The notes below the pieces were generated by a model, which did no database searches, was not told where the DNA came from, and worked only from the letters and a program-made list of their open reading frames with translations. A stretch of 64,000 nucleotides of DNA from assembly GCA_965207735.1 (NCBI GenBank), contig OZ242296.1, forward strand, positions 1,728,001 to 1,792,000. Direction: 5' to 3'. The DNA comes from Candidatus Versatilivorator sp. (GTDB lineage Bacteria; Acidobacteriota; Terriglobia; Versatilivoradales; Versatilivoraceae). Made by a program: the position numbers and the translations under genes. Below, in pieces: positions 1 to 64,000 of the stretch; positions within the stretch are counted from its first letter, which is position 1, and each line of letters begins with the position of its first letter.

Positions 1-651
1 CCGGCGCGCCGCCAGGACGGCTCCTACCGGTGCTCCCAATCCCTTGCTGAAATCCACCCAGACGGTGTCGAAAGGGGCCGCGAAGTCGCGGGCCGGCGTC
101 CCGGTGGCTACCACGGCGTTGAACAGGCGAGCCCCGTCCATATGAAGGATGAGGCCGTGCTCGCGGGCGACCGCGGCCACATCTCTAATAGCCTGGACGG
201 GCCAGGGAGTCCCTCCCCCGGAATTGGAGGTCTGCTCGATGGAAACCGCCCGTGTGCAGGGCGCATAGCGGTTCAGCGGCCGGATGGCCGCTCTGACCTG
301 CTCGGCGCTGAAAACTCCCCGTCGAGCCTCCAGGCCGGTGGGGATGGCGCTGGAGAGTGCCGCCAGTCCTCCCGCTTCCGAGATCAGGGGATGGGCCGTG
401 CGATGCAGCAGCACCTCGTCTCCCGGGCGGCAGTGGATCCTGAAGGCGATCTGGTTGCACATGGTGCCCGAAGGCAGATAGAGCCCTGCCTCCTTGCCCA
501 GCAGCTCGGCCACCCTATCCTGCAGCCGATTGACGGTCGGATCTTCAAACTTTTGCTCATCCCCGACCTCGGCCTCGGACATGGCTTTCCGCATGGGCGT
601 CGTCGGCTTGGTAACGGTGTCGCTGTAGAGGTCTATTTTGATTGGCGGCAT
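1..651 (-). CDS. ltaE: Low-specificity L-threonine aldolase family, PLP-dependent (3' end runs off the window)
   Basis: Not in the ORF track. Manual minus-strand translation from ATG 651 gives [17 protein letters not shown]...[16 protein letters not shown]...PSGTMCNQ...[10 protein letters not shown]...[21 protein letters not shown] lies upstream. Confidence 0.9.
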
Positions 652-882
652 GATGGTTCGCTCCTGTCGTTAAGATCCGCCTATTATCCATGATTCATTC
701 ACCGGCAGACACGGAATTTGCTCGTTTGTTCCACGTGAACCGACGCTGGCGGAGGGACAGCTTCCCTCTCAAGCCACCAGCCCGCCCGGCAGCCCCAATC
801 TGGTATAATTCGAGCTCTTCTGAAGGTCCCAATCAATTGCGATTCGGGAGCTTCGGTCGGGCTACCTCCCTCCCGGAAGCGG

Positions 883-1521
883 ATGTCCATCGACGAGATT
901 CGAGAACGCTACAGCCAGGCAGGCCTGAGCGAAACGGACCTGAACCCCGATCCGATCCTGCAGTTCGAGCAGTGGTTTCAGGATGCCGGCGCTGCCGGGG
1001 TCTTCGAGCCGAGCGCGGCCTGCCTGGCGACGGCCAACCCTGAGGCCGAGCCTTCAGCCCGCATGGTGCTGCTGAAAGGCGTGGAGTCCCGCGGATTCAT
1101 TTTCTTCACCAACTACGGGAGCCCCAAGGCCCGGGACCTGGCAGAGAACCCTCGAGCAGCCCTGGTGGTGGCCTGGGTGGAGCTGGCCCGTCAGATCCGC
1201 ATCTCCGGAAGGGTTGAGCCAATCTCCCGGGAGGAATCGCTCCGCTACTTCGAGAGCCGGGTGGCCGGCAGCCGGCTCAGCGCCTGGGCCTCTCACCAGA
1301 GCCAGGTGATCGACAGCCGCCAGGTGCTGGAAGAACGAATGCGGGACTTCCAGGCCCGATTCGGCGACGACGACATTCCCCTGCCCCCCTTCTGGGGAGG
1401 GTATTGCCTCTCCCCTCGCCAGATCGAATTCTGGCAAGGCCGCCCCGACCGGCTGAACGACCGGCTGCGCTACCGCCGCCAGGGAAAAGCCCAGTGGGTC
1501 GTGGAAAGACTGGCGCCCTGA
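883..1521 (+). CDS. pdxH: Pyridoxamine 5'-phosphate oxidase
   Basis: Motifs PSARMVLLKG, FFTNYGSPK, WASHQS, PPFWGGY, IEFWQGRPDRLNDR. Confidence 0.96.
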   Translation: MSIDEIRERYSQAGLSETDLNPDPILQFEQWFQDAGAAGVFEPSAACLATANPEAEPSARMVLLKGVESRGFIFFTNYGSPKARDLAENPRAALVVAWVELARQIRISGRVEPISREESLRYFESRVAGSRLSAWASHQSQVIDSRQVLEERMRDFQARFGDDDIPLPPFWGGYCLSPRQIEFWQGRPDRLNDRLRYRRQGKAQWVVERLAP

Positions 1522-1601
1522 GCCCTAGCCACAGGCAGAGGTCTGAAAACCATGAACAGCTACCGTATGGAACTGTGGAGACTCTTTCTGGAGAACTACC
1601 C

Positions 1602-2312
1602 ATGAAGACAATCGTGCTGACGTGTGCCCTCTTTGCTTCTTTTGCCAACCTGCTGGCCGACTCGATCCAGACTGCCGAGGGAGAGCTCAAGATCACCCCT
1701 GTGACTCACGGCAGCCTGATGCTGGAGTTCAAGGGCAAGGTCATCCACACCGATCCTTGGGGCCGGGGAGACTATACCGGATTGCCCAAGGCTGACCTGA
1801 TCCTCATCACCGACATTCATGGTGACCACTTGGATCCAGCTCAGGTGAAGAAACTGAAGAAGAGCGGAACCCAAATCGTAGCTCCGCAGGCTGTAGCCCA
1901 GACCGTGACCGAGGCCGTGGTGCTGCATAACGGCCAGAAAAAGGTGGTGGCCGGCCTGGAGATCGAAGCCGTCCCCATGTACAACCACAAGCGGGGGCCC
2001 AGCCCAGGCAAGCTCTACCACGACAAGGGTAGAGGCAACGGCTACGTGTTGACCCTGGGAGATAAGAGAGTCTATGTCTCGGGCGACACCGCCTGCATTT
2101 CGGAGATGAAGTCCCTGACCGACATCGACATCGCCTTCGTCACCATGAACCTGCCCTACACCATGCCTCCCGAGGAAGCAGCCGAGTGCGTCAAAGCCTT
2201 CAAGCCAAAGATTGTCTACCCCTACCACTACCGAGGCTCCGACCTGAGCGTGTTCACTCGAGCCCTGGAGTCTCACCCGGATATCGAAGTCAGGATCCGG
2301 GACTGGTACTGA
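1602..2312 (+). CDS. Secreted MBL-fold metallo-hydrolase
   Basis: Signal-peptide-like N-terminus MKTIVLTCALFASFANLLA; motifs LITDIHGDHLD, YVSGDT and YPYHY. Start taken at ATG 1602 after a GGAGAA RBS. Confidence 0.85.
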   Translation: MKTIVLTCALFASFANLLADSIQTAEGELKITPVTHGSLMLEFKGKVIHTDPWGRGDYTGLPKADLILITDIHGDHLDPAQVKKLKKSGTQIVAPQAVAQTVTEAVVLHNGQKKVVAGLEIEAVPMYNHKRGPSPGKLYHDKGRGNGYVLTLGDKRVYVSGDTACISEMKSLTDIDIAFVTMNLPYTMPPEEAAECVKAFKPKIVYPYHYRGSDLSVFTRALESHPDIEVRIRDWY

Positions 2313-2346
2313 GGCCTTACTTTCGCAATGGAGCCGTATTGAGAAT

Positions 2347-2646
2347 TCAGGTGTGAACGTGTTCGTTCTTAAGCATCGGCAGGGTGTTGATCGTCTTGCC
2401 GGCTTTCTTCTCGGCAAGGCGCAGCTCATAGAGCTTTTGCAGATTGAGCCAGAATTCCGCACTGGTGCCGAAGAAGTGGGCCAGGCGCAGGGCCGTATCG
2501 CCGGTGATGGCCCGACGGCCGTTTAGAATCTGGGTGATGCGGTTCGTAGGCACCTGGAGCTGGCGTGCAAGGGCGGTCGCGCTCATATGGAGCTCTTTCA
2601 GTTCTTCGGCGAGATGTTCGCCGGGATGGATTGCGGGCACGGCCAT
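2347..2646 (-). CDS. higA: HigA-family addiction module antitoxin (XRE HTH), apparently orphan
   Basis: IHPGEHLAEEL...ITQILNGRRAITGDTALRLAHFFGTSAEFWLNLQKLYEL; RBS AGGAGA upstream of ATG 2646. Confidence 0.92.
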   Translation of the reverse strand: MAVPAIHPGEHLAEELKELHMSATALARQLQVPTNRITQILNGRRAITGDTALRLAHFFGTSAEFWLNLQKLYELRLAEKKAGKTINTLPMLKNEHVHT

Positions 2647-2670
2647 TGCAGTTCTCCTAGTGAAAATATG

Positions 2671-2709
2671 CGTTACGTCAAGAGTAACGGCCAACATAGC
2701 CAGTGTCAA
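2671..2709 (-). promoter_or_regulatory. Sigma70-type promoter of higA with an overlapping inverted-repeat operator
   Basis: Minus strand reads TTGACA (2709-2704), 17 nt, TACTCT (2686-2681). The inverted repeat CGTTAC-N7-GTAACG (2671-2689) overlaps the -10. Confidence 0.7.
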
Positions 2710-3056
2710 CAGCAGCTGGATGGCGGGGCATGTGCGCTACGGGGCTTTCCGGATTGATGATTGACGACAAAAGGGGTTACCTTGTCGGTGGATCTGGAAC
2801 TTCGGGTTAGTAGACCTGTGGACCCGGATCCAATAGACACCCTGCCTCTCAATGAGAGGAATTCGGTCCAGCACCGGAAAGCCCTTACCCTGTTTCAAAC
2901 TGCCGGAAGCTACGGCAAGTTGTCGCACGGACCTGTCGAGTTCAGAGGCAGTTAACCATTGGGAATGGGAATCGGCTAAAGTACAATGAGCCCGGGGTGA
3001 AACCGGCGGCGGCATGGCGAGATTCAATGGCTGGGCCAGCCGCTCGGAAAGAGACC

Positions 3057-3683
3057 ATGGGCGTCGACCGCAACCGGCATATTAGCTACCAAATCGGTGA
3101 TTCTCCCTTGGGGCGGCTGTTGATTGCGGCCAGCTCGAAGGGGTTGTGCGGGCTGATGTGGGGAGAACAGGATCGGAAGCTTCTGGAGGCCCTGGAGAGG
3201 CGCTTTGGGCCGCCTACCCTCCGCCCCGGACTGGAGAAACCCCAACGGTGGTTCGAACCCGTCAATCGATTTCTCGGGGGAGAGCCCGTCGACCTTTCCT
3301 TCCCGCTCGACCCGGGGGGAACACCGTTTCAGCAAACCGTCTGGCGCCGGCTCCAGGAGATTCCGCTCGGGCGGACCCTGACCTATGCAGGACTGGCGAA
3401 GGCTTTGGGCAATCCGGGCGGAGTCCGGGCAGTGGCCGGGGCTTGCGCTTCCAATCCGGTGGCGCTCGTCATTCCGTGCCACCGAATCGTCCGTAGCGAC
3501 GGCGGATTGGGAGGCTATCGCTGGGGGCTGCAGCGGAAGCAGAGACTGCTGAGCCTGGAAGCCTCCATGGTGGCAGGCGGCCACTGGAATCTGACCGCAC
3601 CCGCCGGACCGGAGCGGGCAGAGGCCGCACTCCGGCATCCTCATCCGGAGCATCGCCCTTCGCAGGAGAGCGGCAATCCTTGA
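3057..3683 (+). CDS. ogt: Methylated-DNA--protein-cysteine methyltransferase (Ogt/Ada C-terminal type)
   Basis: GTPFQQTVW...IPLGRTLTY...RAVAGACASNPVALVIPCHRIV...GGYRWG; start uncertain (2997/3027/3057). Confidence 0.9.
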   Translation: MGVDRNRHISYQIGDSPLGRLLIAASSKGLCGLMWGEQDRKLLEALERRFGPPTLRPGLEKPQRWFEPVNRFLGGEPVDLSFPLDPGGTPFQQTVWRRLQEIPLGRTLTYAGLAKALGNPGGVRAVAGACASNPVALVIPCHRIVRSDGGLGGYRWGLQRKQRLLSLEASMVAGGHWNLTAPAGPERAEAALRHPHPEHRPSQESGNP

Positions 3684-3749
3684 CCGGTGGCACCACCCCT
3701 TTCATGACAACCGGAAAAATCCCTGAAATTCGAACAGGAGGTTAGATCC

Positions 3750-4796
3750 ATGGCATCGGCCATTCGCATCGGCATCGTTGGCGCGGGAGACAACACCCGC
3801 GTGCGTCACATTCCAGGACTGCAGGCCCAGGAGGGCGTCGAGATCGTCTCCGTCTGCAACCGCAGCCAGGCCTCCAGTCAACGAGTGGCCCGGGAGTTCG
3901 GCATCCCCACCATTCACGACAACTGGCGGGAGCTGGTCGCCTCTGACGGGATCGACGCCGTGGTGATCGGCACCTGGCCCTATCTCCACTGCCCCATCAC
4001 CCTGGCGGCCCTGGAGGCCGGCAAGCACGTGATGACCGAGGCCCGCATGGCCATGGACGCCGGCCAGGCCCGGCTGATGCTGGAGGAGTCTCAGGCCAAC
4101 CCTCACCTGGTCACCCAGATCGTTCCCTCTCCCATCACCTTGAGGGTGGACGGCATGATCCGGAAGCTGGTGGCCGAAGGCTACCTGGGAGAGATCCTGG
4201 CGGTGGAGGTCACCAGCAACGCCAACAGCTTCGTGGACCGATCCGGCCCGCTGCACTGGCGCCACGATCGCAACCTGAGCGGCTTCAACATTCTGGCCAT
4301 GGGGATCTGGTATGAAGCCCTGATGCGGTGGGTGGGAGAAGCCGTAGAGGTGATGGCCATGACCCAGGTCAACGTCACCCAGCGCGGCACCCCTGAGGGC
4401 GTGCTGCAGACCATCACCATCCCCGACCACGTGGATATCCTGGCCAAGATGGCCTGCGGGGCCCAGGCGCGATTGCAATTCAGCGCGGTGACCGGCTTGG
4501 CGGCCTCTATCTCCAGGACCTGGCTGTTCGGCAGCGAAGGCACCCTCTGCTACGATCTGGACGCCGACGAGCTGTCAGGTGGAAAGCGAGGGGACGGCGA
4601 TCTCGCGCCGATCGCCATTCCGGCTGAACTGGAAGGAGACTGGCGGGTGGAGGAGGAGTTCATCAATGCCATCCGCGGCGAGGAAAAAATCTCTCACACC
4701 ACCTTCGAGGATGGCCTCAAGTACATGCAGTTTACGGAAGCGGTGACTCGCAGCGCCCGGTCCGGCGTGTCGGTTTCGGTACAGGATATGGGCTGA
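3750..4796 (+). CDS. Gfo/Idh/MocA family oxidoreductase
   Basis: IGIVGAG Rossmann motif, DAVVIGTWPYLH, GKHVMTEARMA; RBS AGGAGG. Confidence 0.9.
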   Translation: MASAIRIGIVGAGDNTRVRHIPGLQAQEGVEIVSVCNRSQASSQRVAREFGIPTIHDNWRELVASDGIDAVVIGTWPYLHCPITLAALEAGKHVMTEARMAMDAGQARLMLEESQANPHLVTQIVPSPITLRVDGMIRKLVAEGYLGEILAVEVTSNANSFVDRSGPLHWRHDRNLSGFNILAMGIWYEALMRWVGEAVEVMAMTQVNVTQRGTPEGVLQTITIPDHVDILAKMACGAQARLQFSAVTGLAASISRTWLFGSEGTLCYDLDADELSGGKRGDGDLAPIAIPAELEGDWRVEEEFINAIRGEEKISHTTFEDGLKYMQFTEAVTRSARSGVSVSVQDMG

Positions 4797-4863
4797 CCCT
4801 GACCGGCACCCCCGGGACGGACCGCTGTCAGCAGGGCTGTGCCTCAGACCAACAAGCAATGAT

Positions 4864-4954
4864 ATTGTAGATTGCGGATTTCTGATTGTTGATTGGAGAG
4901 TTACGGAACCTGACTTTTCCCCAAATCCACAATCTACAATCCGCAATCTACAAT
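4864..4954. repeat. Heptamer-built long inverted repeat between convergent genes
   Basis: ATTGTAGATTGCGGATT (4864-4880) is the exact reverse complement of AATCCGCAATCTACAAT (4938-4954); arms are made of AATCYRC heptamers. Confidence 0.8.
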
Positions 4955-5011
4955 GAATTTCATGATCCGAAACCCGGACTCATCCGTCAATCTTGTTTCG
5001 GCTCGAGACAT

Positions 5012-6223
5012 CTACCCCCGGCCAGGGCCCGCCTCGGCCACCAGCCGTGCCGTCTCGCGGGCGATCACCAGCTCTTCATTGGCCAGAATGACCAGGACTG
5101 AAACCTGGGACCCGTCGGCGGAAATCACCGCGTCCCTGCCCCGCACCTGGTTCCCAGCGGGGTCGATCCGAATGCCCAGATACTCCAGGCCCTGGCAGAC
5201 GGATTGTCGGATCCGGATGCCGTTCTCGCCGATTCCTCCCGTAAAGGCCAGAATATCCAGGCCTTCCAGCACCGCGGAATAGGCGCCGATGTACTTCCTG
5301 GTTTCGTGCACCAGCACCTCCAGGGCCAGCTTGGCCCGGGGGTTCCCCCCCGTTGCCGCTTCCTCCAGGTCCCGCACGTCCCCGCTCAATCCCGAGATTC
5401 CCTTGAGCCCTCCCCGCTGGGAAAGGCCCTCCCGCACCTGGTCCACGCTCAGGCCCTCCTCCTGCATGAGATAGAGCGGAACAAAGGGATCCAGATCGCC
5501 GTTGCGAGTAGCGTGGGACAGGCCCGCCTGGGGTGAGAAACCCATGCTGGTTTCAATGGACCGGCCGTTCCTGATGGCGCAGATGCTGGCGCTGCCGCCC
5601 ATGTGGCAGGAGATGACTCTCAGGTCTTCGCCCGAGCGCCCGGCCAGCTCAGGGGCTCGCCAGGAGATGTAGCGATGGGAGGCGCCGTGAAACCCGTAGC
5701 GCTGAATGGCGTGTTTCTCGGCCCACTCATAGGGGATCCCGTAGGTTCTGGCGTAGTCGGGAATGGTCTTGTGAAAGGCGGCTTCGAACACCCCCACCAG
5801 GGTCTTGTCGGGCAGAAGCTGCTGGAAGATGCGGAAGGCCTCGATGTAGGGAGGATTGTGGGCCGGAGCCAGGAAGATGTAGTCCTCCATGGCCCGGATG
5901 ACCTCGTCGGTCACCACCACCGAATCGGCAATGCCCTTGGCGTGAACCGGCTTGAAGCCGATGGCGTCGAGTTCCTGCAGGCTGGTCAGGACCTTGGCCG
6001 CCGGGTCGGTCAGGATCTCGAGCACCTGCTCGATGGCCGCGCGGTGGTCGGGGGCCCGTATTTCCCTTTCCTGCTTTGGACCGTCGCCCAACTGGTAGCT
6101 CAGCGGCGAACGGGGGCTGCCCACCCGCTCGACCTTGCCCACCGCAGCCACCGATTCATCGTCCATCTGGAACAGCCGGAACTTCAACGAAGTGGATCCG
6201 ACGTTGACGACCAGAATCTTCAT
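5012..6223 (-). CDS. ackA: Acetate/propionate kinase family
   Basis: MKILVVNVGSTSLKF, LAPAHNP, RYGFHGASH, CHMGGSAS, FTGGIGEN, ANEELVIA. Confidence 0.92.
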   Translation of the reverse strand: MKILVVNVGSTSLKFRLFQMDDESVAAVGKVERVGSPRSPLSYQLGDGPKQEREIRAPDHRAAIEQVLEILTDPAAKVLTSLQELDAIGFKPVHAKGIADSVVVTDEVIRAMEDYIFLAPAHNPPYIEAFRIFQQLLPDKTLVGVFEAAFHKTIPDYARTYGIPYEWAEKHAIQRYGFHGASHRYISWRAPELAGRSGEDLRVISCHMGGSASICAIRNGRSIETSMGFSPQAGLSHATRNGDLDPFVPLYLMQEEGLSVDQVREGLSQRGGLKGISGLSGDVRDLEEAATGGNPRAKLALEVLVHETRKYIGAYSAVLEGLDILAFTGGIGENGIRIRQSVCQGLEYLGIRIDPAGNQVRGRDAVISADGSQVSVLVILANEELVIARETARLVAEAGPGRG

Positions 6224-6253
6224 GACGGTTTCAAACGCCCTTTCCGATCCGGC

Positions 6254-7174
6254 TCAGCCCGCGGAGCCGCCCGCGGCCTTGCCGACCAGAACGGCCAGAG
6301 CGATGGATCGAATCTTGGTTTCGGGAGTCTCGGCCCGGGACAACAGGATGAGCGGAGCCCGGGCTCCCAGGACGATGCCCCCCGATTCTCCCCCGGCAAA
6401 GTAGAGAATGGCACGATAGAGGATGTTGGCTGCCTCGATATCGGGGGCCAGGAATATGTCGGTGGCTTCCACCAGCGGGCTGTCGATGCCCTTTCGCTCG
6501 GCGGCAAACCGGCTCAAGGGAGAATCCAGGGCAATGGGACCTTCGATGTAGGCTCCCGAGATCTGTCCGCGGCGATTCATCAGGGTCAAGCCGGCCGCAT
6601 CCAGCGTCGCCCCCATCTCGGGATTGACGAACTCCAGGGCGCAGAGCACGGCCAGGTTGGGTTTGGATACGCCGATGGCGTGAGCCACTTCTATGGCGTT
6701 GCGGCAGATCTCGGCTTTTTGAGCCAGGTTGGGAGCGATATTGATGGCGGCGTCGGTCATGACCATCAGCCGCCGGATTCCCGGCACCTGGAAGACGATC
6801 ACCTGGCTCAGCAGCCGCCCGGTGCGAAGGCCGGCCTCTCTGTCAAGCACTGCACGGACCAGGGTCGAAGTGTTGATCTTGCCCTTCATCAGCAGGCTGG
6901 CCCGGCCTTCCCGAATCAGGCCGATGGCTTTCCTTGCCGCCTGGGCCTGGTCGGGCTCGTGGATCAACTGATCGGGAGCCAGCTCCAGTCCGACCTTTTC
7001 GACCATGGGTTCCATCCTGGACCGATCGCCCACCAGGATGCCTTGGGCCAGACCCATGGACTGGGCCTGCTTGAGCGCTTGCAGCACATCCGGATCCTGG
7101 CCGCAGGCCACCGCGATGCCGGCAGGCCCCTCGCTGATGGCCGCGGCTACCAGTTCATCCAGGCTCTTGACCAT
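6254..7174 (-). CDS. ptb: Phosphate butyryl/acetyltransferase (PTA_PTB family)
   Basis: LLMKGKINT, TDAAINIAP, EGPIALD, PDIEAANIL, GARAPLILLSRA. Confidence 0.88.
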   Translation of the reverse strand: MVKSLDELVAAAISEGPAGIAVACGQDPDVLQALKQAQSMGLAQGILVGDRSRMEPMVEKVGLELAPDQLIHEPDQAQAARKAIGLIREGRASLLMKGKINTSTLVRAVLDREAGLRTGRLLSQVIVFQVPGIRRLMVMTDAAINIAPNLAQKAEICRNAIEVAHAIGVSKPNLAVLCALEFVNPEMGATLDAAGLTLMNRRGQISGAYIEGPIALDSPLSRFAAERKGIDSPLVEATDIFLAPDIEAANILYRAILYFAGGESGGIVLGARAPLILLSRAETPETKIRSIALAVLVGKAAGGSAG

Positions 7175-7290
7175 GGAAAGAAGCCTCCTTTAATGCATCC
7201 TCGGGAGCGGACCGATGGCGGTCCTCCGGCCTCCGCGGCTCGCTCCCCGCCTGAAGTCGCCCCGTCCCCTACAGCCGTCCGGAAGTAGCC

Positions 7291-8526
7291 TTAAACCGAG
7301 GCCGGCGTCCCTTCCAGGACCGACTTCACAATCCGGTCGAACTCGGCGTCGGACAGGAGACGCTTGCTGTCGATGGAAGTCTGCTTGACCTGAGCCAGGA
7401 TCTCGTTGGCCTGCTCCGGCGTGGCCTGCAGTCCCCTGCGTTCCAGGTGCTCCTCGATATTGAACAGGCCGCTCCCTTTGCCCAGGGCAATATCTACCGC
7501 CGGCCGGCCGACCACTTCCGGAAGGAAGGGAATGTATTCCAGAGGCTCGGCCTGCTTGCAGCGGCTATGGAACATGGCCACGATGCCCGACTCGATATGG
7601 TAGAGAGAATCGCCAACGATGGGCCGGTTGGGAGGCACGCCGAACCCGCTCAACTCCTGAACCAGCTTGGACAGCTCGTAGAAGCCTTCGGTCTTGACGC
7701 CGGTTTCCACGCCGTAGAGGACCTTGAGGGCCATAATGGTGTCTTCCAGGGGAACGTTGCCGGCGCGCTCTCCGGTGGCCGTAACGGTGACGTGAGCCAC
7801 CGAGGCTCCGTTGGCCAGGGCCGAGATGGTGTTGGCCACTCCCAGACCGAAGTCTTCGTGGCAGTGGATCTCGATGGGTTGGGCGAAGCGGTCCCGCAGC
7901 TTACTCACCACCATGGCAATGCCCTGGGGTGTGCAGACGCCGAAAGAGTCGGCCAGGGTCATCGAGTCCATGTGTCCCTCGGTGGAGACCCGCTCCATGA
8001 GGTCGAGATACCTGTTCAGGTCGGACCGGGTGCTGTCAATGGTGAAGAAGACCGTGTAGAGGCCCGCCTCCTTGGCCGCCAGGGTGGTGTCGATGGAAGC
8101 CTTGATGGCCCAGTCCATGCTCTTGCCGTAGGCGTGCTTGATGATGTGGTCGCTGGAGGGAATCTCGGTAATGATGCCGTTGACCCCGCAATCCTTGGCC
8201 ATCTTGACGTCGGCCGGCATGCAGCGGGCGAAGGAGAAGATCTCCGGCCCCAGGTCCAGGCTCACGATGTCCTTGATGGCTGCCTCGTCTTCAGCCGAAA
8301 CCGCCGGCATGCCCGCCTCGATGCGGTGGACGCCGGCCGCTGCCAGCTTCTTGGCGATAGCCACCTTCTCCTGACGGCGAAACACGATCCCCGTCTGTTG
8401 CTCTCCGTCACGCAGGGTGACGTCGTGAATCCGGATCTGCTCCGGGAAATTCATGCCCTGGGTGGCTTCGGGCGCATAGTTCCAGGGGCTGGCAAACCAG
8501 CGATCGGTCTTCCAAGGTTGACTCAT
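7291..8526 (-). CDS. DRE-TIM metallolyase (homocitrate/isopropylmalate synthase-like) without regulatory domain
   Basis: HDVTLRDGEQ, IEIHCHEDFG, GERAGNVPLE, HIESGI; start at MSQPWK after an AGGAG RBS. Confidence 0.85.
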   Translation of the reverse strand: MSQPWKTDRWFASPWNYAPEATQGMNFPEQIRIHDVTLRDGEQQTGIVFRRQEKVAIAKKLAAAGVHRIEAGMPAVSAEDEAAIKDIVSLDLGPEIFSFARCMPADVKMAKDCGVNGIITEIPSSDHIIKHAYGKSMDWAIKASIDTTLAAKEAGLYTVFFTIDSTRSDLNRYLDLMERVSTEGHMDSMTLADSFGVCTPQGIAMVVSKLRDRFAQPIEIHCHEDFGLGVANTISALANGASVAHVTVTATGERAGNVPLEDTIMALKVLYGVETGVKTEGFYELSKLVQELSGFGVPPNRPIVGDSLYHIESGIVAMFHSRCKQAEPLEYIPFLPEVVGRPAVDIALGKGSGLFNIEEHLERRGLQATPEQANEILAQVKQTSIDSKRLLSDAEFDRIVKSVLEGTPASV

Positions 8527-8756
8527 CTGAATTCTCCTTAACGTTGGAAACTGGGCGAGATCGGTTTTAATCAGGGCGGTCGGGCAGAGGGATGAATGCG
8601 ACGGTGCCCCCGGTTTCTCGCGGCACAATCTATTGCATCGAACGGATGCCTGTCAAGTTCGCCCGGGGACCGTCCCCAGGACTATCCCACGCTGCCGAAT
8701 TCAGGGTGACAGAAATGTCAAGGCCCCCGAATCAGGCCTTCATTCCAGGTGGAATC

Positions 8757-8852
8757 GTAGGGGCGCCCTTTGTGGGCACCCTTTGTGGACACCCAATTCG
8801 GCTGTTGCCGGGCGAATGGGAACGACCGGGCAACCACAAGGGTTGCCCCTAC
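8757..8852. repeat. GTAG-type REP doublet
   Basis: GTAGGGGCGCCCTTTGTGGGCACCC ... GGGCAACCACAAGGGTTGCCCCTAC in inverted orientation. Confidence 0.7.
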
Positions 8853-8913
8853 AGTGGGGGTTCAGGGGGGATGGCCCCAGACCATCCCCCGGCCGCGTGA
8901 GGCCGCCTGGAGG

Positions 8914-11607
8914 CTATCCGGACACTGGTTCGCCGCTAGGATCCACGATTTCCACCGGTCCCAGGTCGAGTCGCCGCACCGGTTCCTCCAGTCGATTCAG
9001 GTCACCGACCACAACCACCAGCAACCGGGTCGGGTCCAGATAGCCTCGAGCCGCCGCTTGAACCTGTTCGAGCGTCACCGAATCGACCGACGCGGGGTAA
9101 GCGGCCAGCGTCTCCAGGGGAAGGTCATAGGCAAAGAGGTCGGCCATTTGATCGGCCACCCGACCCAGGGTCTCGAAACGCTGGGAAAATCCCCTTACCA
9201 GGTTCTGCTTGGCCGCAGACACCTCGGCGGGGGTGATGGGCCGGGCTGTGCCTATGTCTGAAATTTCCTTGTGCATTTCCAGCAGCGTTTCGGTGGTCAC
9301 CGAGGTCTGCACGGCCGTCCCACCAACCCAGAATCCCCCCTGGCGGGCGTAGGCGAACCGGGTGGAAGCCCCGTAGGTGTATCCCTTGTCCTCCCGCAGG
9401 TTGAGATTCAGGCGGCTGCTGAAGCTGCCCCCCAGCACGGCGTTCATCAGCTCGATGGCGTGGTAGTCGGCAACCTTGCGGTGAGGTCCGATCGACCCGA
9501 TGCGAATCTGTGACTGGGGGGCATCCTGGCGGTCCACCAGGACCACTCGAATCCCCTCGGGAGGAGCGGCTTCAGGCAGGCTGAGCCGGGGTGTCTCGCC
9601 CGCTTCCCAGCCGGCCAGGCAATCCCCCGCCAGCCGGGCGGCTTCGGCCAGCGTGATGTCTCCCGCAAAAAGCAGGACCGCGTTGCCCGGCTTCCAGTGC
9701 GTTCGGTGAAACTCGACCAGTTCACGTCGGGTCAGGGCCCGCATCGAGGTTTCGTCCCCTCCGGTCGGAAGCCCGAAGGGGTGACCCTCGCCGAACAGCA
9801 GGGACCGGAAGACCCTCCCGACCGTAGCCGAGGGACTGTTCTGCTCCTGGAGAATGCGGTCCAGCCGCAATTTCCGCTGCCTCTCCAACTCCTCCGCCGG
9901 GAAGGTCGCGTTCAGAACCAGGTCGGCCAGCAACCGAACCGCCGGCTCCAACTGCACCTTGAGCACTTCCAGGGCCAGGTGGCAGTTCTCCGACTCGGTG
10001 CCCGAACCGAAGGAAGCCCCGAGCCGGTCCAGCTCCGCCTGGATCTCCAGGGTTGTCCTCGAGCGGGTGCCTTCGTCCAGCATGGCGGTGGTCATCCAGC
10101 CGACTCCCGGCCTGGAGAGCGGATCCGAACACGACCCTGATTTCAGCAGCAGGCTGACGGCTACCTTGGGAAGATCGTGCCGCTCGGCCACCGCCACCGT
10201 CAGACCCGGGGCGATGGTCTCGGCAACCGGAGCAGGGGGGCGAAAGGACTTCGGACTTCCCATGCCGGGCTGCTGCTCCCGGTTCGGCTCGGTCTTCTGT
10301 GGACGGGCCGACAGCTCCGGAACGAAGCTGAGGGCAACTCTGCGGGAGCTGTTCAAGCAAGCTGACACAACCCTGCGCACCTGTTCCGCTCCCATTCCCT
10401 GATAGCGCAGATAGTCCTGCCGGAAGTAACCGGGGTCTCCCAGGAAGGTGTTGTACTGGTTCAGGAGATCGGCCTTCCCTCCAAATCCCCCGATGCGCTC
10501 CAGGCCGCTTACGAACTCGAACTCCTGCTTGGCTTTTTCCCGCTCCAGCTCTTCCGGGGTGGGTCCATTCTCGGCAAAGGCGGCGATCTCCTCCCGGATG
10601 AGGTCGTCCAGGCCGCCCAGGGTCTGACCGGGGCGGGCGGTGGCCACCACGCCGAACAGCCCGCTGATTTCCAGAGAATAGTTGAACGCGGACACATCCG
10701 AGGCCACCTGCTCCTGATAGACCAGTCGCCGGTACAACCGCGAGTTCTTGCCCCGGGAAAGAATGCGCGAGGCCAGGTCGAGCTCGGCGTCCCCGGCGTG
10801 GAAATAGGCCGGCGCAGGCCACACCAGGTAGAGGCGCTCCAGGGGCACCCGGTCGGAGACGGTGACTTTGCGCTCGCCTTCCATGCGGGGCACCCACAAA
10901 CGGGGGCGTTCCAACGCGGGACCGGGAGGCAGTGGTCCAAAGTACTTCTCCACCCAGTCCCTGGTCCGAGCCGGGTCGAAATCGCCGGCAATCACCAGGC
11001 TGCAGTTGTTGGGCGCGTAGTGCTTGTGGAAAAAGTCCTTGGTCTCCTGCAGGGAAGCCGCGTCCAGATCCTCCTGAGATCCGATCACGATCCAGGAATA
11101 GGGATGTCCCGGGGGGAAAAGGTTTTCGAAGATCAACTGAAGCGCGCGCCCGTAGGGGACGTTTTCGTAGCTCTGCCGGCGCTCGTTCTTGACCACGCCG
11201 CGCTGGTTGTCGAACTTCTCCTGAGTGAGGGCATCGGCCAGAAAGCCCATTCGATCCGACTCCAGCCACAACACATATTCCAGAGCCTCGCTGGGCACCG
11301 TCTCGAAATAGTTGGTGCGGTCGAAGCTGGTGGTGCCGTTGACCCCACCCTCCCGCATGTTGGCTCCCGCCCTTTCCATATACGTCAGATACTCTCCATC
11401 GGCGTTCCTGGACCCCTGGAACATCATATGCTCGAACAGGTGAGCCATCCCGGTGCGGCCCGGCTGCTCGTTCTTGGAGCCGACGTGATACCACAAGTTG
11501 ACGTGGGCTACGGGAAGCTTGGGATCGGAATGCAGAATGACCTGAAGGCCGTTGGCCAGGCGGTACTTCTCGAACTGAATGACCGGGGCTTGCCGAGTCG
11601 CGCTCAT
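8914..11607 (-). CDS. M16 family zinc metallopeptidase (two-lobed, pitrilysin-like)
   Basis: YHVGSKNE, HLFEH (HXXEH), NGTTSFDRTNYFE, NLREDKGYTYG. Confidence 0.93.
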   Translation of the reverse strand: MSATRQAPVIQFEKYRLANGLQVILHSDPKLPVAHVNLWYHVGSKNEQPGRTGMAHLFEHMMFQGSRNADGEYLTYMERAGANMREGGVNGTTSFDRTNYFETVPSEALEYVLWLESDRMGFLADALTQEKFDNQRGVVKNERRQSYENVPYGRALQLIFENLFPPGHPYSWIVIGSQEDLDAASLQETKDFFHKHYAPNNCSLVIAGDFDPARTRDWVEKYFGPLPPGPALERPRLWVPRMEGERKVTVSDRVPLERLYLVWPAPAYFHAGDAELDLASRILSRGKNSRLYRRLVYQEQVASDVSAFNYSLEISGLFGVVATARPGQTLGGLDDLIREEIAAFAENGPTPEELEREKAKQEFEFVSGLERIGGFGGKADLLNQYNTFLGDPGYFRQDYLRYQGMGAEQVRRVVSACLNSSRRVALSFVPELSARPQKTEPNREQQPGMGSPKSFRPPAPVAETIAPGLTVAVAERHDLPKVAVSLLLKSGSCSDPLSRPGVGWMTTAMLDEGTRSRTTLEIQAELDRLGASFGSGTESENCHLALEVLKVQLEPAVRLLADLVLNATFPAEELERQRKLRLDRILQEQNSPSATVGRVFRSLLFGEGHPFGLPTGGDETSMRALTRRELVEFHRTHWKPGNAVLLFAGDITLAEAARLAGDCLAGWEAGETPRLSLPEAAPPEGIRVVLVDRQDAPQSQIRIGSIGPHRKVADYHAIELMNAVLGGSFSSRLNLNLREDKGYTYGASTRFAYARQGGFWVGGTAVQTSVTTETLLEMHKEISDIGTARPITPAEVSAAKQNLVRGFSQRFETLGRVADQMADLFAYDLPLETLAAYPASVDSVTLEQVQAAARGYLDPTRLLVVVVGDLNRLEEPVRRLDLGPVEIVDPSGEPVSG

Positions 11608-11762
11608 GAGATTCCCTTCCCCGTTCCGGACACCTGATATGCACCTGGGAGAGACCTTGGCTTACCCCCACTCGGTCTCCACCACTCCTCAATTATCACG
11701 ATCGTGCCTCCAGCCGTCATTAGCTCTTTCCAACCCCGTGTAAATCGGGTAAGTAAAGACCC

Positions 11763-14219
11763 ATGTACGTGGAAGTGAGCCTGCCGCTCCCGATCACACA
11801 ACACTTTTACTATTGTCTTCCGGAGGAAGCATCCGAGCCCCTGCAACCGGGCCAGCGGGTGCTGGTCCCCCTGGGGAACCGGAAGATGACGGGCTATGTC
11901 CTGCAAACCCTTCGCCGACTCCCGCCGGATTTCCCCCGAGCGGCCGAGTTGAAACCCATCCTGGAAATTCTGGACGAGTCCAGCCTTATCTCCCCTCATC
12001 TCTTCGAGCTCAGTCGCTGGGTGGCCGGCTACTACTTCGCTGCGCTGGGAGAGGTTCTCAAGGCCTGCCTTCCGCCCAGCTACAATCCCAGACTGGAGCA
12101 AAGCTTCAGCTTGACTGCTTCGGGGCAGCGCCTCCTGAAGCAGACGAAGAATAGCGCAGAGATCAGCCAAAGAAAAAGACAAATCCTGGAGCTGCTGGCC
12201 CGTCACTCCGAACTGGACCGCCGGTCACTGCAACGGTTGGCGAAACGCAGAATCTCCACCGCCGAGCTCGAATCACTGGCAACCGCAGGCTGGATCCGGA
12301 TCGGACAGGCCACGAGGGGATCGGTCGTCGCCCCCAAGAAACAGTGGTTTCTCTCGCTCCACCCCGATTGTGAAGCCGCCTTGCCCAGCGCCAGGCTCAC
12401 CGCAAACCAAAGGGCCTTGATCTCCCACCTGCGGGGCGCCGGAGGCGCGTTGAGCCTGGCCGGTCTTCGCAAGCTCTTTTCCCTCTCCCGGCCTTCCCTG
12501 GAGCGACTGGAGCAACGGCGACTGGTCCGGCTGAGCCGGGAGGAGGTGGCGCGCGATCCCTTGGGGGCGTCGGACCCTGCCGGCCCGAATCAACCCCGGG
12601 TCCTGTCCCAACAGCAGCGGAAGGTCCTGGAAACACTGATTCCCGCGCTGAGCGCCGGCAGGTTTTCGGCCGTTCTGCTGCACGGTGTGACCGGCAGCGG
12701 CAAGACGGAAGTCTACCTCGGCCTGATCGAGCATACCCTGCGGTCGGGAAAGACCGCCCTGGTGCTGATGCCGGAGATCGCGCTCACCCCGGGGGTGGCG
12801 CAGGAATTTCGCGCCCGCCTGGGGGACACCGTCGCCATCCTGCACAGTGGATTGTCCAACGGAGAACGCCACGACGAGTGGTGGCGCATCAAGCGCGGAG
12901 AGGCCCGGGTGGTGATCGGCACCCGCTCAGCAGTATTCGCTCCCCTGGAGAGTCTCGGTCTGGTGGTGGCGGATGAAGAGCACGATCCCTCCTACAAGCA
13001 ACAGGAGAGTCCCCGCTACCACGGTCGCGACACGGCCATCGTTCGGGGCAAACAGGCCGGCGCAGTGGTGGTTCTCGGCTCGGCCACGCCTTCGGTTGAG
13101 ACTTTCCACCACTCCCAGAGCGGGAAATATGGCTACCTTCGAATGGCGACTCGCATTCACTCCCGGCCTCTCCCCGAGACCCGCCTGGTCGACATGCGGT
13201 CGGACTTCAAGGACACGGCCCGCAAATCCCCTCTCTCAGCCGAGCTCAGCGGCGCCATCGGTGACCGCCTGGAGAGGCGGGAACAGGTGCTCATCCTGCT
13301 CAACCGCCGGGGATACGCCGCTCACGTGCTTTGCCGCAGTTGCGGAGAAAGCATTCAATGCCGCTTCTGCAGCATTGCAATGGCCTACCACAAGATTCGC
13401 AAGGCCCTGGTCTGCCACTACTGCAGCTACTCTCAACGCGTCCCCGGGGAGTGCCCGGGCTGTCAAAGCCAGTACCTCTACTTCATGGGAGAGGGGACGG
13501 AAAAGGCGGAGGGATTGCTACAGCATGCCTTCCCGCGGGCCCGTGTGGAGCGGCTCGATCGGGACGCGGCCCGCCGGAAGGATGCGCACCGTCAAATCCT
13601 GAGCCGGTTCAAGCAGCGCGAGACCGACATCCTCACCGGCACTCAGATGATCTCCAAGGGCCACGACTTTCCCTTCGTAACCCTGGTGGGGGTGGTCTCC
13701 GCAGACCATTCCCTGTCATTTCCCGATTTTCGGGCGGCAGAAAGGACCTTTCAGCTCTTGAGCCAAGTCTCCGGCCGCGCCGGGAGGGGGGAGCTGCCTG
13801 GCGAGGTCCTGATTCAGAGCTACTGCCCGGAACACTACTGCTTCCGTTTCGTGACCTCCCACGACTATCAAGGGTTCTACGAGAAGGAAATCCAGTTCCG
13901 AAGGTTCATGCACTATCCGCCCTTCACCGCCCTGGCGCTGGTTCTGGTCCGCGACAGGAACCTCCCAGCGGCGACCGAGACCATCGGCCGCTTCGCCGAG
14001 TTGCTTCAGGCGGCTCGCGGCCCGCACACTCGCATTCTGGGCCCCACCCAGTCTCCGCTGGCCAGAATCCGGTCGGAACACCGATTTCAGCTGCTGATAA
14101 AATCCCGGAGTCGATCCCAGCTCCAAGCGCTTCTTCGGAAAACCCTCCGCCAGGCTCAGAGCCAGGGACTGGATCTCCGCAGGGTCCACGTTGACATCGA
14201 CCCGGTGAACCTGATGTAA
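11763..14219 (+). CDS. priA: Primosomal protein N'
   Basis: HGVTGSGKTEVY, DEEHD, GSATPS, four CxxC motifs, GTQMISKGHDFP, DIDPVNLM C-terminus. Confidence 0.97.
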   Translation: MYVEVSLPLPITQHFYYCLPEEASEPLQPGQRVLVPLGNRKMTGYVLQTLRRLPPDFPRAAELKPILEILDESSLISPHLFELSRWVAGYYFAALGEVLKACLPPSYNPRLEQSFSLTASGQRLLKQTKNSAEISQRKRQILELLARHSELDRRSLQRLAKRRISTAELESLATAGWIRIGQATRGSVVAPKKQWFLSLHPDCEAALPSARLTANQRALISHLRGAGGALSLAGLRKLFSLSRPSLERLEQRRLVRLSREEVARDPLGASDPAGPNQPRVLSQQQRKVLETLIPALSAGRFSAVLLHGVTGSGKTEVYLGLIEHTLRSGKTALVLMPEIALTPGVAQEFRARLGDTVAILHSGLSNGERHDEWWRIKRGEARVVIGTRSAVFAPLESLGLVVADEEHDPSYKQQESPRYHGRDTAIVRGKQAGAVVVLGSATPSVETFHHSQSGKYGYLRMATRIHSRPLPETRLVDMRSDFKDTARKSPLSAELSGAIGDRLERREQVLILLNRRGYAAHVLCRSCGESIQCRFCSIAMAYHKIRKALVCHYCSYSQRVPGECPGCQSQYLYFMGEGTEKAEGLLQHAFPRARVERLDRDAARRKDAHRQILSRFKQRETDILTGTQMISKGHDFPFVTLVGVVSADHSLSFPDFRAAERTFQLLSQVSGRAGRGELPGEVLIQSYCPEHYCFRFVTSHDYQGFYEKEIQFRRFMHYPPFTALALVLVRDRNLPAATETIGRFAELLQAARGPHTRILGPTQSPLARIRSEHRFQLLIKSRSRSQLQALLRKTLRQAQSQGLDLRRVHVDIDPVNLM

Positions 14220-14252
14220 GGCGCCACTGCGAAACTTGCGGGTCCGCGATTG

Positions 14253-14318
14253 CCCCCACCGCATCAGCCTTCTCCTGGCGGCTCGGCTTCTGCGACTCCC
14301 CCTCAATGCGGGAGTGAT
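14253..14318. repeat. REP-like module, second copy at about 18950-19015
   Basis: ATCAGCCTTC..CGGCTCGGCTTCTSCGACTCCCCCTCAA..GGGAGTGAT is shared between both loci. Confidence 0.7.
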
Positions 14319-14480
14319 TGGAGGAAGCAGGTTCCGGGATCAACCTTGGACTGTCAGGGATTTCAATGGAAAGGGGACCAGCCGCGGGAGCGGCAGCTCA
14401 ACGACCTGTAGAGGGACACCTGTTTCCGGGAATCGACGGGGCAGCCATCCGGCGACTTCCATCCGGATGGCATGGCGGTG

Positions 14481-14747
14481 CTAGATGGATTGCAGGTCCT
14501 TGCCGGGCTTGAACCGAACGGCTTTGCCGGGTGGGATGGAAACCTCTTCCCCGGTTCTGGGGTTGCGACCGATTCCGGTCTTGCGAGGTTTGATATTGAA
14601 GACGCCGAATCCCCGCAACTCGATCCGATCATTGCGTTGAAGTGCGCTCTTCATCGCGTTGAAGACGGCGTCAACGGCAGCCTCGGCCTTGGTTCTGGGA
14701 ATTCCGGTCCGCTCGACAACATGGTTGATGATGTCTAGTTTGATCAC
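14481..14747 (-). CDS. HU/IHF family DNA-binding protein
   Basis: RIELRGFGVF, GRNPRTGEEV, VRFKPGK; GTG start. Confidence 0.95.
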   Translation of the reverse strand: MIKLDIINHVVERTGIPRTKAEAAVDAVFNAMKSALQRNDRIELRGFGVFNIKPRKTGIGRNPRTGEEVSIPPGKAVRFKPGKDLQSI

Positions 14748-14811
14748 CGCTAAAACCTTTCCTCGAAGAGATGCCGACAGAGTCTAACGGCTAAGTCCAA
14801 TGCTGTCAAGG

Positions 14812-15237
14812 CTAACCCGCCTGCAAGGGCTTGAAGGCAAGGACCGCGCGCGACCCCGAACCGCGATCCTCCTGCAGGAAATCGACCTGGAGCGGCATTC
14901 CGACAGTAATCGTGCGGGGATTGCGCGTATCCACGCCCTGAATACGGGCCACCACCCGGGCTTTTTCCTCGAGTTCGACCACGCCGGTGCAGTAGGGGTT
15001 ATCTCGACCGTAGCCCAGCTTCAGCATGGAAGGTGGACCGATGGCAATGCAGGTGAACGCCACCAGCTTTCCCCGTCCTTCCATCCGCTCCCACTCCATG
15101 GTCGAGCCGTCGCACTTGGGACAGAGGGCTCGAGGCGGCACAAAAATCGCCTGGCAGCCCAGGCATCTCGCCCCCATCAGTGTTCCTTCCTCGAGGAAGT
15201 CCTGAAAGGAATGATCGGTGAAGGGCCTTGGGTCCAG
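14812..15237 (-). CDS. DUF35-type Zn-ribbon/OB-fold protein (thiolase partner)
   Basis: RCLGC...PPRALCPKC...GKLVAFT...PYCTGVVELEE...VGMP. Probable CTG start 8 nt after an AGGAG that overlaps the thiolase 3' end. Confidence 0.85.
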   Translation of the reverse strand: MDPRPFTDHSFQDFLEEGTLMGARCLGCQAIFVPPRALCPKCDGSTMEWERMEGRGKLVAFTCIAIGPPSMLKLGYGRDNPYCTGVVELEEKARVVARIQGVDTRNPRTITVGMPLQVDFLQEDRGSGSRAVLAFKPLQAG

Positions 15238-15241
15238 GGGA

Positions 15242-16504
15242 CTATCTCCTTTCGAGAATGGTGACGGTCGAAGTACCTCCGGTCCCTCCCAGATTGTGGG
15301 CGGCACCCAGGCGCGGATGGCCGGGCACTTGTCTCTCCCCGGCTTCTCCCCGGAGCTGGGTCCAGACTTCAAACAGTTGGGCCGCCCCCGTGGCGCCGAC
15401 AGGATGGCCCTTGCACTTGAGCCCGCCCGAGGTATTGATGGGCTTGGACCCGTCCAAACGGGTCTGACCATCCTCTACCGCTTTGTATCCCTGACCGGCT
15501 GGAAAGAAGCCCAAGTCCTCGATATGAAGCAGCTCAGCAATGGAGAAACAGTCGTGTACCTCGGCAAACCCGATGTCGTCCGCGGCAATGCCGGCCATGC
15601 CGTACGCTTCCCGCGCCGCATATCGGGTCGCTTCAAAAGTGGTCAAGTCCTCGGTGGCGTGCAGCCCTCGCCCGCTCGCCTGCCCGATACCGGCAACGTA
15701 GAGCGGATCGTCGGTAAAGTTCCGGGCCAACTCTTCACCCACCAGCAGGAGGCAACAGGCTCCGTCGCTGATGGGACAGCAGTCAAACAGGTGAATCGGC
15801 CAGGCCACCACCGGATTGGCCTTGGGGTCTCGAAGAAAAGACTTGGCGTCCGACCAACTTGGAACCGGGCGCCCCTTGCTCTCGGCCCGCTTGATCTTGG
15901 CGGCCATGACGTCTTCCAGTGTAGCGCTCAGTTGGGCCCTGGGGTTCCGGGCCGCGTTGTCATGACTCTTGATGGTCACGTTCATGAGATGGTCGCGGGA
16001 GGCGCCATACTTTTCAAAATAGGCGGTGGCAATGGTGCCGAAGACTCCGGGAAAGGTGAATCCGACCTCCCGTTCGTAGGGAATCGCCGCCATACCCAGA
16101 CCTTCGGCCACCACTTCAGTGGCCCCCTTGGACATATCTTCCACGCCCCCCACCAGGACCGCATCGTAGAACCCCGAGGCGATGGCGAAAACGCCCTCCC
16201 GGAAGGCCAGCGCACTGGAAGCACAGGCTCCCTCGGTTCGGGTCGCCGGCCGCGGGACCAGCCCCAGCGTGTCGGAAAGAATGGCGCCCCAGTGGGATTG
16301 GTGAACGAAAAAGTCATTGGTGAAATTGCCCAGATAGAGTGCATCGATATCGGCAGGGTCCAGCTCCTTGTCCACCGAGGCTGTCATCGCCCGGAAGGCC
16401 TCCAGAAAAAGGTCCTTGGAGTCCCGGTCCCTGAACATTCCGAACCCAGACATTCCCGCGCCGACCAGGGCCACCCCGCGGCTCAGTTTCCTGTTCTTTC
16501 TCAT
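15242..16504 (-). CDS. Thiolase, SCP2/archaeal acetyl-CoA acetyltransferase type
   Basis: EGACASS, AEVHDCF, NTSGGLKCKGHPVGATG, HNLGG. Confidence 0.92.
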   Translation of the reverse strand: MRKNRKLSRGVALVGAGMSGFGMFRDRDSKDLFLEAFRAMTASVDKELDPADIDALYLGNFTNDFFVHQSHWGAILSDTLGLVPRPATRTEGACASSALAFREGVFAIASGFYDAVLVGGVEDMSKGATEVVAEGLGMAAIPYEREVGFTFPGVFGTIATAYFEKYGASRDHLMNVTIKSHDNAARNPRAQLSATLEDVMAAKIKRAESKGRPVPSWSDAKSFLRDPKANPVVAWPIHLFDCCPISDGACCLLLVGEELARNFTDDPLYVAGIGQASGRGLHATEDLTTFEATRYAAREAYGMAGIAADDIGFAEVHDCFSIAELLHIEDLGFFPAGQGYKAVEDGQTRLDGSKPINTSGGLKCKGHPVGATGAAQLFEVWTQLRGEAGERQVPGHPRLGAAHNLGGTGGTSTVTILERR

Positions 16505-17034
16505 TGTTCCCCGTTCCCCGCCCCGATCTTGCAGTTGAGCGGCTACCCTGCCGGGCAGCTTTCCGCATGTTACCACAAACTTGGAGCCCCGGAATGTCGA
16601 CCTCGAAATCCCCTGGGCGCCGGCTTGGCGGGAGATATTCCGGCAAAGCGCGAACGGGACTCCTGATTGAAACAATTCAGGGGCAATCCACGAAGTCGCA
16701 CGAAGGGCCACGAAGAGGTTGAGAAGCCTCAAGCGGAATGCGCCAAAGGTTGGGAAGGGGGGCAAGATCTCCACCCAGAGCTGCGGGGGATCTGTCAGGG
16801 GGGTAACAGATTAGTCCGCCAAGGGAGTGATCTTACGGAGTGAACCGAGCGCCTTGCCGATGCCCTGGCAAAGCGTCACCGCTGTTCCCGGTTATTTGGT
16901 GTAAAGGATGTTCCCGGTTTGCACCCTGGTCCGGTGGCGCTGACGGGGACGGAAACATCGGCAGGAACAGGATGCGGGCGGCACGCCCGTGCTCCCAGGC
17001 GAACGCTTTCCTGGCTTCTGCTCTCCCGGAACCC

Positions 17035-17760
17035 TCACACCTGCTTCCCCACCCACCTGACTTCGCCGAAAACCTTGGCGCCGCCAGGCCAGGGGACCGG
17101 GTCCCATGCGGGGTTGTCGCTGACCAACCGCCAGTTGCCGCCGGAGTCCCTGTCCATACGCTTGACCAACATGCCCTCATTGGTCTGGAGAACAAAGATT
17201 CGGCCCTCCTTGAGCTGCGCCCGGTTGCGGTCGACCAGAATGGCGGAGCCGTCGGGGAGGGTGGGCGCCATCGACTCTCCCTTGACGCCGACGACAGTGC
17301 ACTGCTGGGGGTAGAGGCCGTTGCGGTCGAGCCAGCTTCGAGTAAAGGTGATATAGCCGGCCACGGACTCGTTCGGCTCTTCATTGGCACCGGCAGCGGC
17401 TGCCAGCTGTTTGATCGCTATGTGGCGGTTTTCGGCCGGGACTTCCGCATCCTTGGGCCGGGGTTGGCCGAGGAGTAGGGTAAGGTCGCGCCGGATGTCT
17501 TCCCGAAGCCGCCGGGCCCAGTCGGGGCGCTTCTCGACAGCGGGCACCCCCTCGGGCGACTCGACGGGATCATCCATAGGGGCTGTCTGGAGCCGAAGGC
17601 CCAGCACACGGCAGATAGCTTCCAGCGAATCCAGGCGCGGGGAGGAGCCGCGGCGGATGTTGCGAACGGTATCGGAGCTACCGGTAGCCAGGATGGACAA
17701 GTGGCGATCGGAAACGCCACACCGATCGATTAGGTCGAGGAGGTGTCGCCGAAAACTCAT
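17035..17760 (-). CDS. Phage CI-like repressor: HTH plus S24 autopeptidase
   Basis: N-terminal HTH (SPRLDSLEAICRVLG), Ala-Gly site AAAGA, catalytic Ser (GESMAP) and Lys (LVKRM). ATG 17760 lies just downstream of an extended -10. Confidence 0.88.
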   Translation of the reverse strand: MSFRRHLLDLIDRCGVSDRHLSILATGSSDTVRNIRRGSSPRLDSLEAICRVLGLRLQTAPMDDPVESPEGVPAVEKRPDWARRLREDIRRDLTLLLGQPRPKDAEVPAENRHIAIKQLAAAAGANEEPNESVAGYITFTRSWLDRNGLYPQQCTVVGVKGESMAPTLPDGSAILVDRNRAQLKEGRIFVLQTNEGMLVKRMDRDSGGNWRLVSDNPAWDPVPWPGGAKVFGEVRWVGKQV

Positions 17761-17837
17761 GAGGTAATTATACCACAAAATCGAATAGCAAAAACAAAAG
17801 GACTTGAATCACGGTTTTATAACCGTATAGTAGCGGA
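17761..17837. promoter_or_regulatory. Back-to-back promoters with a palindromic operator (cI/cro-like switch)
   Basis: Plus strand: TTGAAT (17804), 16 nt, TATAGT (17826), with CGGTT-TTAT-AACCG (17812-17825) in the spacer. Minus strand: TGGTATAAT extended -10 (17775-17767). Both ATGs lie 6 nt after their -10. Confidence 0.7.
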
Positions 17838-18137
17838 ATGACTCACCGCGAGGTTCTCCTGACCCTGTTCGAGTGCTATTGCCGGAGGGCGAATCTCAGC
17901 CAGGCGCGGGTCTCGACCCTGGTCTTCAACCACGGTGGGCGCATTGCCAGGATCCGGGCAGGGCGGGACTTCACCATCGGCAGCTACGTGCGAGCCCTGC
18001 GGTGGTTTTCCAACCACTGGCCGGAGGAGCTTCACTGGCCGGCAGGCATAGAGCGCCCCCCTCGGGCCGGCCAGCGCGGTGAGGCGGCGGCAACCGCGCG
18101 GGTCGCCGCCCCGGGAAGCGGAAAAGAGGTGGGCTAA
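17838..18137 (+). CDS. Cro-like small transcriptional regulator
   Basis: Divergent from the CI-like gene; SQARVSTLVFNHGGRIARI...WFSNHWPEELHWPAGIERP resembles a prophage-associated Cro-like family. Confidence 0.7.
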   Translation: MTHREVLLTLFECYCRRANLSQARVSTLVFNHGGRIARIRAGRDFTIGSYVRALRWFSNHWPEELHWPAGIERPPRAGQRGEAAATARVAAPGSGKEVG

Positions 18138-18822
18138 TCCTGCGACAAGTCCCCCCCTGTCGGGCGGAACATTCAGAGAATAACCGACTGATCGTCAGTT
18201 ATAGGCGAACCACGAATAGGCACGAAGACCGATGGACCTCCTTCAACCACAAGGTGTCACGACGTCAGGGGAGAAAGCCCCCCGGGAGCGCGGGCGTCCC
18301 GCCCGCCCCAAAGCCTCTCGCAGTCTCGGCCCTCTCCTTCACCCGGGTCGACCGGCTGCAGCATCGCAGGGAAACTGAGCGGCAACCCAAGGGACAGGAC
18401 TAGAGGCCGCTGCACGAAACGCTGACTCAGGCGGGTGCGACTTGATGAAAAATGGGAGTTCACCACAAAAAGCACAAAAGTCACAAAACGAATTTCTTGA
18501 TTTTCGAGTCCTCACGATCCGAAGTTGATCCCCATGGCGTCGCGTTGACCGGATGTAGGCAGATAGCGCGGAACTTGTGCGACATGTTCGGGAGTCAACT
18601 CCTTGCAGGCTTTCAGTGTTCTGCTCTTTTTGTGTTTTTTGTGCCTTTTGTGGCCATTCCCGGCAATGGTCCCGCTGCTGAATATTGCAAAAGGCTCGAG
18701 AGTGAAACAATCAGTAATCGACCATCCCTTCGCGACCTTGGTATCCCGTCGCGGTGAACCTCAGCGCCTTAGTGGCTCTTCGTCGTTCTTCGTGGCCCTT
18801 CGTGGATAAGTCTTTTTCTTTT

Positions 18823-19357
18823 GAGCCATTTGCAAAATTCTTCGGTAAGCGGAATTGATTACCGGGAAGGGTTGTGATCCCCGGGAGGTCGCGTCTGCCC
18901 TCCTCTGGATCGACGGCGGGCGGAGCACTCTCGGGACGCCGCGTTGGCCCCCCTCCGGATCAGCCTTCGCCATTCGGCTCGGCTTCTCCGACTCCCCCTC
19001 AAGGGGGGAGTGATACTTGAGCGCTGAACCAGGCTCCTTGCCTGATTCCGGGGCATGATGTAAATGATGTTCTCGGTTTAGGGTGTCGAGGATGCCCCCC
19101 CGGGAGCGCGGGCGTCCCGCCCGCACCATGTCGGGCACAGCCTTGGCCATCTCCGCCACTCGGATCGACCCGGAACTGCGCCCTGGGTCTGCTTCGGTTT
19201 GACCGTTGAGGTTGCCGCCGACAGGCCGGCACCCTTCAGCACCGGACGAAGGCTCAGCGCCAGCCAAAGGAATGGGGCATAAGGATGCAGGCGGGACGCC
19301 CGCGCTCCCGGGGGGCTTTTGGGCGGCCCGTGCAGATCCGAATTTTGCAAAGGGCTC
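18823..19357. mobile_element. MITE carrying the TIRs of the neighbouring IS
   Basis: GAGCCATTTGCAAAATTC ... GAATTTTGCAAAGGGCTC with TTTT on both flanks; no transposase. Confidence 0.85.
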
Positions 19358-19512
19358 TTTTGTCTCTTGTCGTTTGTTTCAGACAAGCCGGCCCCCGCCC
19401 TGCCGTGCGGATCATTCGAGAGTGAAACAATCAGAAATCGACAATCCTTTCGCGAACTTGGTATCCCGTCGCGGTTAACCTCAGCGCCTTAGTGGCCCTT
19501 CGTCGTTCTTCG

Positions 19513-21506
19513 GTAGAGTCGAGGGGAGGCGCGCCGGCCTTAGATCGAGGGAGTCGCTGTTGCCGGCGGCTTTCGCCACTCGCCGGTGCCTCAATCTCGT
19601 TCCTCGCTGCGTTTCCTCGCCCCCGCTCGTCAAACCGGACGTGCGGTTTTCCCGCATCCGGCTTTCAGTCAAGATCATGCCTTCGCCCTCGGAAGGCTCT
19701 GTGGCTTCGACCCCAGGCAAGTGAGTCCATAGGTTTTCCATAGTCTCTCGTCCGAGAAGCGCACACTCCCCCCGGTCCTCACCTTGTGCTTCCGACAGAG
19801 CCACTGACGCAGCCGCCCGCCCGCGTGGCGGTCGATCGCTCGGTAGGCCGGGCTCACCTGCCCCAGAACGAAGTAGTTCGCCCACCCGGTCATCGCCCGG
19901 TTCAGGTGTTCTACCATCTGTCCTCGAAGCAGCGTCCCGTTCCTCGGCGCCGTCCACTCGCTGATCTTGCGGCAGATGCTCTGGACGCTCGCCTGGCTGG
20001 GTCGTGTGCCGATGTAGGCTCCTTTCCCTTTGGGGCGATAGTTGCGTCCGATGCGATATCCCAGAAACCCCATCGGTTCCTCCGGACACCGCAAGCATCG
20101 GGTCTTCCGCTCGTTGACCGGTAGCTTCAGCTCCTCCATGATCCGCTTGACCGCCGTCAGCATCTCTGCCGCCGGTGCCCTGCCGAGTACACGGAAGTCA
20201 TCCGCATAGTTGACGATCTCCGCACAGAAGCGCCGGGCATATCCCAGCACCTTCCAGCCCAAAACGAAGCGCCGCATGTAGAGATTGCTGAGCAACGGTG
20301 AGATCGGGGCTCCTTGCGGTGTCCCCTTCCGCTCCCGGCGCCCTCGGTTCCGGCGGCGTCTGCCACCCTTCCCGTCGTCCTCCTCCACCGGCATCTCCAG
20401 CCATGCCTTGATGAGCTTGAGCATCCTCCCGTCACTCACGCGCCGGGCAATGCTCCGAATCAGCTCCGCATGCGGAATCTCGCCGAAGTAGTTGGACAGG
20501 TCGCCGTCAACCACCTCCTGGTAACCCCTTTGCAGGAGTTCATGCACGCGTTTGACCGCGTCGTTGGCACTCCGCCCCGCCGATAGCCATATTGCTCCGG
20601 TTGCAGGTCCGCTTCGAAGATCGGCTCCAACACCAGCAAAGCCGCCGTCTGCGCTACCCGGTCCCGTATGCAGGGTATGCCCAAAGGCCGGAACTTGCCG
20701 GGCTGTTTCTTCGGGATCAGCACCTGCCGCACCGGCTTCGGTACGTAGGTTCCTTCCCTCAGATCCCGCGCCAGTTCCCCCAGCCAGCCCTCCACCCCAT
20801 ACGCCTCGATGTCCTTGAAGCCCTCCCCGTCCACCCCGGCCGACCCGCCGTTTCGGCGTACCTGTGCCCAGGCTTCCTTCAGAAAGTCCTCTCGCCACAC
20901 CTTGTCCGACAGCGCATGAAACCGCCGCTTGGGGTCCTCCTTCGCTTTCGCATGTAGCATGGTCTGGAATTTCCGAACCCCCTCTGACCCTGTTAGACTT
21001 TTGTCAGTGGCCACGCCTTGCCTCCTTTCCATGCTGCTCTCAACTCAGGGTCCCTTCCCTCCACCGGCGTTACCCGGCTTCTCCGGTACTACCGACCCAT
21101 CCGCCACCCTGACGGCCCGGCCTGCCCCTCGCGGGGTCCCGGTTGATGTGTGCCGCATCTCCCCCAGGGCTTCCCGTGTTGCTGCCTTCTTCCCCTTCCA
21201 TGCGTGCCAGCGTCACTACCCCGACGGAAGCGGATCGGTGCCCGCGTCGCTCTCTTCCCCATCCGCCAACGGCCTTCCCCTAAAGACAGGAGGGTCGGCT
21301 TCCGTATTGTCCGTTTCGAGGCCTGCTCGACGTTCACTCGCGTTCCGGCCCGCATGCTCGCTGAGCCGCCCTTGGCGGCCCTTGACGCCAGAGTGCTTCA
21401 GACCATTTCGTTACCTCCATGATCCGCCCTGGCTGCTACCAACCGGAGCGACAGTTGTTGGGCGGGGTTCGCACCCGCCAGAAGAAGGCGCCTTTCCACG
21501 GCGCAC
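19513..21506 (-). mobile_element. Group II intron (endonuclease-minus IEP)
   Basis: 5' end GTGCG at 21506. Domain V AAAGCCGGATGCGGGAAAACCGCACGTCCGGTTT (19665-19632). 3' end ...GACTCTAC at 19513. The flanks rejoin into an intact repeat unit. Confidence 0.93.
19675..21032 (-). pseudogene. ltrA: Group II intron reverse transcriptase/maturase, frameshifted near 20580
   Basis: Frame 1 carries GVDG, IPK, RPLGIPCIRDRVAQ, QYGYR. Frame 2 carries GRSANDA, DLSNYF, GTPQGAPISPLLSN, YADD, FLGY, GWANYF. About 1 nt is missing at TATCGGCGGGGCGG. Confidence 0.88.
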
Positions 21507-21536
21507 TGTCCCTTCGTGGATAAGTCTTTTTCTTAT

Positions 21537-23023
21537 GAGCCTTTTGCAAAATTCGCAGATAGCGGGAATTTTCACGTGGGGAAAGATCAAGGAGGGCAGG
21601 TGGAAGGAGGGGCAAGACCACTGTCTGTTGTATCATGAAGGTGTCTGAACCACATGATGAACGGAGGTGGAACTTGCCCCTTAGGGAAACCCTATCACGA
21701 CACTGGTTCCGGTTTCAACGAGAGCTGTTTCCCCTGCTGGAGGAAGTTTTGGGGCCTCTGGGAGAGCGTTACCAGCGGCTGGTGCAGGTATTGGAGTTGG
21801 TGCGGGTGGAGGAGTTGCTGCCTTACAGTCGGGGCTGGCGTGGCCGGCCGCTGGAGGATCGGGCAGTGCTGGCGCGAGCCTATCTGGCGAAGTCGATGCT
21901 GGAGGTGGCGACCACGCGGGGATTGGTGGAGCGGCTGAGGAGTGAGGGGAGGCTGCGGCGGCTGTGCGGCTGGGAGAGGGCGTGGGAGGTACCGAGCGAG
22001 TCGACCTTCTCGCGGGCCTTTGCGGAATTCGCTGAGAGCGACCTGCCGGGGCGTTTGCACGAGGCATTGCTGGAGGAGACGCTGAAGGGCCACTTGGCGG
22101 GGCATGTGTCGAGGGACTCGACGGCGATTGCGGGACGGGAAAAGCCAGCGGCCAAGGCTGCGCCGGAGGCCAAGCGGAAACGCCGGCGGGGCCGGCCGCC
22201 GAAGGGCGAGCGACGGCCCAAGCGGTTGAGCCGGCTGGAGCGGCAGGGGTCGATGACGCTGGAGGAAATGTTGAAGGAGTTGCCCAAGGCCTGCGACATC
22301 GGCGTCAAGCGCAACGCCAAGGGGCATCAGGAGAGCTGGACCGGCTACAAGCTACACCTCGACGCCATTGACGGCGGGATTCCGGTCAGTTGTCTGCTGA
22401 CCTCGGCCTCGGTGCATGACTCTCAGGCAGCCATTCCGCTGGCGACGCTGACGGCAAGGCGGGTCGAGAGTCTCTACGACTTGATGGACAGCGCCTACGA
22501 TGCGCCGGAGATCCGGGCCTTCAGTGAGAAGCTGGGGCATGTGCCGATTATTGACGTCAACCCCCGCCGAAGAGCTACCTTGAAAGCCGAGCGGAAGCGG
22601 GAGGCACTGGCCCGGCGCTGTATCGGCCAAGTGACTCCCGAGGCGCGGCGCTACCGGGAACGCTCGACGGTGGAGCGGGTCAACGGACGGCTCAAGGAGG
22701 AGTTTGGCGGGAGGCAGGTGAGGGTTCGCGGCCCCGACAAGGTGAGGTGCCACCTGATGTTCGGCATTCTGGCCCTGACGGTGGATCAGTTGATGCGCCT
22801 GACGCTCTGAAGACCGGGTTGCCACCCCCAACCGCACAGCAGGTTCGCCCGCCTCAAGGCCGGGAGAGGGTAAGCTGTGCCTGCGTCCGGCGACCGCTGG
22901 CCATCCGGCCATCAGATTCGGGCTTTTTCCTTCAAAAGGGTCTTTGCAGCTGGGTAGTCACCGCCGGAACATCACTGTTGCCAGCCCAATGTCATGCCCG
23001 ATTCCGAATTTTGCAAAAGGCTC
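21537..23023 (+). mobile_element. Insertion sequence (DDE, IS5/IS1182-like)
   Basis: Perfect 19-bp TIR GAGCCTTTTGCAAAATTCG; 4-bp TSD TTAT (21533-21536 and 23024-23027). Confidence 0.93.
21635..22810 (+). CDS. DDE transposase
   Basis: PSESTFSR, RDSTAI, GYKLH, SVHDSQ, MDSAYD, YRERSTVERVNGRLK. Confidence 0.93.
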   Translation: MKVSEPHDERRWNLPLRETLSRHWFRFQRELFPLLEEVLGPLGERYQRLVQVLELVRVEELLPYSRGWRGRPLEDRAVLARAYLAKSMLEVATTRGLVERLRSEGRLRRLCGWERAWEVPSESTFSRAFAEFAESDLPGRLHEALLEETLKGHLAGHVSRDSTAIAGREKPAAKAAPEAKRKRRRGRPPKGERRPKRLSRLERQGSMTLEEMLKELPKACDIGVKRNAKGHQESWTGYKLHLDAIDGGIPVSCLLTSASVHDSQAAIPLATLTARRVESLYDLMDSAYDAPEIRAFSEKLGHVPIIDVNPRRRATLKAERKREALARRCIGQVTPEARRYRERSTVERVNGRLKEEFGGRQVRVRGPDKVRCHLMFGILALTVDQLMRLTL

Positions 23024-23157
23024 TTATGTCTTTTTTCGGTTGTTTCAGGCAAGCCGGGCCCCCCGCCCTAGTGTGCGGATCATGCATAGAGTGAAACAAT
23101 CGGAAATCGACCATCCCTTCGCGAACTTGGCACCCCGTCGCGGCCAACCTCAGCGCC

Positions 23158-25380
23158 TTAGTGCCCCTTCGTCGTTCTTCGTGCCCCTTCGTGGATAAGT
23201 CTTTTTCTTTTGTCGTTTTGTCGTTTGTCGGTTGTTTCAGACAAGGCGAAAGCGACGTAGCTTCCGCCGGAGGGGGCTCCGCTCTTGCCTCCCCCGGCCG
23301 CAATCACCACGAACTGGCGCCCCGACACTTCATAGGTGGCCGGGGTTGCGTTTCCCGAGGCCGGTAGCAGAGTTTCCCACAATAGGCGTCCATCGGCCTT
23401 GTCGAAGGCCCGGAACTTGCGGTCGAAGTTGCTGGCGCCGATAAACACAAGCCCGCCCGCCGTCACAATGGGGCCGCCGTAGTTCTCCGACCCGGTCCCC
23501 ACCATTCCCCTTGCCGCCAGCTCCGGGATTTCACCCAAGGGAACCTGCCAGACGATCTCGCCCTTGTCGAGGTCGATGGCGTTGAGGATTCCCCAAGGCG
23601 GTTTCACTGCCGGGTAGCCTTCCGGATCCAGGAAGCGGTTGTAGCCGTCATGACCGTAGGGCAGGCGGTAGAGTGGCCTGCCGGCCCGGTCCGCGGGGAC
23701 CGAGGCGTCCTTGCCGTAGAGAACAAACCCCAGGATGGCCTCCAACGCGTCCTCCCCCAGGTGGGCAAAACCCGGCATGCGGCCCCCGCCCTGGCGCAGG
23801 GTCCGCCGCACCATCTCCTGCGAACGGCGTTTTCCCAGGTCCACCAGCGAGGGAAACTCCGGGGGGGCGCCGCTACGGTCCTGACGGTGGCAGCCGCTGC
23901 AGTTCCACTGGTAGAGCTGCTTGGCGGTGACGGGGCCGGCGACCGCTTCCCTCGCCACCAGCCGCAGGATCCAGGCCATCTCGCTGGAGTTGACATACAA
24001 CCGTCCCGATTCCGGATCGAAAGCTGCCCCGCCCCACTGCCCCCCTCCGTCGAAACCCGGAAAGAGAACGGTCCCCTCCAGACTGGGAGGAGTGAACTGG
24101 GGTCCGTTGCGCAGCTTGCGGAAGCGCTTCAACACCTCCCGGCGCGCTTCCGGAGTGCGGTCGGTTAACAGGTTTTCCGTCAGGTGCTGGCGGGCAAACG
24201 GAGGCGGCTTCGAAGGAAGGACCTGGGTGGCGGCCAGCCGTTCTCCCGGGACGCCGGCGACCGGAACTTTGACTTCCCTGAGCGGGAACAGCGGACGGCC
24301 GGTCACCCGGTCGAAGGTGAAGACGTGTCCGGACTTGGTGATCTGGGCCACGGCGTCAACCGGCCTGCCCTCCCTCACCACCGTCACCAGGCCGGGAGGA
24401 GCCGGCAGGTCCCTGTCCCACACGTCATGCCTGACCACTTGAAAGTGCCAGACCCGCTCGCCGGTTTCGGCCTTCAGGCAGAGCAACGAGTTGGCGAAGA
24501 GGTTGTGGCCGGAACGGTTCCCGCCGAAAAAGTCGAAAGCCGCCGAGCCGGTGGGAACGTAGACCAGGCCGCGCTGCTCGTCCAGGCTCATGCCGGCCCA
24601 GCTATTGGCCCCGCCGGCGGTTTTCCAGGCCTGCCCGGGCCAGGTTCGATGGCCCGGTTCGCCCGGACGGGGAATGGTTCGGAACCTCCAGCGGAGCTTG
24701 CCGCTGCGGGCGTCGTAGGCTCGAATGTCCCCGGGGGCGCTCGGCAGGCTCTCACCCACCGTGCTGCCGAGGATGAGCAGGTCCCGGTAGACAACCCCGG
24801 GCGTGGTCAGAGAAACGGTGATCGAATCGGGTGGCCGCCCCAGGTGGCGCCTCAGGTCGATAAATCCCCGATCCCCGAAGTCCAGGCAGGACTTGCCGGT
24901 GGCCGCGTCCAGGGCATAGAGCCGGTGCCAGTAGGAGAAGTAGATCCGTGCCTGGGCACCCCGGCTCCAGTACATCAATCCCCGAATGCGAACCCTGTCG
25001 CGGGGAGTCCCGCCCGGAATGGACGGCCGGAAAGACCAGATCTCCCTGCCGGTGGCCGCGTCAAGCGCGAAGACCCGCCCTCGGGGACTGGTGGCATACA
25101 GCCGCTCACCCACCACCAGGGGATTGCATTGCATCTCCGAGCCCGGAAAGGCATCCCCCGTATCGTAGGTCCAGGCGACCCGCAATCGGTGCAGGTTGCG
25201 GCGGTTGATCTGAGCGAGGCGGGAGTAGCGGATCTGCCGGTTGCCGCCTCCGTAGGCGCTCCACTGGTCGTGGCCCGCCCTGGGCAGTTCGCGGCCGGGT
25301 TTCCCGGTCCGTGCCAAAGGAACCCAGGCGACCGAAGCCGCAACCGCCAACAAACAGGCCAGCAGTGCACGGTTTTCCAT
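23158..25380 (-). CDS. PQQ-dependent (glucose-type) dehydrogenase with internal cytochrome c domain; C-terminus extended by repeat insertion
   Basis: Signal peptide, [54 protein letters not shown]. Confidence 0.9.
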
Positions 25381-25388
25381 GGTCCCTG

Positions 25389-26867
25389 TCAGACAGAGCG
25401 AAGCGAATAGAGTCTGGCCCGGCGCATCCGAAAGCGCAACCGCACCGGGCGGCCACTCCAGGCGGAGAGGTCCGACTCCCCTCTCCAGGTGACGGTGTGG
25501 TCGAGGTGGTCGCCGGAGATGGGATCGCAGTCTTCGAAAGCGCGGCCGGGAAGGGCGGGAGCATGAGTCCTGCGGTTGTCGCCCGAGGCATCGGCCACCT
25601 CCACCCGTATCTCACCGCCGAATCGGGTCCAGGCGTTGAGCACCAGGCGCGACCCGCTGAGAGCCAGGATCAGGGTGGAGCACCCACCCAGGGACTCCGC
25701 CTCCAGGGAGACGAACCCGTCCTGCCGCCAGCTTGCGGTCAATACGCCGGTCTCGGGACGGGAGTTGTCGAAGAAGAGGGTGTTGTGGGAGCCGCGCCGG
25801 GGCGAGTAAGGCAGCGACCACTCTCCCGGGGTCAGGCTGACCAGGCCGCAGCCGGCATAGGCGCCTCCCTCGGCTTCGGAACCCGGCTCGCCGGCCGGAA
25901 TGATCGGTCGCCGCAGGGGTCTTTGCCAGTTCAGACCGTCTCGGCTGATCATCAGGTGCACTTCGGCGAAGTCGCCCGTGTGGCGGTAGAAAGCCGGAAA
26001 CATCAGGTGGGCGTCGGCTCCGGGCCAGCGCGTATAGGAGTTTGTGTAGATGTCGGTGTCGGGGCCGTCGTGCATGTCGATCCCCACCAGTGGCCGGGGA
26101 GTCGGCCAGTGCTCGAAACGGTCCGTCTCCGCGTAGCTGATGATGCGGCGGGCGTGGGAGGTTCCATGCTCGTGGGCTGTCCAACCTCGGAAGTATCCGA
26201 CGTAGACTCCCCTTTCAGGATCGAATTCGACCACGCTCTGGGTATCGCTGAGGTAGTTCGCGATCAACGGCTCCTGGATCATTCTCCAGTGCAGCCCGTC
26301 GGAGGACAGGGCTCCGAAGACACAGAAACGGCCCTGGTGCGACCCCAGATGGACCATCTTGTAACGCTCCGGCGGAGGCGCCGAGGGGTCCTTGAAGACG
26401 GTGGCCCCGTGGGCGTCCCGGCCCGGTGAGGCATCCAGCCCGAAGACCAGGTTGTTGCGGCGCGATCCCCGGTAGGTCACCCTACCCAGCTCCGGCTTGA
26501 CCCAATGGATCCCGTCGCTGGACTCGGCATAGGCCATCACCCTCTGGGTTCCCACGTCCTCGTCCACCTCCAGCTCGCCGCTCAGGTCCCCGCTGTCGTA
26601 GTAAAGCCTCCAGCGCCCCTCGTCCTCCAGCAGAGTGCTGTATACCCCCAGGCCGGTACGGGCGTTTCCGGCCTCCCACGGCTTGTCGGCCGTCACCAGT
26701 GGAATGCGGTCCAGGCGAGGCGGATGGACTCTCAGGCGGACCCCATGGGGCATTTCCCAGCTATCGGGCCGTTGGCCGCCGAACGACAGACCGTAGCCCG
26801 GCTCGATCAGGTTCCAATCCACAAAGACGTGCTTGCGGCTTCCCAGCTGGAACGGCTTGTAGGTCAT
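25389..26867 (-). CDS. Five-bladed beta-propeller glycoside-hydrolase-like protein
   Basis: [31 protein letters not shown]; C-terminal DGFVSL...[14 protein letters not shown] sandwich. Confidence 0.7.
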
Positions 26868-27006
26868 GAGCTGCCTCCAGTCCTCACGTGTGAGCCAGGA
26901 GCATACAACAACTGCCGGAATGCCCCGATCTCTTTATTCATGGCCCGCATCGCGGTATACTGCAGGAACATCGGAAAGAATCCCGGCCCCGATGCCGACA
27001 GTCCGC

Positions 27007-29847
27007 ATGTATCGATCGAGCCAGTTTCACCCCTCCAGCATGGCAGTGCTTCTGCTCCTACCGGCGCTGGCCCTCTGCGGTCTGTCAGGCCCGGCCTGGA
27101 GTCAGGCGTCCGAAGCGGAGGAGTTGTTCGAAAGAAAGATCCGGCCGCTGTTTATCCGGCACTGCACGGCCTGCCACAACTCCGAGCTGGCTACCGCCGG
27201 GCTGGATCTCTCGACCGCCGAAGGGTTCCACCAGGGGGTGGCCGGCAGCCCTCTGATCTCGGCCGAATCTGTCTCTCAAAGCCGCCTCCTCAGAGCCGTT
27301 CGCTACCAGGACCCGGTCAAGATGCCACCGGCCGGCAAGCTGGACCCCGCCGAAATTGCCGATCTGGAAACCTGGATCCGGTTGGGAGCGCCCTGGCCCG
27401 AACCTTCGGCCGGGAGGGATGAGGACGCGGGAACGGCCCGTGAGGGATTTACAGCCCTCTGGTCCTTTGAGCCGGTGGCCGATCCCGAACCGCCGCCGGT
27501 AACCCGCCAGGACTGGGCCAGGACGCCCATCGACCGTTTCATTCTGGCCAAGCTGGAAGAGCAAGGTCTGGAACCGGCGCCTCCGGCCGACAAGCTGACC
27601 CTCCTGAGACGAGCCACTTTCGACTTGACGGGTCTGCCGCCTTCCGTCCGGGACATCGAGCGTTTCCTGAACGATACCTCCCCGGACGCCTTCGACAAAG
27701 TCATCGGGCGGCTGCTCGACTCACCGCGATACGGAGAGCACTGGGGCAGGCACTGGCTGGACGTGGCCCGCTACGCGGACTCCACCGGCAACGACGAGGA
27801 CCATAAGTACCCCCATGCCTGGCGCTACCGGGACTACGTGATCGATGTCTTCAACCGGGACCTTCCCTACGACGAATTCATCCTGGAACAGATCGCCGGA
27901 GACCTGCTTCCCAGGACAGGCCGCCTCGATACCGACCGGCGCAGGATCATCGCCACCGGGTTTCTGGCCCTGGGGCCCAAGGCCGTCGCCCAGCAGGACA
28001 AGATCCGGATGGTCTACGACGTCTACGACGAGCAGCTTGACGTGGTCTCCAAGAGCATTCTGGGATTGAGCATCACCTGCGCCCGCTGCCACGACCACAA
28101 GTTCGACCCCATCCTGACCCGGGACTACTACTCCCTGATCTCCGTCTTTGCCAGCACCCGCAGCTTCGTGGACCCGACGGCCCATGTCTCCGAAATGTTC
28201 ATGAAGCCCCTGGTCCTGCCCGAAGAGCACCAGGCCTATCTCGATCACAAGAAGAAAATCGACGACCGCAAGCAAGCCCAGGGGAAGCTGGTGGAGCAGG
28301 AAAAGGAAAGGTTCGCGGAGGCCGAAAGCCGGCGGCTGGCCGACTACATGCTGGCTGCCCATCGGGTCTACGCCCAAGGCGCCGATCCGGTGGAGCTGTC
28401 CCGCAAGCTCGATCTTCGAGAAACGATCCTGGAACGCTGGTCCGGCTATCTCAAGCCCGGCCAGGGGTTCCGCCCCCATCTGCTGGCCTGGCGCAGGTCC
28501 GGGGAGGACCAGCGTGCTCCAGTCGCCAAGGACTATCAGGAGAAATTCCGACAGCGCCTGCACGAGTGGAACCGGGAACTGGAGGCCTGGCGGCAGCGGG
28601 TCGAGAAGGCCGGGCCGGAGGAAGCCAAGGAAGACCGGCCCAAGTTCATCCCCGGCAGGGATCGTTTCTTCCACGAAGTCTATCTGCAGGGCAACCCGAG
28701 GGACGATAGCTACCAGACCCCGTTCATCCTCAAGCCCAGCGACACCCAACTTTTCTCCGAAGAACACAGGGAAACCATCGCACAGCTCCAGAAAGAGATC
28801 GAGCAGTTGGAGAAGGAAGCTCCTCCTGAACCGGACATGGCCAACGCCGTGGAGGACGGAGAGGTGGTCGAGCAGAAGGTTTTCGTCCGAGGCGATCCCG
28901 CCAATCCGGGCGAGGAAGCTCCCAAGATCTCTCCCAGGGTGTTCGACACCCGGTGCAAGCCCATGGACGCAAGCCACGGCAGCGGCCGCCTGCAGCTGGC
29001 CCGCTGGCTCATCCAGCCGGAGCATCCGCTCACGGCTCGTGTGATGGTCAACCGGGTCTGGCACTGGCACTTCGGGCAAGGCCTGGTGCGGACGCCGGAC
29101 AACTTTGGAGCCAAAGGGGAGGCGCCGACCCATCCCCGACTGCTGGACTTTCTGGCCCGAGAGTTCAGGGAGAACGGCTGGTCCCTGAAATACCTCCACC
29201 GATCGATCATGCGGTCCCGCACTTACCAGATGGCGAGCACGCACTCGGAGCTGACGGCCCGAACCGACCCCAGGAACCTCTGGTTGTCCCATTTCCCCAG
29301 GCGGCGGCTGAAGGTGGAAGAAATCCGTGACGGCATGCTGGCCCTGGACGACTCGCTCGACCTGAAGATGGGGGGCACTTTGCAGAGCGGGACCGGATAC
29401 CAGCCCGAGAACAGCAGTGAGCGGCTGAGCATCGACCCGGAGACCCAGCGCCTCCGCACCGTCTATCTGCCTTTGCGCCGCGCCAATCTGCCCCCGCTGC
29501 TCAACCTGTTCGACTTCGGCGACGCCACCACTTCCTCGGGAGAGCGCCTCCAGACCAACGTGGCGCCCCAGGCCCTGTTCATGCTCAACAGCCAATTCGT
29601 GGAGACACGCTCCCGCGGGCTGGCCGAGCTTCTGCTGAAGGACCCGAACTCCAGTGACCGGGAGCGGCTGAATCTTGCCCATCTCAGGACCCTGAGTCGA
29701 CACCCTCAAAGTGAGGAACTGGACCAGGCCCTGGATTACATCCGGGGATTTCAGGAGCGGTCGCCGGGCGACGAGAGCCGACTCCAGGGTTGGCAGAGTT
29801 ACTGCAAGGCCCTGCTGTCCTCCAATGCGTTCATATACGTGGATTGA
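27007..29847 (+). CDS. Planctomycete cytochrome c + DUF1549/DUF1553 (PSD1) protein
   Basis: HCTACH, PIDRFI, YGEHWGRHWLDVARYAD, CARCHDHKFDPI, ARVMVNRVW, APQALF; start uncertain (27007/27040). Confidence 0.9.
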   Translation: MYRSSQFHPSSMAVLLLLPALALCGLSGPAWSQASEAEELFERKIRPLFIRHCTACHNSELATAGLDLSTAEGFHQGVAGSPLISAESVSQSRLLRAVRYQDPVKMPPAGKLDPAEIADLETWIRLGAPWPEPSAGRDEDAGTAREGFTALWSFEPVADPEPPPVTRQDWARTPIDRFILAKLEEQGLEPAPPADKLTLLRRATFDLTGLPPSVRDIERFLNDTSPDAFDKVIGRLLDSPRYGEHWGRHWLDVARYADSTGNDEDHKYPHAWRYRDYVIDVFNRDLPYDEFILEQIAGDLLPRTGRLDTDRRRIIATGFLALGPKAVAQQDKIRMVYDVYDEQLDVVSKSILGLSITCARCHDHKFDPILTRDYYSLISVFASTRSFVDPTAHVSEMFMKPLVLPEEHQAYLDHKKKIDDRKQAQGKLVEQEKERFAEAESRRLADYMLAAHRVYAQGADPVELSRKLDLRETILERWSGYLKPGQGFRPHLLAWRRSGEDQRAPVAKDYQEKFRQRLHEWNRELEAWRQRVEKAGPEEAKEDRPKFIPGRDRFFHEVYLQGNPRDDSYQTPFILKPSDTQLFSEEHRETIAQLQKEIEQLEKEAPPEPDMANAVEDGEVVEQKVFVRGDPANPGEEAPKISPRVFDTRCKPMDASHGSGRLQLARWLIQPEHPLTARVMVNRVWHWHFGQGLVRTPDNFGAKGEAPTHPRLLDFLAREFRENGWSLKYLHRSIMRSRTYQMASTHSELTARTDPRNLWLSHFPRRRLKVEEIRDGMLALDDSLDLKMGGTLQSGTGYQPENSSERLSIDPETQRLRTVYLPLRRANLPPLLNLFDFGDATTSSGERLQTNVAPQALFMLNSQFVETRSRGLAELLLKDPNSSDRERLNLAHLRTLSRHPQSEELDQALDYIRGFQERSPGDESRLQGWQSYCKALLSSNAFIYVD

Positions 29848-29865
29848 CGGCCCCGCGCTCTGACA

Positions 29866-31341
29866 ATGGATACGATCATGAATGATCTCCATTCCCTCGA
29901 CCGAAGACTCCAAGTGCCGGTGTCCCGGCGCGCCATGTTGCGGGCTTCGGCCGGCGGATTCGGATTTCTGGGTCTGGCCGGATTGCTTGCCGAGGAATCG
30001 GGCCTGCTGGCCTCGCCCTCGGGAAACCCGCTGGCCCAGAGGCCACCCCATTACAAGCCCAGAGCCAAGCGGGTCATCTTCCTCTTCATGCACGGAGGTC
30101 CTTCGGGGATCGACATTCTGGACCCCAAGAAACGCCTGACCCGCGACCACGGCAAACCGCTTCCCATCGAGCGGCCTTTGGCCTTTGACGACGAGAACCC
30201 GGCGGGACCGCTGATGCAGTCACCCTGGGAGTTTCGGCCCGGCGGCCAAAGCGGGCTTCCCGTCAGCGATCTCTTTCCCCACGTCCGCGCCTGTGCCGAC
30301 GACCTCTGCGTGATTCGTTCCATGGTCGGAGAGGGTGTTGACCATGGCGCCGCCATGCTCCAGACCTTCACCGGCACCAGCACCTTCGTGCGGCCCAGCA
30401 TGGGATCCTGGGTTGTCTATGGACTGGGAACGGAGAACCGGAACCTGCCGGGATTCATCATGATCAAGCCGGCCCTCTCCCACGGAGGCGCCAAGAACTG
30501 GGGCTCGGCCTTCCTGCCGGGGGCCTATCAGGGCACGGCTGTCGGACATGGAGGTCTCTATGTCAAGGATGTCCGGAAGGAGCCCATCCGTTACCTCCTG
30601 AATGAGCGCTATTCACCCGAGCTGGCCCGCTACGAGCTCGACATGCTGCAGAACATCAATCGGCGGCACCGGGTGCTTCGTCAGCACGACCCCGAGCTGG
30701 AAGCGCGCATCCAGGCCTTCGAGCTGGCCTTTCGGATGCAGGCGGCGGCACCGGAAGTGTTTGAAGTGGAAAAGGAATCGGAACCCACCCGGAAGCTCTA
30801 CGGCCTGGACGACCCGCTGACCGCCGACTTCGGCTGGCAGTGCCTGCTGGCCAGGCGCATGGCCGAACGGGGGGTCCGCTACATTCAGTGCACTCACACC
30901 TACATGCCCGGCGGAGTCGGCTGGGACCAGCACGGTGAGCTCTACGCCAAGCATACCGACAACGCCCGGCAGGTCGACCGCCCCATAGCCGGCTTGCTGA
31001 AGGACCTGAAGGCGCGGGGACTGCTGGAGGATACGCTGGTTATCTGGGCCGGCGAGTTCGGCCGCACCCCCGTATCCCAGAACGGCGACGGCCGGGACCA
31101 CAACCCCTACGGCTATTCCATCTGGATGGCGGGGGGCGGAGTCAAGGGCGGCTTTGCCTACGGGGCCACCGACGAATTCGGCTACCACGCGGTCGAGGAC
31201 CGCATGCACATTCACGATTTCCACGCCACCGTGCTCCACCTGCTGGGGATCGACCACGAAAAACTGACCTACACCTACGGCGGCCGGAACTTTCGCTTGA
31301 CCGACGTGGCCGGCGTGGTGGCTCACAAGATTCTGGCGTAG
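29866..31341 (+). CDS. DUF1501 protein (Tat-exported)
   Basis: SRRAML, FLFMHGGPS, GEFGRTP, GRDHNP, DFHATVLHLLG. Confidence 0.92.
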   Translation: MDTIMNDLHSLDRRLQVPVSRRAMLRASAGGFGFLGLAGLLAEESGLLASPSGNPLAQRPPHYKPRAKRVIFLFMHGGPSGIDILDPKKRLTRDHGKPLPIERPLAFDDENPAGPLMQSPWEFRPGGQSGLPVSDLFPHVRACADDLCVIRSMVGEGVDHGAAMLQTFTGTSTFVRPSMGSWVVYGLGTENRNLPGFIMIKPALSHGGAKNWGSAFLPGAYQGTAVGHGGLYVKDVRKEPIRYLLNERYSPELARYELDMLQNINRRHRVLRQHDPELEARIQAFELAFRMQAAAPEVFEVEKESEPTRKLYGLDDPLTADFGWQCLLARRMAERGVRYIQCTHTYMPGGVGWDQHGELYAKHTDNARQVDRPIAGLLKDLKARGLLEDTLVIWAGEFGRTPVSQNGDGRDHNPYGYSIWMAGGGVKGGFAYGATDEFGYHAVEDRMHIHDFHATVLHLLGIDHEKLTYTYGGRNFRLTDVAGVVAHKILA

Positions 31342-31366
31342 CTTTCCCCCCACATCCCGGTCCCGA

Positions 31367-33082
31367 ATGAACCGCAGACAATTCTTGCAAACCCGGGCTG
31401 CCGGCTTCCCGGCAGCTCTGGTTGCCCTCACGGCCTCCGGTTCAGGCTCCGAACCGGCCCGCCGGGACCCCAACGCCCCGCCACGTGTCTTCCTCTTCAA
31501 CGACGGTCGCCACGTCGGAGGACTGGACAGCTTTGAGCCGCCGATCACCCCGGAAGACCACGGCTCCATCGCCGACCAACTGGCAGGAAGCGGTGTGGAC
31601 GCCCTGGTGCTGTTTGCGGCCGGAGCCCATGGGACGGTTCTCTATCCCAGTCGAGTGGCCGACCTGTGGGGGGATACGGTCGAGCGGTGGGACCACTATG
31701 TCTGGGGCAGAACGGCACGGGTCCTGCGGCAGTTGATCGCCGACGGTCACGATCCGCTGAAGCTCCTCTGCGACCGCTGCCACCATCACGGCATCCGCAT
31801 GATCCCCAGCACCTGGATCAGCCTTCACAGCGGCAACCGGCAAACCCATCAGAACCTGGGGCGCTGGTCGGCCTTCACCCTGGACAATCCCCAGTTCCAA
31901 GTGGGCGAGGACCCCGACCCCAGGGCGGCCGGCCTCTTGAAGACCCGTTTCAGCTTTCTCCACGCCGAGGTAAGGCAGGAGCGCTTTCGCCTCCTGTCGG
32001 AGATGCTCTCCGATTACGAGACCGATGGCGTCGAGTTGAATCTGACCTCGGCCATGCCCTATTGCCGGTTTAGTGAAGTCGACCGGCTGGCCCCACAGCT
32101 CACCCAATGGCTGCGGGACCTGCGCCGAGTGGCCGACCGGGCTCGGGACCGTCAGAAACGTCCCAAGCCGATCTACCTGCGCATTCCGGCTCATCCCGAT
32201 GCCTGGAAACTGGTGGGATACGAGGTCGGCCTGTGGGTCTCGGAAAAACTGGTGGACGGGCTCTTCTGCGAGAGCAGCTTCACCGAGGAAGAAGGCGTGG
32301 ACCAGGACGTCGATCTGGCCCCGGTGGCGGCCTTGGCACGCGGCACCCAATGCCGGGTTTACTACGCCTTCCACACCAACCTTTATCGGCAATTCGCGCG
32401 CAGCGCCACCCCGGCCATGATTTGGGCCGCCGCCGCCAACGCTTACGGCCAGGGCGCCGACGGCTTCGCCATCGCCGACCATGTCTGGGCTCCCAACGGA
32501 TGGCCCTGGACCCCGCGGGAGCATGAAGCGCTGCGCCTGCTGGGGCACCCCGAGCTTCTGGCCCAGTCCGACAAGCACTACCTGGTGCGCTCCGACATCC
32601 GGGACGAGGCTACGGCCGGCTGGTTGCCCGGAAGGAAGATTCAGCTCCCCAGGGAGCTGGATCCCGGAGAATCCCACCGGGTGACGTTCCGGGTCGCCGA
32701 CGACCTACAGCACTGGCGCCGATTGGGGCGGGTCAAGTCCGTGGTGCTGCGAGTCCGTTTCCGGGACATCCTCCCCCACTACGACAGGGTCGAGGTCAAC
32801 CTCAACGAGCAGAAGCTGCCCGATTCCATTCTCCGGAAGGTGGACATGACCTACCGGCTGGTGGATCAGCAGTCCAGCACCCATTCCATCACGCCCTACG
32901 GCTATGCCTACGACTTCCATCTCGACCCCGCCCGCTACCCCAGGAGAGGCCGAAACCGGTTGAGGGTCAAGCTCCTCAGGCGAGACCCCCACATCGTCGG
33001 CCGGCTGGCCCTGGTGCGGGTCGACTGCCGCATCCAGTATCGACGCCATCGACACTTCGAAGACCAACCCATCGAATATTGA
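31367..33082 (+). CDS. Tat-exported TIM-barrel glycoside-hydrolase-like protein
   Basis: MNRRQFL Tat motif; FLFNDG, DPLKLL, DGVELN, WVSEKLVDG, YGQGADG suggest a GHL10-like fold. Confidence 0.6.
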   Translation: MNRRQFLQTRAAGFPAALVALTASGSGSEPARRDPNAPPRVFLFNDGRHVGGLDSFEPPITPEDHGSIADQLAGSGVDALVLFAAGAHGTVLYPSRVADLWGDTVERWDHYVWGRTARVLRQLIADGHDPLKLLCDRCHHHGIRMIPSTWISLHSGNRQTHQNLGRWSAFTLDNPQFQVGEDPDPRAAGLLKTRFSFLHAEVRQERFRLLSEMLSDYETDGVELNLTSAMPYCRFSEVDRLAPQLTQWLRDLRRVADRARDRQKRPKPIYLRIPAHPDAWKLVGYEVGLWVSEKLVDGLFCESSFTEEEGVDQDVDLAPVAALARGTQCRVYYAFHTNLYRQFARSATPAMIWAAAANAYGQGADGFAIADHVWAPNGWPWTPREHEALRLLGHPELLAQSDKHYLVRSDIRDEATAGWLPGRKIQLPRELDPGESHRVTFRVADDLQHWRRLGRVKSVVLRVRFRDILPHYDRVEVNLNEQKLPDSILRKVDMTYRLVDQQSSTHSITPYGYAYDFHLDPARYPRRGRNRLRVKLLRRDPHIVGRLALVRVDCRIQYRRHRHFEDQPIEY

Positions 33083-33107
33083 ACGACTGCGGAAGGATTT
33101 CTGGCGG

Positions 33108-34595
33108 TTACAGGAGGATTGCCTGCGGCACCTCGCCGGCGACATCCGTGAGACGGAAATCGCGCCCGGCGTGGCGGTAGGTGAGCCTGGTGTGGTCCAG
33201 CCCCATCAGGTGGAGCACGGTGGCGTGAAAATCGTTGAAGGTCATCTTGTTTTCCACGGCATACCAGCCGAACTCGTCGGTGGCGCCGTAGCGAATCCCG
33301 GGCTTGATCCCGCCGCCCGCCATCCAGATGGTGAACCCGGTGGGGTTGTGGTCGCGCCCGTCCTTTCCCTGCACCGCGGGTGAGCGCCCGAACTCGGTGC
33401 CGAAGATGACCAGGGTGTCCTCCAGCAACCCGCGGCTCTTGAGGTCCTTGAGCAATCCCGCGATCGGCTTGTCGACCTTGAGGGCGTTCTTCTGGTGATT
33501 CTCCCGCAACTTGGAATGCTGATCCCAGTAGTTTCTGGGATAGCTGTGCGACACCTGCACGAAACGCACTCCCCGCTCGGCCAGGCGCCGGGCCAGCAGG
33601 CACTGGCGCCCATACTCGTCGGTGGGCTCCACTCCGATGCCGTAGAGATCCAGGGTGCGCTTGGACTCCCTGGAGAAATCCAGGGCTTCGGGGGCGTGGC
33701 GCTGCATGCGAAAGGCCAGCTCGAAGGCCTGGATGCGGGCTTCCAGCCGGGCATCGTAAGCGATCGAGCCGAGATGCCGCCGGTTCCAGGCCCCCATCAG
33801 GTCGAGCTGCCGGCGTTGCACCGCGAGGTCCCTCCCCTCGGCCTTCAGATTGGGGATTTTCCCCTGGACGAACTGGGTGGCTCCATCGCCGATCCCCGTT
33901 CCCTGGTAGACCGCGGGCAGAAACGCCGACCCGAAATTCTGACCCCCGCCATGGATGTAGGGAGGCGAAATATTGATAAATCCGGGGAGGTTGTGGTTGT
34001 CGGTTCCCAGGCCGTAGAGGATCCAGGATCCCATGCTCGGCCGGATCAGGATTCCATCCCCGGTGTGGAGCTGCAGGGCGGCGCCGCCGTGAGAGACAAA
34101 GTCGCCCGTCATGGAATGAATCATGCAGAGGTCATCCACACAGGTGGCGATATGGGGGAAGAGAGCGCTCACCGGTTGGCCGCATTCCCCGTACCGGCGG
34201 AATTCCCAGGGAGACTTCAACAGGTTTCCCGTCTCGGCGAAGGTGATCTCGGGCTTGGGAAACGGCAAGGGCTTACCGTTCATCTCCGTCAGCTTGGGCT
34301 TGGGATCGAAGGTGTCGATGTGGGAGACGCCGCCATGCAGAAACAGGAAGATGACCCGCTTGGCCCTGGGTCGGAAATGGGTTGGCTTCGGCCCGAGAGG
34401 ATTGAGATCCCGAGATGGAGTCTGCGCGTCCCGAGCCTCCAGCGAGGACAATCCGGCGAAGGCCAGGTACCCGAAGCCGCAGGCGGCCCGACGCAACAGA
34501 TCGCGCCGGGAAAGCGGTCCGGGCTGGAAAGCCGGGGGGACTGTCGAAGGGTCGCTCATGCCGGTAATTTCGAGAAGAAAAAGCTCCGTTCTCAC
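33108..34595 (-). CDS. DUF1501 protein (Tat-exported)
   Basis: SRRDLL, GGVSHIDTFDPKP, TEFGRSP, GRDHNP; alternative start 34559. Confidence 0.92.
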   Translation of the reverse strand: MRTELFLLEITGMSDPSTVPPAFQPGPLSRRDLLRRAACGFGYLAFAGLSSLEARDAQTPSRDLNPLGPKPTHFRPRAKRVIFLFLHGGVSHIDTFDPKPKLTEMNGKPLPFPKPEITFAETGNLLKSPWEFRRYGECGQPVSALFPHIATCVDDLCMIHSMTGDFVSHGGAALQLHTGDGILIRPSMGSWILYGLGTDNHNLPGFINISPPYIHGGGQNFGSAFLPAVYQGTGIGDGATQFVQGKIPNLKAEGRDLAVQRRQLDLMGAWNRRHLGSIAYDARLEARIQAFELAFRMQRHAPEALDFSRESKRTLDLYGIGVEPTDEYGRQCLLARRLAERGVRFVQVSHSYPRNYWDQHSKLRENHQKNALKVDKPIAGLLKDLKSRGLLEDTLVIFGTEFGRSPAVQGKDGRDHNPTGFTIWMAGGGIKPGIRYGATDEFGWYAVENKMTFNDFHATVLHLMGLDHTRLTYRHAGRDFRLTDVAGEVPQAILL

Positions 34596-37500
34596 TCAAT
34601 ATACATGAATTCATTGAGGCCGAACAGTAGCTGGCAATAACTGGCCCAGGCCTCCTGCCGGCCCTCCGCGCCCTCGGCCTCGCCCGAGCCCCGTGTCCGA
34701 GAGTAGGCTGCCAGGTAGGCCAGTGCTTGCTCGGTCTCCCGGTCGGAGGGGGGGCGGGCCAAAACCTTACGATGGGCCAGCTCCACCCGTTTCCGGTCAT
34801 CGGCGCCCTCCCGGGAGAGCAGGTTCTCAGCGAAATGGCGAGCCTGCTCCAGCACGAAAGGGCTATTCAAAAGGAACAGTGCCTGCGGAGCCACGGTGGA
34901 GTCGCCGCGCCTGCTGGTTACGGCGTTGGAACCGGCAAAGTCGAAGAGCTGGAACATGGGAAAGATCTGATTCCGGACCACCGGGAGGTAGAGGCTGCGG
35001 CGCCCGCTCCGGTAGGCGTCGAAGCCATAGCCCCCCTTCCCCGCCGAGAACAGGCCGCGGTAGTAGTCGTCCACCGCGGACTTGCCCTTGTAGTCGAAGA
35101 TGGACCCGCCCATGGCCCGCTCCAGCCTGCCGCTGAGGGCCAAGATGGCATCGCGCAGGGCTTCCGCCTCCAGGCGGCGGCGCGGGAACCTCCAGAGCAG
35201 GCGGTTGCCGGCATCCGCAACCTCGGCGGCGGGGTTGGAAACGCCGCTCTGCATCCGGTAGACGCTGGAGTTCAGGATCAGCCGGTGCAACTGCTTGACG
35301 GACCATCCCGACTCCATGAAATAGGCCGCCAATCGATCCAGCAACTCCGGATGAGAGGGCCGCTCCCCCAGGGTTCCGAAGTTGTCGCTGCTGGCCACCA
35401 GGCCGGTTCCGAAATGCCACTGCCAGATCCGGTTGACCATCACCCGCGCCGTCAGGGGGTTGTCGGGGCGGGCAATGAACCGCGCCAGCTCCAGGCGGCC
35501 GCTCTGGTCGCTGTCGACGATCCCGTTATGACCCCGATCCAGGATCTGAAGAAAACGACGGGGGACCAACTTGCCGGGATTGTGGTGGTTTCCGCGGACC
35601 AGGATCCGCATGGGAGCCGCGCCTCCATCCTTGACCGCCATCACCGTCAGCGGGTCCCGCGGCGGTCTGGAACAGTCCCCGGCCGCAAACACTTCCACTT
35701 CCGCCATATGCAGATAGGAGGTCTCTTCTTCCCGGGGCCCCAGCAGTTCCACCCGCACGATCCGGCCGGTGGTTCCCGGGGGCGGACAAATGCGAAATCC
35801 CTCGGCCGGGGTCGGAAACTCCTCGGCATCCGGACCCTCGGGGAAAAAGGTCTGATTCCACACCTCCTGTCGCTGGTCGGTCAGCACCGAGACCCGAAAG
35901 TTGGAAAGGCGCTTGAATTCGGCATCCACGCGATTCCACAAGACCACCATGCCTATGGGACCGCTTTCGGCCAGCTTCACCTCCCACCAGGGGCTGGCGT
36001 CTCCCTCGTCGGTCTCCTGGCGGTTGTTGAAGACCCCGTCGATCGCCTTGTCGGGGGTGGCCTCGCACCTGGTGCTGGACTGGCTGGCCTCGCCCAAGGG
36101 AGCCAGGCTGGGCGCGGGAGCGGGAAACCGTTCCGGGTACCGCTTGCGCAGCTCGCTCATCAGGGGCCATTCCTGCCACTTGGAGGCGAACTCCAGATCG
36201 GCCATGGTCCGGGTGCCCTTGAAGATGGCGGCCAGGGAGTAGTAGTCGGCGGTGGGGATGGGGTCGAACTTGTGGTCGTGGCAGCGGCTGCAGGCCAGGG
36301 TCAGGCCCAGGAAGGTGCGCCCTGTAACGTCGATCTGCTCATCGGCCACGTCCAGAATGAACTTCTTCTTGTCCTGCTCCGCCAGGGCCTTGGGACCCAG
36401 CACCAGGAACCCGGTAGCCACCATCCGGTCGCGGAAGGCCCGCCAGTCGGCGTCTCCCGAAAGGAGGTCGCCGGCAAGCTGCTCCAGAATGAATCGATCG
36501 TAGGGCTTGTCCTGGTTGAAGGCCCGCACCACGTAATCGCGGTAGCGGTAGGCATAGCGCATGATGTAGTTGCCGTCATGGGCGGTGGTGTCGGCATAGC
36601 GGACCACGTCCAGCCAGTGGCGGGCCCAGCGCTCGCCGTAGTGCGGCGAGTCCAGCAGGCGCTCCACCAGGTTCTCGTAGGCCTGGGGCAAGGGGTCATT
36701 GACAAAGGCTTCGACCTCCACGGGCTCCGGAGGCAGACCCAGCAGGTTGAAGTAAAGCCGGCGAATCAGTCTCCGGCGGTCCGCGGCGGGAGCCGGCCGC
36801 AGACCCTCGGCCTCCAGCTTGGCCAGGATGAACCGGTCCAGCCAGGTGCGGGGCCACGCCCGGTCCTCTACTGCCGGAGGCTCGCTGAGAGTCACGGGCT
36901 GGAAGGCCCAAAAGGATTTTTCTTCCTCGGTGAACTCGGCAACGGTCTCCGCCGGGTTCCAGGGAAGCAGGATGTCGTATTTTTCCCCCAGGTAGGCCTC
37001 CACCGACCGCCGCTCCGCCTCGGTGCGGGCGGTGTCGTAGAGAATCACTTCCGCCAGGTCGCCGCGGAACGAGATCCGGCCGGCGGTAACCTGGTTCAGC
37101 AGGGCCTGGACAGCCGGAAAACCCTCCGACTCTCGCCCGTTGAGGTACAAGCGGGTAGCGCCGTCCCCGATCCCCGGGTGGCGGGTCATGGCGATGATCC
37201 AGGGGCGGTTGCCGCCCGGCACGGCGCCGCTCCCCCCTGCCCCGCCAGTCCTGTCTACGGGTTCAAACCGGGCCACCGCAAGAACGGTCCCGACAGCATC
37301 CGAATCCTTGGCAAGAAGGACATCCGGACCCAGCAGTCGGCTCCGTCCCTCGAACCTGAGGGCCGGCTTGCCGTGCACCCGGCTTTCGGCAATCCATTCC
37401 GGCGCCGCGGCGCCGTCCGGCAGCTCCTCCGCGGCGGCAACCTTCCAGTGGTTGCCGCGCCCGCTGGCATCCTGCCAGGCCTTGAGGGTCTCGTCCTCCT

Positions 37501-37990
37501 TGAGCTGGATGGCGTCGGCCTTCAGCCAGACCTGCAGCTTGGCCTCCAACTCAGCGTCAGCGGGGGAGCGCGCGACCACGCCGCTCTGCCGCTCCATTGC
37601 CTGCTTGCGGACAGCCCGGGGCCGTGGCCAGACGGCGCCGTCTCGGACCCACTGCTCCAGGGCCGTGATCCGACTCTCCGACAGAGGTCCGGTGGGAGGC
37701 ATCTGCAGGTCCCCGGCACCCCGCACCAGCTGGATGAGGCGACTCCGATCCACCTTCCCCGGCACCACCGCCGGACCCGACTGACCCCCCTGACGCAGAA
37801 ACTCGGCCGAATCCAGGCGCAGCCCTCCCTGCTGCAGCCTGGGCCCGTGGCACACCTGGCAGTGCTCCACCAGCAGGGGGCGGATCTGCTTCTCGAAGAA
37901 TTCGATCCGGGCAGGATCGGATTCTTGACCCGAGGCGGCGACCGTGACCGCCGCCATCAGGAAGGGCAGGAGAAGGAAACGAATCAGCAT
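34592..37990 (-). CDS. Cytochrome c + DUF1549/DUF1553 protein with inserted LamG-like and F5/8-type-C-like domains
   Basis: HCQVCH, WLKAD..WQDASGRGN, YGERWARHWLDVVRYAD, CSRCHDHKFDPI, ASQSS..KAIDG..PWWEV..LWNR..LHMAEVEVF. Confidence 0.88.
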   Translation of the reverse strand: MLIRFLLLPFLMAAVTVAASGQESDPARIEFFEKQIRPLLVEHCQVCHGPRLQQGGLRLDSAEFLRQGGQSGPAVVPGKVDRSRLIQLVRGAGDLQMPPTGPLSESRITALEQWVRDGAVWPRPRAVRKQAMERQSGVVARSPADAELEAKLQVWLKADAIQLKEDETLKAWQDASGRGNHWKVAAAEELPDGAAAPEWIAESRVHGKPALRFEGRSRLLGPDVLLAKDSDAVGTVLAVARFEPVDRTGGAGGSGAVPGGNRPWIIAMTRHPGIGDGATRLYLNGRESEGFPAVQALLNQVTAGRISFRGDLAEVILYDTARTEAERRSVEAYLGEKYDILLPWNPAETVAEFTEEEKSFWAFQPVTLSEPPAVEDRAWPRTWLDRFILAKLEAEGLRPAPAADRRRLIRRLYFNLLGLPPEPVEVEAFVNDPLPQAYENLVERLLDSPHYGERWARHWLDVVRYADTTAHDGNYIMRYAYRYRDYVVRAFNQDKPYDRFILEQLAGDLLSGDADWRAFRDRMVATGFLVLGPKALAEQDKKKFILDVADEQIDVTGRTFLGLTLACSRCHDHKFDPIPTADYYSLAAIFKGTRTMADLEFASKWQEWPLMSELRKRYPERFPAPAPSLAPLGEASQSSTRCEATPDKAIDGVFNNRQETDEGDASPWWEVKLAESGPIGMVVLWNRVDAEFKRLSNFRVSVLTDQRQEVWNQTFFPEGPDAEEFPTPAEGFRICPPPGTTGRIVRVELLGPREEETSYLHMAEVEVFAAGDCSRPPRDPLTVMAVKDGGAAPMRILVRGNHHNPGKLVPRRFLQILDRGHNGIVDSDQSGRLELARFIARPDNPLTARVMVNRIWQWHFGTGLVASSDNFGTLGERPSHPELLDRLAAYFMESGWSVKQLHRLILNSSVYRMQSGVSNPAAEVADAGNRLLWRFPRRRLEAEALRDAILALSGRLERAMGGSIFDYKGKSAVDDYYRGLFSAGKGGYGFDAYRSGRRSLYLPVVRNQIFPMFQLFDFAGSNAVTSRRGDSTVAPQALFLLNSPFVLEQARHFAENLLSREGADDRKRVELAHRKVLARPPSDRETEQALAYLAAYSRTRGSGEAEGAEGRQEAWASYCQLLFGLNEFMYIE

Positions 37991-38114
37991 GGCGATTCCC
38001 TAACCGAAAATGGATGAATGCTGTCGCCGTTGTGCAACTCAACCCGAACCCCGGGTAGCAACCGGAGCCCCAGCTTGGGCGGCAATGCGGGGGAGTGGCG
38101 CCCGCTCCCCAAAA

Positions 38115-38250
38115 CCGCCTGAAACAAACCCGTCGCCGGGTGGCGGGAGACCGGTTCAAAGTCACGCATGAGTAGATTGTCTATTAACATCGATGCACAG
38201 GATGCACAGGATTTTTTCTGGAAACGGCTGGCTTGTAGTCCTCGACATCC
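38115..38250 (-). repeat. Inverted right half of a type-B GRCAAG-family element
   Basis: The reverse complement matches about 58995-59125 (GCCAGCCGT..AAAAATCCTGTGCATCCTGTGCATC..CCGGTCTCC..CACCCGGCG..TTGTTTCAG). Confidence 0.8.
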
Positions 38251-38550
38251 GTATCGCTTTGGGTAAAGCGTTTGAATTCGAGAAAGGGTGCAGGCCGGCT
38301 TTCAGAGAAGTCGCCCGCCGGATGCCCCCACCTCGCCATCGGGAGGACACCCCCCGGGAGCGCGGGCGTCCCGCCCTCATCCTCTCCCTTTCGTGCCAAT
38401 TCGTGTCCATTGGTGGTTTTTTTCCTCTATGCCTTTCGGTCTCAGGCGTGGCCTCACCAGGTATTTTATACCAAAGCAGGCTTCCATCCCGATGTGTGGC
38501 GATCTCGGAGAGGGCGGCGCAACTGCAGTTGGCGCAGCTCAACCCGCTTT

Positions 38551-39999
38551 TTAGGGTGATACTCGGGCACAGACCAATTCCTTTTGGCTGCGAACGTAGA
38601 CGTCCTGGCCGGAAAAGGCCGGGTGAGCCCAAACAGGCGCGTCGCCCCCTTCGATGATCTTTACCCGCCCCCGGTCTTCGAACCCTTCAGGAGTCAGGTT
38701 CAGCAAGACCAGTTCACCCACGGCGTTGACGGCCACGGCCGATCCCCCGCCATTGGTGCCGGAACGGCCTTCCCCTGCCCATACCAGCGCCGCGTGGGGG
38801 TTCCGCCCCCTGGGGGTCAGGCGGTGCTCGTCGGACCAGACCACCTTCCCGCTGGGCCAATGGATGCACAGCAGGCCGTCCCGCTTGTCCAGAACGTAGA
38901 GGTGATCTCCGGACCAGAGCGGCGTCGACATCAGGCAGCTCAACCTGCGTGACCGCCACAGCTCCTCAGGACCGTGACCGTACTGCAAGCTGCAGGCCAG
39001 GGCTCCGTCCCAGTAACCCGACACGAACAACCGGCTACCGTCGAACACCGGTGAAATGATGGCCACGTCATAGCTGCTGGTTCGGAAGGGCACCCCCCAG
39101 ATTTCCTCTCCCGTCCGCGGGTCGAGAGCCACCAGGCGATCGGCCGTCCACACCAAAAGCTGCTCGGTTGATCCGACCCGGGCCATGACCGGCGAGGAAT
39201 ACCCGGGGCGATCCTCCAGGGCGCGCCAGCGCTCCCTGCCGGTCCGGCGGTCCAGGGCCACCACGGTGGCGCCGGGCTCCCCTCCGGCCTGCAGGTAGAC
39301 CAGGTCCCTAACCACCAGAGGCGAGGCGGAGTGTCCCCAGACAGGTTGTTTCCCGCCGAAGCGTTTCTGAAGATCCAGGCTCCAGCGCGGCTTGCCGTCT
39401 GAAAGGCGGAGACAGGAGACCCGACCGACGGCCCCCAGGGTAAAGACCTCTCCGCCATCGACCGCGGGGGTGGCCCGCGGCCCCTTGCCCCAATCCAGGT
39501 CCCCGTAAGGCGCCGGATAACCGTGGGTCCACAGCAGGGAGCCGTCTTTCCGGTTCAGACAGACCACCCGTTCCTCTTCCCCGGTCCCTGCCCGGTCCAT
39601 GGTCAGCACCCGATCTCCGGTTACCACCACACCCGAAAACCCGCCGCCGACTTCCGTGCTCCAGAGCTTCTTGACCGCACCCGGTTCCAGCCGCCTCGGC
39701 AGTTGGACCGAGGACCACACCCCGGCCCGGCCGGGACCCCGCCACTGAGGCCAATCCCGGGAATCTTCGGCCGAGATCGACAGGCCCCGGCCCAAGACAA
39801 GCACCGCGAACCATCCGGCTGCAAGGACCAGACCCAACTTTCGCCGGCTCCACCTCGGACGGGCCAAGGCCAAGCGCCGCCGAAACGGCTGCCGCAATCC
39901 GAACCCGCCAAAGGTGGGAAGACGGCAGATACTTGGGACTGAGAGGAAGGTCTTCATCCGTGGACACGGCTCCCGGCAGGATTTCGGGACGAGGCTCAT
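38551..39999 (-). CDS. PQQ-like beta-propeller repeat protein
   Basis: DWPQWRGP, GPRATP, SASPL, PGYSSP, WAHPA; true start probably downstream of 39999. Confidence 0.85.
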   Translation of the reverse strand: MSLVPKSCREPCPRMKTFLSVPSICRLPTFGGFGLRQPFRRRLALARPRWSRRKLGLVLAAGWFAVLVLGRGLSISAEDSRDWPQWRGPGRAGVWSSVQLPRRLEPGAVKKLWSTEVGGGFSGVVVTGDRVLTMDRAGTGEEERVVCLNRKDGSLLWTHGYPAPYGDLDWGKGPRATPAVDGGEVFTLGAVGRVSCLRLSDGKPRWSLDLQKRFGGKQPVWGHSASPLVVRDLVYLQAGGEPGATVVALDRRTGRERWRALEDRPGYSSPVMARVGSTEQLLVWTADRLVALDPRTGEEIWGVPFRTSSYDVAIISPVFDGSRLFVSGYWDGALACSLQYGHGPEELWRSRRLSCLMSTPLWSGDHLYVLDKRDGLLCIHWPSGKVVWSDEHRLTPRGRNPHAALVWAGEGRSGTNGGGSAVAVNAVGELVLLNLTPEGFEDRGRVKIIEGGDAPVWAHPAFSGQDVYVRSQKELVCARVSP

Positions 40000-40101
40000 G
40001 CTATTTCAGTTCAAAATGGAAAGCAACGGGTTGAAACCATCCCGGGGAGGCGCGAAAATCTTGTGACGCCAGAGTCGTAGGGTATACCGGTTTTCTACGT
40101 A

Positions 40102-40218
40102 TCGAACATGGACGCACAGAATAGACAGGACAAACAGCTTTTCTTAGTGGCCCTTCGTGGCCCTTCGTGGTCCTTCGTGTAACTTCGTGGATAACTCTCT
40201 TTTCTTTTGTTTCAAAAA
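40102..40218 (+). repeat. Degenerate GRCAAG-family element remnant abutting the TonB start
   Basis: TTAGTGGCCCTTCGTGGCCCTTCGTGGTCCTTCGTG..GGATAACTCTCTTTTCTTTTGTTTCA. Confidence 0.65.
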
Positions 40219-42810
40219 ATGCTGAAACCCAACCCTCTTTACCGCCTGTCGAGGTTGACTGCCATCTTGCTGCAGGTCGTGGCGCTACAGGTATTTGCTC
40301 AGCAGACTGACAGCCAGGAAGAACAAGCTCAATCGGAACAGAAGGAGGAAGAATCCGAGCTCCTCGAAGTCATCACGGAGGAGATCGTCGTCATCGGCAG
40401 TCGCGCCAAGCCGCGCTCGGTCACGAAGTCAATGGTGCCGGTGGACGTCATTACCTCTCAGGACTTCAGCAGCCAGGGAGATGCCGACTTGAGCAACCTG
40501 CTGCGTACGCTGGCGCCGTCCTACAACGTCAACACCCAACCCATCAGCGACGCCTCCACCATCGTGCGACCGCTCAGCCTGCGAAACCTGGCCCCCGACC
40601 ACACCCTGGTGCTGGTCAACGGCAAACGGCGCCATCGCGCGGCCGTCATCCACTGGGGTGGGAACGGCCTGGCCACTGGCGCCCAAGGCCCGGACCTTTC
40701 GGTGATTCCCGCCATCGCTCTACGCCAGGTCGAGGTGCTGCGTGATGGCGCTTCCGCTCAGTACGGTTCGGATGCCATTGCGGGTGTGATGAACTTCCAA
40801 CTCAAGGACGCCCGCGAGGGTGGCGCCGTTGAGGTGCGAACCGGCGCCTACGCCGCCGGTGACGGCGAAAGCTGGAGCGTCGCCGGCAACATGGGTCTAC
40901 CTTGGGGCCAATTCGGCTTTCTGAATCTCAGCGGTGAGTTCACCACCAGCAAACCGACCGACCGCAGCCTGCAGCGGGCCGATGCCGCAGCGCTGATTTC
41001 CCGGGGAAACACCAACGTTCGCAACCCGGCCCAGATCTGGGGTTCACCCGACATCGACGACGATGTCAAGCTGTGGGCCAATTTTGGGAACGTGTTCGGA
41101 AGCACGCAGTTTTACGGTCATGCCAACTATGCCGGGAAGAAAGTTACCGGCGGCTTCTTCTTCCGCAATCCCAATACACGCGGTGGCGTGTTCAGCACCG
41201 ATGGCGGCCAGACGCTCCTCATCGGCGACCTGCTGGACGCGACCGACGGCGTGCTCGACGGCTCGGCCGGCTGCCCCGAGGTTCGCGTCGTCGACCACGT
41301 GCCGGATCCGGCGGCGCTCAAGAGAGTCTTGGAAGACCCCAACTGCTTCTCCTTCCAGGAGCGCTTTCCCGGAGGCTTCACCCCCCAATTCGGTGGCGAG
41401 ACGCTGGATGCCTCACTGGTGGGCGGCTTCCGCGGCCAGGCCGGAAACGATATCGACTGGGACGTCAGCCTCAGCGCCGGCAGCAACGAAGCCGACTTCT
41501 TCATCTTCCACACGGTGAATGCGTCGCTCGGACCCGACTCGCCCACCGATTTCGACCCCGGCAAGTACACCCAGAGGGAGCTGAACTTCAACCTCGACCT
41601 TTCCTACGCGCTGAGCCGCAAAACCAACCTGGCCGGTGGCTTCGAATGGCGCAATGAACAGTTCGAGATCGGCATCGGCCAGCTCGACTCGTTCCGAATC
41701 GGCCCCCTGGCTCCCCAGGGATTCAGCGCTACCTCCAATGGCTTTCCCGGCTTCAGCGACATTGCGGCCGGCAAATGGAATCGATCCAACTATGCCGTCT
41801 ACGGTGACCTCGAGTTCCAGGGAGACGACGATGCCTGGACTGCCGGCGGCGCGCTGCGCTTTGAGGATTTCCAGGGTTTCGGTGGAACCTTGAATGGCAA
41901 GGTCGCGGCTCGTCTCCGACTGGTAGAGGCCTTCTCCCTGCGTAGCAGTCTGAGCACCGGCTTCCGTGCTCCCACACCCGGACAGTCGAACGCGTTCAAC
42001 GTATCGACCCAATTCGATCTTGCGCTCATGGATTTGGTCAACAACGGAACCATTCCGTCAACCTCTGCAGTCGCCGGGCTGAGAGGCGGCAATCCCCTGC
42101 AACCGGAGAGGTCGCGGAATTTCGCCTTGGGCGGAATCCTGGAACGGGGACCGTTCACACTGACCGCGGACCTCTTCCGCATCGACGTGGACGATCGCCT
42201 GGCCTTGACTCAGCTTTTCAGTTTGAGGGCGGAGGAGGTTGACGACCTGGTCGCCGAAGGAGTCACCAGCGCCTCCAACCTGCAAAACTTCCGCTTTTTC
42301 ACCAACGACTTCGCAACCAGGACCGCCGGACTGGATATGATCGCGACATGGACCCCACCACGGCTGGGCGGGCGCACCGACTTCAGCTTTCTTCTGAATC
42401 ACACCGATACGAAGGTGACGGACTTCAATCCCGACACCCTCAGCCAAAGGCGGCTTCGTTCGCTGGAGGAAGAACTTCCGGAGACCCGGTACAGCTTCAC
42501 CGTCAACCACAAGGCGCGGGAGGACAAACTGCGGCTACTCGGCAGGTTCAGCTATTACAGCAGTTGGTTCGACTTCGACAACTCACACACGTCGGCAGGA
42601 AAACACCTGCTGGATCTGGAGTTGGCCTACTCCTTCAGACGGAACATCACTTTTGCAATCGGCGGCCGGAACGTCTTTAACACCTACCCGGACGAAAACC
42701 CGATAGCACTGAGCGTCGGCGAGCGGTACAGCGAGTACTCCCCCTTCGGATTCAACGGCGCCTACTACTACGCCCGTCTCAGCTATTCCTTCGGTTCCGC
42801 TTTCAGATAG
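40219..42810 (+). CDS. TonB-dependent outer-membrane receptor
   Basis: EEIVVIGSR TonB box, PDHTLVLVNGKRRH, VEVLRDGASAQYGSDAIAGVMNF, STGFRAP, YYARLSYSF. Confidence 0.95.
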   Translation: MLKPNPLYRLSRLTAILLQVVALQVFAQQTDSQEEQAQSEQKEEESELLEVITEEIVVIGSRAKPRSVTKSMVPVDVITSQDFSSQGDADLSNLLRTLAPSYNVNTQPISDASTIVRPLSLRNLAPDHTLVLVNGKRRHRAAVIHWGGNGLATGAQGPDLSVIPAIALRQVEVLRDGASAQYGSDAIAGVMNFQLKDAREGGAVEVRTGAYAAGDGESWSVAGNMGLPWGQFGFLNLSGEFTTSKPTDRSLQRADAAALISRGNTNVRNPAQIWGSPDIDDDVKLWANFGNVFGSTQFYGHANYAGKKVTGGFFFRNPNTRGGVFSTDGGQTLLIGDLLDATDGVLDGSAGCPEVRVVDHVPDPAALKRVLEDPNCFSFQERFPGGFTPQFGGETLDASLVGGFRGQAGNDIDWDVSLSAGSNEADFFIFHTVNASLGPDSPTDFDPGKYTQRELNFNLDLSYALSRKTNLAGGFEWRNEQFEIGIGQLDSFRIGPLAPQGFSATSNGFPGFSDIAAGKWNRSNYAVYGDLEFQGDDDAWTAGGALRFEDFQGFGGTLNGKVAARLRLVEAFSLRSSLSTGFRAPTPGQSNAFNVSTQFDLALMDLVNNGTIPSTSAVAGLRGGNPLQPERSRNFALGGILERGPFTLTADLFRIDVDDRLALTQLFSLRAEEVDDLVAEGVTSASNLQNFRFFTNDFATRTAGLDMIATWTPPRLGGRTDFSFLLNHTDTKVTDFNPDTLSQRRLRSLEEELPETRYSFTVNHKAREDKLRLLGRFSYYSSWFDFDNSHTSAGKHLLDLELAYSFRRNITFAIGGRNVFNTYPDENPIALSVGERYSEYSPFGFNGAYYYARLSYSFGSAFR

Positions 42811-42992
42811 TCGTCCCCCCGCCCTGCCGGGCGGATCATCCGAGAGTGAAACAACCAGAAATCGACCATCCCTTCGCGACCTTGGTACCCCGTCGCGGTC
42901 AACCTCAGCGCCTTCGTGCCCCTTCGTCGTTCTTCGTGCCCCTTCGTGGAAATGTCTTTTTCTTTTGTCTTTTTTCGGTTGTTTCAGGCAAG
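42806..42992 (+). repeat. Single type-A GRCAAG-family element
   Basis: Left core degenerate (GATAG, the TonB stop); right end GGTTGTTTCAGGCAAG; interior matches 23048-23245. Confidence 0.85.
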
Positions 42993-43037
42993 CCGAATTC
43001 CATGCCTTCGGTCTGAAGGCCCAGGGGAACAGCCCAC

Positions 43038-43910
43038 CTATCCCTCCACCGGTTCGGTGCCGGCTATTGTCGTGCGGTGCATCACCCGGCGTTCGGCGCC
43101 GTGATCGAAGGGGATCACCACGTGGATGCACCAGCGGTTGTCCCACATCAGGACGTCGTGGGGCCGCCAGCGATGCCGGTAGACAAAACTGTCCTGGGTG
43201 GCCCAGGCCATCAGCTCGTCGACGAGCTGCCTGCTTTCGGCCTGGCCCAGCCCCAGGATGCGCTCCATGTAGGTGGCGCTGACGTAGAGCGAGAGACGCC
43301 AGCCGGCGGACGGCCGTCCCGGAGCCGGCGGGGGGTGGTCCACCGGCGGCACCTGAGCCACCTCAGCCGGATCCATGGGAGGGAGTTGGCGCAGTTGGCG
43401 GGAGAATTGAAAACTGTGGCGGGCCTTGAGCCCTGCGATTCTCGCTTTCAACTCCCCGGGCATTGTCTCGTAGGCGTGGCACATGTTGGCGAACAGGGTG
43501 TCGCCTCCTTTGCTGACCACTTCGATGGCATGAAGCACCGCCCCCCTGCTGGGTATTCGCCGGTAGCTGCTGTCGGTGTGCCAGACGCAAATCAGCGTAC
43601 TGTAGCGGGCACCGGGGGAATCGACCGGCCGGATGCGGTTGTCCTCGCCCACGTTGGTGACGCGGAAGATCTCCGGGACCGCCTGGGAACGGTTTGCCGC
43701 CTGGGGAAAGATCTCCAGGGACCCGAAATGGCGGCTGAAGGCGACCTGCTGCTCATCGGTTATCGCCTGCCGCCGGAAGAGCAGCACGCCGTAACGACTC
43801 CAGGCGCCCTTGATGGCTTCCACGGTGGACTGGTCGAGAGGCCCGGCCAGATCGACCCCGGTGACTTCAGCCCCGATCAACGGATGCAGCTTCCTGAGAC
43901 GAATGGGCAT
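43038..43910 (-). CDS. TauD/TfdA family 2-oxoglutarate-dependent dioxygenase
   Basis: IGAEVTGVDL, WHTDSSY, GGDTLFANM, WDNRWCIH. Confidence 0.92.
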   Translation of the reverse strand: MPIRLRKLHPLIGAEVTGVDLAGPLDQSTVEAIKGAWSRYGVLLFRRQAITDEQQVAFSRHFGSLEIFPQAANRSQAVPEIFRVTNVGEDNRIRPVDSPGARYSTLICVWHTDSSYRRIPSRGAVLHAIEVVSKGGDTLFANMCHAYETMPGELKARIAGLKARHSFQFSRQLRQLPPMDPAEVAQVPPVDHPPPAPGRPSAGWRLSLYVSATYMERILGLGQAESRQLVDELMAWATQDSFVYRHRWRPHDVLMWDNRWCIHVVIPFDHGAERRVMHRTTIAGTEPVEG

Positions 43911-43939
43911 TTCCGGGCTCCTGGCTTGCTCGACCCGGC

Positions 43940-45373
43940 TCAGGCCGTCAGCCCGAAGGAGTACAGCCGGGAGTTCCGCAGATAGAACTTGAGGCGGATA
44001 ACCTTCCCTTTCAGGCTTCCCAGGGAGGACTGGCGCCAGGTCACCGCGTGGCGGACCGCGTCGCTGTCAAAAACGGCGCAGTCGATCTTGCCGAAACCCG
44101 GGTACTGGGTCCCCTCGCCGTCCAGGACGGCCACGGCCACCAGGCCGCCGCGGGCCTGGGCGTTGATTTCGAGCGAGTCCCCCTCGCAGGTAAACGGCCG
44201 GGTGACCAGGGTCCCCATGTCTTCGCCGGCGTCCACCGAGGCAAACCCGTCCAGCCTCAGCTTGGCCAGGCAGATGGGACCGCTTCGTCCGGTGGGACCG
44301 TGCTCGATGGCGGAAGGAGAATAGTAGAACCATAGCTCATCACCCACCCTGACCGGAGCATTGGCCATGTACACCTCACCCGAGTCGATGCTCCCGGGCG
44401 GTCCGTTGGGGATGAAAGGCTTGCGGTCACCGAGGCGCGCCCACCGAATACCGTCCCGGCTGGCGGCAAGCTGGATGTCGATGGTTCCGAAGAAGCGGAT
44501 ATGGGGTTCCTCCGGAGGGGTATGGTAGGCCTCAAGCTGTCCGATATAGAGACCCTCATACTTGAAGACCGGCATTTGGTAGAACTGCAGGCCCGGGGGA
44601 TCCTGCTCGTCGGGGACCACGACCTCCTGGGGAAGGCTCCAGTGGATGAAGTCCTCGCTGACCGCACGCCCGATCCGACGGGTCGGATCGCCCTCGTGAA
44701 CAGAGGGGCGGCAATAGGCCACGTACTGGCGGTGGCTCTCGTCCCAACCCAGCAGGGTGTGGGAGTCGCTGGCCCGGGTGATCACCGGGTTGCCCGGATG
44801 TTTGGTCCAGTTCAGGCCGTCGGGTGAGAAGGCAACCGAAACACCGTCCCCCTCATTGGAGGTACCATCGGGATCGCGGGACTCGTAGAACAGGGATTTG
44901 TACAGACGGGCCGGATCGGGGTCGCGCGGGTCCCGGATGACGTTGCCTCCGGCGGCGTTCACCAGCACCAGGTTGTTGTCCCGGGAGCCTTCGTACTCGA
45001 CCAGGCCCAGGTTGGGCCGTTCCCAGAAAATACCGTCGTTCGAGGTTGCGTAGGCCATGCTGTAGAGTAGCTGTTCGGGGTCGAACCCCATGAACCCCCA
45101 CCTGGTCTCATTCCGTTTGCCCATGGGGGTGACACCCATGTTCCCCAATCCCGTATACCACATGCGGAAACGGCCGGTTTCCTCCTCCCGCCAGACCGTG
45201 CCATACAGCTCCAATCGGCCTTCCCAGGGATAGAGGGGAAACATGAGGGGATTGCCGGCATACTTGGCGGGCTGGTTCAGGGTGCGGCGCAAGTTCCGGG
45301 TCTCCTCCACGATCCATTCATCGATGAAGAGCTGCCGGCTGTTTCCCACTTCGAGCACTGTCGTATTCGTCAT
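43940..45373 (-). CDS. Five-bladed beta-propeller glycoside-hydrolase-like protein
   Basis: QLFIDE, YATSNDGIFWERPNLG, SPDGLNW, SRDGIRW, LRLDGFASV, IRLKFYLRNSRLYSF; alternative start 45430. Confidence 0.72.
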   Translation of the reverse strand: MTNTTVLEVGNSRQLFIDEWIVEETRNLRRTLNQPAKYAGNPLMFPLYPWEGRLELYGTVWREEETGRFRMWYTGLGNMGVTPMGKRNETRWGFMGFDPEQLLYSMAYATSNDGIFWERPNLGLVEYEGSRDNNLVLVNAAGGNVIRDPRDPDPARLYKSLFYESRDPDGTSNEGDGVSVAFSPDGLNWTKHPGNPVITRASDSHTLLGWDESHRQYVAYCRPSVHEGDPTRRIGRAVSEDFIHWSLPQEVVVPDEQDPPGLQFYQMPVFKYEGLYIGQLEAYHTPPEEPHIRFFGTIDIQLAASRDGIRWARLGDRKPFIPNGPPGSIDSGEVYMANAPVRVGDELWFYYSPSAIEHGPTGRSGPICLAKLRLDGFASVDAGEDMGTLVTRPFTCEGDSLEINAQARGGLVAVAVLDGEGTQYPGFGKIDCAVFDSDAVRHAVTWRQSSLGSLKGKVIRLKFYLRNSRLYSFGLTA

Positions 45374-45426
45374 AAGGGAGCTCCGATCATCTTCCCGGGA
45401 ACTGGCGCCATTGTTCCCGTTTCCGT

Positions 45427-46446
45427 TCAATTAAAGGCCAGGGGAAGGATCCAGGAGGCGAACTTCCCCACCTCGTAGGTGTCCAGGGGCTCCAGCATCC
45501 CCCGTTCATCGATCCGATAGCTGGACAGCCGGCCCGACTCGTCGCTGCCGGCAAAAAAGAAGCGTCCATCCGTGGTAATGCCCAGGGTCCGAGGGATCGG
45601 CTGGCTGGGGACCCAACCCAGCGGCGAAAGCAATCCGGTGTCTTCATCCACGGCAAGGGCGGCGATGCTGTTGTGACCGCGGTTGGAGACGTAGACGGCC
45701 TTCCCCTCGGGGTGGACCCGGACCGAGCCGGTACTGTTCTTGCCCTGGAATCCTCCGCGGGGAAGGGTCGGCAGGGACTGAAGCAGGGCAAGGCTGCCGC
45801 TGGAAGGGTCCAGGCGATAGGCGCCCACGCTGGAGGACTGCTCCTCGTTCGCATACACCACCCTCCCGGAAGGATGGAACGCCAGGTGCCGGGGCCCGCG
45901 ACCCGGCGTGGTTGCAATTCTGGGGATCCGCGACGGGCGCAGACTGCCGCTGGAGGGGTCAAAGTGAAACTGGTGAATGGTGTCTGTGGGAGCCACGTGC
46001 GGGACAAAGGCATAGCGGTTGGACGGATCGGTCAAGATGGAGTGAGCGTAGATCTCGGTGACTCGCTGGTCGCAGGCAGGGCCCCGCACGGCGCCGTCAT
46101 TTCCGATCGGATGAACCGTCACCATTCCGGCAATCAGATAGGAGGCCAACAGAAAGCGCCCGCCGCGGTCGGTGACCACGTAGCAGGCATCGGCTTCCAG
46201 TTCCACTTCGCCGATCTGGGTCACATCCCCGCTGGCGGGGTCGATGCGAAAGCTGGCCACCCCACTGTAGGATTCGCTCCGAAGCTGCTGGTAGAGATAT
46301 CGCTGACCAGGATCGGCGCAGAGCTGGTAGGGACGGGCCGACAACTGGATCTGCCTGTTCAGCCGGAGCTTGCCGGAGGCTGCATCCATCCCGAAGATCA
46401 GGAATTTCCGCTCGTCGATCAGGGGAACGTATAGGTAGCTGGGCAT
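45427..46446 (-). CDS. 6-phosphogluconolactonase-like beta-propeller lactonase
   Basis: AHSILTDP, GRGPRHLAFHP, YVSNRGHNSIA. Confidence 0.88.
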   Translation of the reverse strand: MPSYLYVPLIDERKFLIFGMDAASGKLRLNRQIQLSARPYQLCADPGQRYLYQQLRSESYSGVASFRIDPASGDVTQIGEVELEADACYVVTDRGGRFLLASYLIAGMVTVHPIGNDGAVRGPACDQRVTEIYAHSILTDPSNRYAFVPHVAPTDTIHQFHFDPSSGSLRPSRIPRIATTPGRGPRHLAFHPSGRVVYANEEQSSSVGAYRLDPSSGSLALLQSLPTLPRGGFQGKNSTGSVRVHPEGKAVYVSNRGHNSIAALAVDEDTGLLSPLGWVPSQPIPRTLGITTDGRFFFAGSDESGRLSSYRIDERGMLEPLDTYEVGKFASWILPLAFN

Positions 46447-46454
46447 GGTTATTC

Positions 46455-48194
46455 TTATCTTAGCAAGGTCAGACCGACAAGTCTTTCCGGGGGCGGACGT
46501 GTGAACAGGAAGCTGGCCAGGTAACCCACCAGCAGGTTCAACACCATGCTCAGCACTGGAATCCACATCCAGCTGATGGGCTCATGGGCCACCGTCACCA
46601 CTCCACCTTCCTTTTCCAGTAAGTAGAACAGCTCTCCGTTTCTTATCTCCCATCGGCGCCCCTCTTCCCGGACCAACACGGCCGCATCGCTCCTGACCAC
46701 GATTCCATGGGTCCTGAACCTCCCTGCCAGCCTCCTGGAGATCGCACCCTTGTCCAAACCCTCCGGGATACCTGACTCCACTGCGAACAGAGTCGTCTTG
46801 TTGAGGAAGGGCTGAACCATGGGCGGCAAGCCGTTGAACCCAAGCGACAAGGCGATGGCCGCCACCGCACCGCACAGGACACCTGGGGTATTGACCCTCT
46901 TGGACAAGATGCCCAACACGAAAAACGCAGCGATGGGAGCCGAAACCAGACTCGTCAGCCGCGTGAAATGTTCCCCGGCGGTGCCTCTCTGCTGGTCGTA
47001 TTGAGAGAGCGCAAACCCCAGCAAGACCAGTCCAAACCCCAGCGTGAGCAGCTTGGCCACCCTGACGTAATGGTCCTCGGATCGGTTCGGCTCCAGATAG
47101 CGCCGGTAGAAGTCATTGTTGGTGACGTTGCTCATGGAGTTCAGGGCCGAGTCGAATGTCGACATGAGGGCCGCCAGCACCCCTCCCATCACCAGGCTGC
47201 GCATGATCAGCGGCAGGTTCAGCAGAACAAAGTGGGGAAGCACCATGTCGGGATGGGTGATTTGCCGCTTCAGTTCCGGATGCTGGGAGTAGTAGGCCAC
47301 GAATCCCCAGGCCACCGGCACCGTGAACAGGACAAAACCGTAGCCGGTGACGGCGTTGGCCAGCAAGGCCTTGAACATGGTGCGCCTGTCCCTGGTGGCG
47401 TGCATGCGCTGCACCGTTATCTGATTGGTTCCAAACGCCAGAGCTCGTACTACCGAGCCGGACAGCAATACCCAGAGGGTCCCCTCCACCGCCATGCTCC
47501 ATTCATGGGAAATGAGCTTGGTGTGGGGATGGCCGGTGCGCTCGGAAATTTGATTCGAGGCCAGGGTCCAGATCTCTATCGGGTCGAAGTAGGTCAGAAG
47601 AACGATGGCGATCATGAGGTAGCCGCCCACAAAGACCACGTACTGGACCACATCGGTCCAGATGACGGCCCTCATCCCGCCCAGCACGGTATAGAAGGCG
47701 CCCAGCAGCCCGATGACCAGCAGGCACAGCCGCCCGTCGAAACCGCTCACCGATTCAAATCCCTTGGAAGCCGCGACCAGGCCGGTGGAGAGCCAGAAGA
47801 CGGTATAGATGATGAACAGCATGGCGCCGATCGAGCGGACGGCGGGATGAAACCGTTTCTCCAGGTATTCGTAGATCGACAGCACTCGCAGGCGCGCCCA
47901 GATGGGAACCCAGAGGGCAGCGGTCGGAAGAACCATCAGGAACTCGATCAAGCCCCCCGTAATGGAGCTGCGGGTGTCCCGTTCGAAGATCCAACCGGGA
48001 AGAGCCAGGTAGCTGATCGGACTCAGGTGGGTTGCAATCAGCGAGATGCCCACCGCCCACCAGGGCAGATTGCCGCCGGCGTGAAAGTACTCCTTGAGGC
48101 TCTTCTGCCGGCCTGAGAAGAGGATGCCCATGACCACCATCGAGGCCAGGTAGATCCCGATCACCAGGTAGTCGAAGATGGAGAACTTGTCCAT
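46455..48194 (-). CDS. Sodium:solute symporter (SiaT-like subfamily)
   Basis: LPWWAVGISLIAT, SIYEYLEKRF, GGMRAVIWTDVVQ, AALMSTFDSALNS. Confidence 0.92.
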   Translation of the reverse strand: MDKFSIFDYLVIGIYLASMVVMGILFSGRQKSLKEYFHAGGNLPWWAVGISLIATHLSPISYLALPGWIFERDTRSSITGGLIEFLMVLPTAALWVPIWARLRVLSIYEYLEKRFHPAVRSIGAMLFIIYTVFWLSTGLVAASKGFESVSGFDGRLCLLVIGLLGAFYTVLGGMRAVIWTDVVQYVVFVGGYLMIAIVLLTYFDPIEIWTLASNQISERTGHPHTKLISHEWSMAVEGTLWVLLSGSVVRALAFGTNQITVQRMHATRDRRTMFKALLANAVTGYGFVLFTVPVAWGFVAYYSQHPELKRQITHPDMVLPHFVLLNLPLIMRSLVMGGVLAALMSTFDSALNSMSNVTNNDFYRRYLEPNRSEDHYVRVAKLLTLGFGLVLLGFALSQYDQQRGTAGEHFTRLTSLVSAPIAAFFVLGILSKRVNTPGVLCGAVAAIALSLGFNGLPPMVQPFLNKTTLFAVESGIPEGLDKGAISRRLAGRFRTHGIVVRSDAAVLVREEGRRWEIRNGELFYLLEKEGGVVTVAHEPISWMWIPVLSMVLNLLVGYLASFLFTRPPPERLVGLTLLR

Positions 48195-48359
48195 GAGCGG
48201 AAGCATACAACACTTCATCCATGGCAAACGAGGTTGGGGAAGCGTAGCCGCATTTCTCACCGGGGGTGAGAACATGGCTCCAGATTTTCACTTTCAGCAC
48301 GCGCTCGCGACTGACGAGCGTAACCGGTATCGCGTTCGAAAAAGCCTATGCGCGCCTCA

Positions 48360-48935
48360 GGCAAGCCGGGCCCCCGCCGTGCCAGGCGGATCATTCAGAG
48401 GAGAAACAGCCAGCTGTTTGCGTTTTGGAAAGAGACAGGATTAATAGGACCAGAGGCCGCTGCACGGGACGCTGACTGGGAATCGGGGCGTTGGGCACGG
48501 CCAAGGCCCGCCACGGGGAAGATCAATCGAGAAGGACTAAGAATTGAACATGGATGCACAGGATGCACAGGATGCACAGGACGAGAGCTTCCTGCACCAG
48601 AAGCCAACTCGGGCGATGATCCGGTGCGGATTTGCAGATTCCCGGCAGTAGAAGCCAGCCGTTTCCTGAAGAATCCTGTGAATCCTGTGCATCGATGTTA
48701 ATGATCTCCTTAAATCACGATGGGGTCGGAAGCCCCCCACTGGCTCCGCCGCGGTCCTTGTTGCTTCTTCGCGGACAAATCCTCTTTGTCCCTTGTGTCC
48801 TTCGTTGACCCCCTTGCCGACCTTCGCCCCATCCCTCTTGAGCCTTCTCCAGCGCCTTGGTGGACCTTCGTCGTCCTTCGTGTGTCTTCGTGGATTCCTC
48901 TTTTTCTTTTTTCTTTTTCGGTTGTTTCAGACAAG
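48360..48935 (+). repeat. Single type-B GRCAAG-family element
   Basis: CTCA-GGCAAG-CC on the left and GGTTGTTTCA-GACAAG-CC on the right; the first ~340 bp closely match 58735-59060. Confidence 0.85.
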
Positions 48936-49132
48936 CCAAGCCGCGCCCGGGCTTAGCTGAAACCGGAGATGGGCGCGCCTTTGACCCTCCCTGTCGGGCC
49001 GTGATAGGCTTCGCGACGAAAACCGGTCAAGGGGCGCTCCTTGGCCTCCATCCCAACGCAAATGTGGCTTACCGGGAGATTCCACGGCGGTGGCGCCGGT
49101 AGCCCGGCCGGCCGCCTCGACCCAACACCCCC

Positions 49133-50545
49133 ATGCCTGAAGAACGTTCTGACCCGTCGACTCGACAACGCCGCAACGGTGAACTCCTGCTCAGCCGGCG
49201 GAGATTTCTGGCCGCCGGCACGGGCGGCCTGGTTGCAGCTGCGGGGGCGTTGACCCCCAATATGGCGGCGCTGGCGGCAAAGCGCACCTCGGATTCTGTC
49301 CACGGACGCATTACCATCACCGACATCGAGGCTCACGACATCAAGCTGGACTATCTCGACTGGCTCCACTACGAATTGAATCACTTCTACGGTCCCACCC
49401 GTCGAACCGTCTACGTGGTGCATACCGACAAGGGTTTCTACGGACTGGGGGAGGGCCGCAGGGAACCCGAGGACGTGCTGCAGAAATACATCGGCACCAG
49501 TCCCTTCGACTGGGTCGGAGACGAGACTTCCGTCCCCATGGTCAAGGCCATGTACGATCTGATGGGCAAGGCGGCCGGGGTCCCCGTCTACAAGCTCTTC
49601 GGCCAGCGCTACCGCCGCTGGGTGCCCGTCGGCTCCTGGACGGTCTCCACCCACCCCTCGGAGATGGCCGATGCCGTCCGGAACTATGCGGCCATGGGCT
49701 ACACCTGGATGAAGTACCACCTATCGCCCTTCGAGAACGTATTCGATCAACTCGAGGCCATGGAGCAGGTGGCTCCCCCGGGTTTCAAGCTTCAGTTCGA
49801 CCTCACCCGCTTCCACCACTACGGGCACAACCCCGACCTGGTGGAGAGGGTGGCGCGCTCGCCGATCGCCGGCTCCTTCGAGGACCCCCTGGATACCACC
49901 GACGTCGACGCCTACATCGACCTCCGCAAACGCATCCGCCTACCGATCCTGATCCACGGCAGCAAATTCAACCACAGCTTCGACGTGCTGCGCCGCGCCG
50001 CCGACGGCTACATCATCGGGCACCACAAGCTGGGGATGATCCTGCAACGGGCCGGACTGTTCGCGGCAGCCGGCGTACCCTTCATGATCCAATGGGTCGG
50101 CGGCCACATCACCCGGGCCATGACCACCCATATGCAGGCCGCCTTCAAGACCGCCAGCCTGCACTTCCACTGCGACGCCGAAACCTGGAAATCGGACGTG
50201 GTCAAGGAGCGGCTGGAGCCTATCAACGGATTCCTGCGAGTGCCGGAGCGGCCCGGGCTGGGGGTCACCCTCGATCGTGAAGAACTGGAGCGCCTCAAGC
50301 ACAACAACCCGCCGGAGCAGCCCCCCTATATCCTCAAGACCCGTTTCCGCAACGGCACCACCATGTACAACATCATGAGCCCCGAGAAGTCCCACTTCAT
50401 GGTTCTGCCTAATCGTTGGCGCCTGATGCCCATGAGCTTCGATTGGCCCGTCTCCAGCCAGTATTGGGACGACGACGGATCCGAGGAGTACCGAGCCATG
50501 TTCCGGCGGCTGCAGACCGAAGAAATGGTGTTCCGAAAGGAATGA
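49133..50545 (+). CDS. Mandelate racemase/muconate lactonizing enzyme family protein with Tat signal
   Basis: SRRRFL, YDLMGKAAGVPVYKLFG, WMKYH, FEDP, PERPGLGV. Confidence 0.85.
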   Translation: MPEERSDPSTRQRRNGELLLSRRRFLAAGTGGLVAAAGALTPNMAALAAKRTSDSVHGRITITDIEAHDIKLDYLDWLHYELNHFYGPTRRTVYVVHTDKGFYGLGEGRREPEDVLQKYIGTSPFDWVGDETSVPMVKAMYDLMGKAAGVPVYKLFGQRYRRWVPVGSWTVSTHPSEMADAVRNYAAMGYTWMKYHLSPFENVFDQLEAMEQVAPPGFKLQFDLTRFHHYGHNPDLVERVARSPIAGSFEDPLDTTDVDAYIDLRKRIRLPILIHGSKFNHSFDVLRRAADGYIIGHHKLGMILQRAGLFAAAGVPFMIQWVGGHITRAMTTHMQAAFKTASLHFHCDAETWKSDVVKERLEPINGFLRVPERPGLGVTLDREELERLKHNNPPEQPPYILKTRFRNGTTMYNIMSPEKSHFMVLPNRWRLMPMSFDWPVSSQYWDDDGSEEYRAMFRRLQTEEMVFRKE

Positions 50546-50835
50546 TCGCTACCGGCAATCCGCCCAGACGCCTGGAGATTACCCGCCGGGACGGGGGGTG
50601 CATGACCTGCTACCACTGGCCGGGTCCAGGTCCTTCATTGCTGCTCATCCCGGTACTGGAGCTGTGGGGTGACCGCAACCGGCCCCGCCCCAGCCGCCGG
50701 CAGATGAGAATTCCGGAGCGGCCCAACATCCAGTTGCAATGGATGGCCGGAGCCTCCCATTCGCTTCCGCTGGAGAGACCGCAAGAGGTTGCCGAAGCGA
50801 TCAACCGATTCGTCTTTTCCCTGGACGGTTCCTAA
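50542..50835 (+). pseudogene. Internally deleted alpha/beta hydrolase
   Basis: N-terminal GPSLLLIP is fused directly to C-terminal PVLELWGD...GASHSLPLERPQEVAEAINRF; the nucleophile region is absent; ATGA overlap with the upstream gene. Confidence 0.7.
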
Positions 50836-50868
50836 CCCACATTTTTCAAGGAGCGCCGGATTTCGTCC

Positions 50869-52557
50869 ATGAACGACTTGCCACAGCCTACAACCCGCAG
50901 AAGCTTCCTGCACACCGCATCGATGGCCGGGGCCGGCCTGTGGGCAGGCCAGGCAGCCTGCCGGACCGATTCCGATCCCGGGACGGAACCCGACGGCGCC
51001 CCGCCATCCAGCCGATTCGACTGCGTGGTCGTGGGAGGATCCCCCGGAGGAATTGCCGCGGCCGTGACCGCCGCGCGCATGGGACGCTCGGTGGCTCTGG
51101 TGGAGGAAAACGCCCACCTGGGCGGCATGTCCGCCAGCGGCCTGGGCAAGAGCGACATCGAGAACCGTGCGGCCATACGGGGGTTTTTCGCCGAATTCGT
51201 TGAGCGTATCCACCGGCACTACCTGGATAAGTACGGTCCCGACTCGGAAAACGTCCGCTTGTGCCGGAAGGGCTACTATTACGAGCCCTCGGTGGCTGAA
51301 GCCACCTTCGACAGGATGGTGGAAGAGCAGTCCTCCATCAGCCTGCTGAAGTCCCACCGCTTCCAGTCCACCATCACTCGAGAGGGAACCGCATGCGGGG
51401 TGGCGGTCCAGGACCGTCGAACCGGCGTTCAAAAACGACTGTCGGCCCGGCTGGTGATCGACGCCACCTACGAAGGAGACGCCTATGCCTCCGCCGGGGC
51501 CCGCTATCGGTTGGGCCGGGAATCCCGGGATGAGTTCGGGGAACCCCACGCCGGGGTGATCTATTTCGACTACCGCAAGCGGGTGTTTTTGCCGGGGTCC
51601 ACCGGTGAGGGAGACCGGCGCCTGCCGGCCTACACCTACCGCCTCTGCCTGACCACTGACCCCGACAACGCACACCCCTTGAGCGAACCGCCCCTCGACT
51701 ACGACCGTTCCCCTTACCTGGGCTACTTCGAAGACCTCAAGGAGGGGCGCCTGGCCGGACCCAAGCGCTTCAAGCTGGGCCGAGGCTACTTTCCGGACCA
51801 TTTCAACACGCTGGTACGCGCCCTGTCCGTGTCGGAGATTCCCAACCTCAAAACGGATGTGAACATGAATCCCCGGCCTCTGGGATTTCCCTTCGCCGAG
51901 GAGAACCAGGGCTATGTGGAGGGGAACCGGGAGGTCCGGCGGGAGATCCGGACCAGGATCCGCAACCTGACGCTGGGCCTGCTGTGGTTCCTGCAGCAGG
52001 ATACGGAGGCGCCTCCGGCCCATCGCCGCATAGCCCAGCAGTATCACCTGCCCCTGGACGAGTTCACCGACAACGGGCACTTTCCCTTTCAGCTCTACGT
52101 CCGCGAGGCGCGCCGCCTGGTCGGCCTGTACACGTTGACGGAACTGGATGTCAGCCGGAACCAGGCCAGGCCGGAGGCCGGCCGCTTCGAGGATGCGGTG
52201 GCCGTGGGCGAGTTTCCCGTCGACAGCTTTCCGGTGCGCAAGCGCCAGCCCGGTGACACGACCGTACTGGAGGGATATTTATACATGCTGGAAAACACCC
52301 GGCCCTATCAGATCCCCTATCGCATCATGATTCCGGAGCAGGTCGACGGACTGATCGTCCCGGTGGCTGCCTCCACCAGCCACGTGGCTTACTCCTCGAT
52401 CCGCACGGAACCGACCTGGATGGCGCTGGGTCAGGCCGCCGGCGTTGCCGCCCACCTGGCCCTGGAGCACCGTCTCCAGCCGCGCCAGGTGCCGGTCGGC
52501 CGGCTCCAGGAAATCTTGCGCCGCCAGGGACAGGTGCTGGATCTGGAATACTCCTGA
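50869..52557 (+). CDS. Tat-exported FAD-dependent oxidoreductase
   Basis: TRRSFL, VVVGGSPGG, IDATYEGD, LYVREARRL, PYQIPYR, IRTEPTWMALGQAAG. Confidence 0.88.
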   Translation: MNDLPQPTTRRSFLHTASMAGAGLWAGQAACRTDSDPGTEPDGAPPSSRFDCVVVGGSPGGIAAAVTAARMGRSVALVEENAHLGGMSASGLGKSDIENRAAIRGFFAEFVERIHRHYLDKYGPDSENVRLCRKGYYYEPSVAEATFDRMVEEQSSISLLKSHRFQSTITREGTACGVAVQDRRTGVQKRLSARLVIDATYEGDAYASAGARYRLGRESRDEFGEPHAGVIYFDYRKRVFLPGSTGEGDRRLPAYTYRLCLTTDPDNAHPLSEPPLDYDRSPYLGYFEDLKEGRLAGPKRFKLGRGYFPDHFNTLVRALSVSEIPNLKTDVNMNPRPLGFPFAEENQGYVEGNREVRREIRTRIRNLTLGLLWFLQQDTEAPPAHRRIAQQYHLPLDEFTDNGHFPFQLYVREARRLVGLYTLTELDVSRNQARPEAGRFEDAVAVGEFPVDSFPVRKRQPGDTTVLEGYLYMLENTRPYQIPYRIMIPEQVDGLIVPVAASTSHVAYSSIRTEPTWMALGQAAGVAAHLALEHRLQPRQVPVGRLQEILRRQGQVLDLEYS

Positions 52558-52604
52558 ACCGGACCGGCGTCCAGCGAATCGTCACCAACCCACGGGTGGT
52601 TCCG

Positions 52605-54053
52605 ATGCCCCGCGGCTATTTTCGTTACCAATCGTTGGAGGAGTTGGACCAGGCGGCCCGTCAGCTCGGGCTGGACCTGCGCCTGGAACCCGACACCCGG
52701 CGCGTCAGCAGCCTGCTGGGACGGCCGGTCCCAATCGGCCACTACCGCGCCGGCAACTCCCTGGCCATCCATCCCATGGAGGGGTGCGACGGCACCCCCC
52801 TCGGCGAGCCGGGTGACCTCACCTACCGGCGATACGATCGATTTGCCCGAGGCGGAGCCAAGCTGATCTGGTTCGAGGCTACTGCCGTGGTCCCGGAAGG
52901 CAGGGCCAATCCCAGGCAGTTGCTGCTCAACCAGGCCAACGCCAAGTCCGTGCAGTCGCTGTTGGATCGAACCCTGGCGGCTCACCGGGAGGTCCATGGA
53001 TCGGTGGACGACCTGGTAGTGGTCTTGCAACTGACCCATTCAGGCCGCTACAGCCATCCTCGGCCCCTACTCTGCCACCACCACCCCATCCTGGACCGGC
53101 TGACCTACCTGGACGGTTCCAGGCGAGTGCCTCTGCCCGCGGATTACCCACTGATGGACGATGCCTCCATCGAACGGCTGGAAGACGCCTACGCCCGGGC
53201 CGCGGGCCTGGCCGCCGCCATCGGGTTTCACGGGATCGACATCAAGCTGACCCACGGCTACTTCGGCAATGAACTGCTGGGGGCCAAGACCAGGAAGGGC
53301 CGCTACGGAGGAGGTCTGCACAACCGGACTCGTTTTCTCAGAAACGCGATCGAAAAAATCAAGGCCGCCACCCACAAACAGTTCCTGCTGGCTTCCCGGA
53401 TCGGAGTCTTCGACGGGCTCCCCTACCGAGCCGGAACAGACAACGGACGGGCTGAGCCCTGGCCCTGTTCCCTGCCCTACCGCCACGGGTTCGGTGTCCA
53501 CGAACAGAGACCTCAGGAACCCGATCTCACCGAACCCAAGCGGGTGATCGCCCTTCTGAAGCAATCGGGGGTGGGCCTGGTCAACGTTTCCATGGGAAAT
53601 CCCTACACCAACCCCCACATCGGGCGCCCCTTCGAAAAGCCCGACGAGGGCAACTACCAGACCCCGGAGCATCCCCTTATCGGGGTGGACCGGCACTTCA
53701 GGCTGTGCGGGGAAATTCAGCAGGCCTTCCCCGACCTGCCCATCGTGGGCACCGGCTACAGTTGGCTGCAGCACTGGCAGCACCACGCCGGGGCGGCCAA
53801 CCTCCGGGACGGCTTGGCCACGATCATGGGCATCGGACGGGGAGCCCTGGCCTATCCCGATCTGCCCACCGACATCCTGACACGAGGGACCCTGAATCCG
53901 GCCACCACCTGCAAGACCCTGACCTTCTGCACCTATCTCATGCGCCAGAAAACCCATCCCTGGGGCCAATACCCCACCGGCTGCCCCCCTTTCGACAAGG
54001 AGGTCTATGGGCCCGTCATCAAGGAAGCCCGATCCCGAAAGCGGCGAGGTTAG
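52605..54053 (+). CDS. NADH:flavin oxidoreductase (Old Yellow Enzyme family)
   Basis: HPMEGCDG, EATAV..EGR, QLTHSGR, DIKLTHGY, YGG..NRTRF. Confidence 0.88.
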   Translation: MPRGYFRYQSLEELDQAARQLGLDLRLEPDTRRVSSLLGRPVPIGHYRAGNSLAIHPMEGCDGTPLGEPGDLTYRRYDRFARGGAKLIWFEATAVVPEGRANPRQLLLNQANAKSVQSLLDRTLAAHREVHGSVDDLVVVLQLTHSGRYSHPRPLLCHHHPILDRLTYLDGSRRVPLPADYPLMDDASIERLEDAYARAAGLAAAIGFHGIDIKLTHGYFGNELLGAKTRKGRYGGGLHNRTRFLRNAIEKIKAATHKQFLLASRIGVFDGLPYRAGTDNGRAEPWPCSLPYRHGFGVHEQRPQEPDLTEPKRVIALLKQSGVGLVNVSMGNPYTNPHIGRPFEKPDEGNYQTPEHPLIGVDRHFRLCGEIQQAFPDLPIVGTGYSWLQHWQHHAGAANLRDGLATIMGIGRGALAYPDLPTDILTRGTLNPATTCKTLTFCTYLMRQKTHPWGQYPTGCPPFDKEVYGPVIKEARSRKRRG

Positions 54054-54061
54054 TTCTGGAC

Positions 54062-55228
54062 CTACTCCTTCTCCAAAACCCAGCGCACGGCTCCCATGTG
54101 GTAGCGCTGGTGCTGGGGAACCCGGTTGCTGTAGTAGGCGGTCAGCAGGGTTCCGTCCTCCATCTGGACGGTCGAGGGATATCCGCCATCGGTGGTTTCT
54201 TCAAGGTTGACGATCCGGGTGGGACGATCCCAGGTCCGGCCTTCGTCCTCACTGGTGCGGTAGCCGATGCCGTGGTGCCCTTTCTCCCGAATCCCGTAGG
54301 TCAGCAGGATGCGCCCATCGGCCATCTCCAGCAGGTGGGCCGGATGGTGCCCGGGAAGCGTCAGGAGCCCCGACCTTACCCAGCGTTTCCCCTCGTCTTC
54401 CGAGACATAGAGCGCCAAGTGGCCGTCGGCGTGACTCCGGGAGGCAGCCAGCCAGCGATCAGGGCCCAGCCGCAACAGGGCCGTCTCGTTGTAGTCATGG
54501 GGCGCTATCTTGACGGCTTCGCCCCAACTCCGTCCGTCGTCCCGACTGAACAAGACGAAGGCGTTGGCTGCCCCTGGAATCTCATGGTAGAAGCTGGCCG
54601 CCAGCAGTTTTCCTTCTCCCTGAACGATGTCTCCAAAAGGAATCAGAAAATCCACCCCCTCCGGCAACTGCACCGCGGAGGATCGACTCCAGCTCCCGCC
54701 GCCGTCCGATGACCGCGCCACCAGCGTGGGCAGGATCTTTTCCCGGAAATCCCGGCCGCCCCATCCCGAGGCCAGCACCACCAGGGATCCGTCATGGGCC
54801 AGTCCGGCGGCCACGTTCATCCGGTTGCTTTCCCCCTCGTGAACGGCCGGGTTGCCCTGTTTTTCCCAGAGGCGGCCGTCCCGGCTGGACCAGCACTCCA
54901 CATCGCCGACGTCCAACCCGTGATAGGGCCGGTTGAAGATGGTCGCCACCACGCTCCCGTCCGGCATCAGGGTCAGGTTGGGCCAGGCACAGACGTTGTC
55001 GATGGCCACGAATCGTTCAGTTCCCTGGTGGAAGACGCCAAGCAACTGCCAGAGGAGGCCGCAGGCCAATCCAATGCCGACGCGACGCGGCCACGCCGCT
55101 CCGGATCGGATCGCGAGCGGCCTGGTCCAACCAGGCCTCGACGCCCGGGACCTTGTTTCTGCCGACATGATTTTGGTCGTATGGATCCGACTTGGCGGTT
55201 TGGGACGCGGTCGTGAGATGGGAAACAT
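54062..55228 (-). CDS. BNR-repeat sialidase-like protein
   Basis: Asp-boxes SSDGGGSW, SRDDGRSW, SEDEGKRW, SEDEGRTW; DGGYPS; start uncertain. Confidence 0.8.
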   Translation of the reverse strand: MFPISRPRPKPPSRIHTTKIMSAETRSRASRPGWTRPLAIRSGAAWPRRVGIGLACGLLWQLLGVFHQGTERFVAIDNVCAWPNLTLMPDGSVVATIFNRPYHGLDVGDVECWSSRDGRLWEKQGNPAVHEGESNRMNVAAGLAHDGSLVVLASGWGGRDFREKILPTLVARSSDGGGSWSRSSAVQLPEGVDFLIPFGDIVQGEGKLLAASFYHEIPGAANAFVLFSRDDGRSWGEAVKIAPHDYNETALLRLGPDRWLAASRSHADGHLALYVSEDEGKRWVRSGLLTLPGHHPAHLLEMADGRILLTYGIREKGHHGIGYRTSEDEGRTWDRPTRIVNLEETTDGGYPSTVQMEDGTLLTAYYSNRVPQHQRYHMGAVRWVLEKE

Positions 55229-55290
55229 GGTGACGTTGACCTCCGTCGTTCGATGGGTTATTACCTGCTCCTGAACCCCTCCCGTGACTA

Positions 55291-55320
55291 CTCTTCACTC
55301 TTCACTCTTCACTCTTCACT
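55291..55320. repeat. (CTCTTCA)x4 heptamer microsatellite
   Basis: Directly visible; contains the recD2 stop codon. Confidence 0.9.
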
Positions 55321-57577
55321 CGACACTTGCCTTCGGTTGTACCTTGGAGGCCGCGCCACCCTGCAGCCGGCTGAGAAGTCCGGAATAGCGGCGCTCCTGC
55401 TTGTCATTCCTGACCGCCATGTGCAGTGCCCGGGCTTGCCCAATGACCACCACCAGCTTCTTTCCACGAGTGATCCCAGTGTAGATCAGATTGCGTTGAA
55501 GCAGCAGATATTGCTGCATAGCCAGGGGAATGACCACCACCGGGAATTCCGAGCCCTGGCTCTTGTGGATGGAGATGGCAAACCCTGGAGAAAGCTGGTC
55601 CAGTTCGTTGAAGTCGTAAGTCACCTTCTGACTCTCGAATCGGATGGCCACACCCTTGTCCAGCGGGTCGACCATTTCTATGCGGCCCATGTCTCCGTTG
55701 AAGACATTCTTGTCGTAGTTGTTCTCCATCTGAATGACCTTGTCCCCGACACGGAATATCCATCCGAACTTCTCGATCTCCGCCCGTCCCGGACGAGCGG
55801 GGTTGAGTAGATCTTGCAGCCCCCGGTTCACCTCCCGGGCACCCAGCGACCCGCGATGCATGGGACAGAGCACCTGGATGTCCCGGATGGCGTCGACACC
55901 CAGTCGTCCGGGGATCCTTTCCTGGATCAACCTCGACATCAGCCCTGTGATCTGCTCCGGATCCTCCCTCTCCAGAAAGTAAAAGTCCGAGTCGGGAGCA
56001 TTGCCCGAGACCGGAGACGGCGCCTTGCCGTGATTGACCTCGTGAGCGGTAGTGATGATCCGGCTGTCTCTCGACTGACGAAAGACTTCTTTCAACCGAA
56101 CCACCGGCACCACCCCGCTGGCGATCGCGTGGTGCAGAACCATCCCCGGCCCCACCGAGGGAAGCTGGTCCACATCTCCAACCAGAATCAGCGAGCCGCC
56201 GGGGGGATGGGCAGCCAGCAGATGGCTCATGAGCGGGACGTCCAGCATGGAACATTCGTCGACCACCAACAGATCGCATTGCAGGGGATTTCGCCGGTTC
56301 CTGGCGAATCGACCCGTGGCCGGATTGACCTCGAGCATACGGTGGATGGTCTTGGCCTCCATTCCAGTAGCCTGGGAAAGCCGCTTGGCGGCCCGGCCCG
56401 TGGGAGCGCACAACAGGCATTTCACTTTCTTGGCTCTGAGAATCATCAGGATCGAGTTCATCAGGGTGGTCTTGCCCACTCCAGGTCCACCCGTAATCAC
56501 CAGAACCCGGTGCCTCAAGGCCTGGACCAGAGCCTCTCTCTGACTTTCCGCCAGGATCTTGCCCGAGCGCTGCTGGCACCAGGCAATGGCCTTTTCCAGG
56601 TCGATCGGAGGATAGTTGGCGGAAGTCCGGGCCAACCGGCTGATCCTGCCGGCAATGACTTTTTCGGCGCTCGCCAGGTGCGGCAAAAAGACCAGGGCTT
56701 CCCCCTCCAGGCTTTCCTGCAGCAGTTGTCCTTGAGCAATCATCCAGGCCAGGGCTTCTTCCACGATTGATTCAGCGATTTCAAGGATCTTTACGGCCTC
56801 CTGGTGAAGCTGGGAGGCAGGAAGCGCACAGTGGCCGTTCTGGGTCGCTTCCAGCAGAACGTGGTTGAGACCGGCCCGCGCCCGTAGGGCCGAGTCCCGC
56901 GAGATTCCGACATTGGCGGCAATCTGGTCGGCCGTCTTGAACCCCACACCCGGGATGTCCTGGCTCAACCTGTAGGGATTCTCCCGGACCTGGGCCACGG
57001 CATTCGACCCATAGGTTCTGTAGATTCGGGTCGCCCTTCGGGTTCCGACCCCGTGAGAGTGAAGGAAGAGCATGATTTCCCGGATGGCCTTCTGATCCGA
57101 CCAGGCCTGAGTGATGCGCCTCCTGCGACCCGGACCGATCCCTTCGACGGCTTCCAGGCAAGCAGGGTGCTCCTCGATGATTTCAAAGATCTCCTTCCCG
57201 AATTTCTGTACCAGCTTTCGGGCGTATACCCGTCCGATGCCTTTGACCATACCGCTAGCCAGGTACTTTTCGATGCCTTCAGCCGTGGTGGGCGGGATAC
57301 ACCGGAGCTGGTCGGCCTTGAACTGGCGCCCGTGGTTCTTGTCGATGACCCAGGCGCCTTCGGCGTTGAGCCACTCTCCGGAGTTGACGGTCGGGGCCGA
57401 CCCCACCACGGTCACCAGGTCCCGTTGCCCCCTGACCTTGACCTGAAGCACGCAGAAACCGTTCTCCTCGCTGAAGAAGGTCACCCGCTCAATGGCGCCT
57501 TCGAGTCGGTCAGAAACCGACGGGGGCGAAGCTCCCGGCTCCGATCGTCCCTTTTTCCCAGATGGAGATAATGGCAT
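55316..57577 (-). CDS. recD2: ATP-dependent RecD-like DNA helicase (RecD2)
   Basis: HhH motifs (KGIG, PGVGFKTAD), TGGPGVGKTT, APTGRAAKRL, VDECSM, GDVDQLPSVG, SIHKSQGSEFP, YTGITRGK. Confidence 0.95.
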   Translation of the reverse strand: MPLSPSGKKGRSEPGASPPSVSDRLEGAIERVTFFSEENGFCVLQVKVRGQRDLVTVVGSAPTVNSGEWLNAEGAWVIDKNHGRQFKADQLRCIPPTTAEGIEKYLASGMVKGIGRVYARKLVQKFGKEIFEIIEEHPACLEAVEGIGPGRRRRITQAWSDQKAIREIMLFLHSHGVGTRRATRIYRTYGSNAVAQVRENPYRLSQDIPGVGFKTADQIAANVGISRDSALRARAGLNHVLLEATQNGHCALPASQLHQEAVKILEIAESIVEEALAWMIAQGQLLQESLEGEALVFLPHLASAEKVIAGRISRLARTSANYPPIDLEKAIAWCQQRSGKILAESQREALVQALRHRVLVITGGPGVGKTTLMNSILMILRAKKVKCLLCAPTGRAAKRLSQATGMEAKTIHRMLEVNPATGRFARNRRNPLQCDLLVVDECSMLDVPLMSHLLAAHPPGGSLILVGDVDQLPSVGPGMVLHHAIASGVVPVVRLKEVFRQSRDSRIITTAHEVNHGKAPSPVSGNAPDSDFYFLEREDPEQITGLMSRLIQERIPGRLGVDAIRDIQVLCPMHRGSLGAREVNRGLQDLLNPARPGRAEIEKFGWIFRVGDKVIQMENNYDKNVFNGDMGRIEMVDPLDKGVAIRFESQKVTYDFNELDQLSPGFAISIHKSQGSEFPVVVIPLAMQQYLLLQRNLIYTGITRGKKLVVVIGQARALHMAVRNDKQERRYSGLLSRLQGGAASKVQPKASVE

Positions 57578-57762
57578 GTCTTCTCGAGCCCCCTTTCGCG
57601 CAGCCACCCGGCTGCAAGAGTTGATTAAGGACACGAAGGGAAAAAGTCATCCACGAAGGGTCACGAAGGATGGCGGAGAGACAGGAAGAAAAACTCAAGG
57701 GAAAATGAGTTTGTTGGCCGCCGAGCGCCGGCAGGTGCTGCGCTCTTGCTCAAACGCTGAGG

Positions 57763-58215
57763 TCAAGAAGCCGGCGGCCGGTCATGGAACGGGTCCCGCC
57801 GGTCGAGTTCGGGGAACAAGGAAAAGTCGCGGTCCCGGGTAAGCAGGAATTCAACGCCGTGGGCGATACAGATCGCCGCAATCCGAGCGTCGTGCACGAT
57901 GGCTCCCCGTACTCGCGGACGCTGAACCAAGGCGCCCAGGATCTCCAAGAAATCATCCGTCTCACCGAGAAGGCGATTGCCTGGCGATGCCGCCCAGGCT
58001 TCGAGTTGCTGCCAGGCATGTTGCGGTGGAGTGGCTGCTTCCCTCCAGATTCGGTGATTTGTCACCACGCTTAGAAACTCGTAGCAGCATGGCCAGGGAA
58101 TCGCCCAAACCCTGTCTCCTTCAGCCAACGCCCGCAAAACCTCACGGGCTGCCTCGTGCAATCTTGACTCCCTGCGGTGGGCGTAGACAAGCAAGTTCGT
58201 ATCGACTGCAATCAA
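57763..58215 (-). CDS. vapC: VapC family PIN-domain toxin
   Basis: IAVDTNLLVYAH, YEFL, VHDARIAA, TRDRDF. Confidence 0.93.
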   Translation of the reverse strand: MIAVDTNLLVYAHRRESRLHEAAREVLRALAEGDRVWAIPWPCCYEFLSVVTNHRIWREAATPPQHAWQQLEAWAASPGNRLLGETDDFLEILGALVQRPRVRGAIVHDARIAAICIAHGVEFLLTRDRDFSLFPELDRRDPFHDRPPAS

Positions 58216-58460
58216 TGTCTCTCCGGCTCACCGTAGATCATTCCACGCAGATCCTGCCACGAAAAAGCCTCCAGCGGGTCGGCAGCCTCTGGATCTCCGG
58301 TGCTCAGATCCGGCAACCGGTACCGGTTCCGTGACTCAGGCAGGGAGAGCAGTTGCCGGAGGCCCTCCTCCACCACGGAACGCAACGAACACCCTTTTTT
58401 CCTGGCGCGCTGTTTGGCGCGTGCCAGCAACTCGTCATGGATATCAATCGTCGTCTTCAT
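58212..58460 (-). CDS. vapB: VapB-type ribbon-helix-helix antitoxin
   Basis: MKTTIDIHDELLARAK..SLRSVVEEGLR; 4-nt overlap with vapC. Confidence 0.88.
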   Translation of the reverse strand: MKTTIDIHDELLARAKQRARKKGCSLRSVVEEGLRQLLSLPESRNRYRLPDLSTGDPEAADPLEAFSWQDLRGMIYGEPERH

Positions 58461-58465
58461 GAGAG

Positions 58466-58503
58466 CCATACTAGCAATATTAAATAGTATGGGCAACCCA
58501 TAT
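58466..58503 (-). promoter_or_regulatory. Putative vapBC operator palindromes
   Basis: CCATACTA-N11-TAGTATGG (58466-58492) overlaps TATGGG-CAA-CCCATA, in AT-rich DNA just upstream of vapB. Confidence 0.6.
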
Positions 58504-58552
58504 TCAAAATCGCCGGCCAAGTCACCTTTCCTGTCAAGAACCGGCAAACTCT

Positions 58553-59312
58553 GACAAGTGTCGCCCCCGCTCTGTCGTGCGGATCATAAGAGAGTGAAAC
58601 TATCAGAAATCGACCAATCCCTTCGCGACCTTGGTATCCCGTTACGGTTCACCTCAACGCCTTAGTGGCCCTTCGTCGTTCTTCGTGCCCCTTCGTGGAA
58701 AAGTCTTTTTCTTTGTCTTTTGTCGGTTGTTTCAGGCAAGCCCGGCCCCCGCCGTGCCAGGCGGATCATTCAGAGGAGAAACAGCCAGCTGTTTGCGTTT
58801 TGGAAAGAAATAGGACCAGAGGCCGCTGCACGGGACGCTGACTGGGAATCGGGGCGTTGGGCACGGCCAAGGCTCGCCACGGGGAAGATCAATCGAGAAG
58901 GACTAAGAATTGAACATGGATGCACAGGATGCACAGGACGAGAGCTTCCTGCACCAGAAGCCAACTCGGGCGATGATCCGGTGCGGATTTGCGGATGTCC
59001 AGGACTGCAAGCCAGCCGTCTTCAGAAAAAATCCTGTGCATCCTGTGCATCCATGTGAATAAACCAACTACCCATGCTTGACCTTGAGCCGGTCTCCAGC
59101 CACCCGGCGCCCGGGTTGTTTCAGACAAGTCCCGCCCCCGCCCTGGTGTGCGGATCATACATAGAGTGAAACAATCAGAAATCGATCAACCCTTCGCGAA
59201 CTTGGTACCCCGTCGCGGCCAACCTCAGCGCCTTAGTGTCCCTTCGTCGTTCTTCGTGCCCCTTCGTGGATAAGTCTTTTTTCTTTTGTCTTTTTCGGTT
59301 GTTTCAGACAAG
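58553..59312 (+). mobile_element. Array 2: three head-to-tail GRCAAG-core elements (types A-B-A)
   Basis: Cores at 58553, 58735, 59124 and 59307; internal junctions read GTTTCAG...GAAAC. Confidence 0.82.
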
Positions 59313-60818
59313 GATTTCGCGAACGACCCTGGGTTCGAAGTTGAAGGTGATCTTTTCCCTGAGCCCGCTGCGTTCGAAGAAGAGTTCTTCGTGGTGCAGG
59401 CCCAGCAGGTGCAGAATGGTGGCGTGCAGATCCTCGATGCTCACCGGGTTCTCCACCGCCCGATAGCCGAATTCGTCGGTGGCCCCGTAGACCGTTCCTC
59501 CCTTGACTCCCCCACCGGCCATCCAGAGGCTGAAGCCCCGGGGATTGTGGTCCCGGCCGGCCACACCCTGTTTGGGCATGATCTGGGCGATAGGATGGCG
59601 CCCGAACTCGCCGGCCCAGATCACCAGGGTGCTGTCCAGCAGTCCCCGCTCTTTCAAGTCCGCCAGCAAAGCGGCCACCGGCTGATCGGTTCGGTCGCAA
59701 CAGGACCTCAGGTCGGCCTCCAGGTGGGAATGGGAGTCCCAGATCTGGCTGTTCACGCATACCTGCACGTAGCGGACGCCGCGCTCCACCAGGCGCCGGG
59801 CCATGATGCAACGGCGGCCGTAGTTGTCGGGACCGGGGTTCACATGGGTCTTTCCCACCACCGCCGGCTTTCTGCCGACGCCATACATCTCCAGGGTTGT
59901 GGGGCTTTCCCGGGACAAGTCCAGCGCATCGGTAGCTTCCAGCTGCAGGCGTGCGGCCAACTCATAGCTGGCGATGCGGGCATCCAACTCGGGTAGCCCC
60001 GGACGGTCCCTCCGGTGGATCCGGTCGAGCTGCTGGCGGAGATGGGTCCCCATCCTCACCAGCGCGGTCGGCTCCTCGACCTCGGGGCGCAGATTCAGCA
60101 AGGGTTCTCCCACCGAGCGCAAGCGCGTCCCCTGGTAGATGGGAGGCAGAAACCCCGACTGCCAGTTGGCGATGCCGTTGATTGGCAGGCCCTGGGGATC
60201 ATCCAGCACCACGAAGGCCGGCAGGTTCCGGTTCTCGGTTCCCAGTCCGTACACCACCCAGGCCCCCAGGGTCGGCAGGCCCGGCAGCATGCGCCCCCCC
60301 TGAAACTTGTAGAGCGCCGCCGGATGGGCCGGACTGGTGGTGTGCATGGACCGGATGACGGCGATGTCGTCCACCCGCCGGGCGATATGGGGCATGGCCT
60401 CGGACACCCAGGTGCCGGACTGGCCGTGCTGGGCAAACTTGAAGGGACTACGCAACAACCCGCCGGCCTGCTGAGGCGACGGCACATCCACGGCCACCTG
60501 GTCGAAATAGGGCTCTCCGTGGTGCTTGTCCAGCATCGGTTTGGGGTCCAACAGATCCATGGGACTGGGGCCGCCATTCATGAACAGCAGAATGACCGAC
60601 TTGGCCTTGGTCTCGAAATGGGGCTTCCTGGGAGCGACATCGTAGATTCGGCCGCGGCCGGGAGCCGGTGACTCGGACCTGCCCGCCAGGCTGGACATGC
60701 CAAAGAGGTCCCGCGTTAGCAGGTGGGTAAGGGCTACCCCGTAGATGCCGTCGGAGACTCGCCCGAAGAAATGGCGGCGGGTCATGGACCGAGTTGATCG
60801 GTGGCGTGCTTGTTTCAC
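59304..60818 (-). CDS. DUF1501 protein (Tat-exported)
   Basis: TRRHFF, LFMNGGPSPMDLLDPKP, GEFGRHP, GRDHNP; the TGA stop lies inside the element's right end. Confidence 0.92.
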   Translation of the reverse strand: MKQARHRSTRSMTRRHFFGRVSDGIYGVALTHLLTRDLFGMSSLAGRSESPAPGRGRIYDVAPRKPHFETKAKSVILLFMNGGPSPMDLLDPKPMLDKHHGEPYFDQVAVDVPSPQQAGGLLRSPFKFAQHGQSGTWVSEAMPHIARRVDDIAVIRSMHTTSPAHPAALYKFQGGRMLPGLPTLGAWVVYGLGTENRNLPAFVVLDDPQGLPINGIANWQSGFLPPIYQGTRLRSVGEPLLNLRPEVEEPTALVRMGTHLRQQLDRIHRRDRPGLPELDARIASYELAARLQLEATDALDLSRESPTTLEMYGVGRKPAVVGKTHVNPGPDNYGRRCIMARRLVERGVRYVQVCVNSQIWDSHSHLEADLRSCCDRTDQPVAALLADLKERGLLDSTLVIWAGEFGRHPIAQIMPKQGVAGRDHNPRGFSLWMAGGGVKGGTVYGATDEFGYRAVENPVSIEDLHATILHLLGLHHEELFFERSGLREKITFNFEPRVVREILV

Positions 60819-60830
60819 GGTTGCGCGGGT

Positions 60831-63800
60831 TCAGTCGATATAGACAAAGGCTGCCGAATTATAGAGCGTGTGGGCCAACTTGGCCAACACCCGCTGCCGC
60901 TCCCGGCTCCGGTTCCCCAATTCCTTCCAGGCGCTCCGAACTGACCGCAGGCTCAACCGCCGCTCTTCAGCAGTGGGCGGCCGGCTGAACACCTTCCAGT
61001 AAAGGTGTTCCACCTGGGCTTCCAGGCTGTCGCCCGCTTCCGTTTCCACCCGCTGCGCCAGGGTGGAGGCCAGCCGGCGGATGGTGGCGTCGTTGAGCAG
61101 GTGAAGAGCCTGCGGGGCCACGGTGGACTGGGCCCTTTCGGTGCAATTCGGATTCATGGTGGGATAGTCGAACAGGTCCAGGGTCGTGGGGCTGTTCATG
61201 CGCAGTTGCCGAATATAGATGCTCCGCCGCCATCCCCGTTCCCCCTCGTAGGCAGTGGAAAGCCCATCGGCTCTCACGAAAACCGGAGCGGGGGGACCGT
61301 AGGGAGTCTCATCCAGGCGACCGCTGATCCAGAGCAGGCTGTCGCGGAGGGCTTCTCCGTCCAATCTCTTCAGCGGCCACCGGGACAGGAGCCGGTTTTC
61401 GGGGTCCAACCGTTCCTGCTCGGGACCGACCCTGGAGGACTGGCGGTAGGTTCTGGAGGTCATCATCAACCGGTGAAGGGCCTTCATGCTCCAGCCTCGA
61501 TTCATGAACTCCACCGCCATCCAGTCCAGCAGCTCCGGATGGGTGGGACGGGCGCCTGACCGGCCGAAATTCCCCAGGGTCTCGACGATTCCCCGGCCAA
61601 AGTGGTAGCGCCAGATCCGATTGACCATCACGCGGGAAGTCAAGGGATGGTTCCGATTCACCAGCCACTTGGCCAGGGCCAGCCGCCGTCCGGTCTTTTT
61701 GGATCCCGGCCAGGGGGGCTCTACCTGAAAAGGGGTTCTGCCGTCGGTCAGCACCGAGGGCACCCCCGGCCCTACCAGCCGGCCTGGGCTTAAGAAGTCT
61801 CCCCGCTGGAGCAGATAGGTGGGCGAGGGAGCCCCACGGTCCCAGAGCGCCCGAATGCGTGGTTCCGGCTCCTGCCTGTATTGCAGCCAGGCGATCTTCC
61901 GCTCCAGACTCTGTGCCTCCCGGCGGTAGACGGCATCCCGTTCCTTCAACTCGTTGGAAGTGACGGTCAACAGTTGCTCATACTCCTTGGCCAGTGATTT
62001 CTGCCTGCTGTCCCGACCCTCCTCCGGAGTCTTCAGCAACTGCCTCAGGTCCTGGGCCAAGACGGGGGCAAGCTGATCCAACCGCTCTGCCAGAACGCTG
62101 TCACTCAAGTCCTTGCCCTTTTCCTCCAACGCCTGCTGCAGTTCCTTGACCTGCTCTTCCAGGACCTCGTTGCCGGCTTTGCGCTCCTTCTCCTGCTCCA
62201 GCAGGCGCATGGGATTGGTCATTGGAGGCACGTAGGGCAGGACCCGCTGCTCGAATTTCACCACCTCGCTGATGGGAGTTCCCGCCAACCAGTCGAACTC
62301 GTCCAGAGCCCCCTTCAGGAGATCGGCCAGCCGGAAGTAGTCACGCTGGGGAATGGGATCGAACTTGTGGCTGTGGCAGCGCGCGCATTGGAGCGTCATT
62401 CCCAGTATGCCGGTCCCCAGGATCTCGATCTCATCGGCGATAACGTCGAACCGGTCCTCCACGAAGCTGAGCTCGAAGCCGGTGCTGTCGGGCCCCATGC
62501 GCAGGAAGCCGGTGGCGATCAGGTTGTCGACCATCTCCCGGGTAATCACCGGAGATGTCTCGTAGTCGACCAACTCGTCTCCGGCGATCTGCTCCATGAG
62601 AAAACGGTCATAGGGTTTATCGGCGTTGAGGGATCGGATGACATAGTCCCGATACCGCCAGGCATACTTCCTGGCCGGTCCGTTGGCATTGACCTTTCCG
62701 CCCTCGTGGTCGGAATATCCGGCCACGTCCAGCCAGTACCGTCCCCAGCGCTCCCCATAGCGGGGAGACTCCAACAAGCGGTCGATGAGCCTTTCGTAGG
62801 CCCGCGGATGCCGATCCTCCAGGAATCGCCGGACCTCGGCCGGTTCCGGAGGGAGCCCGGTCAGGTCGAAAGTGGCTCGCCGGATCAGGGTCAGCCGATC
62901 GCCTTCAGCTGACAGCGACAATCCCCGGGCTTCCAGAGCTCGCAATACAAAGGCGTCTATGGGATTGTTTACCTGATCCCCATGCTTCACCGGAGGGGGC
63001 TTGACCTGCCTGGGTGGCTGGAAGGCCCAGAACTGGCGGTCCTGGTCGCTCACCAGAGGATCGGGCCCGGTGCCGGCAACGTCGGGTTTGATGTCCTCTT
63101 CCGGAGCGCCCTGCTGAATCCACTGCCGCAGCCTCTCCAGGTCGGAATCCGACACGGGTGTTACCCCGACTTCGAAGAGCCGCTTCTTGGGCGGCATCTT
63201 CCCAGAACGGATCATCTCCACCATCAGGCTCTGGCCCGGCTTTCCGGGAGTCAGCGCCGGCCCCGATTTCCCGCCCCGGATCATGGAGGCCCGACTCCTG
63301 AGATCGAGGTCATTGCCCTGACGGCGCAGCCCGTGACAAGTAGTGCAGTGGCGCAGCAGGATCGGGATCACGTCGTGCTGGTTGAGTGCCTGGGTTGCGG
63401 CGTCCTCTTCCGGCCCGCTCGCCAGGCCGGTTTCGATCCAGTCCTTGATGGTTGCCCTTTGCGCCTCCGCAAGCCCTCCCTCCAGATCGGGTGGCATCGA
63501 ACCGCTTTCGACCAACCGGTAGAGCTTGCTCTCCGCCGGCCGTCCAGGCACGACCACCGGACCCGATTCGCTTCCTTTCAGCAGGCTGGAGAGGTGGCTG
63601 AGATCCAGCTCCTTCATCATCAACTCCTCCCCGTGGCAGCGCAGGCAGTGTTCCTCGAAGACGGGGAGAATCTTCTCCTGGAAGGACTTCTCCCGGGCCG
63701 ACAGTTCCCCGCTGCCGGTCTGGGCGAAAGCGGCTCCGGGCAAAGAGGTCCAGAAGAAAAGACCCAGGCTCAGGAACAGGCCCGCGGCCCTTGTCGGACG

Positions 63801-63833
63801 GTTTCTTGTTGCCTGGGGAGAAAAAAGATTCAT
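60831..63833 (-). CDS. Double planctomycete cytochrome c + DUF1549/DUF1553 protein
   Basis: HCLRCH, HCTTCH, CARCHSHKFDPI, YGERWGRYWLDVAGY, SRVMVNRIW, APQAL. Confidence 0.92.
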   Translation of the reverse strand: MNLFSPQATRNRPTRAAGLFLSLGLFFWTSLPGAAFAQTGSGELSAREKSFQEKILPVFEEHCLRCHGEELMMKELDLSHLSSLLKGSESGPVVVPGRPAESKLYRLVESGSMPPDLEGGLAEAQRATIKDWIETGLASGPEEDAATQALNQHDVIPILLRHCTTCHGLRRQGNDLDLRSRASMIRGGKSGPALTPGKPGQSLMVEMIRSGKMPPKKRLFEVGVTPVSDSDLERLRQWIQQGAPEEDIKPDVAGTGPDPLVSDQDRQFWAFQPPRQVKPPPVKHGDQVNNPIDAFVLRALEARGLSLSAEGDRLTLIRRATFDLTGLPPEPAEVRRFLEDRHPRAYERLIDRLLESPRYGERWGRYWLDVAGYSDHEGGKVNANGPARKYAWRYRDYVIRSLNADKPYDRFLMEQIAGDELVDYETSPVITREMVDNLIATGFLRMGPDSTGFELSFVEDRFDVIADEIEILGTGILGMTLQCARCHSHKFDPIPQRDYFRLADLLKGALDEFDWLAGTPISEVVKFEQRVLPYVPPMTNPMRLLEQEKERKAGNEVLEEQVKELQQALEEKGKDLSDSVLAERLDQLAPVLAQDLRQLLKTPEEGRDSRQKSLAKEYEQLLTVTSNELKERDAVYRREAQSLERKIAWLQYRQEPEPRIRALWDRGAPSPTYLLQRGDFLSPGRLVGPGVPSVLTDGRTPFQVEPPWPGSKKTGRRLALAKWLVNRNHPLTSRVMVNRIWRYHFGRGIVETLGNFGRSGARPTHPELLDWMAVEFMNRGWSMKALHRLMMTSRTYRQSSRVGPEQERLDPENRLLSRWPLKRLDGEALRDSLLWISGRLDETPYGPPAPVFVRADGLSTAYEGERGWRRSIYIRQLRMNSPTTLDLFDYPTMNPNCTERAQSTVAPQALHLLNDATIRRLASTLAQRVETEAGDSLEAQVEHLYWKVFSRPPTAEERRLSLRSVRSAWKELGNRSRERQRVLAKLAHTLYNSAAFVYID

Positions 63834-63860
63834 GGGAGCCTTCAGCGGGGCGAGCCCTGG

Positions 63861-63973
63861 CTTGTTTGGAACAAACGAAAAAAGACAAAAGAAAAAGAGT
63901 TATCCACGAAGGGCCACTAAGGCGTTGAGGTTAACCGCGACGGGATACCAAGGTCACGAAAGGATTATCGATT
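63861..63973 (-). repeat. Inverted type-A element, interrupted by an IS
   Basis: Reverse complement matches the type-A interior and right end. Confidence 0.85.
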
Positions 63974-64000
63974 GAGCCTTTTGCAAAATTCGGAATCGGG
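63974..64000 (-). mobile_element. End of a second copy of the IS (or a derivative), inverted, continuing beyond the window
   Basis: GAGCCTTTTGCAAAATTCGGAATCGGG is the exact reverse complement of 22997-23023. Confidence 0.88.

Follow-up and report, generated by a model that had tools for sequence, protein, structure and literature searches.

Bridge recombinases of the IS110 family are the closest described relatives of the repeats analysed here. In the published sections considered, IS621 and ISCro4 share with the present system a DEDD RuvC-like domain joined to a serine domain, an upstream bridge RNA with target and donor loops, a 2-nt core (AG here, which is CT on the opposite strand) and subterminal inverted repeats (PMC11208160, PMC13626964). 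The layout of the ends is that of ISPpu9 from Pseudomonas putida KT2440, an IS110-group element with an AG core, a left box with a hairpin and AAAC, and a right box of GTTT, a few nucleotides and AG (PMC12288879, by comparison with Table S2). Its non-autonomous module MITEPpu9 (the ssr9 module) has, like the units here, the ends of its parent and a head-to-tail position behind it; tandem copies occur in both systems, and ISPpu9 and MITEPpu9 also form modular circles (PMC12288879). The sections of the ISPpu9 study examined contain neither guide mapping nor a folded donor. ISPpu9 targets REP sequences (PMC12288879), whereas the target guide predicted here corresponds to the element's own right end. 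Expanded IS110 loci (n = 468) resemble the present arrays in their tandem non-coding units adjacent to IS110, repeat insertion at occupied sites and cargo capture; in the part of that report considered, growth is ascribed to half-matches and insertion is said not to regenerate the target (10.64898/2026.08.14.744561). Here, in contrast, insertion apparently does regenerate the target, because the target guide and the donor guide are the same.

The window (the whole 64-kb stretch of DNA analysed) holds units of this family at seven loci, all of them where an earlier note on this DNA had placed them. The first begins with a degenerate left end, identified by sequence (18144..18184, plus strand), in which GACAAG, a short spacer and a hairpin precede AACATTC; the unit noted there is present but lacks GAAAC. 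It is followed by a type A unit (18698..19387, plus strand) with an intact right end, GTTTCAGACAAG, a left end cut short where an IS5-type terminal repeat lies (18680-18697), and an interruption by a 535-bp gene-less IS5-ended element (18823-19357); the repeat at 18703 is part of the type A unit cut by the IS5-type terminal repeat. The adjoining complete unit of 3666 bp (19388..23053, plus strand), whose long interior had been taken for a separate type, is a type A unit with two insertions: a group II intron within the CTTCGTG tract (19513..21506, minus strand; Rfam RF00029, RF02003; Pfam RVT_1, GIIM), its reverse-transcriptase gene split over two frames (20460-21032 and 19675-20898), and an IS5/IS1182-like element within the T-rich tract (21537..23023, plus strand; transposase 21635-22810), with 18-bp terminal repeats and TTAT on both flanks. 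A 192-bp type A unit (23054..23245, plus strand) is the last of this array. Two further units are present as the note had it but lie on the minus strand, and the right end of each is degenerate: the right-hand part of a type B unit (38115..38250), for which no left end was seen as far as 38560, and the right part of a 1654-bp unit (63861..64000), a type A unit with an IS5-like element from 63974 that continues past the window end to 65514. At 40102..40218 (plus strand) a remnant interior retains CAGGA and CTTCGTG repeats, a T tract and GTTTCA without a core.

The remaining units of the window are complete and on the plus strand. They comprise a 182-bp type A unit (42811..42992), a 570-bp type B unit (48366..48935) and an A-B-A array of 182, 389 and 183 bp (58559..58740, 58741..59129 and 59130..59312). 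The last of these displays the order of parts: core AG (59128-59129), 8-nt spacer (59130-59137), hairpin (59138-59153), guide-matching 7-mer ATCATAC (59154-59160), inverted repeat TGAAACAA (59167-59174) and a right end (59298-59312) made of GTTGTTTC, AGACA and AG. At the junctions 19376, 23042, 58729 and 59118 one core is common to both neighbouring units, as had been described. The left core AG of the unit at 42811..42992 is supplied by the last two letters of a TonB-receptor gene's TAG stop codon, and two relatives have other units starting at this core. What had been called interior swapping is better read as different units at one site and other mobile elements landing inside units.

Genome-wide, 165 complete units of 60 bp to 3.7 kb were found at 93 loci, 42 of them with arrays, and the DNA inside units totals 77 kb. 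Exact copies of the 12-mer GTTTCAGRCAAG number 8 in the window and 205 in the genome, against 0.02 and 1.5 expected under an order-3 Markov model. The gene-less complete units number 155, the smallest of 60 bp, and a bridge-RNA profile search of the genome placed no bridge RNA inside them, its 10 matches all being in full copies; MITEPpu9, in contrast, is ~350 bp long, has 8 copies and carries an sRNA, according to the parts of the study considered (PMC12288879). An identical 65-bp unit occurs at 4 loci, each with a different upstream neighbour. The earlier proposal of a 6-bp GRCAAG core was ruled out: the core common to both ends is the dinucleotide AG, invariant in homologues that vary all else. 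GRCA belongs to the right end and is visible on the left side of units because the target resembles a right end; the unit at 42811 is preceded by CAGATAG. At 71 of 72 array junctions the offset is zero. The inverted repeats (GTTTC/GAAAC) are subterminal and asymmetric and an empty site lacks a target duplication, which rules out a classical MITE, while the description of the units as non-autonomous and site-preferring, with a single core and subterminal inverted repeats, was confirmed. Intact GxxExxY genes were rejected as unit cargo, with only fragments present (5 PF13366 matches of 38-62 residues), and no clear replichore orientation bias of units was found (40/31 and 14/8; GC skew weak).

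Ten units with the same ends, none of them in the window, encode an intact IS110 recombinase and a bridge RNA. The note had supposed an enzyme acting in trans from outside the window, with IS110 among the options, and the check for a long copy with a recombinase gene between the ends thus returned the DEDD IS110 gene in ten copies. The recombinase (10 copies, 464-468 aa, 97-100% identity) scores 220 bits against NF033542 (cut-off 140) and has a DEDD RuvC-like domain and a C-terminal serine domain, with D32, E80, D117 and S352 invariant and D120 nearly so among 11 homologues. It matches IS621 and ISCro4 (PDB 8wt6, 9t56) distantly (E 2e-11), at 464 aa compared to 328-341 aa. An AlphaFold model (11 rows; pLDDT 68, pTM 0.44) has extra helices at ~178-230 and ~429-463 and supports no claim. 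The bridge RNA lies upstream of the recombinase gene and the right end of the unit spans ~25 bp, unlike the IS1111 group, where the RNA is downstream and the right end long, even though subterminal repeats of 7-9 bp occur here. It is predicted to fold into a three-way junction with two internal loops, and 7 of 37 pairs are changed on both sides. Two RNA read runs overlap the bridge-RNA region as contigs, which are unable to show transcription, and the read contigs of four runs, out of 24 listed runs, contain no joint of right end to left end, a joint that in circles looks identical to a tandem junction.

Since a DEDD recombinase gene lies between these same ends in ten full copies, the assignment to IS110 is correct, and we are highly confident that miniatures and parent belong to this family and that the guide directs self-targeting. 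The gene-less repeats are miniatures of the parent's two ends, likely mobilised in trans by the parent recombinase and the predicted bridge RNA. An alternative raised earlier, CAAG-targeting rolling-circle elements of IS91 type with an HUH transposase moving them, would account for CAAG at the right junction, the hairpin near the left end and the tandem arrays, but the same ends flank an IS110 gene in 10 copies and homologues keep AG only, with CTAG, TCAG and TGAG variants followed by guide changes; we regard this alternative as very improbable. It was dropped once the parent with an IS110 gene between the same ends had been found, as was the suggestion of possibly a new class, since a system laid out in the same way, ISPpu9/MITEPpu9, has been published.

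Guides were compared with DNA in 54 distinct elements with 20000 permutations per comparison; 162 loci had yielded 93 records with near-full RNA matches and, from these, the 54 elements with a hairpin call (56 when no hairpin was required; 6 records were left out for short flanks). Three of the four bridge-RNA guides covary with DNA sites. The target guide matched the left flank at 4.50 of 5 positions (1.74 permuted; 54 elements), the donor guide matched the right end at 4.92 of 5 (2.50 permuted; n = 39), and the second donor guide matched the post-hairpin 7-mer on the same strand at 6.39 of 7 (4.16 permuted; 54 elements), values that no permutation of 20000 attained, figures that overstate independence because the homologues are related. 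When each distinct guide was represented by a single element (n = 23), the second donor guide scored 6.17 against 3.66. Across the 54 elements, this guide was at chance level in reverse-complement geometry (3.41 vs 3.43) and in the canonical core-adjacent geometry (1.70 vs 1.69), as was the second target guide in canonical geometry (2.35 vs 2.29). The 5' side of the target loop had no match in canonical, displaced or reverse geometry (4.75 vs 4.59, 4.64 vs 4.57, 4.19 vs 4.43), nor in 90 flanks from G000, in which a single count out of eight was mildly high (15/90 vs 8.8% background). AGRCAAG, with which a unit itself ends on the right, is the sequence of the predicted target guide as well as of one donor guide. 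Two G000 copies have the donor guide AGACAAG, and exactly these two have an AGACAAG right end; the right ends at L017 and L032 disagree with their own donor guide.

The match of the predicted target guide to the element's own right end makes head-to-tail stacking likely. All ten parents directly follow the right end of another unit, though only 221 of the 1459 AGRCAAG sites are right ends, and it is because full elements sit on other units' right ends that arrays form. Units begin at a right end in 113 of 165 cases, and 20 of the 51 remaining first sites are within one mismatch of the guide, compared to 159 of 5000 random AG sites. For the unit at 48366..48935 (locus L180), the site is empty in the relative G002 and contains a single core; it reads CCTCAGACAAG, followed by CCAAGCCG. 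The earlier expectation of empty sites in relatives is borne out by this one clean case; a wider comparison over 400 kb of G002 had a low yield (0 empty and 3 differently filled among 93 loci), and the reverse direction gave 0 usable among 23.

The unusual part is the second donor guide, as its 7-mer sits ~30 nt inside the left end, past the conserved hairpin, on the strand that the first guide matches. In the sections considered, each loop of IS621 pairs with both strands beside the core (PMC11208160, PMC13626964), whereas the two donor guides of the present system share a single strand, at sites ~30 nt apart, and one of its target guides is unmatched. On sequence evidence, this guide layout predicts a folded single-stranded donor and suggests that units are likely recognised as one strand folded back and not as a double helix. 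A stem of at least 4 bp abuts the 7-mer in 52 of 56 elements (hairpin not required; 30% of shuffles), with 11 different outer arms. RNA-less units retain the hairpin through compensatory change (C-G in 140 and T-A in 25 of 178), down to 60 bp. The resident guide is ATCATTC, and the commonest 7-mer in G000 units, ATCATAC (86 of 178), is one mismatch off, which counts against the fold-back reading. In a quite improbable alternative, the right-end guide alone would matter through half-match recombination, and what makes the 7-mer and hairpin vary together with the RNA would be something else, such as pairing with an antisense RNA, promoter or terminator function, or an internal duplication of old date. 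Excision and insertion at half-matches have been reported both in IS621 and in natural expanded loci, as far as the parts considered describe them (10.64898/2026.08.31.748434; 10.64898/2026.08.14.744561), the target loop here apparently is already one-guided, and G000 units tolerate ATCATAC and ATCATCC. Against it stand the preserved hairpin of RNA-less units, a match that follows 23 different guide sequences, and exact left boundaries, which need recognition of the left end.

Overall, IS110 miniatures copied in trans, self-targeting and using a folded single-stranded donor are probably the best explanation; for the release of a single-strand circle and its fold-back recognition, taken separately, we lean somewhat less firmly in favour. 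The strand antisense to the recombinase gene would leave in circular form, its right end joined through AG to its left end. The GTTTC/GAAAC repeats would close a stem, with the GC hairpin as a U-turn and the bubble between them mimicking an opened duplex, and the donor loop would pair with both arms of one strand, AGRCAAG by the core and ATCATTC past the hairpin, facing the spacer. The target loop may work with the single guide AGRCAAG, its other side unmatched, with added preference probably arising because the protein reads a GTTTC-like sequence that lies 5 nt away from the core. A single strand would be exchanged at AG and, because no second core is available in the folded arm, replication would likely finish the insertion. 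Each insertion would leave a fresh right end, again the best target, by which arrays would grow, and any DNA between both ends, from ~4 nt to several kb, could be carried. The 60-65 bp units are the predicted minimal form of such a donor. A duplex circle of ~65 bp would be strained. For IS621, excision circles of single-stranded DNA are reported (10.64898/2026.08.31.748434), and for CazIS110-1 copy-out with top-strand insertion (10.1101/2025.10.25.684509).

The chief competitor, which we regard as unlikely, keeps the IS110 miniatures and self-targeting with a double-stranded donor: the displaced guide would hold a half-site of its own at the left end, on duplex DNA that is bent or forms a cruciform (for instance in excision only), and the hairpin would signal extrusion or protein binding. 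In support of this, neither strand folds better than the other, and a target stem-loop is a specificity signal in the duplex targets of ISPpu10, in the part of that report considered (10.64898/2026.03.19.712850). The ISPpu9 mutant of the left-end inverted repeat (hairpin mutant) still forms circles, and mutated bases adjoining AG alter circle formation (PMC12288879, sections considered); ISPpu9 has the same end layout, and its hairpin mutant counts against a fold-back donor. In favour of the folded strand, both donor guides share the sense of one strand, which needs a U-turn, the 60-65 bp units move independently, and guide positions 9-10 do not match DNA (4 and 7 of 54 elements), so that there is no core on a second strand. 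Likewise in its favour, hairpin length varies freely while the 8-nt spacer stays constant (core-to-hairpin distance 7-9 nt in 48 of 54 elements). Conservation of spacer positions 5-8 as GCCC means that the spacer sequence is not wholly free.

Integron attC cassettes and the attP of CTX phage are folded single strands that mimic a duplex site, with one strand exchange completed by replication and cassettes stacking at one site. Their tyrosine recombinases recognise them by protein only, whereas the present system is RNA-guided with a DEDD/serine enzyme, and the likeness is an analogy of mechanism, not of membership. With the balance tipping slightly in its favour, a widespread ISPpu9-like IS110 clade (~460 aa) with a self-folding single-strand donor may be the RNA-guided counterpart of integron attC, the own-end target guide of this genus making it a natural cassette-stacking machine with a single-stranded dumbbell of 60 nt as its smallest cassette, and orphan bridge RNAs related to its own (apparently including Ssr9) redirecting the host enzyme behind the parent. 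In the literature searched, with bioRxiv supplements and subscription papers outside its scope, neither a fold-back donor nor a self-targeting guide was found. A guide regenerating its own target would explain how tens of kb of intergenic DNA came about in this genus (the 77 kb inside units). Bridge recombinases are editing tools in development, and papers of 2025-2026 debate whether the donor is single- or double-stranded; the unit family predicts a same-strand fold-back geometry, ~150 natural variants define a minimal donor (60 nt) and reveal the variable positions, and the self-regenerating target suggests iterative stacking of cassettes at one site. Were the fold-back step wrong, the units would still be IS110 miniatures of a known kind, taken to an extreme.

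As to which strand would fold, folding energy made no difference (bottom strand more stable in 17 of 36), and hairpin pair 2 reads T.G 10 times and C.A 3 times, slightly favouring the strand other than the proposed one. The inverted repeat pairs in 32 of 36 under a loose criterion.

All of the loci listed in the earlier note were found again in the window sequence, where the right-end motif GTTTCAGRCAAG occurs eight times (expected, 0.02); genome-wide there are 205 copies (expected, 1.5). A stricter catalogue of the source genome (209 left ends, 282 right ends) contains 165 complete units spread over 93 loci, 42 of which hold arrays of 2–6 units, and the head-to-tail arrangement with a single shared core proposed from the window holds genome-wide, with exactly one core in 71 of 72 junctions. 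Type A units of ~180 bp predominate (n = 108; 106 distinct sequences; mean identity, 88%), the others being minimal (60–68 bp, n = 15), intermediate (n = 18), long (n = 14) and full elements (n = 10). The right-end motif was present in 12 of 13 genomes within the genus and in 0 of 17 outside it. Empty sites had been proposed as a check, and in the relative G002 the 48366 site is empty and shows a single core (locus L180); the core at window sites 42811, 59312 and 23245 is occupied in relatives by units that differ from those of the source genome. In 9 of 90 terminal flanks the core is followed immediately by a repeat of RCAAG (e.g., window 48936–48940; source genome 62810 and 466500), and a lone 16-bp right end is duplicated at 4641042–4641069 of the source genome.

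The search for a long copy between the same ends recovered an IS110 recombinase in ~1.67-kb units, with ends identical in kind to those of the miniatures; as anticipated, the enzyme lies outside the window (10 IS110-encoding copies in the genome, none in the window). The protein (464–468 aa; 97–100% identity among the 10 copies) scores above the NCBIfam IS110 cut-off and retains residues D32, E80, D117, D120 and S352. The units, earlier thought possibly a new class, share their ends with these full copies and are very probably IS110 miniatures with a self-targeting guide. Among the candidates scored (at most 40 per genome), the 5′ region of the parent was found in at least 6 of 13 relatives; G001 had neither right-end motif nor parent, G011 matched the parent nowhere but had 40 motifs, and the 193 motifs of G009 were accompanied by one partial match. 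Because G011 and G009 are motif-rich but parent-poor, the miniatures may outlive their parent, or a variant of it may act on them. A sister IS110 (L019–L027, from genomes G008 and G013; 80% identity) has the target guide AGGTCAG and inserts into runs of (CAGTGGT/CAGTGAT)n; the ATCATAC variant dominant in the source-genome miniatures fits the second donor guide of this sister element, AGCATAC.

The 270 nt 5′ of the recombinase gene are predicted from 14 sequences to form a three-way junction with two internal loops, with 96% of cells paired and two-sided changes in 7 of 37 pairs, statistics that come from the same alignment as the fold. A search of the genome with the bridge-RNA profile matched in the 10 parents only. 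Genomes, metagenomes and a search of the phylum supplied the homologues, of which 54 distinct elements were scored; these are related by descent, so that the permutation figures overstate independence. AG is the sole sequence common to both ends across homologues, so that the single shared core suggested previously holds, but as AG and not as the six bases GRCAAG. The 3′ side of loop 1 (the target loop) corresponds to the 7-nt stretch of left flank that ends with AG (4.50/5 vs 1.74 permuted, n = 54), and the 3′ side of loop 2 (the donor loop) to the element's own right end (4.92/5 vs 2.50 permuted, n = 39); whichever geometry was tried, the 5′ side of loop 1 matched nothing close to the target.

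Target guide and right-end donor guide both read AGRCAAG in this lineage, so each right end is a target and each insertion leaves another. Arrays would grow as insertion behind a right end regenerates the best-matching target. A right end precedes all 10 parents, yet right ends make up just 221 of the 1459 AGRCAAG sites. Of the first-in-array sites, 20 of 51 lie within one mismatch of the guide (random AG sites, 3%), and these first sites also have a TTKC bias at positions −11 to −8. In 19 of 54 homologues, six of them from the self-targeting group of the genus, GTTTC is found there, and the protein probably recognises this half of the repeat within the target.

The left end follows a fixed layout: AG is followed by 8 nt, by a GC hairpin that varies in both sequence and length, and by a 7-mer, after which come 5–6 nt and GAAAC. 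The 5′ side of loop 2, the second donor guide, matches the post-hairpin 7-mer on the same strand (6.39/7 vs 4.16 permuted; with one element per distinct guide, 6.17 vs 3.66, n = 23); reverse-complement and canonical core-adjacent positions were at chance level. Positions 2–7 are matched in 48–54 of 54 elements, 8 of the 16 mismatches could form wobble pairs with the antisense strand, and a hairpin abuts the 7-mer in 52 of 56 elements, compared to 30% in shuffles, with no hairpin required beforehand. Since the match is on the same strand, both donor guides would pair with one strand, ~30 nt apart. That strand would fold at the hairpin, with GTTTC/GAAAC closing a stem, setting the 7-mer opposite the spacer beside the core in a form resembling an opened duplex; integron attC sites and CTX phage offer comparisons for a folded-strand donor. 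Guide positions 9–10 match in only 4 and 7 of 54 elements, leaving the folded arm without a core complement, from which we infer that one strand is exchanged and replication finishes the insertion. Minimal units contain just the end signals, and an identical 65-bp unit occurs at four loci, each with a different upstream neighbour. The source genome has 49 spacer variants, and copies otherwise identical vary in the first 4 nt past the core (homologous loci L003 vs L004; L009–L012; minimal units of the source genome), which suggests exchange with neighbours at insertion. The comparison argues strongly for a fold-back single-stranded donor, which we consider somewhat probable overall.

Against this donor, no movement or circularisation was seen in the read contigs examined. 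In ISPpu9 of Pseudomonas putida KT2440, a hairpin mutant still formed circles and a mutation adjoining AG redirected them, both concerning excision only (PMC12288879). The leading 7-mer of the source-genome miniatures, ATCATAC (86/178, from a search pattern that let T, A or C stand at the variable position), is one mismatch from the parent's second donor guide, ATCATTC, and one hairpin wobble count leans toward the other strand; strand folding energetics and replichore orientation were neutral.

Long interiors are type A units into which other elements inserted. Among the 16 longest non-parent units, eight contain IS5-type repeats and four the 5′ end of a group II intron whose site is the type A CTTCGTG tract; this 5′ end also lies upstream of the parent at 2819093. 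In the window, the complete unit 19388–23053 is an invaded type A unit containing such an intron (19513–21506, minus strand) in the CTTCGTG tract, with its reverse-transcriptase gene over two frames, and an IS5/IS1182-like element. This latter family and its gene-less derivatives occupy 18680–18697, 18823–19357, 21537–23023 and 63974 onward, frequently lie inside type A units, and have a terminal repeat, GAGCCTTTTGCAAAATTC, with 119 right-hand-form matches in the genome. Type B interiors (48548–48700, 58913–59060, 18502–18615; also locus L189) resemble decayed genes for GxxExxY nucleases and are flanked by CAGGATGCA inverted repeats; a genome search for GxxExxY genes gave PF13366 fragments only. 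A REP-like repeat, GGGAGCGCGGGCGTCCCGCCCGC (69 genome copies; window 18269–18304, 19087–19122, 19290–19310, 38341–38376), often lies within type B interiors. Repeated DUF1549/DUF1553 and DUF1501 genes occur at 26866–37990 and 59304–63833, and the arrays neighbour a VapBC-type pair (57763–58547), a RecD2 helicase (55316–57634) and a peptidase S24 LexA-like gene (17035–17778).

ISPpu9 and its non-autonomous module MITEPpu9 resemble the present units in their AG core, similar boxes, tandem hitchhiker and modular circles (PMC12288879). Other sources describe IS110 loci with tandem non-coding units and cargo (10.64898/2026.08.14.744561), single-stranded excision and half-matches (10.64898/2026.08.31.748434), copy-out with top-strand insertion (10.1101/2025.10.25.684509), and an ISPpu10 target stem-loop with guides on opposite strands (10.64898/2026.03.19.712850). 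A same-strand donor was absent from the examined passages of PMC11208160, PMC13626964, 10.64898/2026.10.21.760802 and 10.1101/2024.06.21.599552. Literature searches, outside the preprint supplements that list many bridge-RNA models, turned up no paper on a fold-back donor and none on a target guide identical to an element's own terminus.

Transposase-less units of ~330–340 bp lie directly behind IS110 elements at four homologous loci (L034:4425–4763; L045 and L046, ~3604–3942; L072:2101–2428). Each has its own bridge RNA, with a target guide corresponding to the host element's right end and a donor guide corresponding to its own (exact in L045, L046 and L072; two mismatches in L034), and judged by these guides the units look like orphan guide RNAs reprogramming the host enzyme. 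A 350-bp MITEPpu9-like unit on a Pseudomonas plasmid (L163:2501–2850) has an RNA part that includes ATGAGAG, with which the ISPpu9 B box ends, ATAGAAG, with which the unit's own B′ box ends, and CCCTGTC, which agrees with the post-hairpin 7-mer at 6 of 7 positions, a reading made by eye at a locus with no bridge-RNA profile match. This suggests that Ssr9, the MITEPpu9 small RNA, is an orphan bridge RNA directed at the parent's right end. Four further homologues (L097, L100, L104 and L134, in left or right flanks) have an apparent target, GGTTCGATCCCGGTTAG, that is presumably a tRNA 3′ end, and their 8-nt spacer, CTCCACAC, extends it as though restoring the tRNA end.

Follow-up and report, generated by a model that had tools for sequence, protein, structure and literature searches.

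A recently multiplied group II intron without an endonuclease domain, found mostly in a cassette-end repeat of Candidatus Versatilivorator

The 64,000-nucleotide stretch of DNA analysed here (the window) holds a group II intron within one copy of a dispersed non-coding repeat, and the question raised by this locus is whether the intron selects the repeat as its target or came to lie there in some other way. We examined the complete 5.26-Mb contig containing the window (genome G000), in which 45 related intron elements were found, together with other genomes of the genus and beyond it. The reading that we favour, at a probability of about 0.8, is that a recently multiplied intron without an endonuclease (En) domain, likely of class F variety g3, occupies the cassette-end repeat at 11 of its 13 sites and likely got there by ordinary retrohoming.

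Boundaries and class of the intron

The intron in the window is 1994 nt long and is read from 21506 to 19513 on the minus strand, with the 5' end GTGCGCC and the 3' end CTCTAC (Table 1). The initial annotation had placed it at 19513..21512; the intron stops at 21506, and 21507-21512 is exon sequence (IBS1). Excision restores the interior of the repeat, GAAGGGACA/CGAAGAACGACGAAG (here and below, a slash in a target marks the insertion point), with ends of the form GUGYG...AY and clean rejoining of the exons. Domain V with its AGC triad, domain VI and domain I motifs were present, and Rfam models matched at 21338-21480 (group-II-D1D4-4) and 19513-19666 (Intron_gpII), with RF00029 and RF02003 above the gathering score. 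The remaining 12 copies of this lineage, called lineage A, are each 1995 nt long with an open frame of 456 codons, and the intact ORF is 452 aa. The window copy is one base short in a run at 20575-20578, and its ORF is split by this 1-nt frameshift; the missing base may be a true frameshift or a homopolymer slip in the assembly.

Table 1. Features in and around the intron, in window coordinates
Feature	Positions	Strand	Basis or remark
Group II intron, lineage A, GUGCG...AC	19513..21506	minus	Boundary inspection, Rfam; 12 more copies 99.6-99.9% identical
Domains V and VI	19513..19666	minus	Rfam RF00029, 40.1 bits
RT/maturase ORF of the intron (YADD), lacking an En domain, with the frameshift at 20575-20578	19675..21032	minus	Pfam, copy comparison
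EBS1 UGUCUU, with possible extension by U 21282 opposite exon -7	21283..21288	minus	IBS1 covariation over 11 EBS1 types; loop position
EBS1 hairpin, stem CCCU (21294-21291)/AGGG (21281-21278), 9-nt loop	21278..21294	minus	Covariation
Predicted EBS2 region CGGACAA, in which GGA (21312-21310) has TCC at exon -12 to -14 as its partner	21307..21313	minus	Covariation; TCC-less third unit unused, 0/99
Domain I stem ACGGAA (21305-21300)/UUCCGU (21229-21224), not EBS2	21224..21305	minus	98.6% paired, 4/6 pairs with two-sided change
EBS3 G, partner +1 C	21216..21216	minus	G/C, A/T, U/A covariation; pairing in 60/64 readable rows, some of them redundant
5' exon half of host repeat: IBS1 GGGACA (21512-21507), IBS2 TCC (21520-21518), T-16 (21522), A-rich head	21507..21536	minus	
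Host repeat, 3' exon half, with the IBS3 C at 19512	19375..19512	minus	
DDE insertion sequence, 1487 bp, IS1182/IS5-like, below NCBIfam cut-offs	21537..23023	plus	43 copies in genome
Remaining host repeat head and empty tandem unit (GGGGCA) behind PQQ dehydrogenase gene	23024..23245	minus	
Empty repeat copy, GGGCCA non-pairing variant	18698..18822	minus	
Broken C-terminal remnant of GxxExxY/PDDEXK_3 gene, adjoining the 18698..18822 repeat	18503..18616	minus	E 1.4e-4, one internal stop
Empty repeat copy, GGGGCA	42806..42992	minus	Same site without repeat in 3/5 relatives
Empty repeat copy over DUF1501 gene stop codon	59130..59312	minus	Absent there in 4/5 relatives

In the intron ORF, Pfam detected only RVT_1 and GIIM, with no endonuclease domain, in agreement with the En-minus character proposed at the outset, and an intact homologue passed TIGR04416. 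The closest relatives of the protein are records titled Terriglobia or Candidatus Versatilivorator. The nearest named proteins were Ni.ha.I1, recognised via its organism and its length of 440 aa, and D.a.I1, both of class F variety g3, with 46-47% identity over 95% of the length; the lack of a D/En region is as in ORF class F (g2-g5). Judged from these comparisons, the En-minus intron is likely nearest to class F/g3, an assignment in which the best named matches are g3 and the tree was made without class D, E, g2, g4 and g5 references. Class E was rejected because the class E fragments printed in the accessible part of the PMC7923331 supplement differ around YADD, as judged by eye. Class C of the IIC-attC type, with an upstream hairpin, an EBS1 of 3-4 bp and no EBS2, was rejected because the intron has an EBS1 of 6-7 bp and a covarying EBS2.

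The 1487-bp insertion sequence at 21537-23023 sits in the A-rich head of the intron's host repeat, with TTAT duplicated. Thirteen of its 43 copies are in or beside the repeat, mostly in the A-rich head, in a count that does not factor in the AT-rich background. A 535-bp piece at 18823-19357 has the terminal repeats of this insertion sequence and REP-like hairpins, and no transposase.

Pairing elements and choice of target

Lineage A (EBS1 UGUCUU) comprises 13 full-length copies that are 99.6-100% identical, 12 of them with an open ORF. Such a copy number is indirect evidence that the intron splices and retrohomes. Eleven lie in the CCACGAAG repeat, 10 of these in one register, and two are inside predicted genes, so that the tabulation of flanks suggested earlier as a check gave mostly repeat and not unrelated targets. 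Nine canonical sites are at TCCACGAAG-NNNCA/C (6 GGGGCA, 2 GGGACA and 1 GAGACA); the others are one site in the same register in a degenerate core, one at 2 nt upstream in the core, and the two off the repeat. At the site orthologous to that of the window intron, the intron is absent in five relatives. Sites were counted in the genome with introns removed, which has 306 A-rich cores at 235 loci, and EBS1 was taken as 7 nt with wobble allowed. Of 5,465 sites compatible with EBS1 and EBS3, 345 were in the repeat, compared with 10 of 12 motif-matching copies (P = 6e-11), which upholds the earlier claim of homing into a multicopy non-coding repeat.

The hexamer UGUCUU at 21288-21283 does pair, as first described, with all bases of GGGACA, with two U-G wobbles, and it pairs fully with GGGGCA, the commonest variant (128/306 cores), with three. 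Six of the nine canonical insertions are at this three-wobble variant, consistent with the proposed tolerance of wobbles, and no wobble penalty was detectable (6/128 for GGGGCA vs 3/42 for the others, p = 0.69). Within the repeat, 9/180 pairing variants and 0/126 non-pairing variants were occupied (p = 0.012). In RmInt1, wobbles at EBS2 and EBS3 are poorly tolerated according to the accessible part of PMC4075523, which counts against a tolerance of three wobbles in EBS1.

UGUCUU was placed in a loop by either register of the hairpin, as had been proposed, but the stem is CCCU/AGGG and not CUCC/GGGG: the former register was 94% paired with two pairs showing two-sided change (12 sequences), and the latter 79% paired with none. 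Folding domain I by itself for minimum free energy gave no useful signal (z = +1.5). When 11 EBS1 types were compared with their own targets, 3.6 of 4 variable positions paired, against 2.0 in shuffles (0/20,000 as high), a test that overstates EBS1 covariation because the types are mutually related. The claim that EBS1-IBS1 pairing sets the target is in line with the covariation of EBS1 with its targets and is incomplete, EBS1 alone being insufficient for specificity. It leaves the 5,465 sites, 6% of them in the repeat, and specificity requires EBS2 and, in all likelihood, contacts of the protein at -14 to -16.

Exon recognition is of the IIB type, with covariation of EBS1-IBS1, EBS2-IBS2 and EBS3-IBS3. 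EBS2 lies directly 3' of CCUCGAAA; it reads GGA against TCC in copies at the repeat, GGG against CCC in those at IS ends, and GGU against ACC in a single copy from genome G008. EBS2 is short in lineage A, where just three bases are paired in register and a C-A mismatch is found at -15. UACGGA (21306-21301) was tried as EBS2 and rejected, being one arm of the covarying domain I stem. The third repeat unit, which has the same IBS1 without the upstream TCC, was unoccupied at all 99 copies (p = 0.029). The EBS3 bases G, A and U are matched by +1 C, T and A, respectively; in G009 and G011 some mismatches were seen.

Addition of TCC to the motif left 296 sites, 58% of them in the repeat, and further addition of T-16 left 194, 77% in the repeat. 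After EBS1, EBS3 and TCC, a residual enrichment in the repeat was observed (9/9 vs 58%, P = 0.008), which fell to P = 0.09 when T-16 was added. The narrowing motifs were picked post hoc from occupied sites and therefore speak of sufficiency only; they fail to cover the shifted copy and the two copies off the repeat.

The repeat, its cassettes and the spread of the intron

Two features had been missed in the initial annotation, namely the match of the repeat core to a cassette end and the existence of two sister lineages on other multicopy elements. The core matches the inverted end-repeat of GxxExxY cassettes, which are intact in relatives and broken in G000. Among the other genomes in the genus, 12 of 13 have the core pattern, with 21-211 matches, and none of the 47 more distant relatives searched has it; GxxExxY (TIGR04256) matches were present in all 14 genus genomes, G000 having fragments only and no intact gene. 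Twenty-six GxxExxY loci were parsed, and 4 of 30 were left unparsed. All 10 genes of the ELGPGFLESIYQE-like subtype had the core upstream and/or inverted downstream, with the core on both sides in four by the strict motif and in more by BLAST. A second subtype had AACCACGAAT on both sides at 9/9 loci, and the other subtypes (ELGSG/ELGNG) had neither end-repeat, the core being present at 0/7. At G000:C1:2238540-2240240, about 40 nt of a GxxExxY gene lie between opposed tandem arrays with 23 exact cores, and the same site in relatives holds an intact cassette, in either orientation (L141, L147).

The usual repeat unit is a 183-bp composite of a cassette end and a module bounded by CTTGYCTGAAACAA, and the module carries other cargo in relatives. 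A REP or REPIN, a short palindrome beside a RAYT transposase, was considered as an identity for the target; the core is a direct repeat with a 10-nt period located around GxxExxY genes, and one partial Y1_Tnp match was seen in the genome. Orthologous gene ends differ in whether they carry the repeat, in keeping with the suggestion that it is mobile, and no clean target duplication could be defined. A same-strand stop codon was found within 80 nt upstream of 83/306 cores, compared with 9/306 in the control. The idea that the repeat always overlaps a stop codon was rejected, as this is true of only 7/147 start motifs.

Several observations concern the repeat and its neighbours. At 23158-23245 the repeat takes the place of the stop codon that ends the PQQ dehydrogenase gene in G013, and the frame is lengthened by about 27 codons. 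An inversion breakpoint in G000 (C1:2142685 and 2207045, compared with L138) coincides with a cassette end-repeat. Tandem repeats of CACAGGATG with inverted partners occur at 38186-38212, 48547-48702 and 58913-59060, and this motif also flanks another GxxExxY subtype in relatives (L124, L125, L128).

In the mechanism that we propose, a spliced RNA-protein particle would reverse-splice into single-stranded DNA at the replication fork, mostly on the lagging-strand template, with the nascent strand serving as primer. EBS1 UGUCUU(U) would read positions -1 to -7 and accommodate purine variants of the repeat through U-G wobbles; EBS2 GGA would read TCC at -12 to -14, and the EBS3 G would read the +1 C. 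The protein would likely read T-16/A-15, a TA common to the IS-end targets of the sister lineage, and with these contacts combined the repeat would account for 58-77% of all compatible sites. Each insertion would be independent, without riding on a moving repeat. Many repeats lie just behind co-oriented genes, where read-through may supply transcription and no gene would be broken.

Replichores were defined by dnaA at 3.54 Mb and a skew switch near 0.78 Mb. In the family as a whole, 37 of the 45 copies were co-directional with replication, and in lineage A 10 of the 13, compared with 72/171 (42%) compatible sites (P = 0.012). Using local skew instead of the dnaA replichores, the counts were 34/45 overall and 7/13 for lineage A, and the bias of lineage A vanished. 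Copies running with the fork fit the lagging-template preference described for RmInt1.

The distribution could also arise if specificity were loose and insertion wide, with copies outside intergenic repeats having been purged. The presence of 2/13 copies in predicted genes, the weakness of EBS2 and the intergenic position of the repeat are compatible with such a bias of survival. However, the register is fixed in 10 copies, the equally harmless third unit and the non-pairing variants are empty, and the EBS changes of relatives track repeat variants, and we regard this explanation as very unlikely.

We give slightly less credence still to a form of the hitchhiking that was initially thought possible, in which a single insertion, or a small number of them, multiplied as the repeat itself moved or as repeats underwent gene conversion with one another. 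The repeat is polymorphic at orthologous sites and the intron copies are almost identical, and in the sister lineage at IS ends a single haplotype is common to two MITEs that carry introns. Among 10 intron-bearing repeat units, however, none were identical (best pairwise 0.59-0.94), the longest shared exact flank was 24+41 nt, and an empty copy was closer for 9/10; moreover, the occupied sites comprise three IBS1 variants, a shifted position and two positions in genes. Since the host units differ and an empty unit is closer in most cases, the insertions are therefore taken to be independent. Least probable is recognition of a folded or protein-bound repeat with base pairing secondary, for which the residual enrichment after EBS1, EBS3 and TCC, the perfect palindrome used by a sister lineage and the gathering of 13/43 IS copies in the repeat could be cited, but all three EBS elements covary with their targets, the exon recognition set is of the IIB type and T-16 removes the residual.

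Sister lineages, relatives and known systems

Two sister lineages in G000 lie in other multicopy elements. Lineage B (UGUAAU) is represented by one full copy, one ORF-less copy and one 117-nt remnant that keeps both intron ends, all at ATTACA/T in a palindromic repeat, CCCAATGTA-T-TACATTGGG, with about 20 copies (sites 4589468, 1135573 and 4261108; L031). Lineage C (UGAGAA) has one full copy and 28 ORF-less copies at CCCGCATTTCTCA/CC, in the terminal repeat of a 1698-bp insertion sequence and its 243-bp MITE; the insertion sequence looks IS1380-like from its transposase and ends, not from a profile. The last 160 nt of ORF-less copies are common to all targets at 97-99% identity and are about 70% identical to full-length copies. 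Over the first 340 nt they resemble, at 95-98%, whichever lineage shares their target, and the switch falls around nt 400 in three copies and around nt 335 in another. The simplest reading would be that domain I was recombined onto a shared non-autonomous body. The shared ORF-less 3' body was also seen with domain I of varied target lineages (for example, G000 55668- and 1135573-; L025, L038, L048).

The repeat site carries the intron in 7 of the 13 other genus genomes (G002, G003, G004, G005, G008, G012 and G013; 14 copies), a count that leaves out a pattern match in G007 with a different target. EBS1 was readable in 10 of these copies, as UGUCUU, UGUUUU, UGACUU, UGUGUU or UGUGUA; pairing is complete in six of them, and a single mismatch is present in the other four. 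Retuned forms were UGUGUU and UGUGUA at GACACA, and UGUUUU at GGAACA. EBS1 suits the commonest repeat variant in 4/6 genomes (G000, 136/200; G004, 40/80; G008, 20/43; G012, 92/109). In G002 it fits the second variant, the commonest being GGGCCA (100/211), and in G005 it has a mismatch to the commonest (134/184). G009, with GGGCCA at 135/165, has no intron copy in the repeat. The G008 copy with EBS2 GGU (L047) is in the end-repeat of the second GxxExxY subtype; at this locus the end-repeat overlaps the GxxExxY gene start codon. An extra lineage with EBS1 UGAAUU and EBS2 GGAU was observed at AGTTATTCCAGTAATTCA/A (L008, L027, L028; G007, G012).

Close relatives of the intron-encoded protein outside the genus have other targets, and those in other families lie mostly at TA(G/A)CCC IS-like ends, which suggests, on trees that are weak and mosaic, that such ends are the older target. 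The family would likely have begun on IS1380-type ends, which its relatives in other families target, and its shift to cassette ends would have come about through altered EBS sequences. A search for the junction pattern in 400 other genomes of the phylum gave one match, which was not an intron, and one of 80 metagenome loci fetched (from at least 119 matches) was the intron described here.

A bolder account, which we put forward tentatively and consider doubtful as a whole, would have the GxxExxY cassettes be an undescribed class of mobile element whose orphaned ends seed hundreds of sites that the intron family chases. Domain I would then be a swappable address module, exchanged by recombination between full-length and ORF-less copies, with EBS1 retuned to the variant of each host and the non-pairing GGGCCA spreading as an escape.

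In the literature within reach of our search, which left most subscription journals outside, we found no report of bacterial introns homing into GxxExxY end-repeats, REP-like repeats or dispersed non-coding repeats. IS elements that target REPs reportedly make similar use of a repeated intergenic motif, the REP-targeting elements there being insertion sequences. No paper was found for the target used here; the strategy is already known from T. elongatus introns and RmInt2, and the principle of introns parking in other multicopy elements is established.

In the accessible part of its description (Mohr, Ghanem & Lambowitz, 2010; PMC2882425), the TeI3/TeI4 family of Thermosynechococcus elongatus likewise forms one family whose groups differ in EBS and targets, with many ORF-less copies and insertion at conserved sites in other mobile elements; it has 28 copies, against 45 here. 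Unlike the targets given there, those found here include a non-coding repeat from GxxExxY cassette ends, and in place of a plain ORF deletion the ORF-less body is about 70% like the full-length 3' end, with a domain I that follows the target. RmInt1 and RmInt2 of Sinorhizobium meliloti are, in the available portions of PMC4615759 and PMC4075523, also En-minus and IIB-type, home into multicopy elements and show a lagging-template bias; they differ in being of class D, not F, and in targeting insertion sequences with a transposase. According to the same sources, RmInt2 uses ISRm17 inverted repeats, with a tolerated EBS2 mismatch and a longer IBS1-IBS2 linker. Lineage C is its direct analogue, whereas lineage A uses orphaned cassette ends. 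Ni.ha.I1 and D.a.I1 of class F g3 share the domain I, V and VI signatures and the lack of an En domain, but the accessible parts of PMC3552965 and PMC4244168 report no repeat targeting for them, and the present clade is a long branch away. The class C IIC-attC and terminator introns, as described in the available sections of PMC4424553 and PMC7923331, similarly find a safe multicopy site in a repeated intergenic motif, but use a hairpin and a short EBS1 with no EBS2, in contrast to the three covarying EBS pairings observed here.

The family thus offers a natural retargeting experiment in complete genomes, with at least 11 EBS1 types, several multicopy targets and hundreds of empty control sites, and it provides testable pairing rules for the little-studied class F introns, including the number of U-G wobbles that an RNA-DNA EBS1 helix tolerates. 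The GxxExxY cassettes with their periodic end-repeats are a widespread, unstudied family to which this analysis points as a source of dispersed repeats. Where introns stand head to tail in tandem (L040; L243-L253), the EBS3 base, U or C, can pair with the G that opens the following intron, as is reported for RmInt2.
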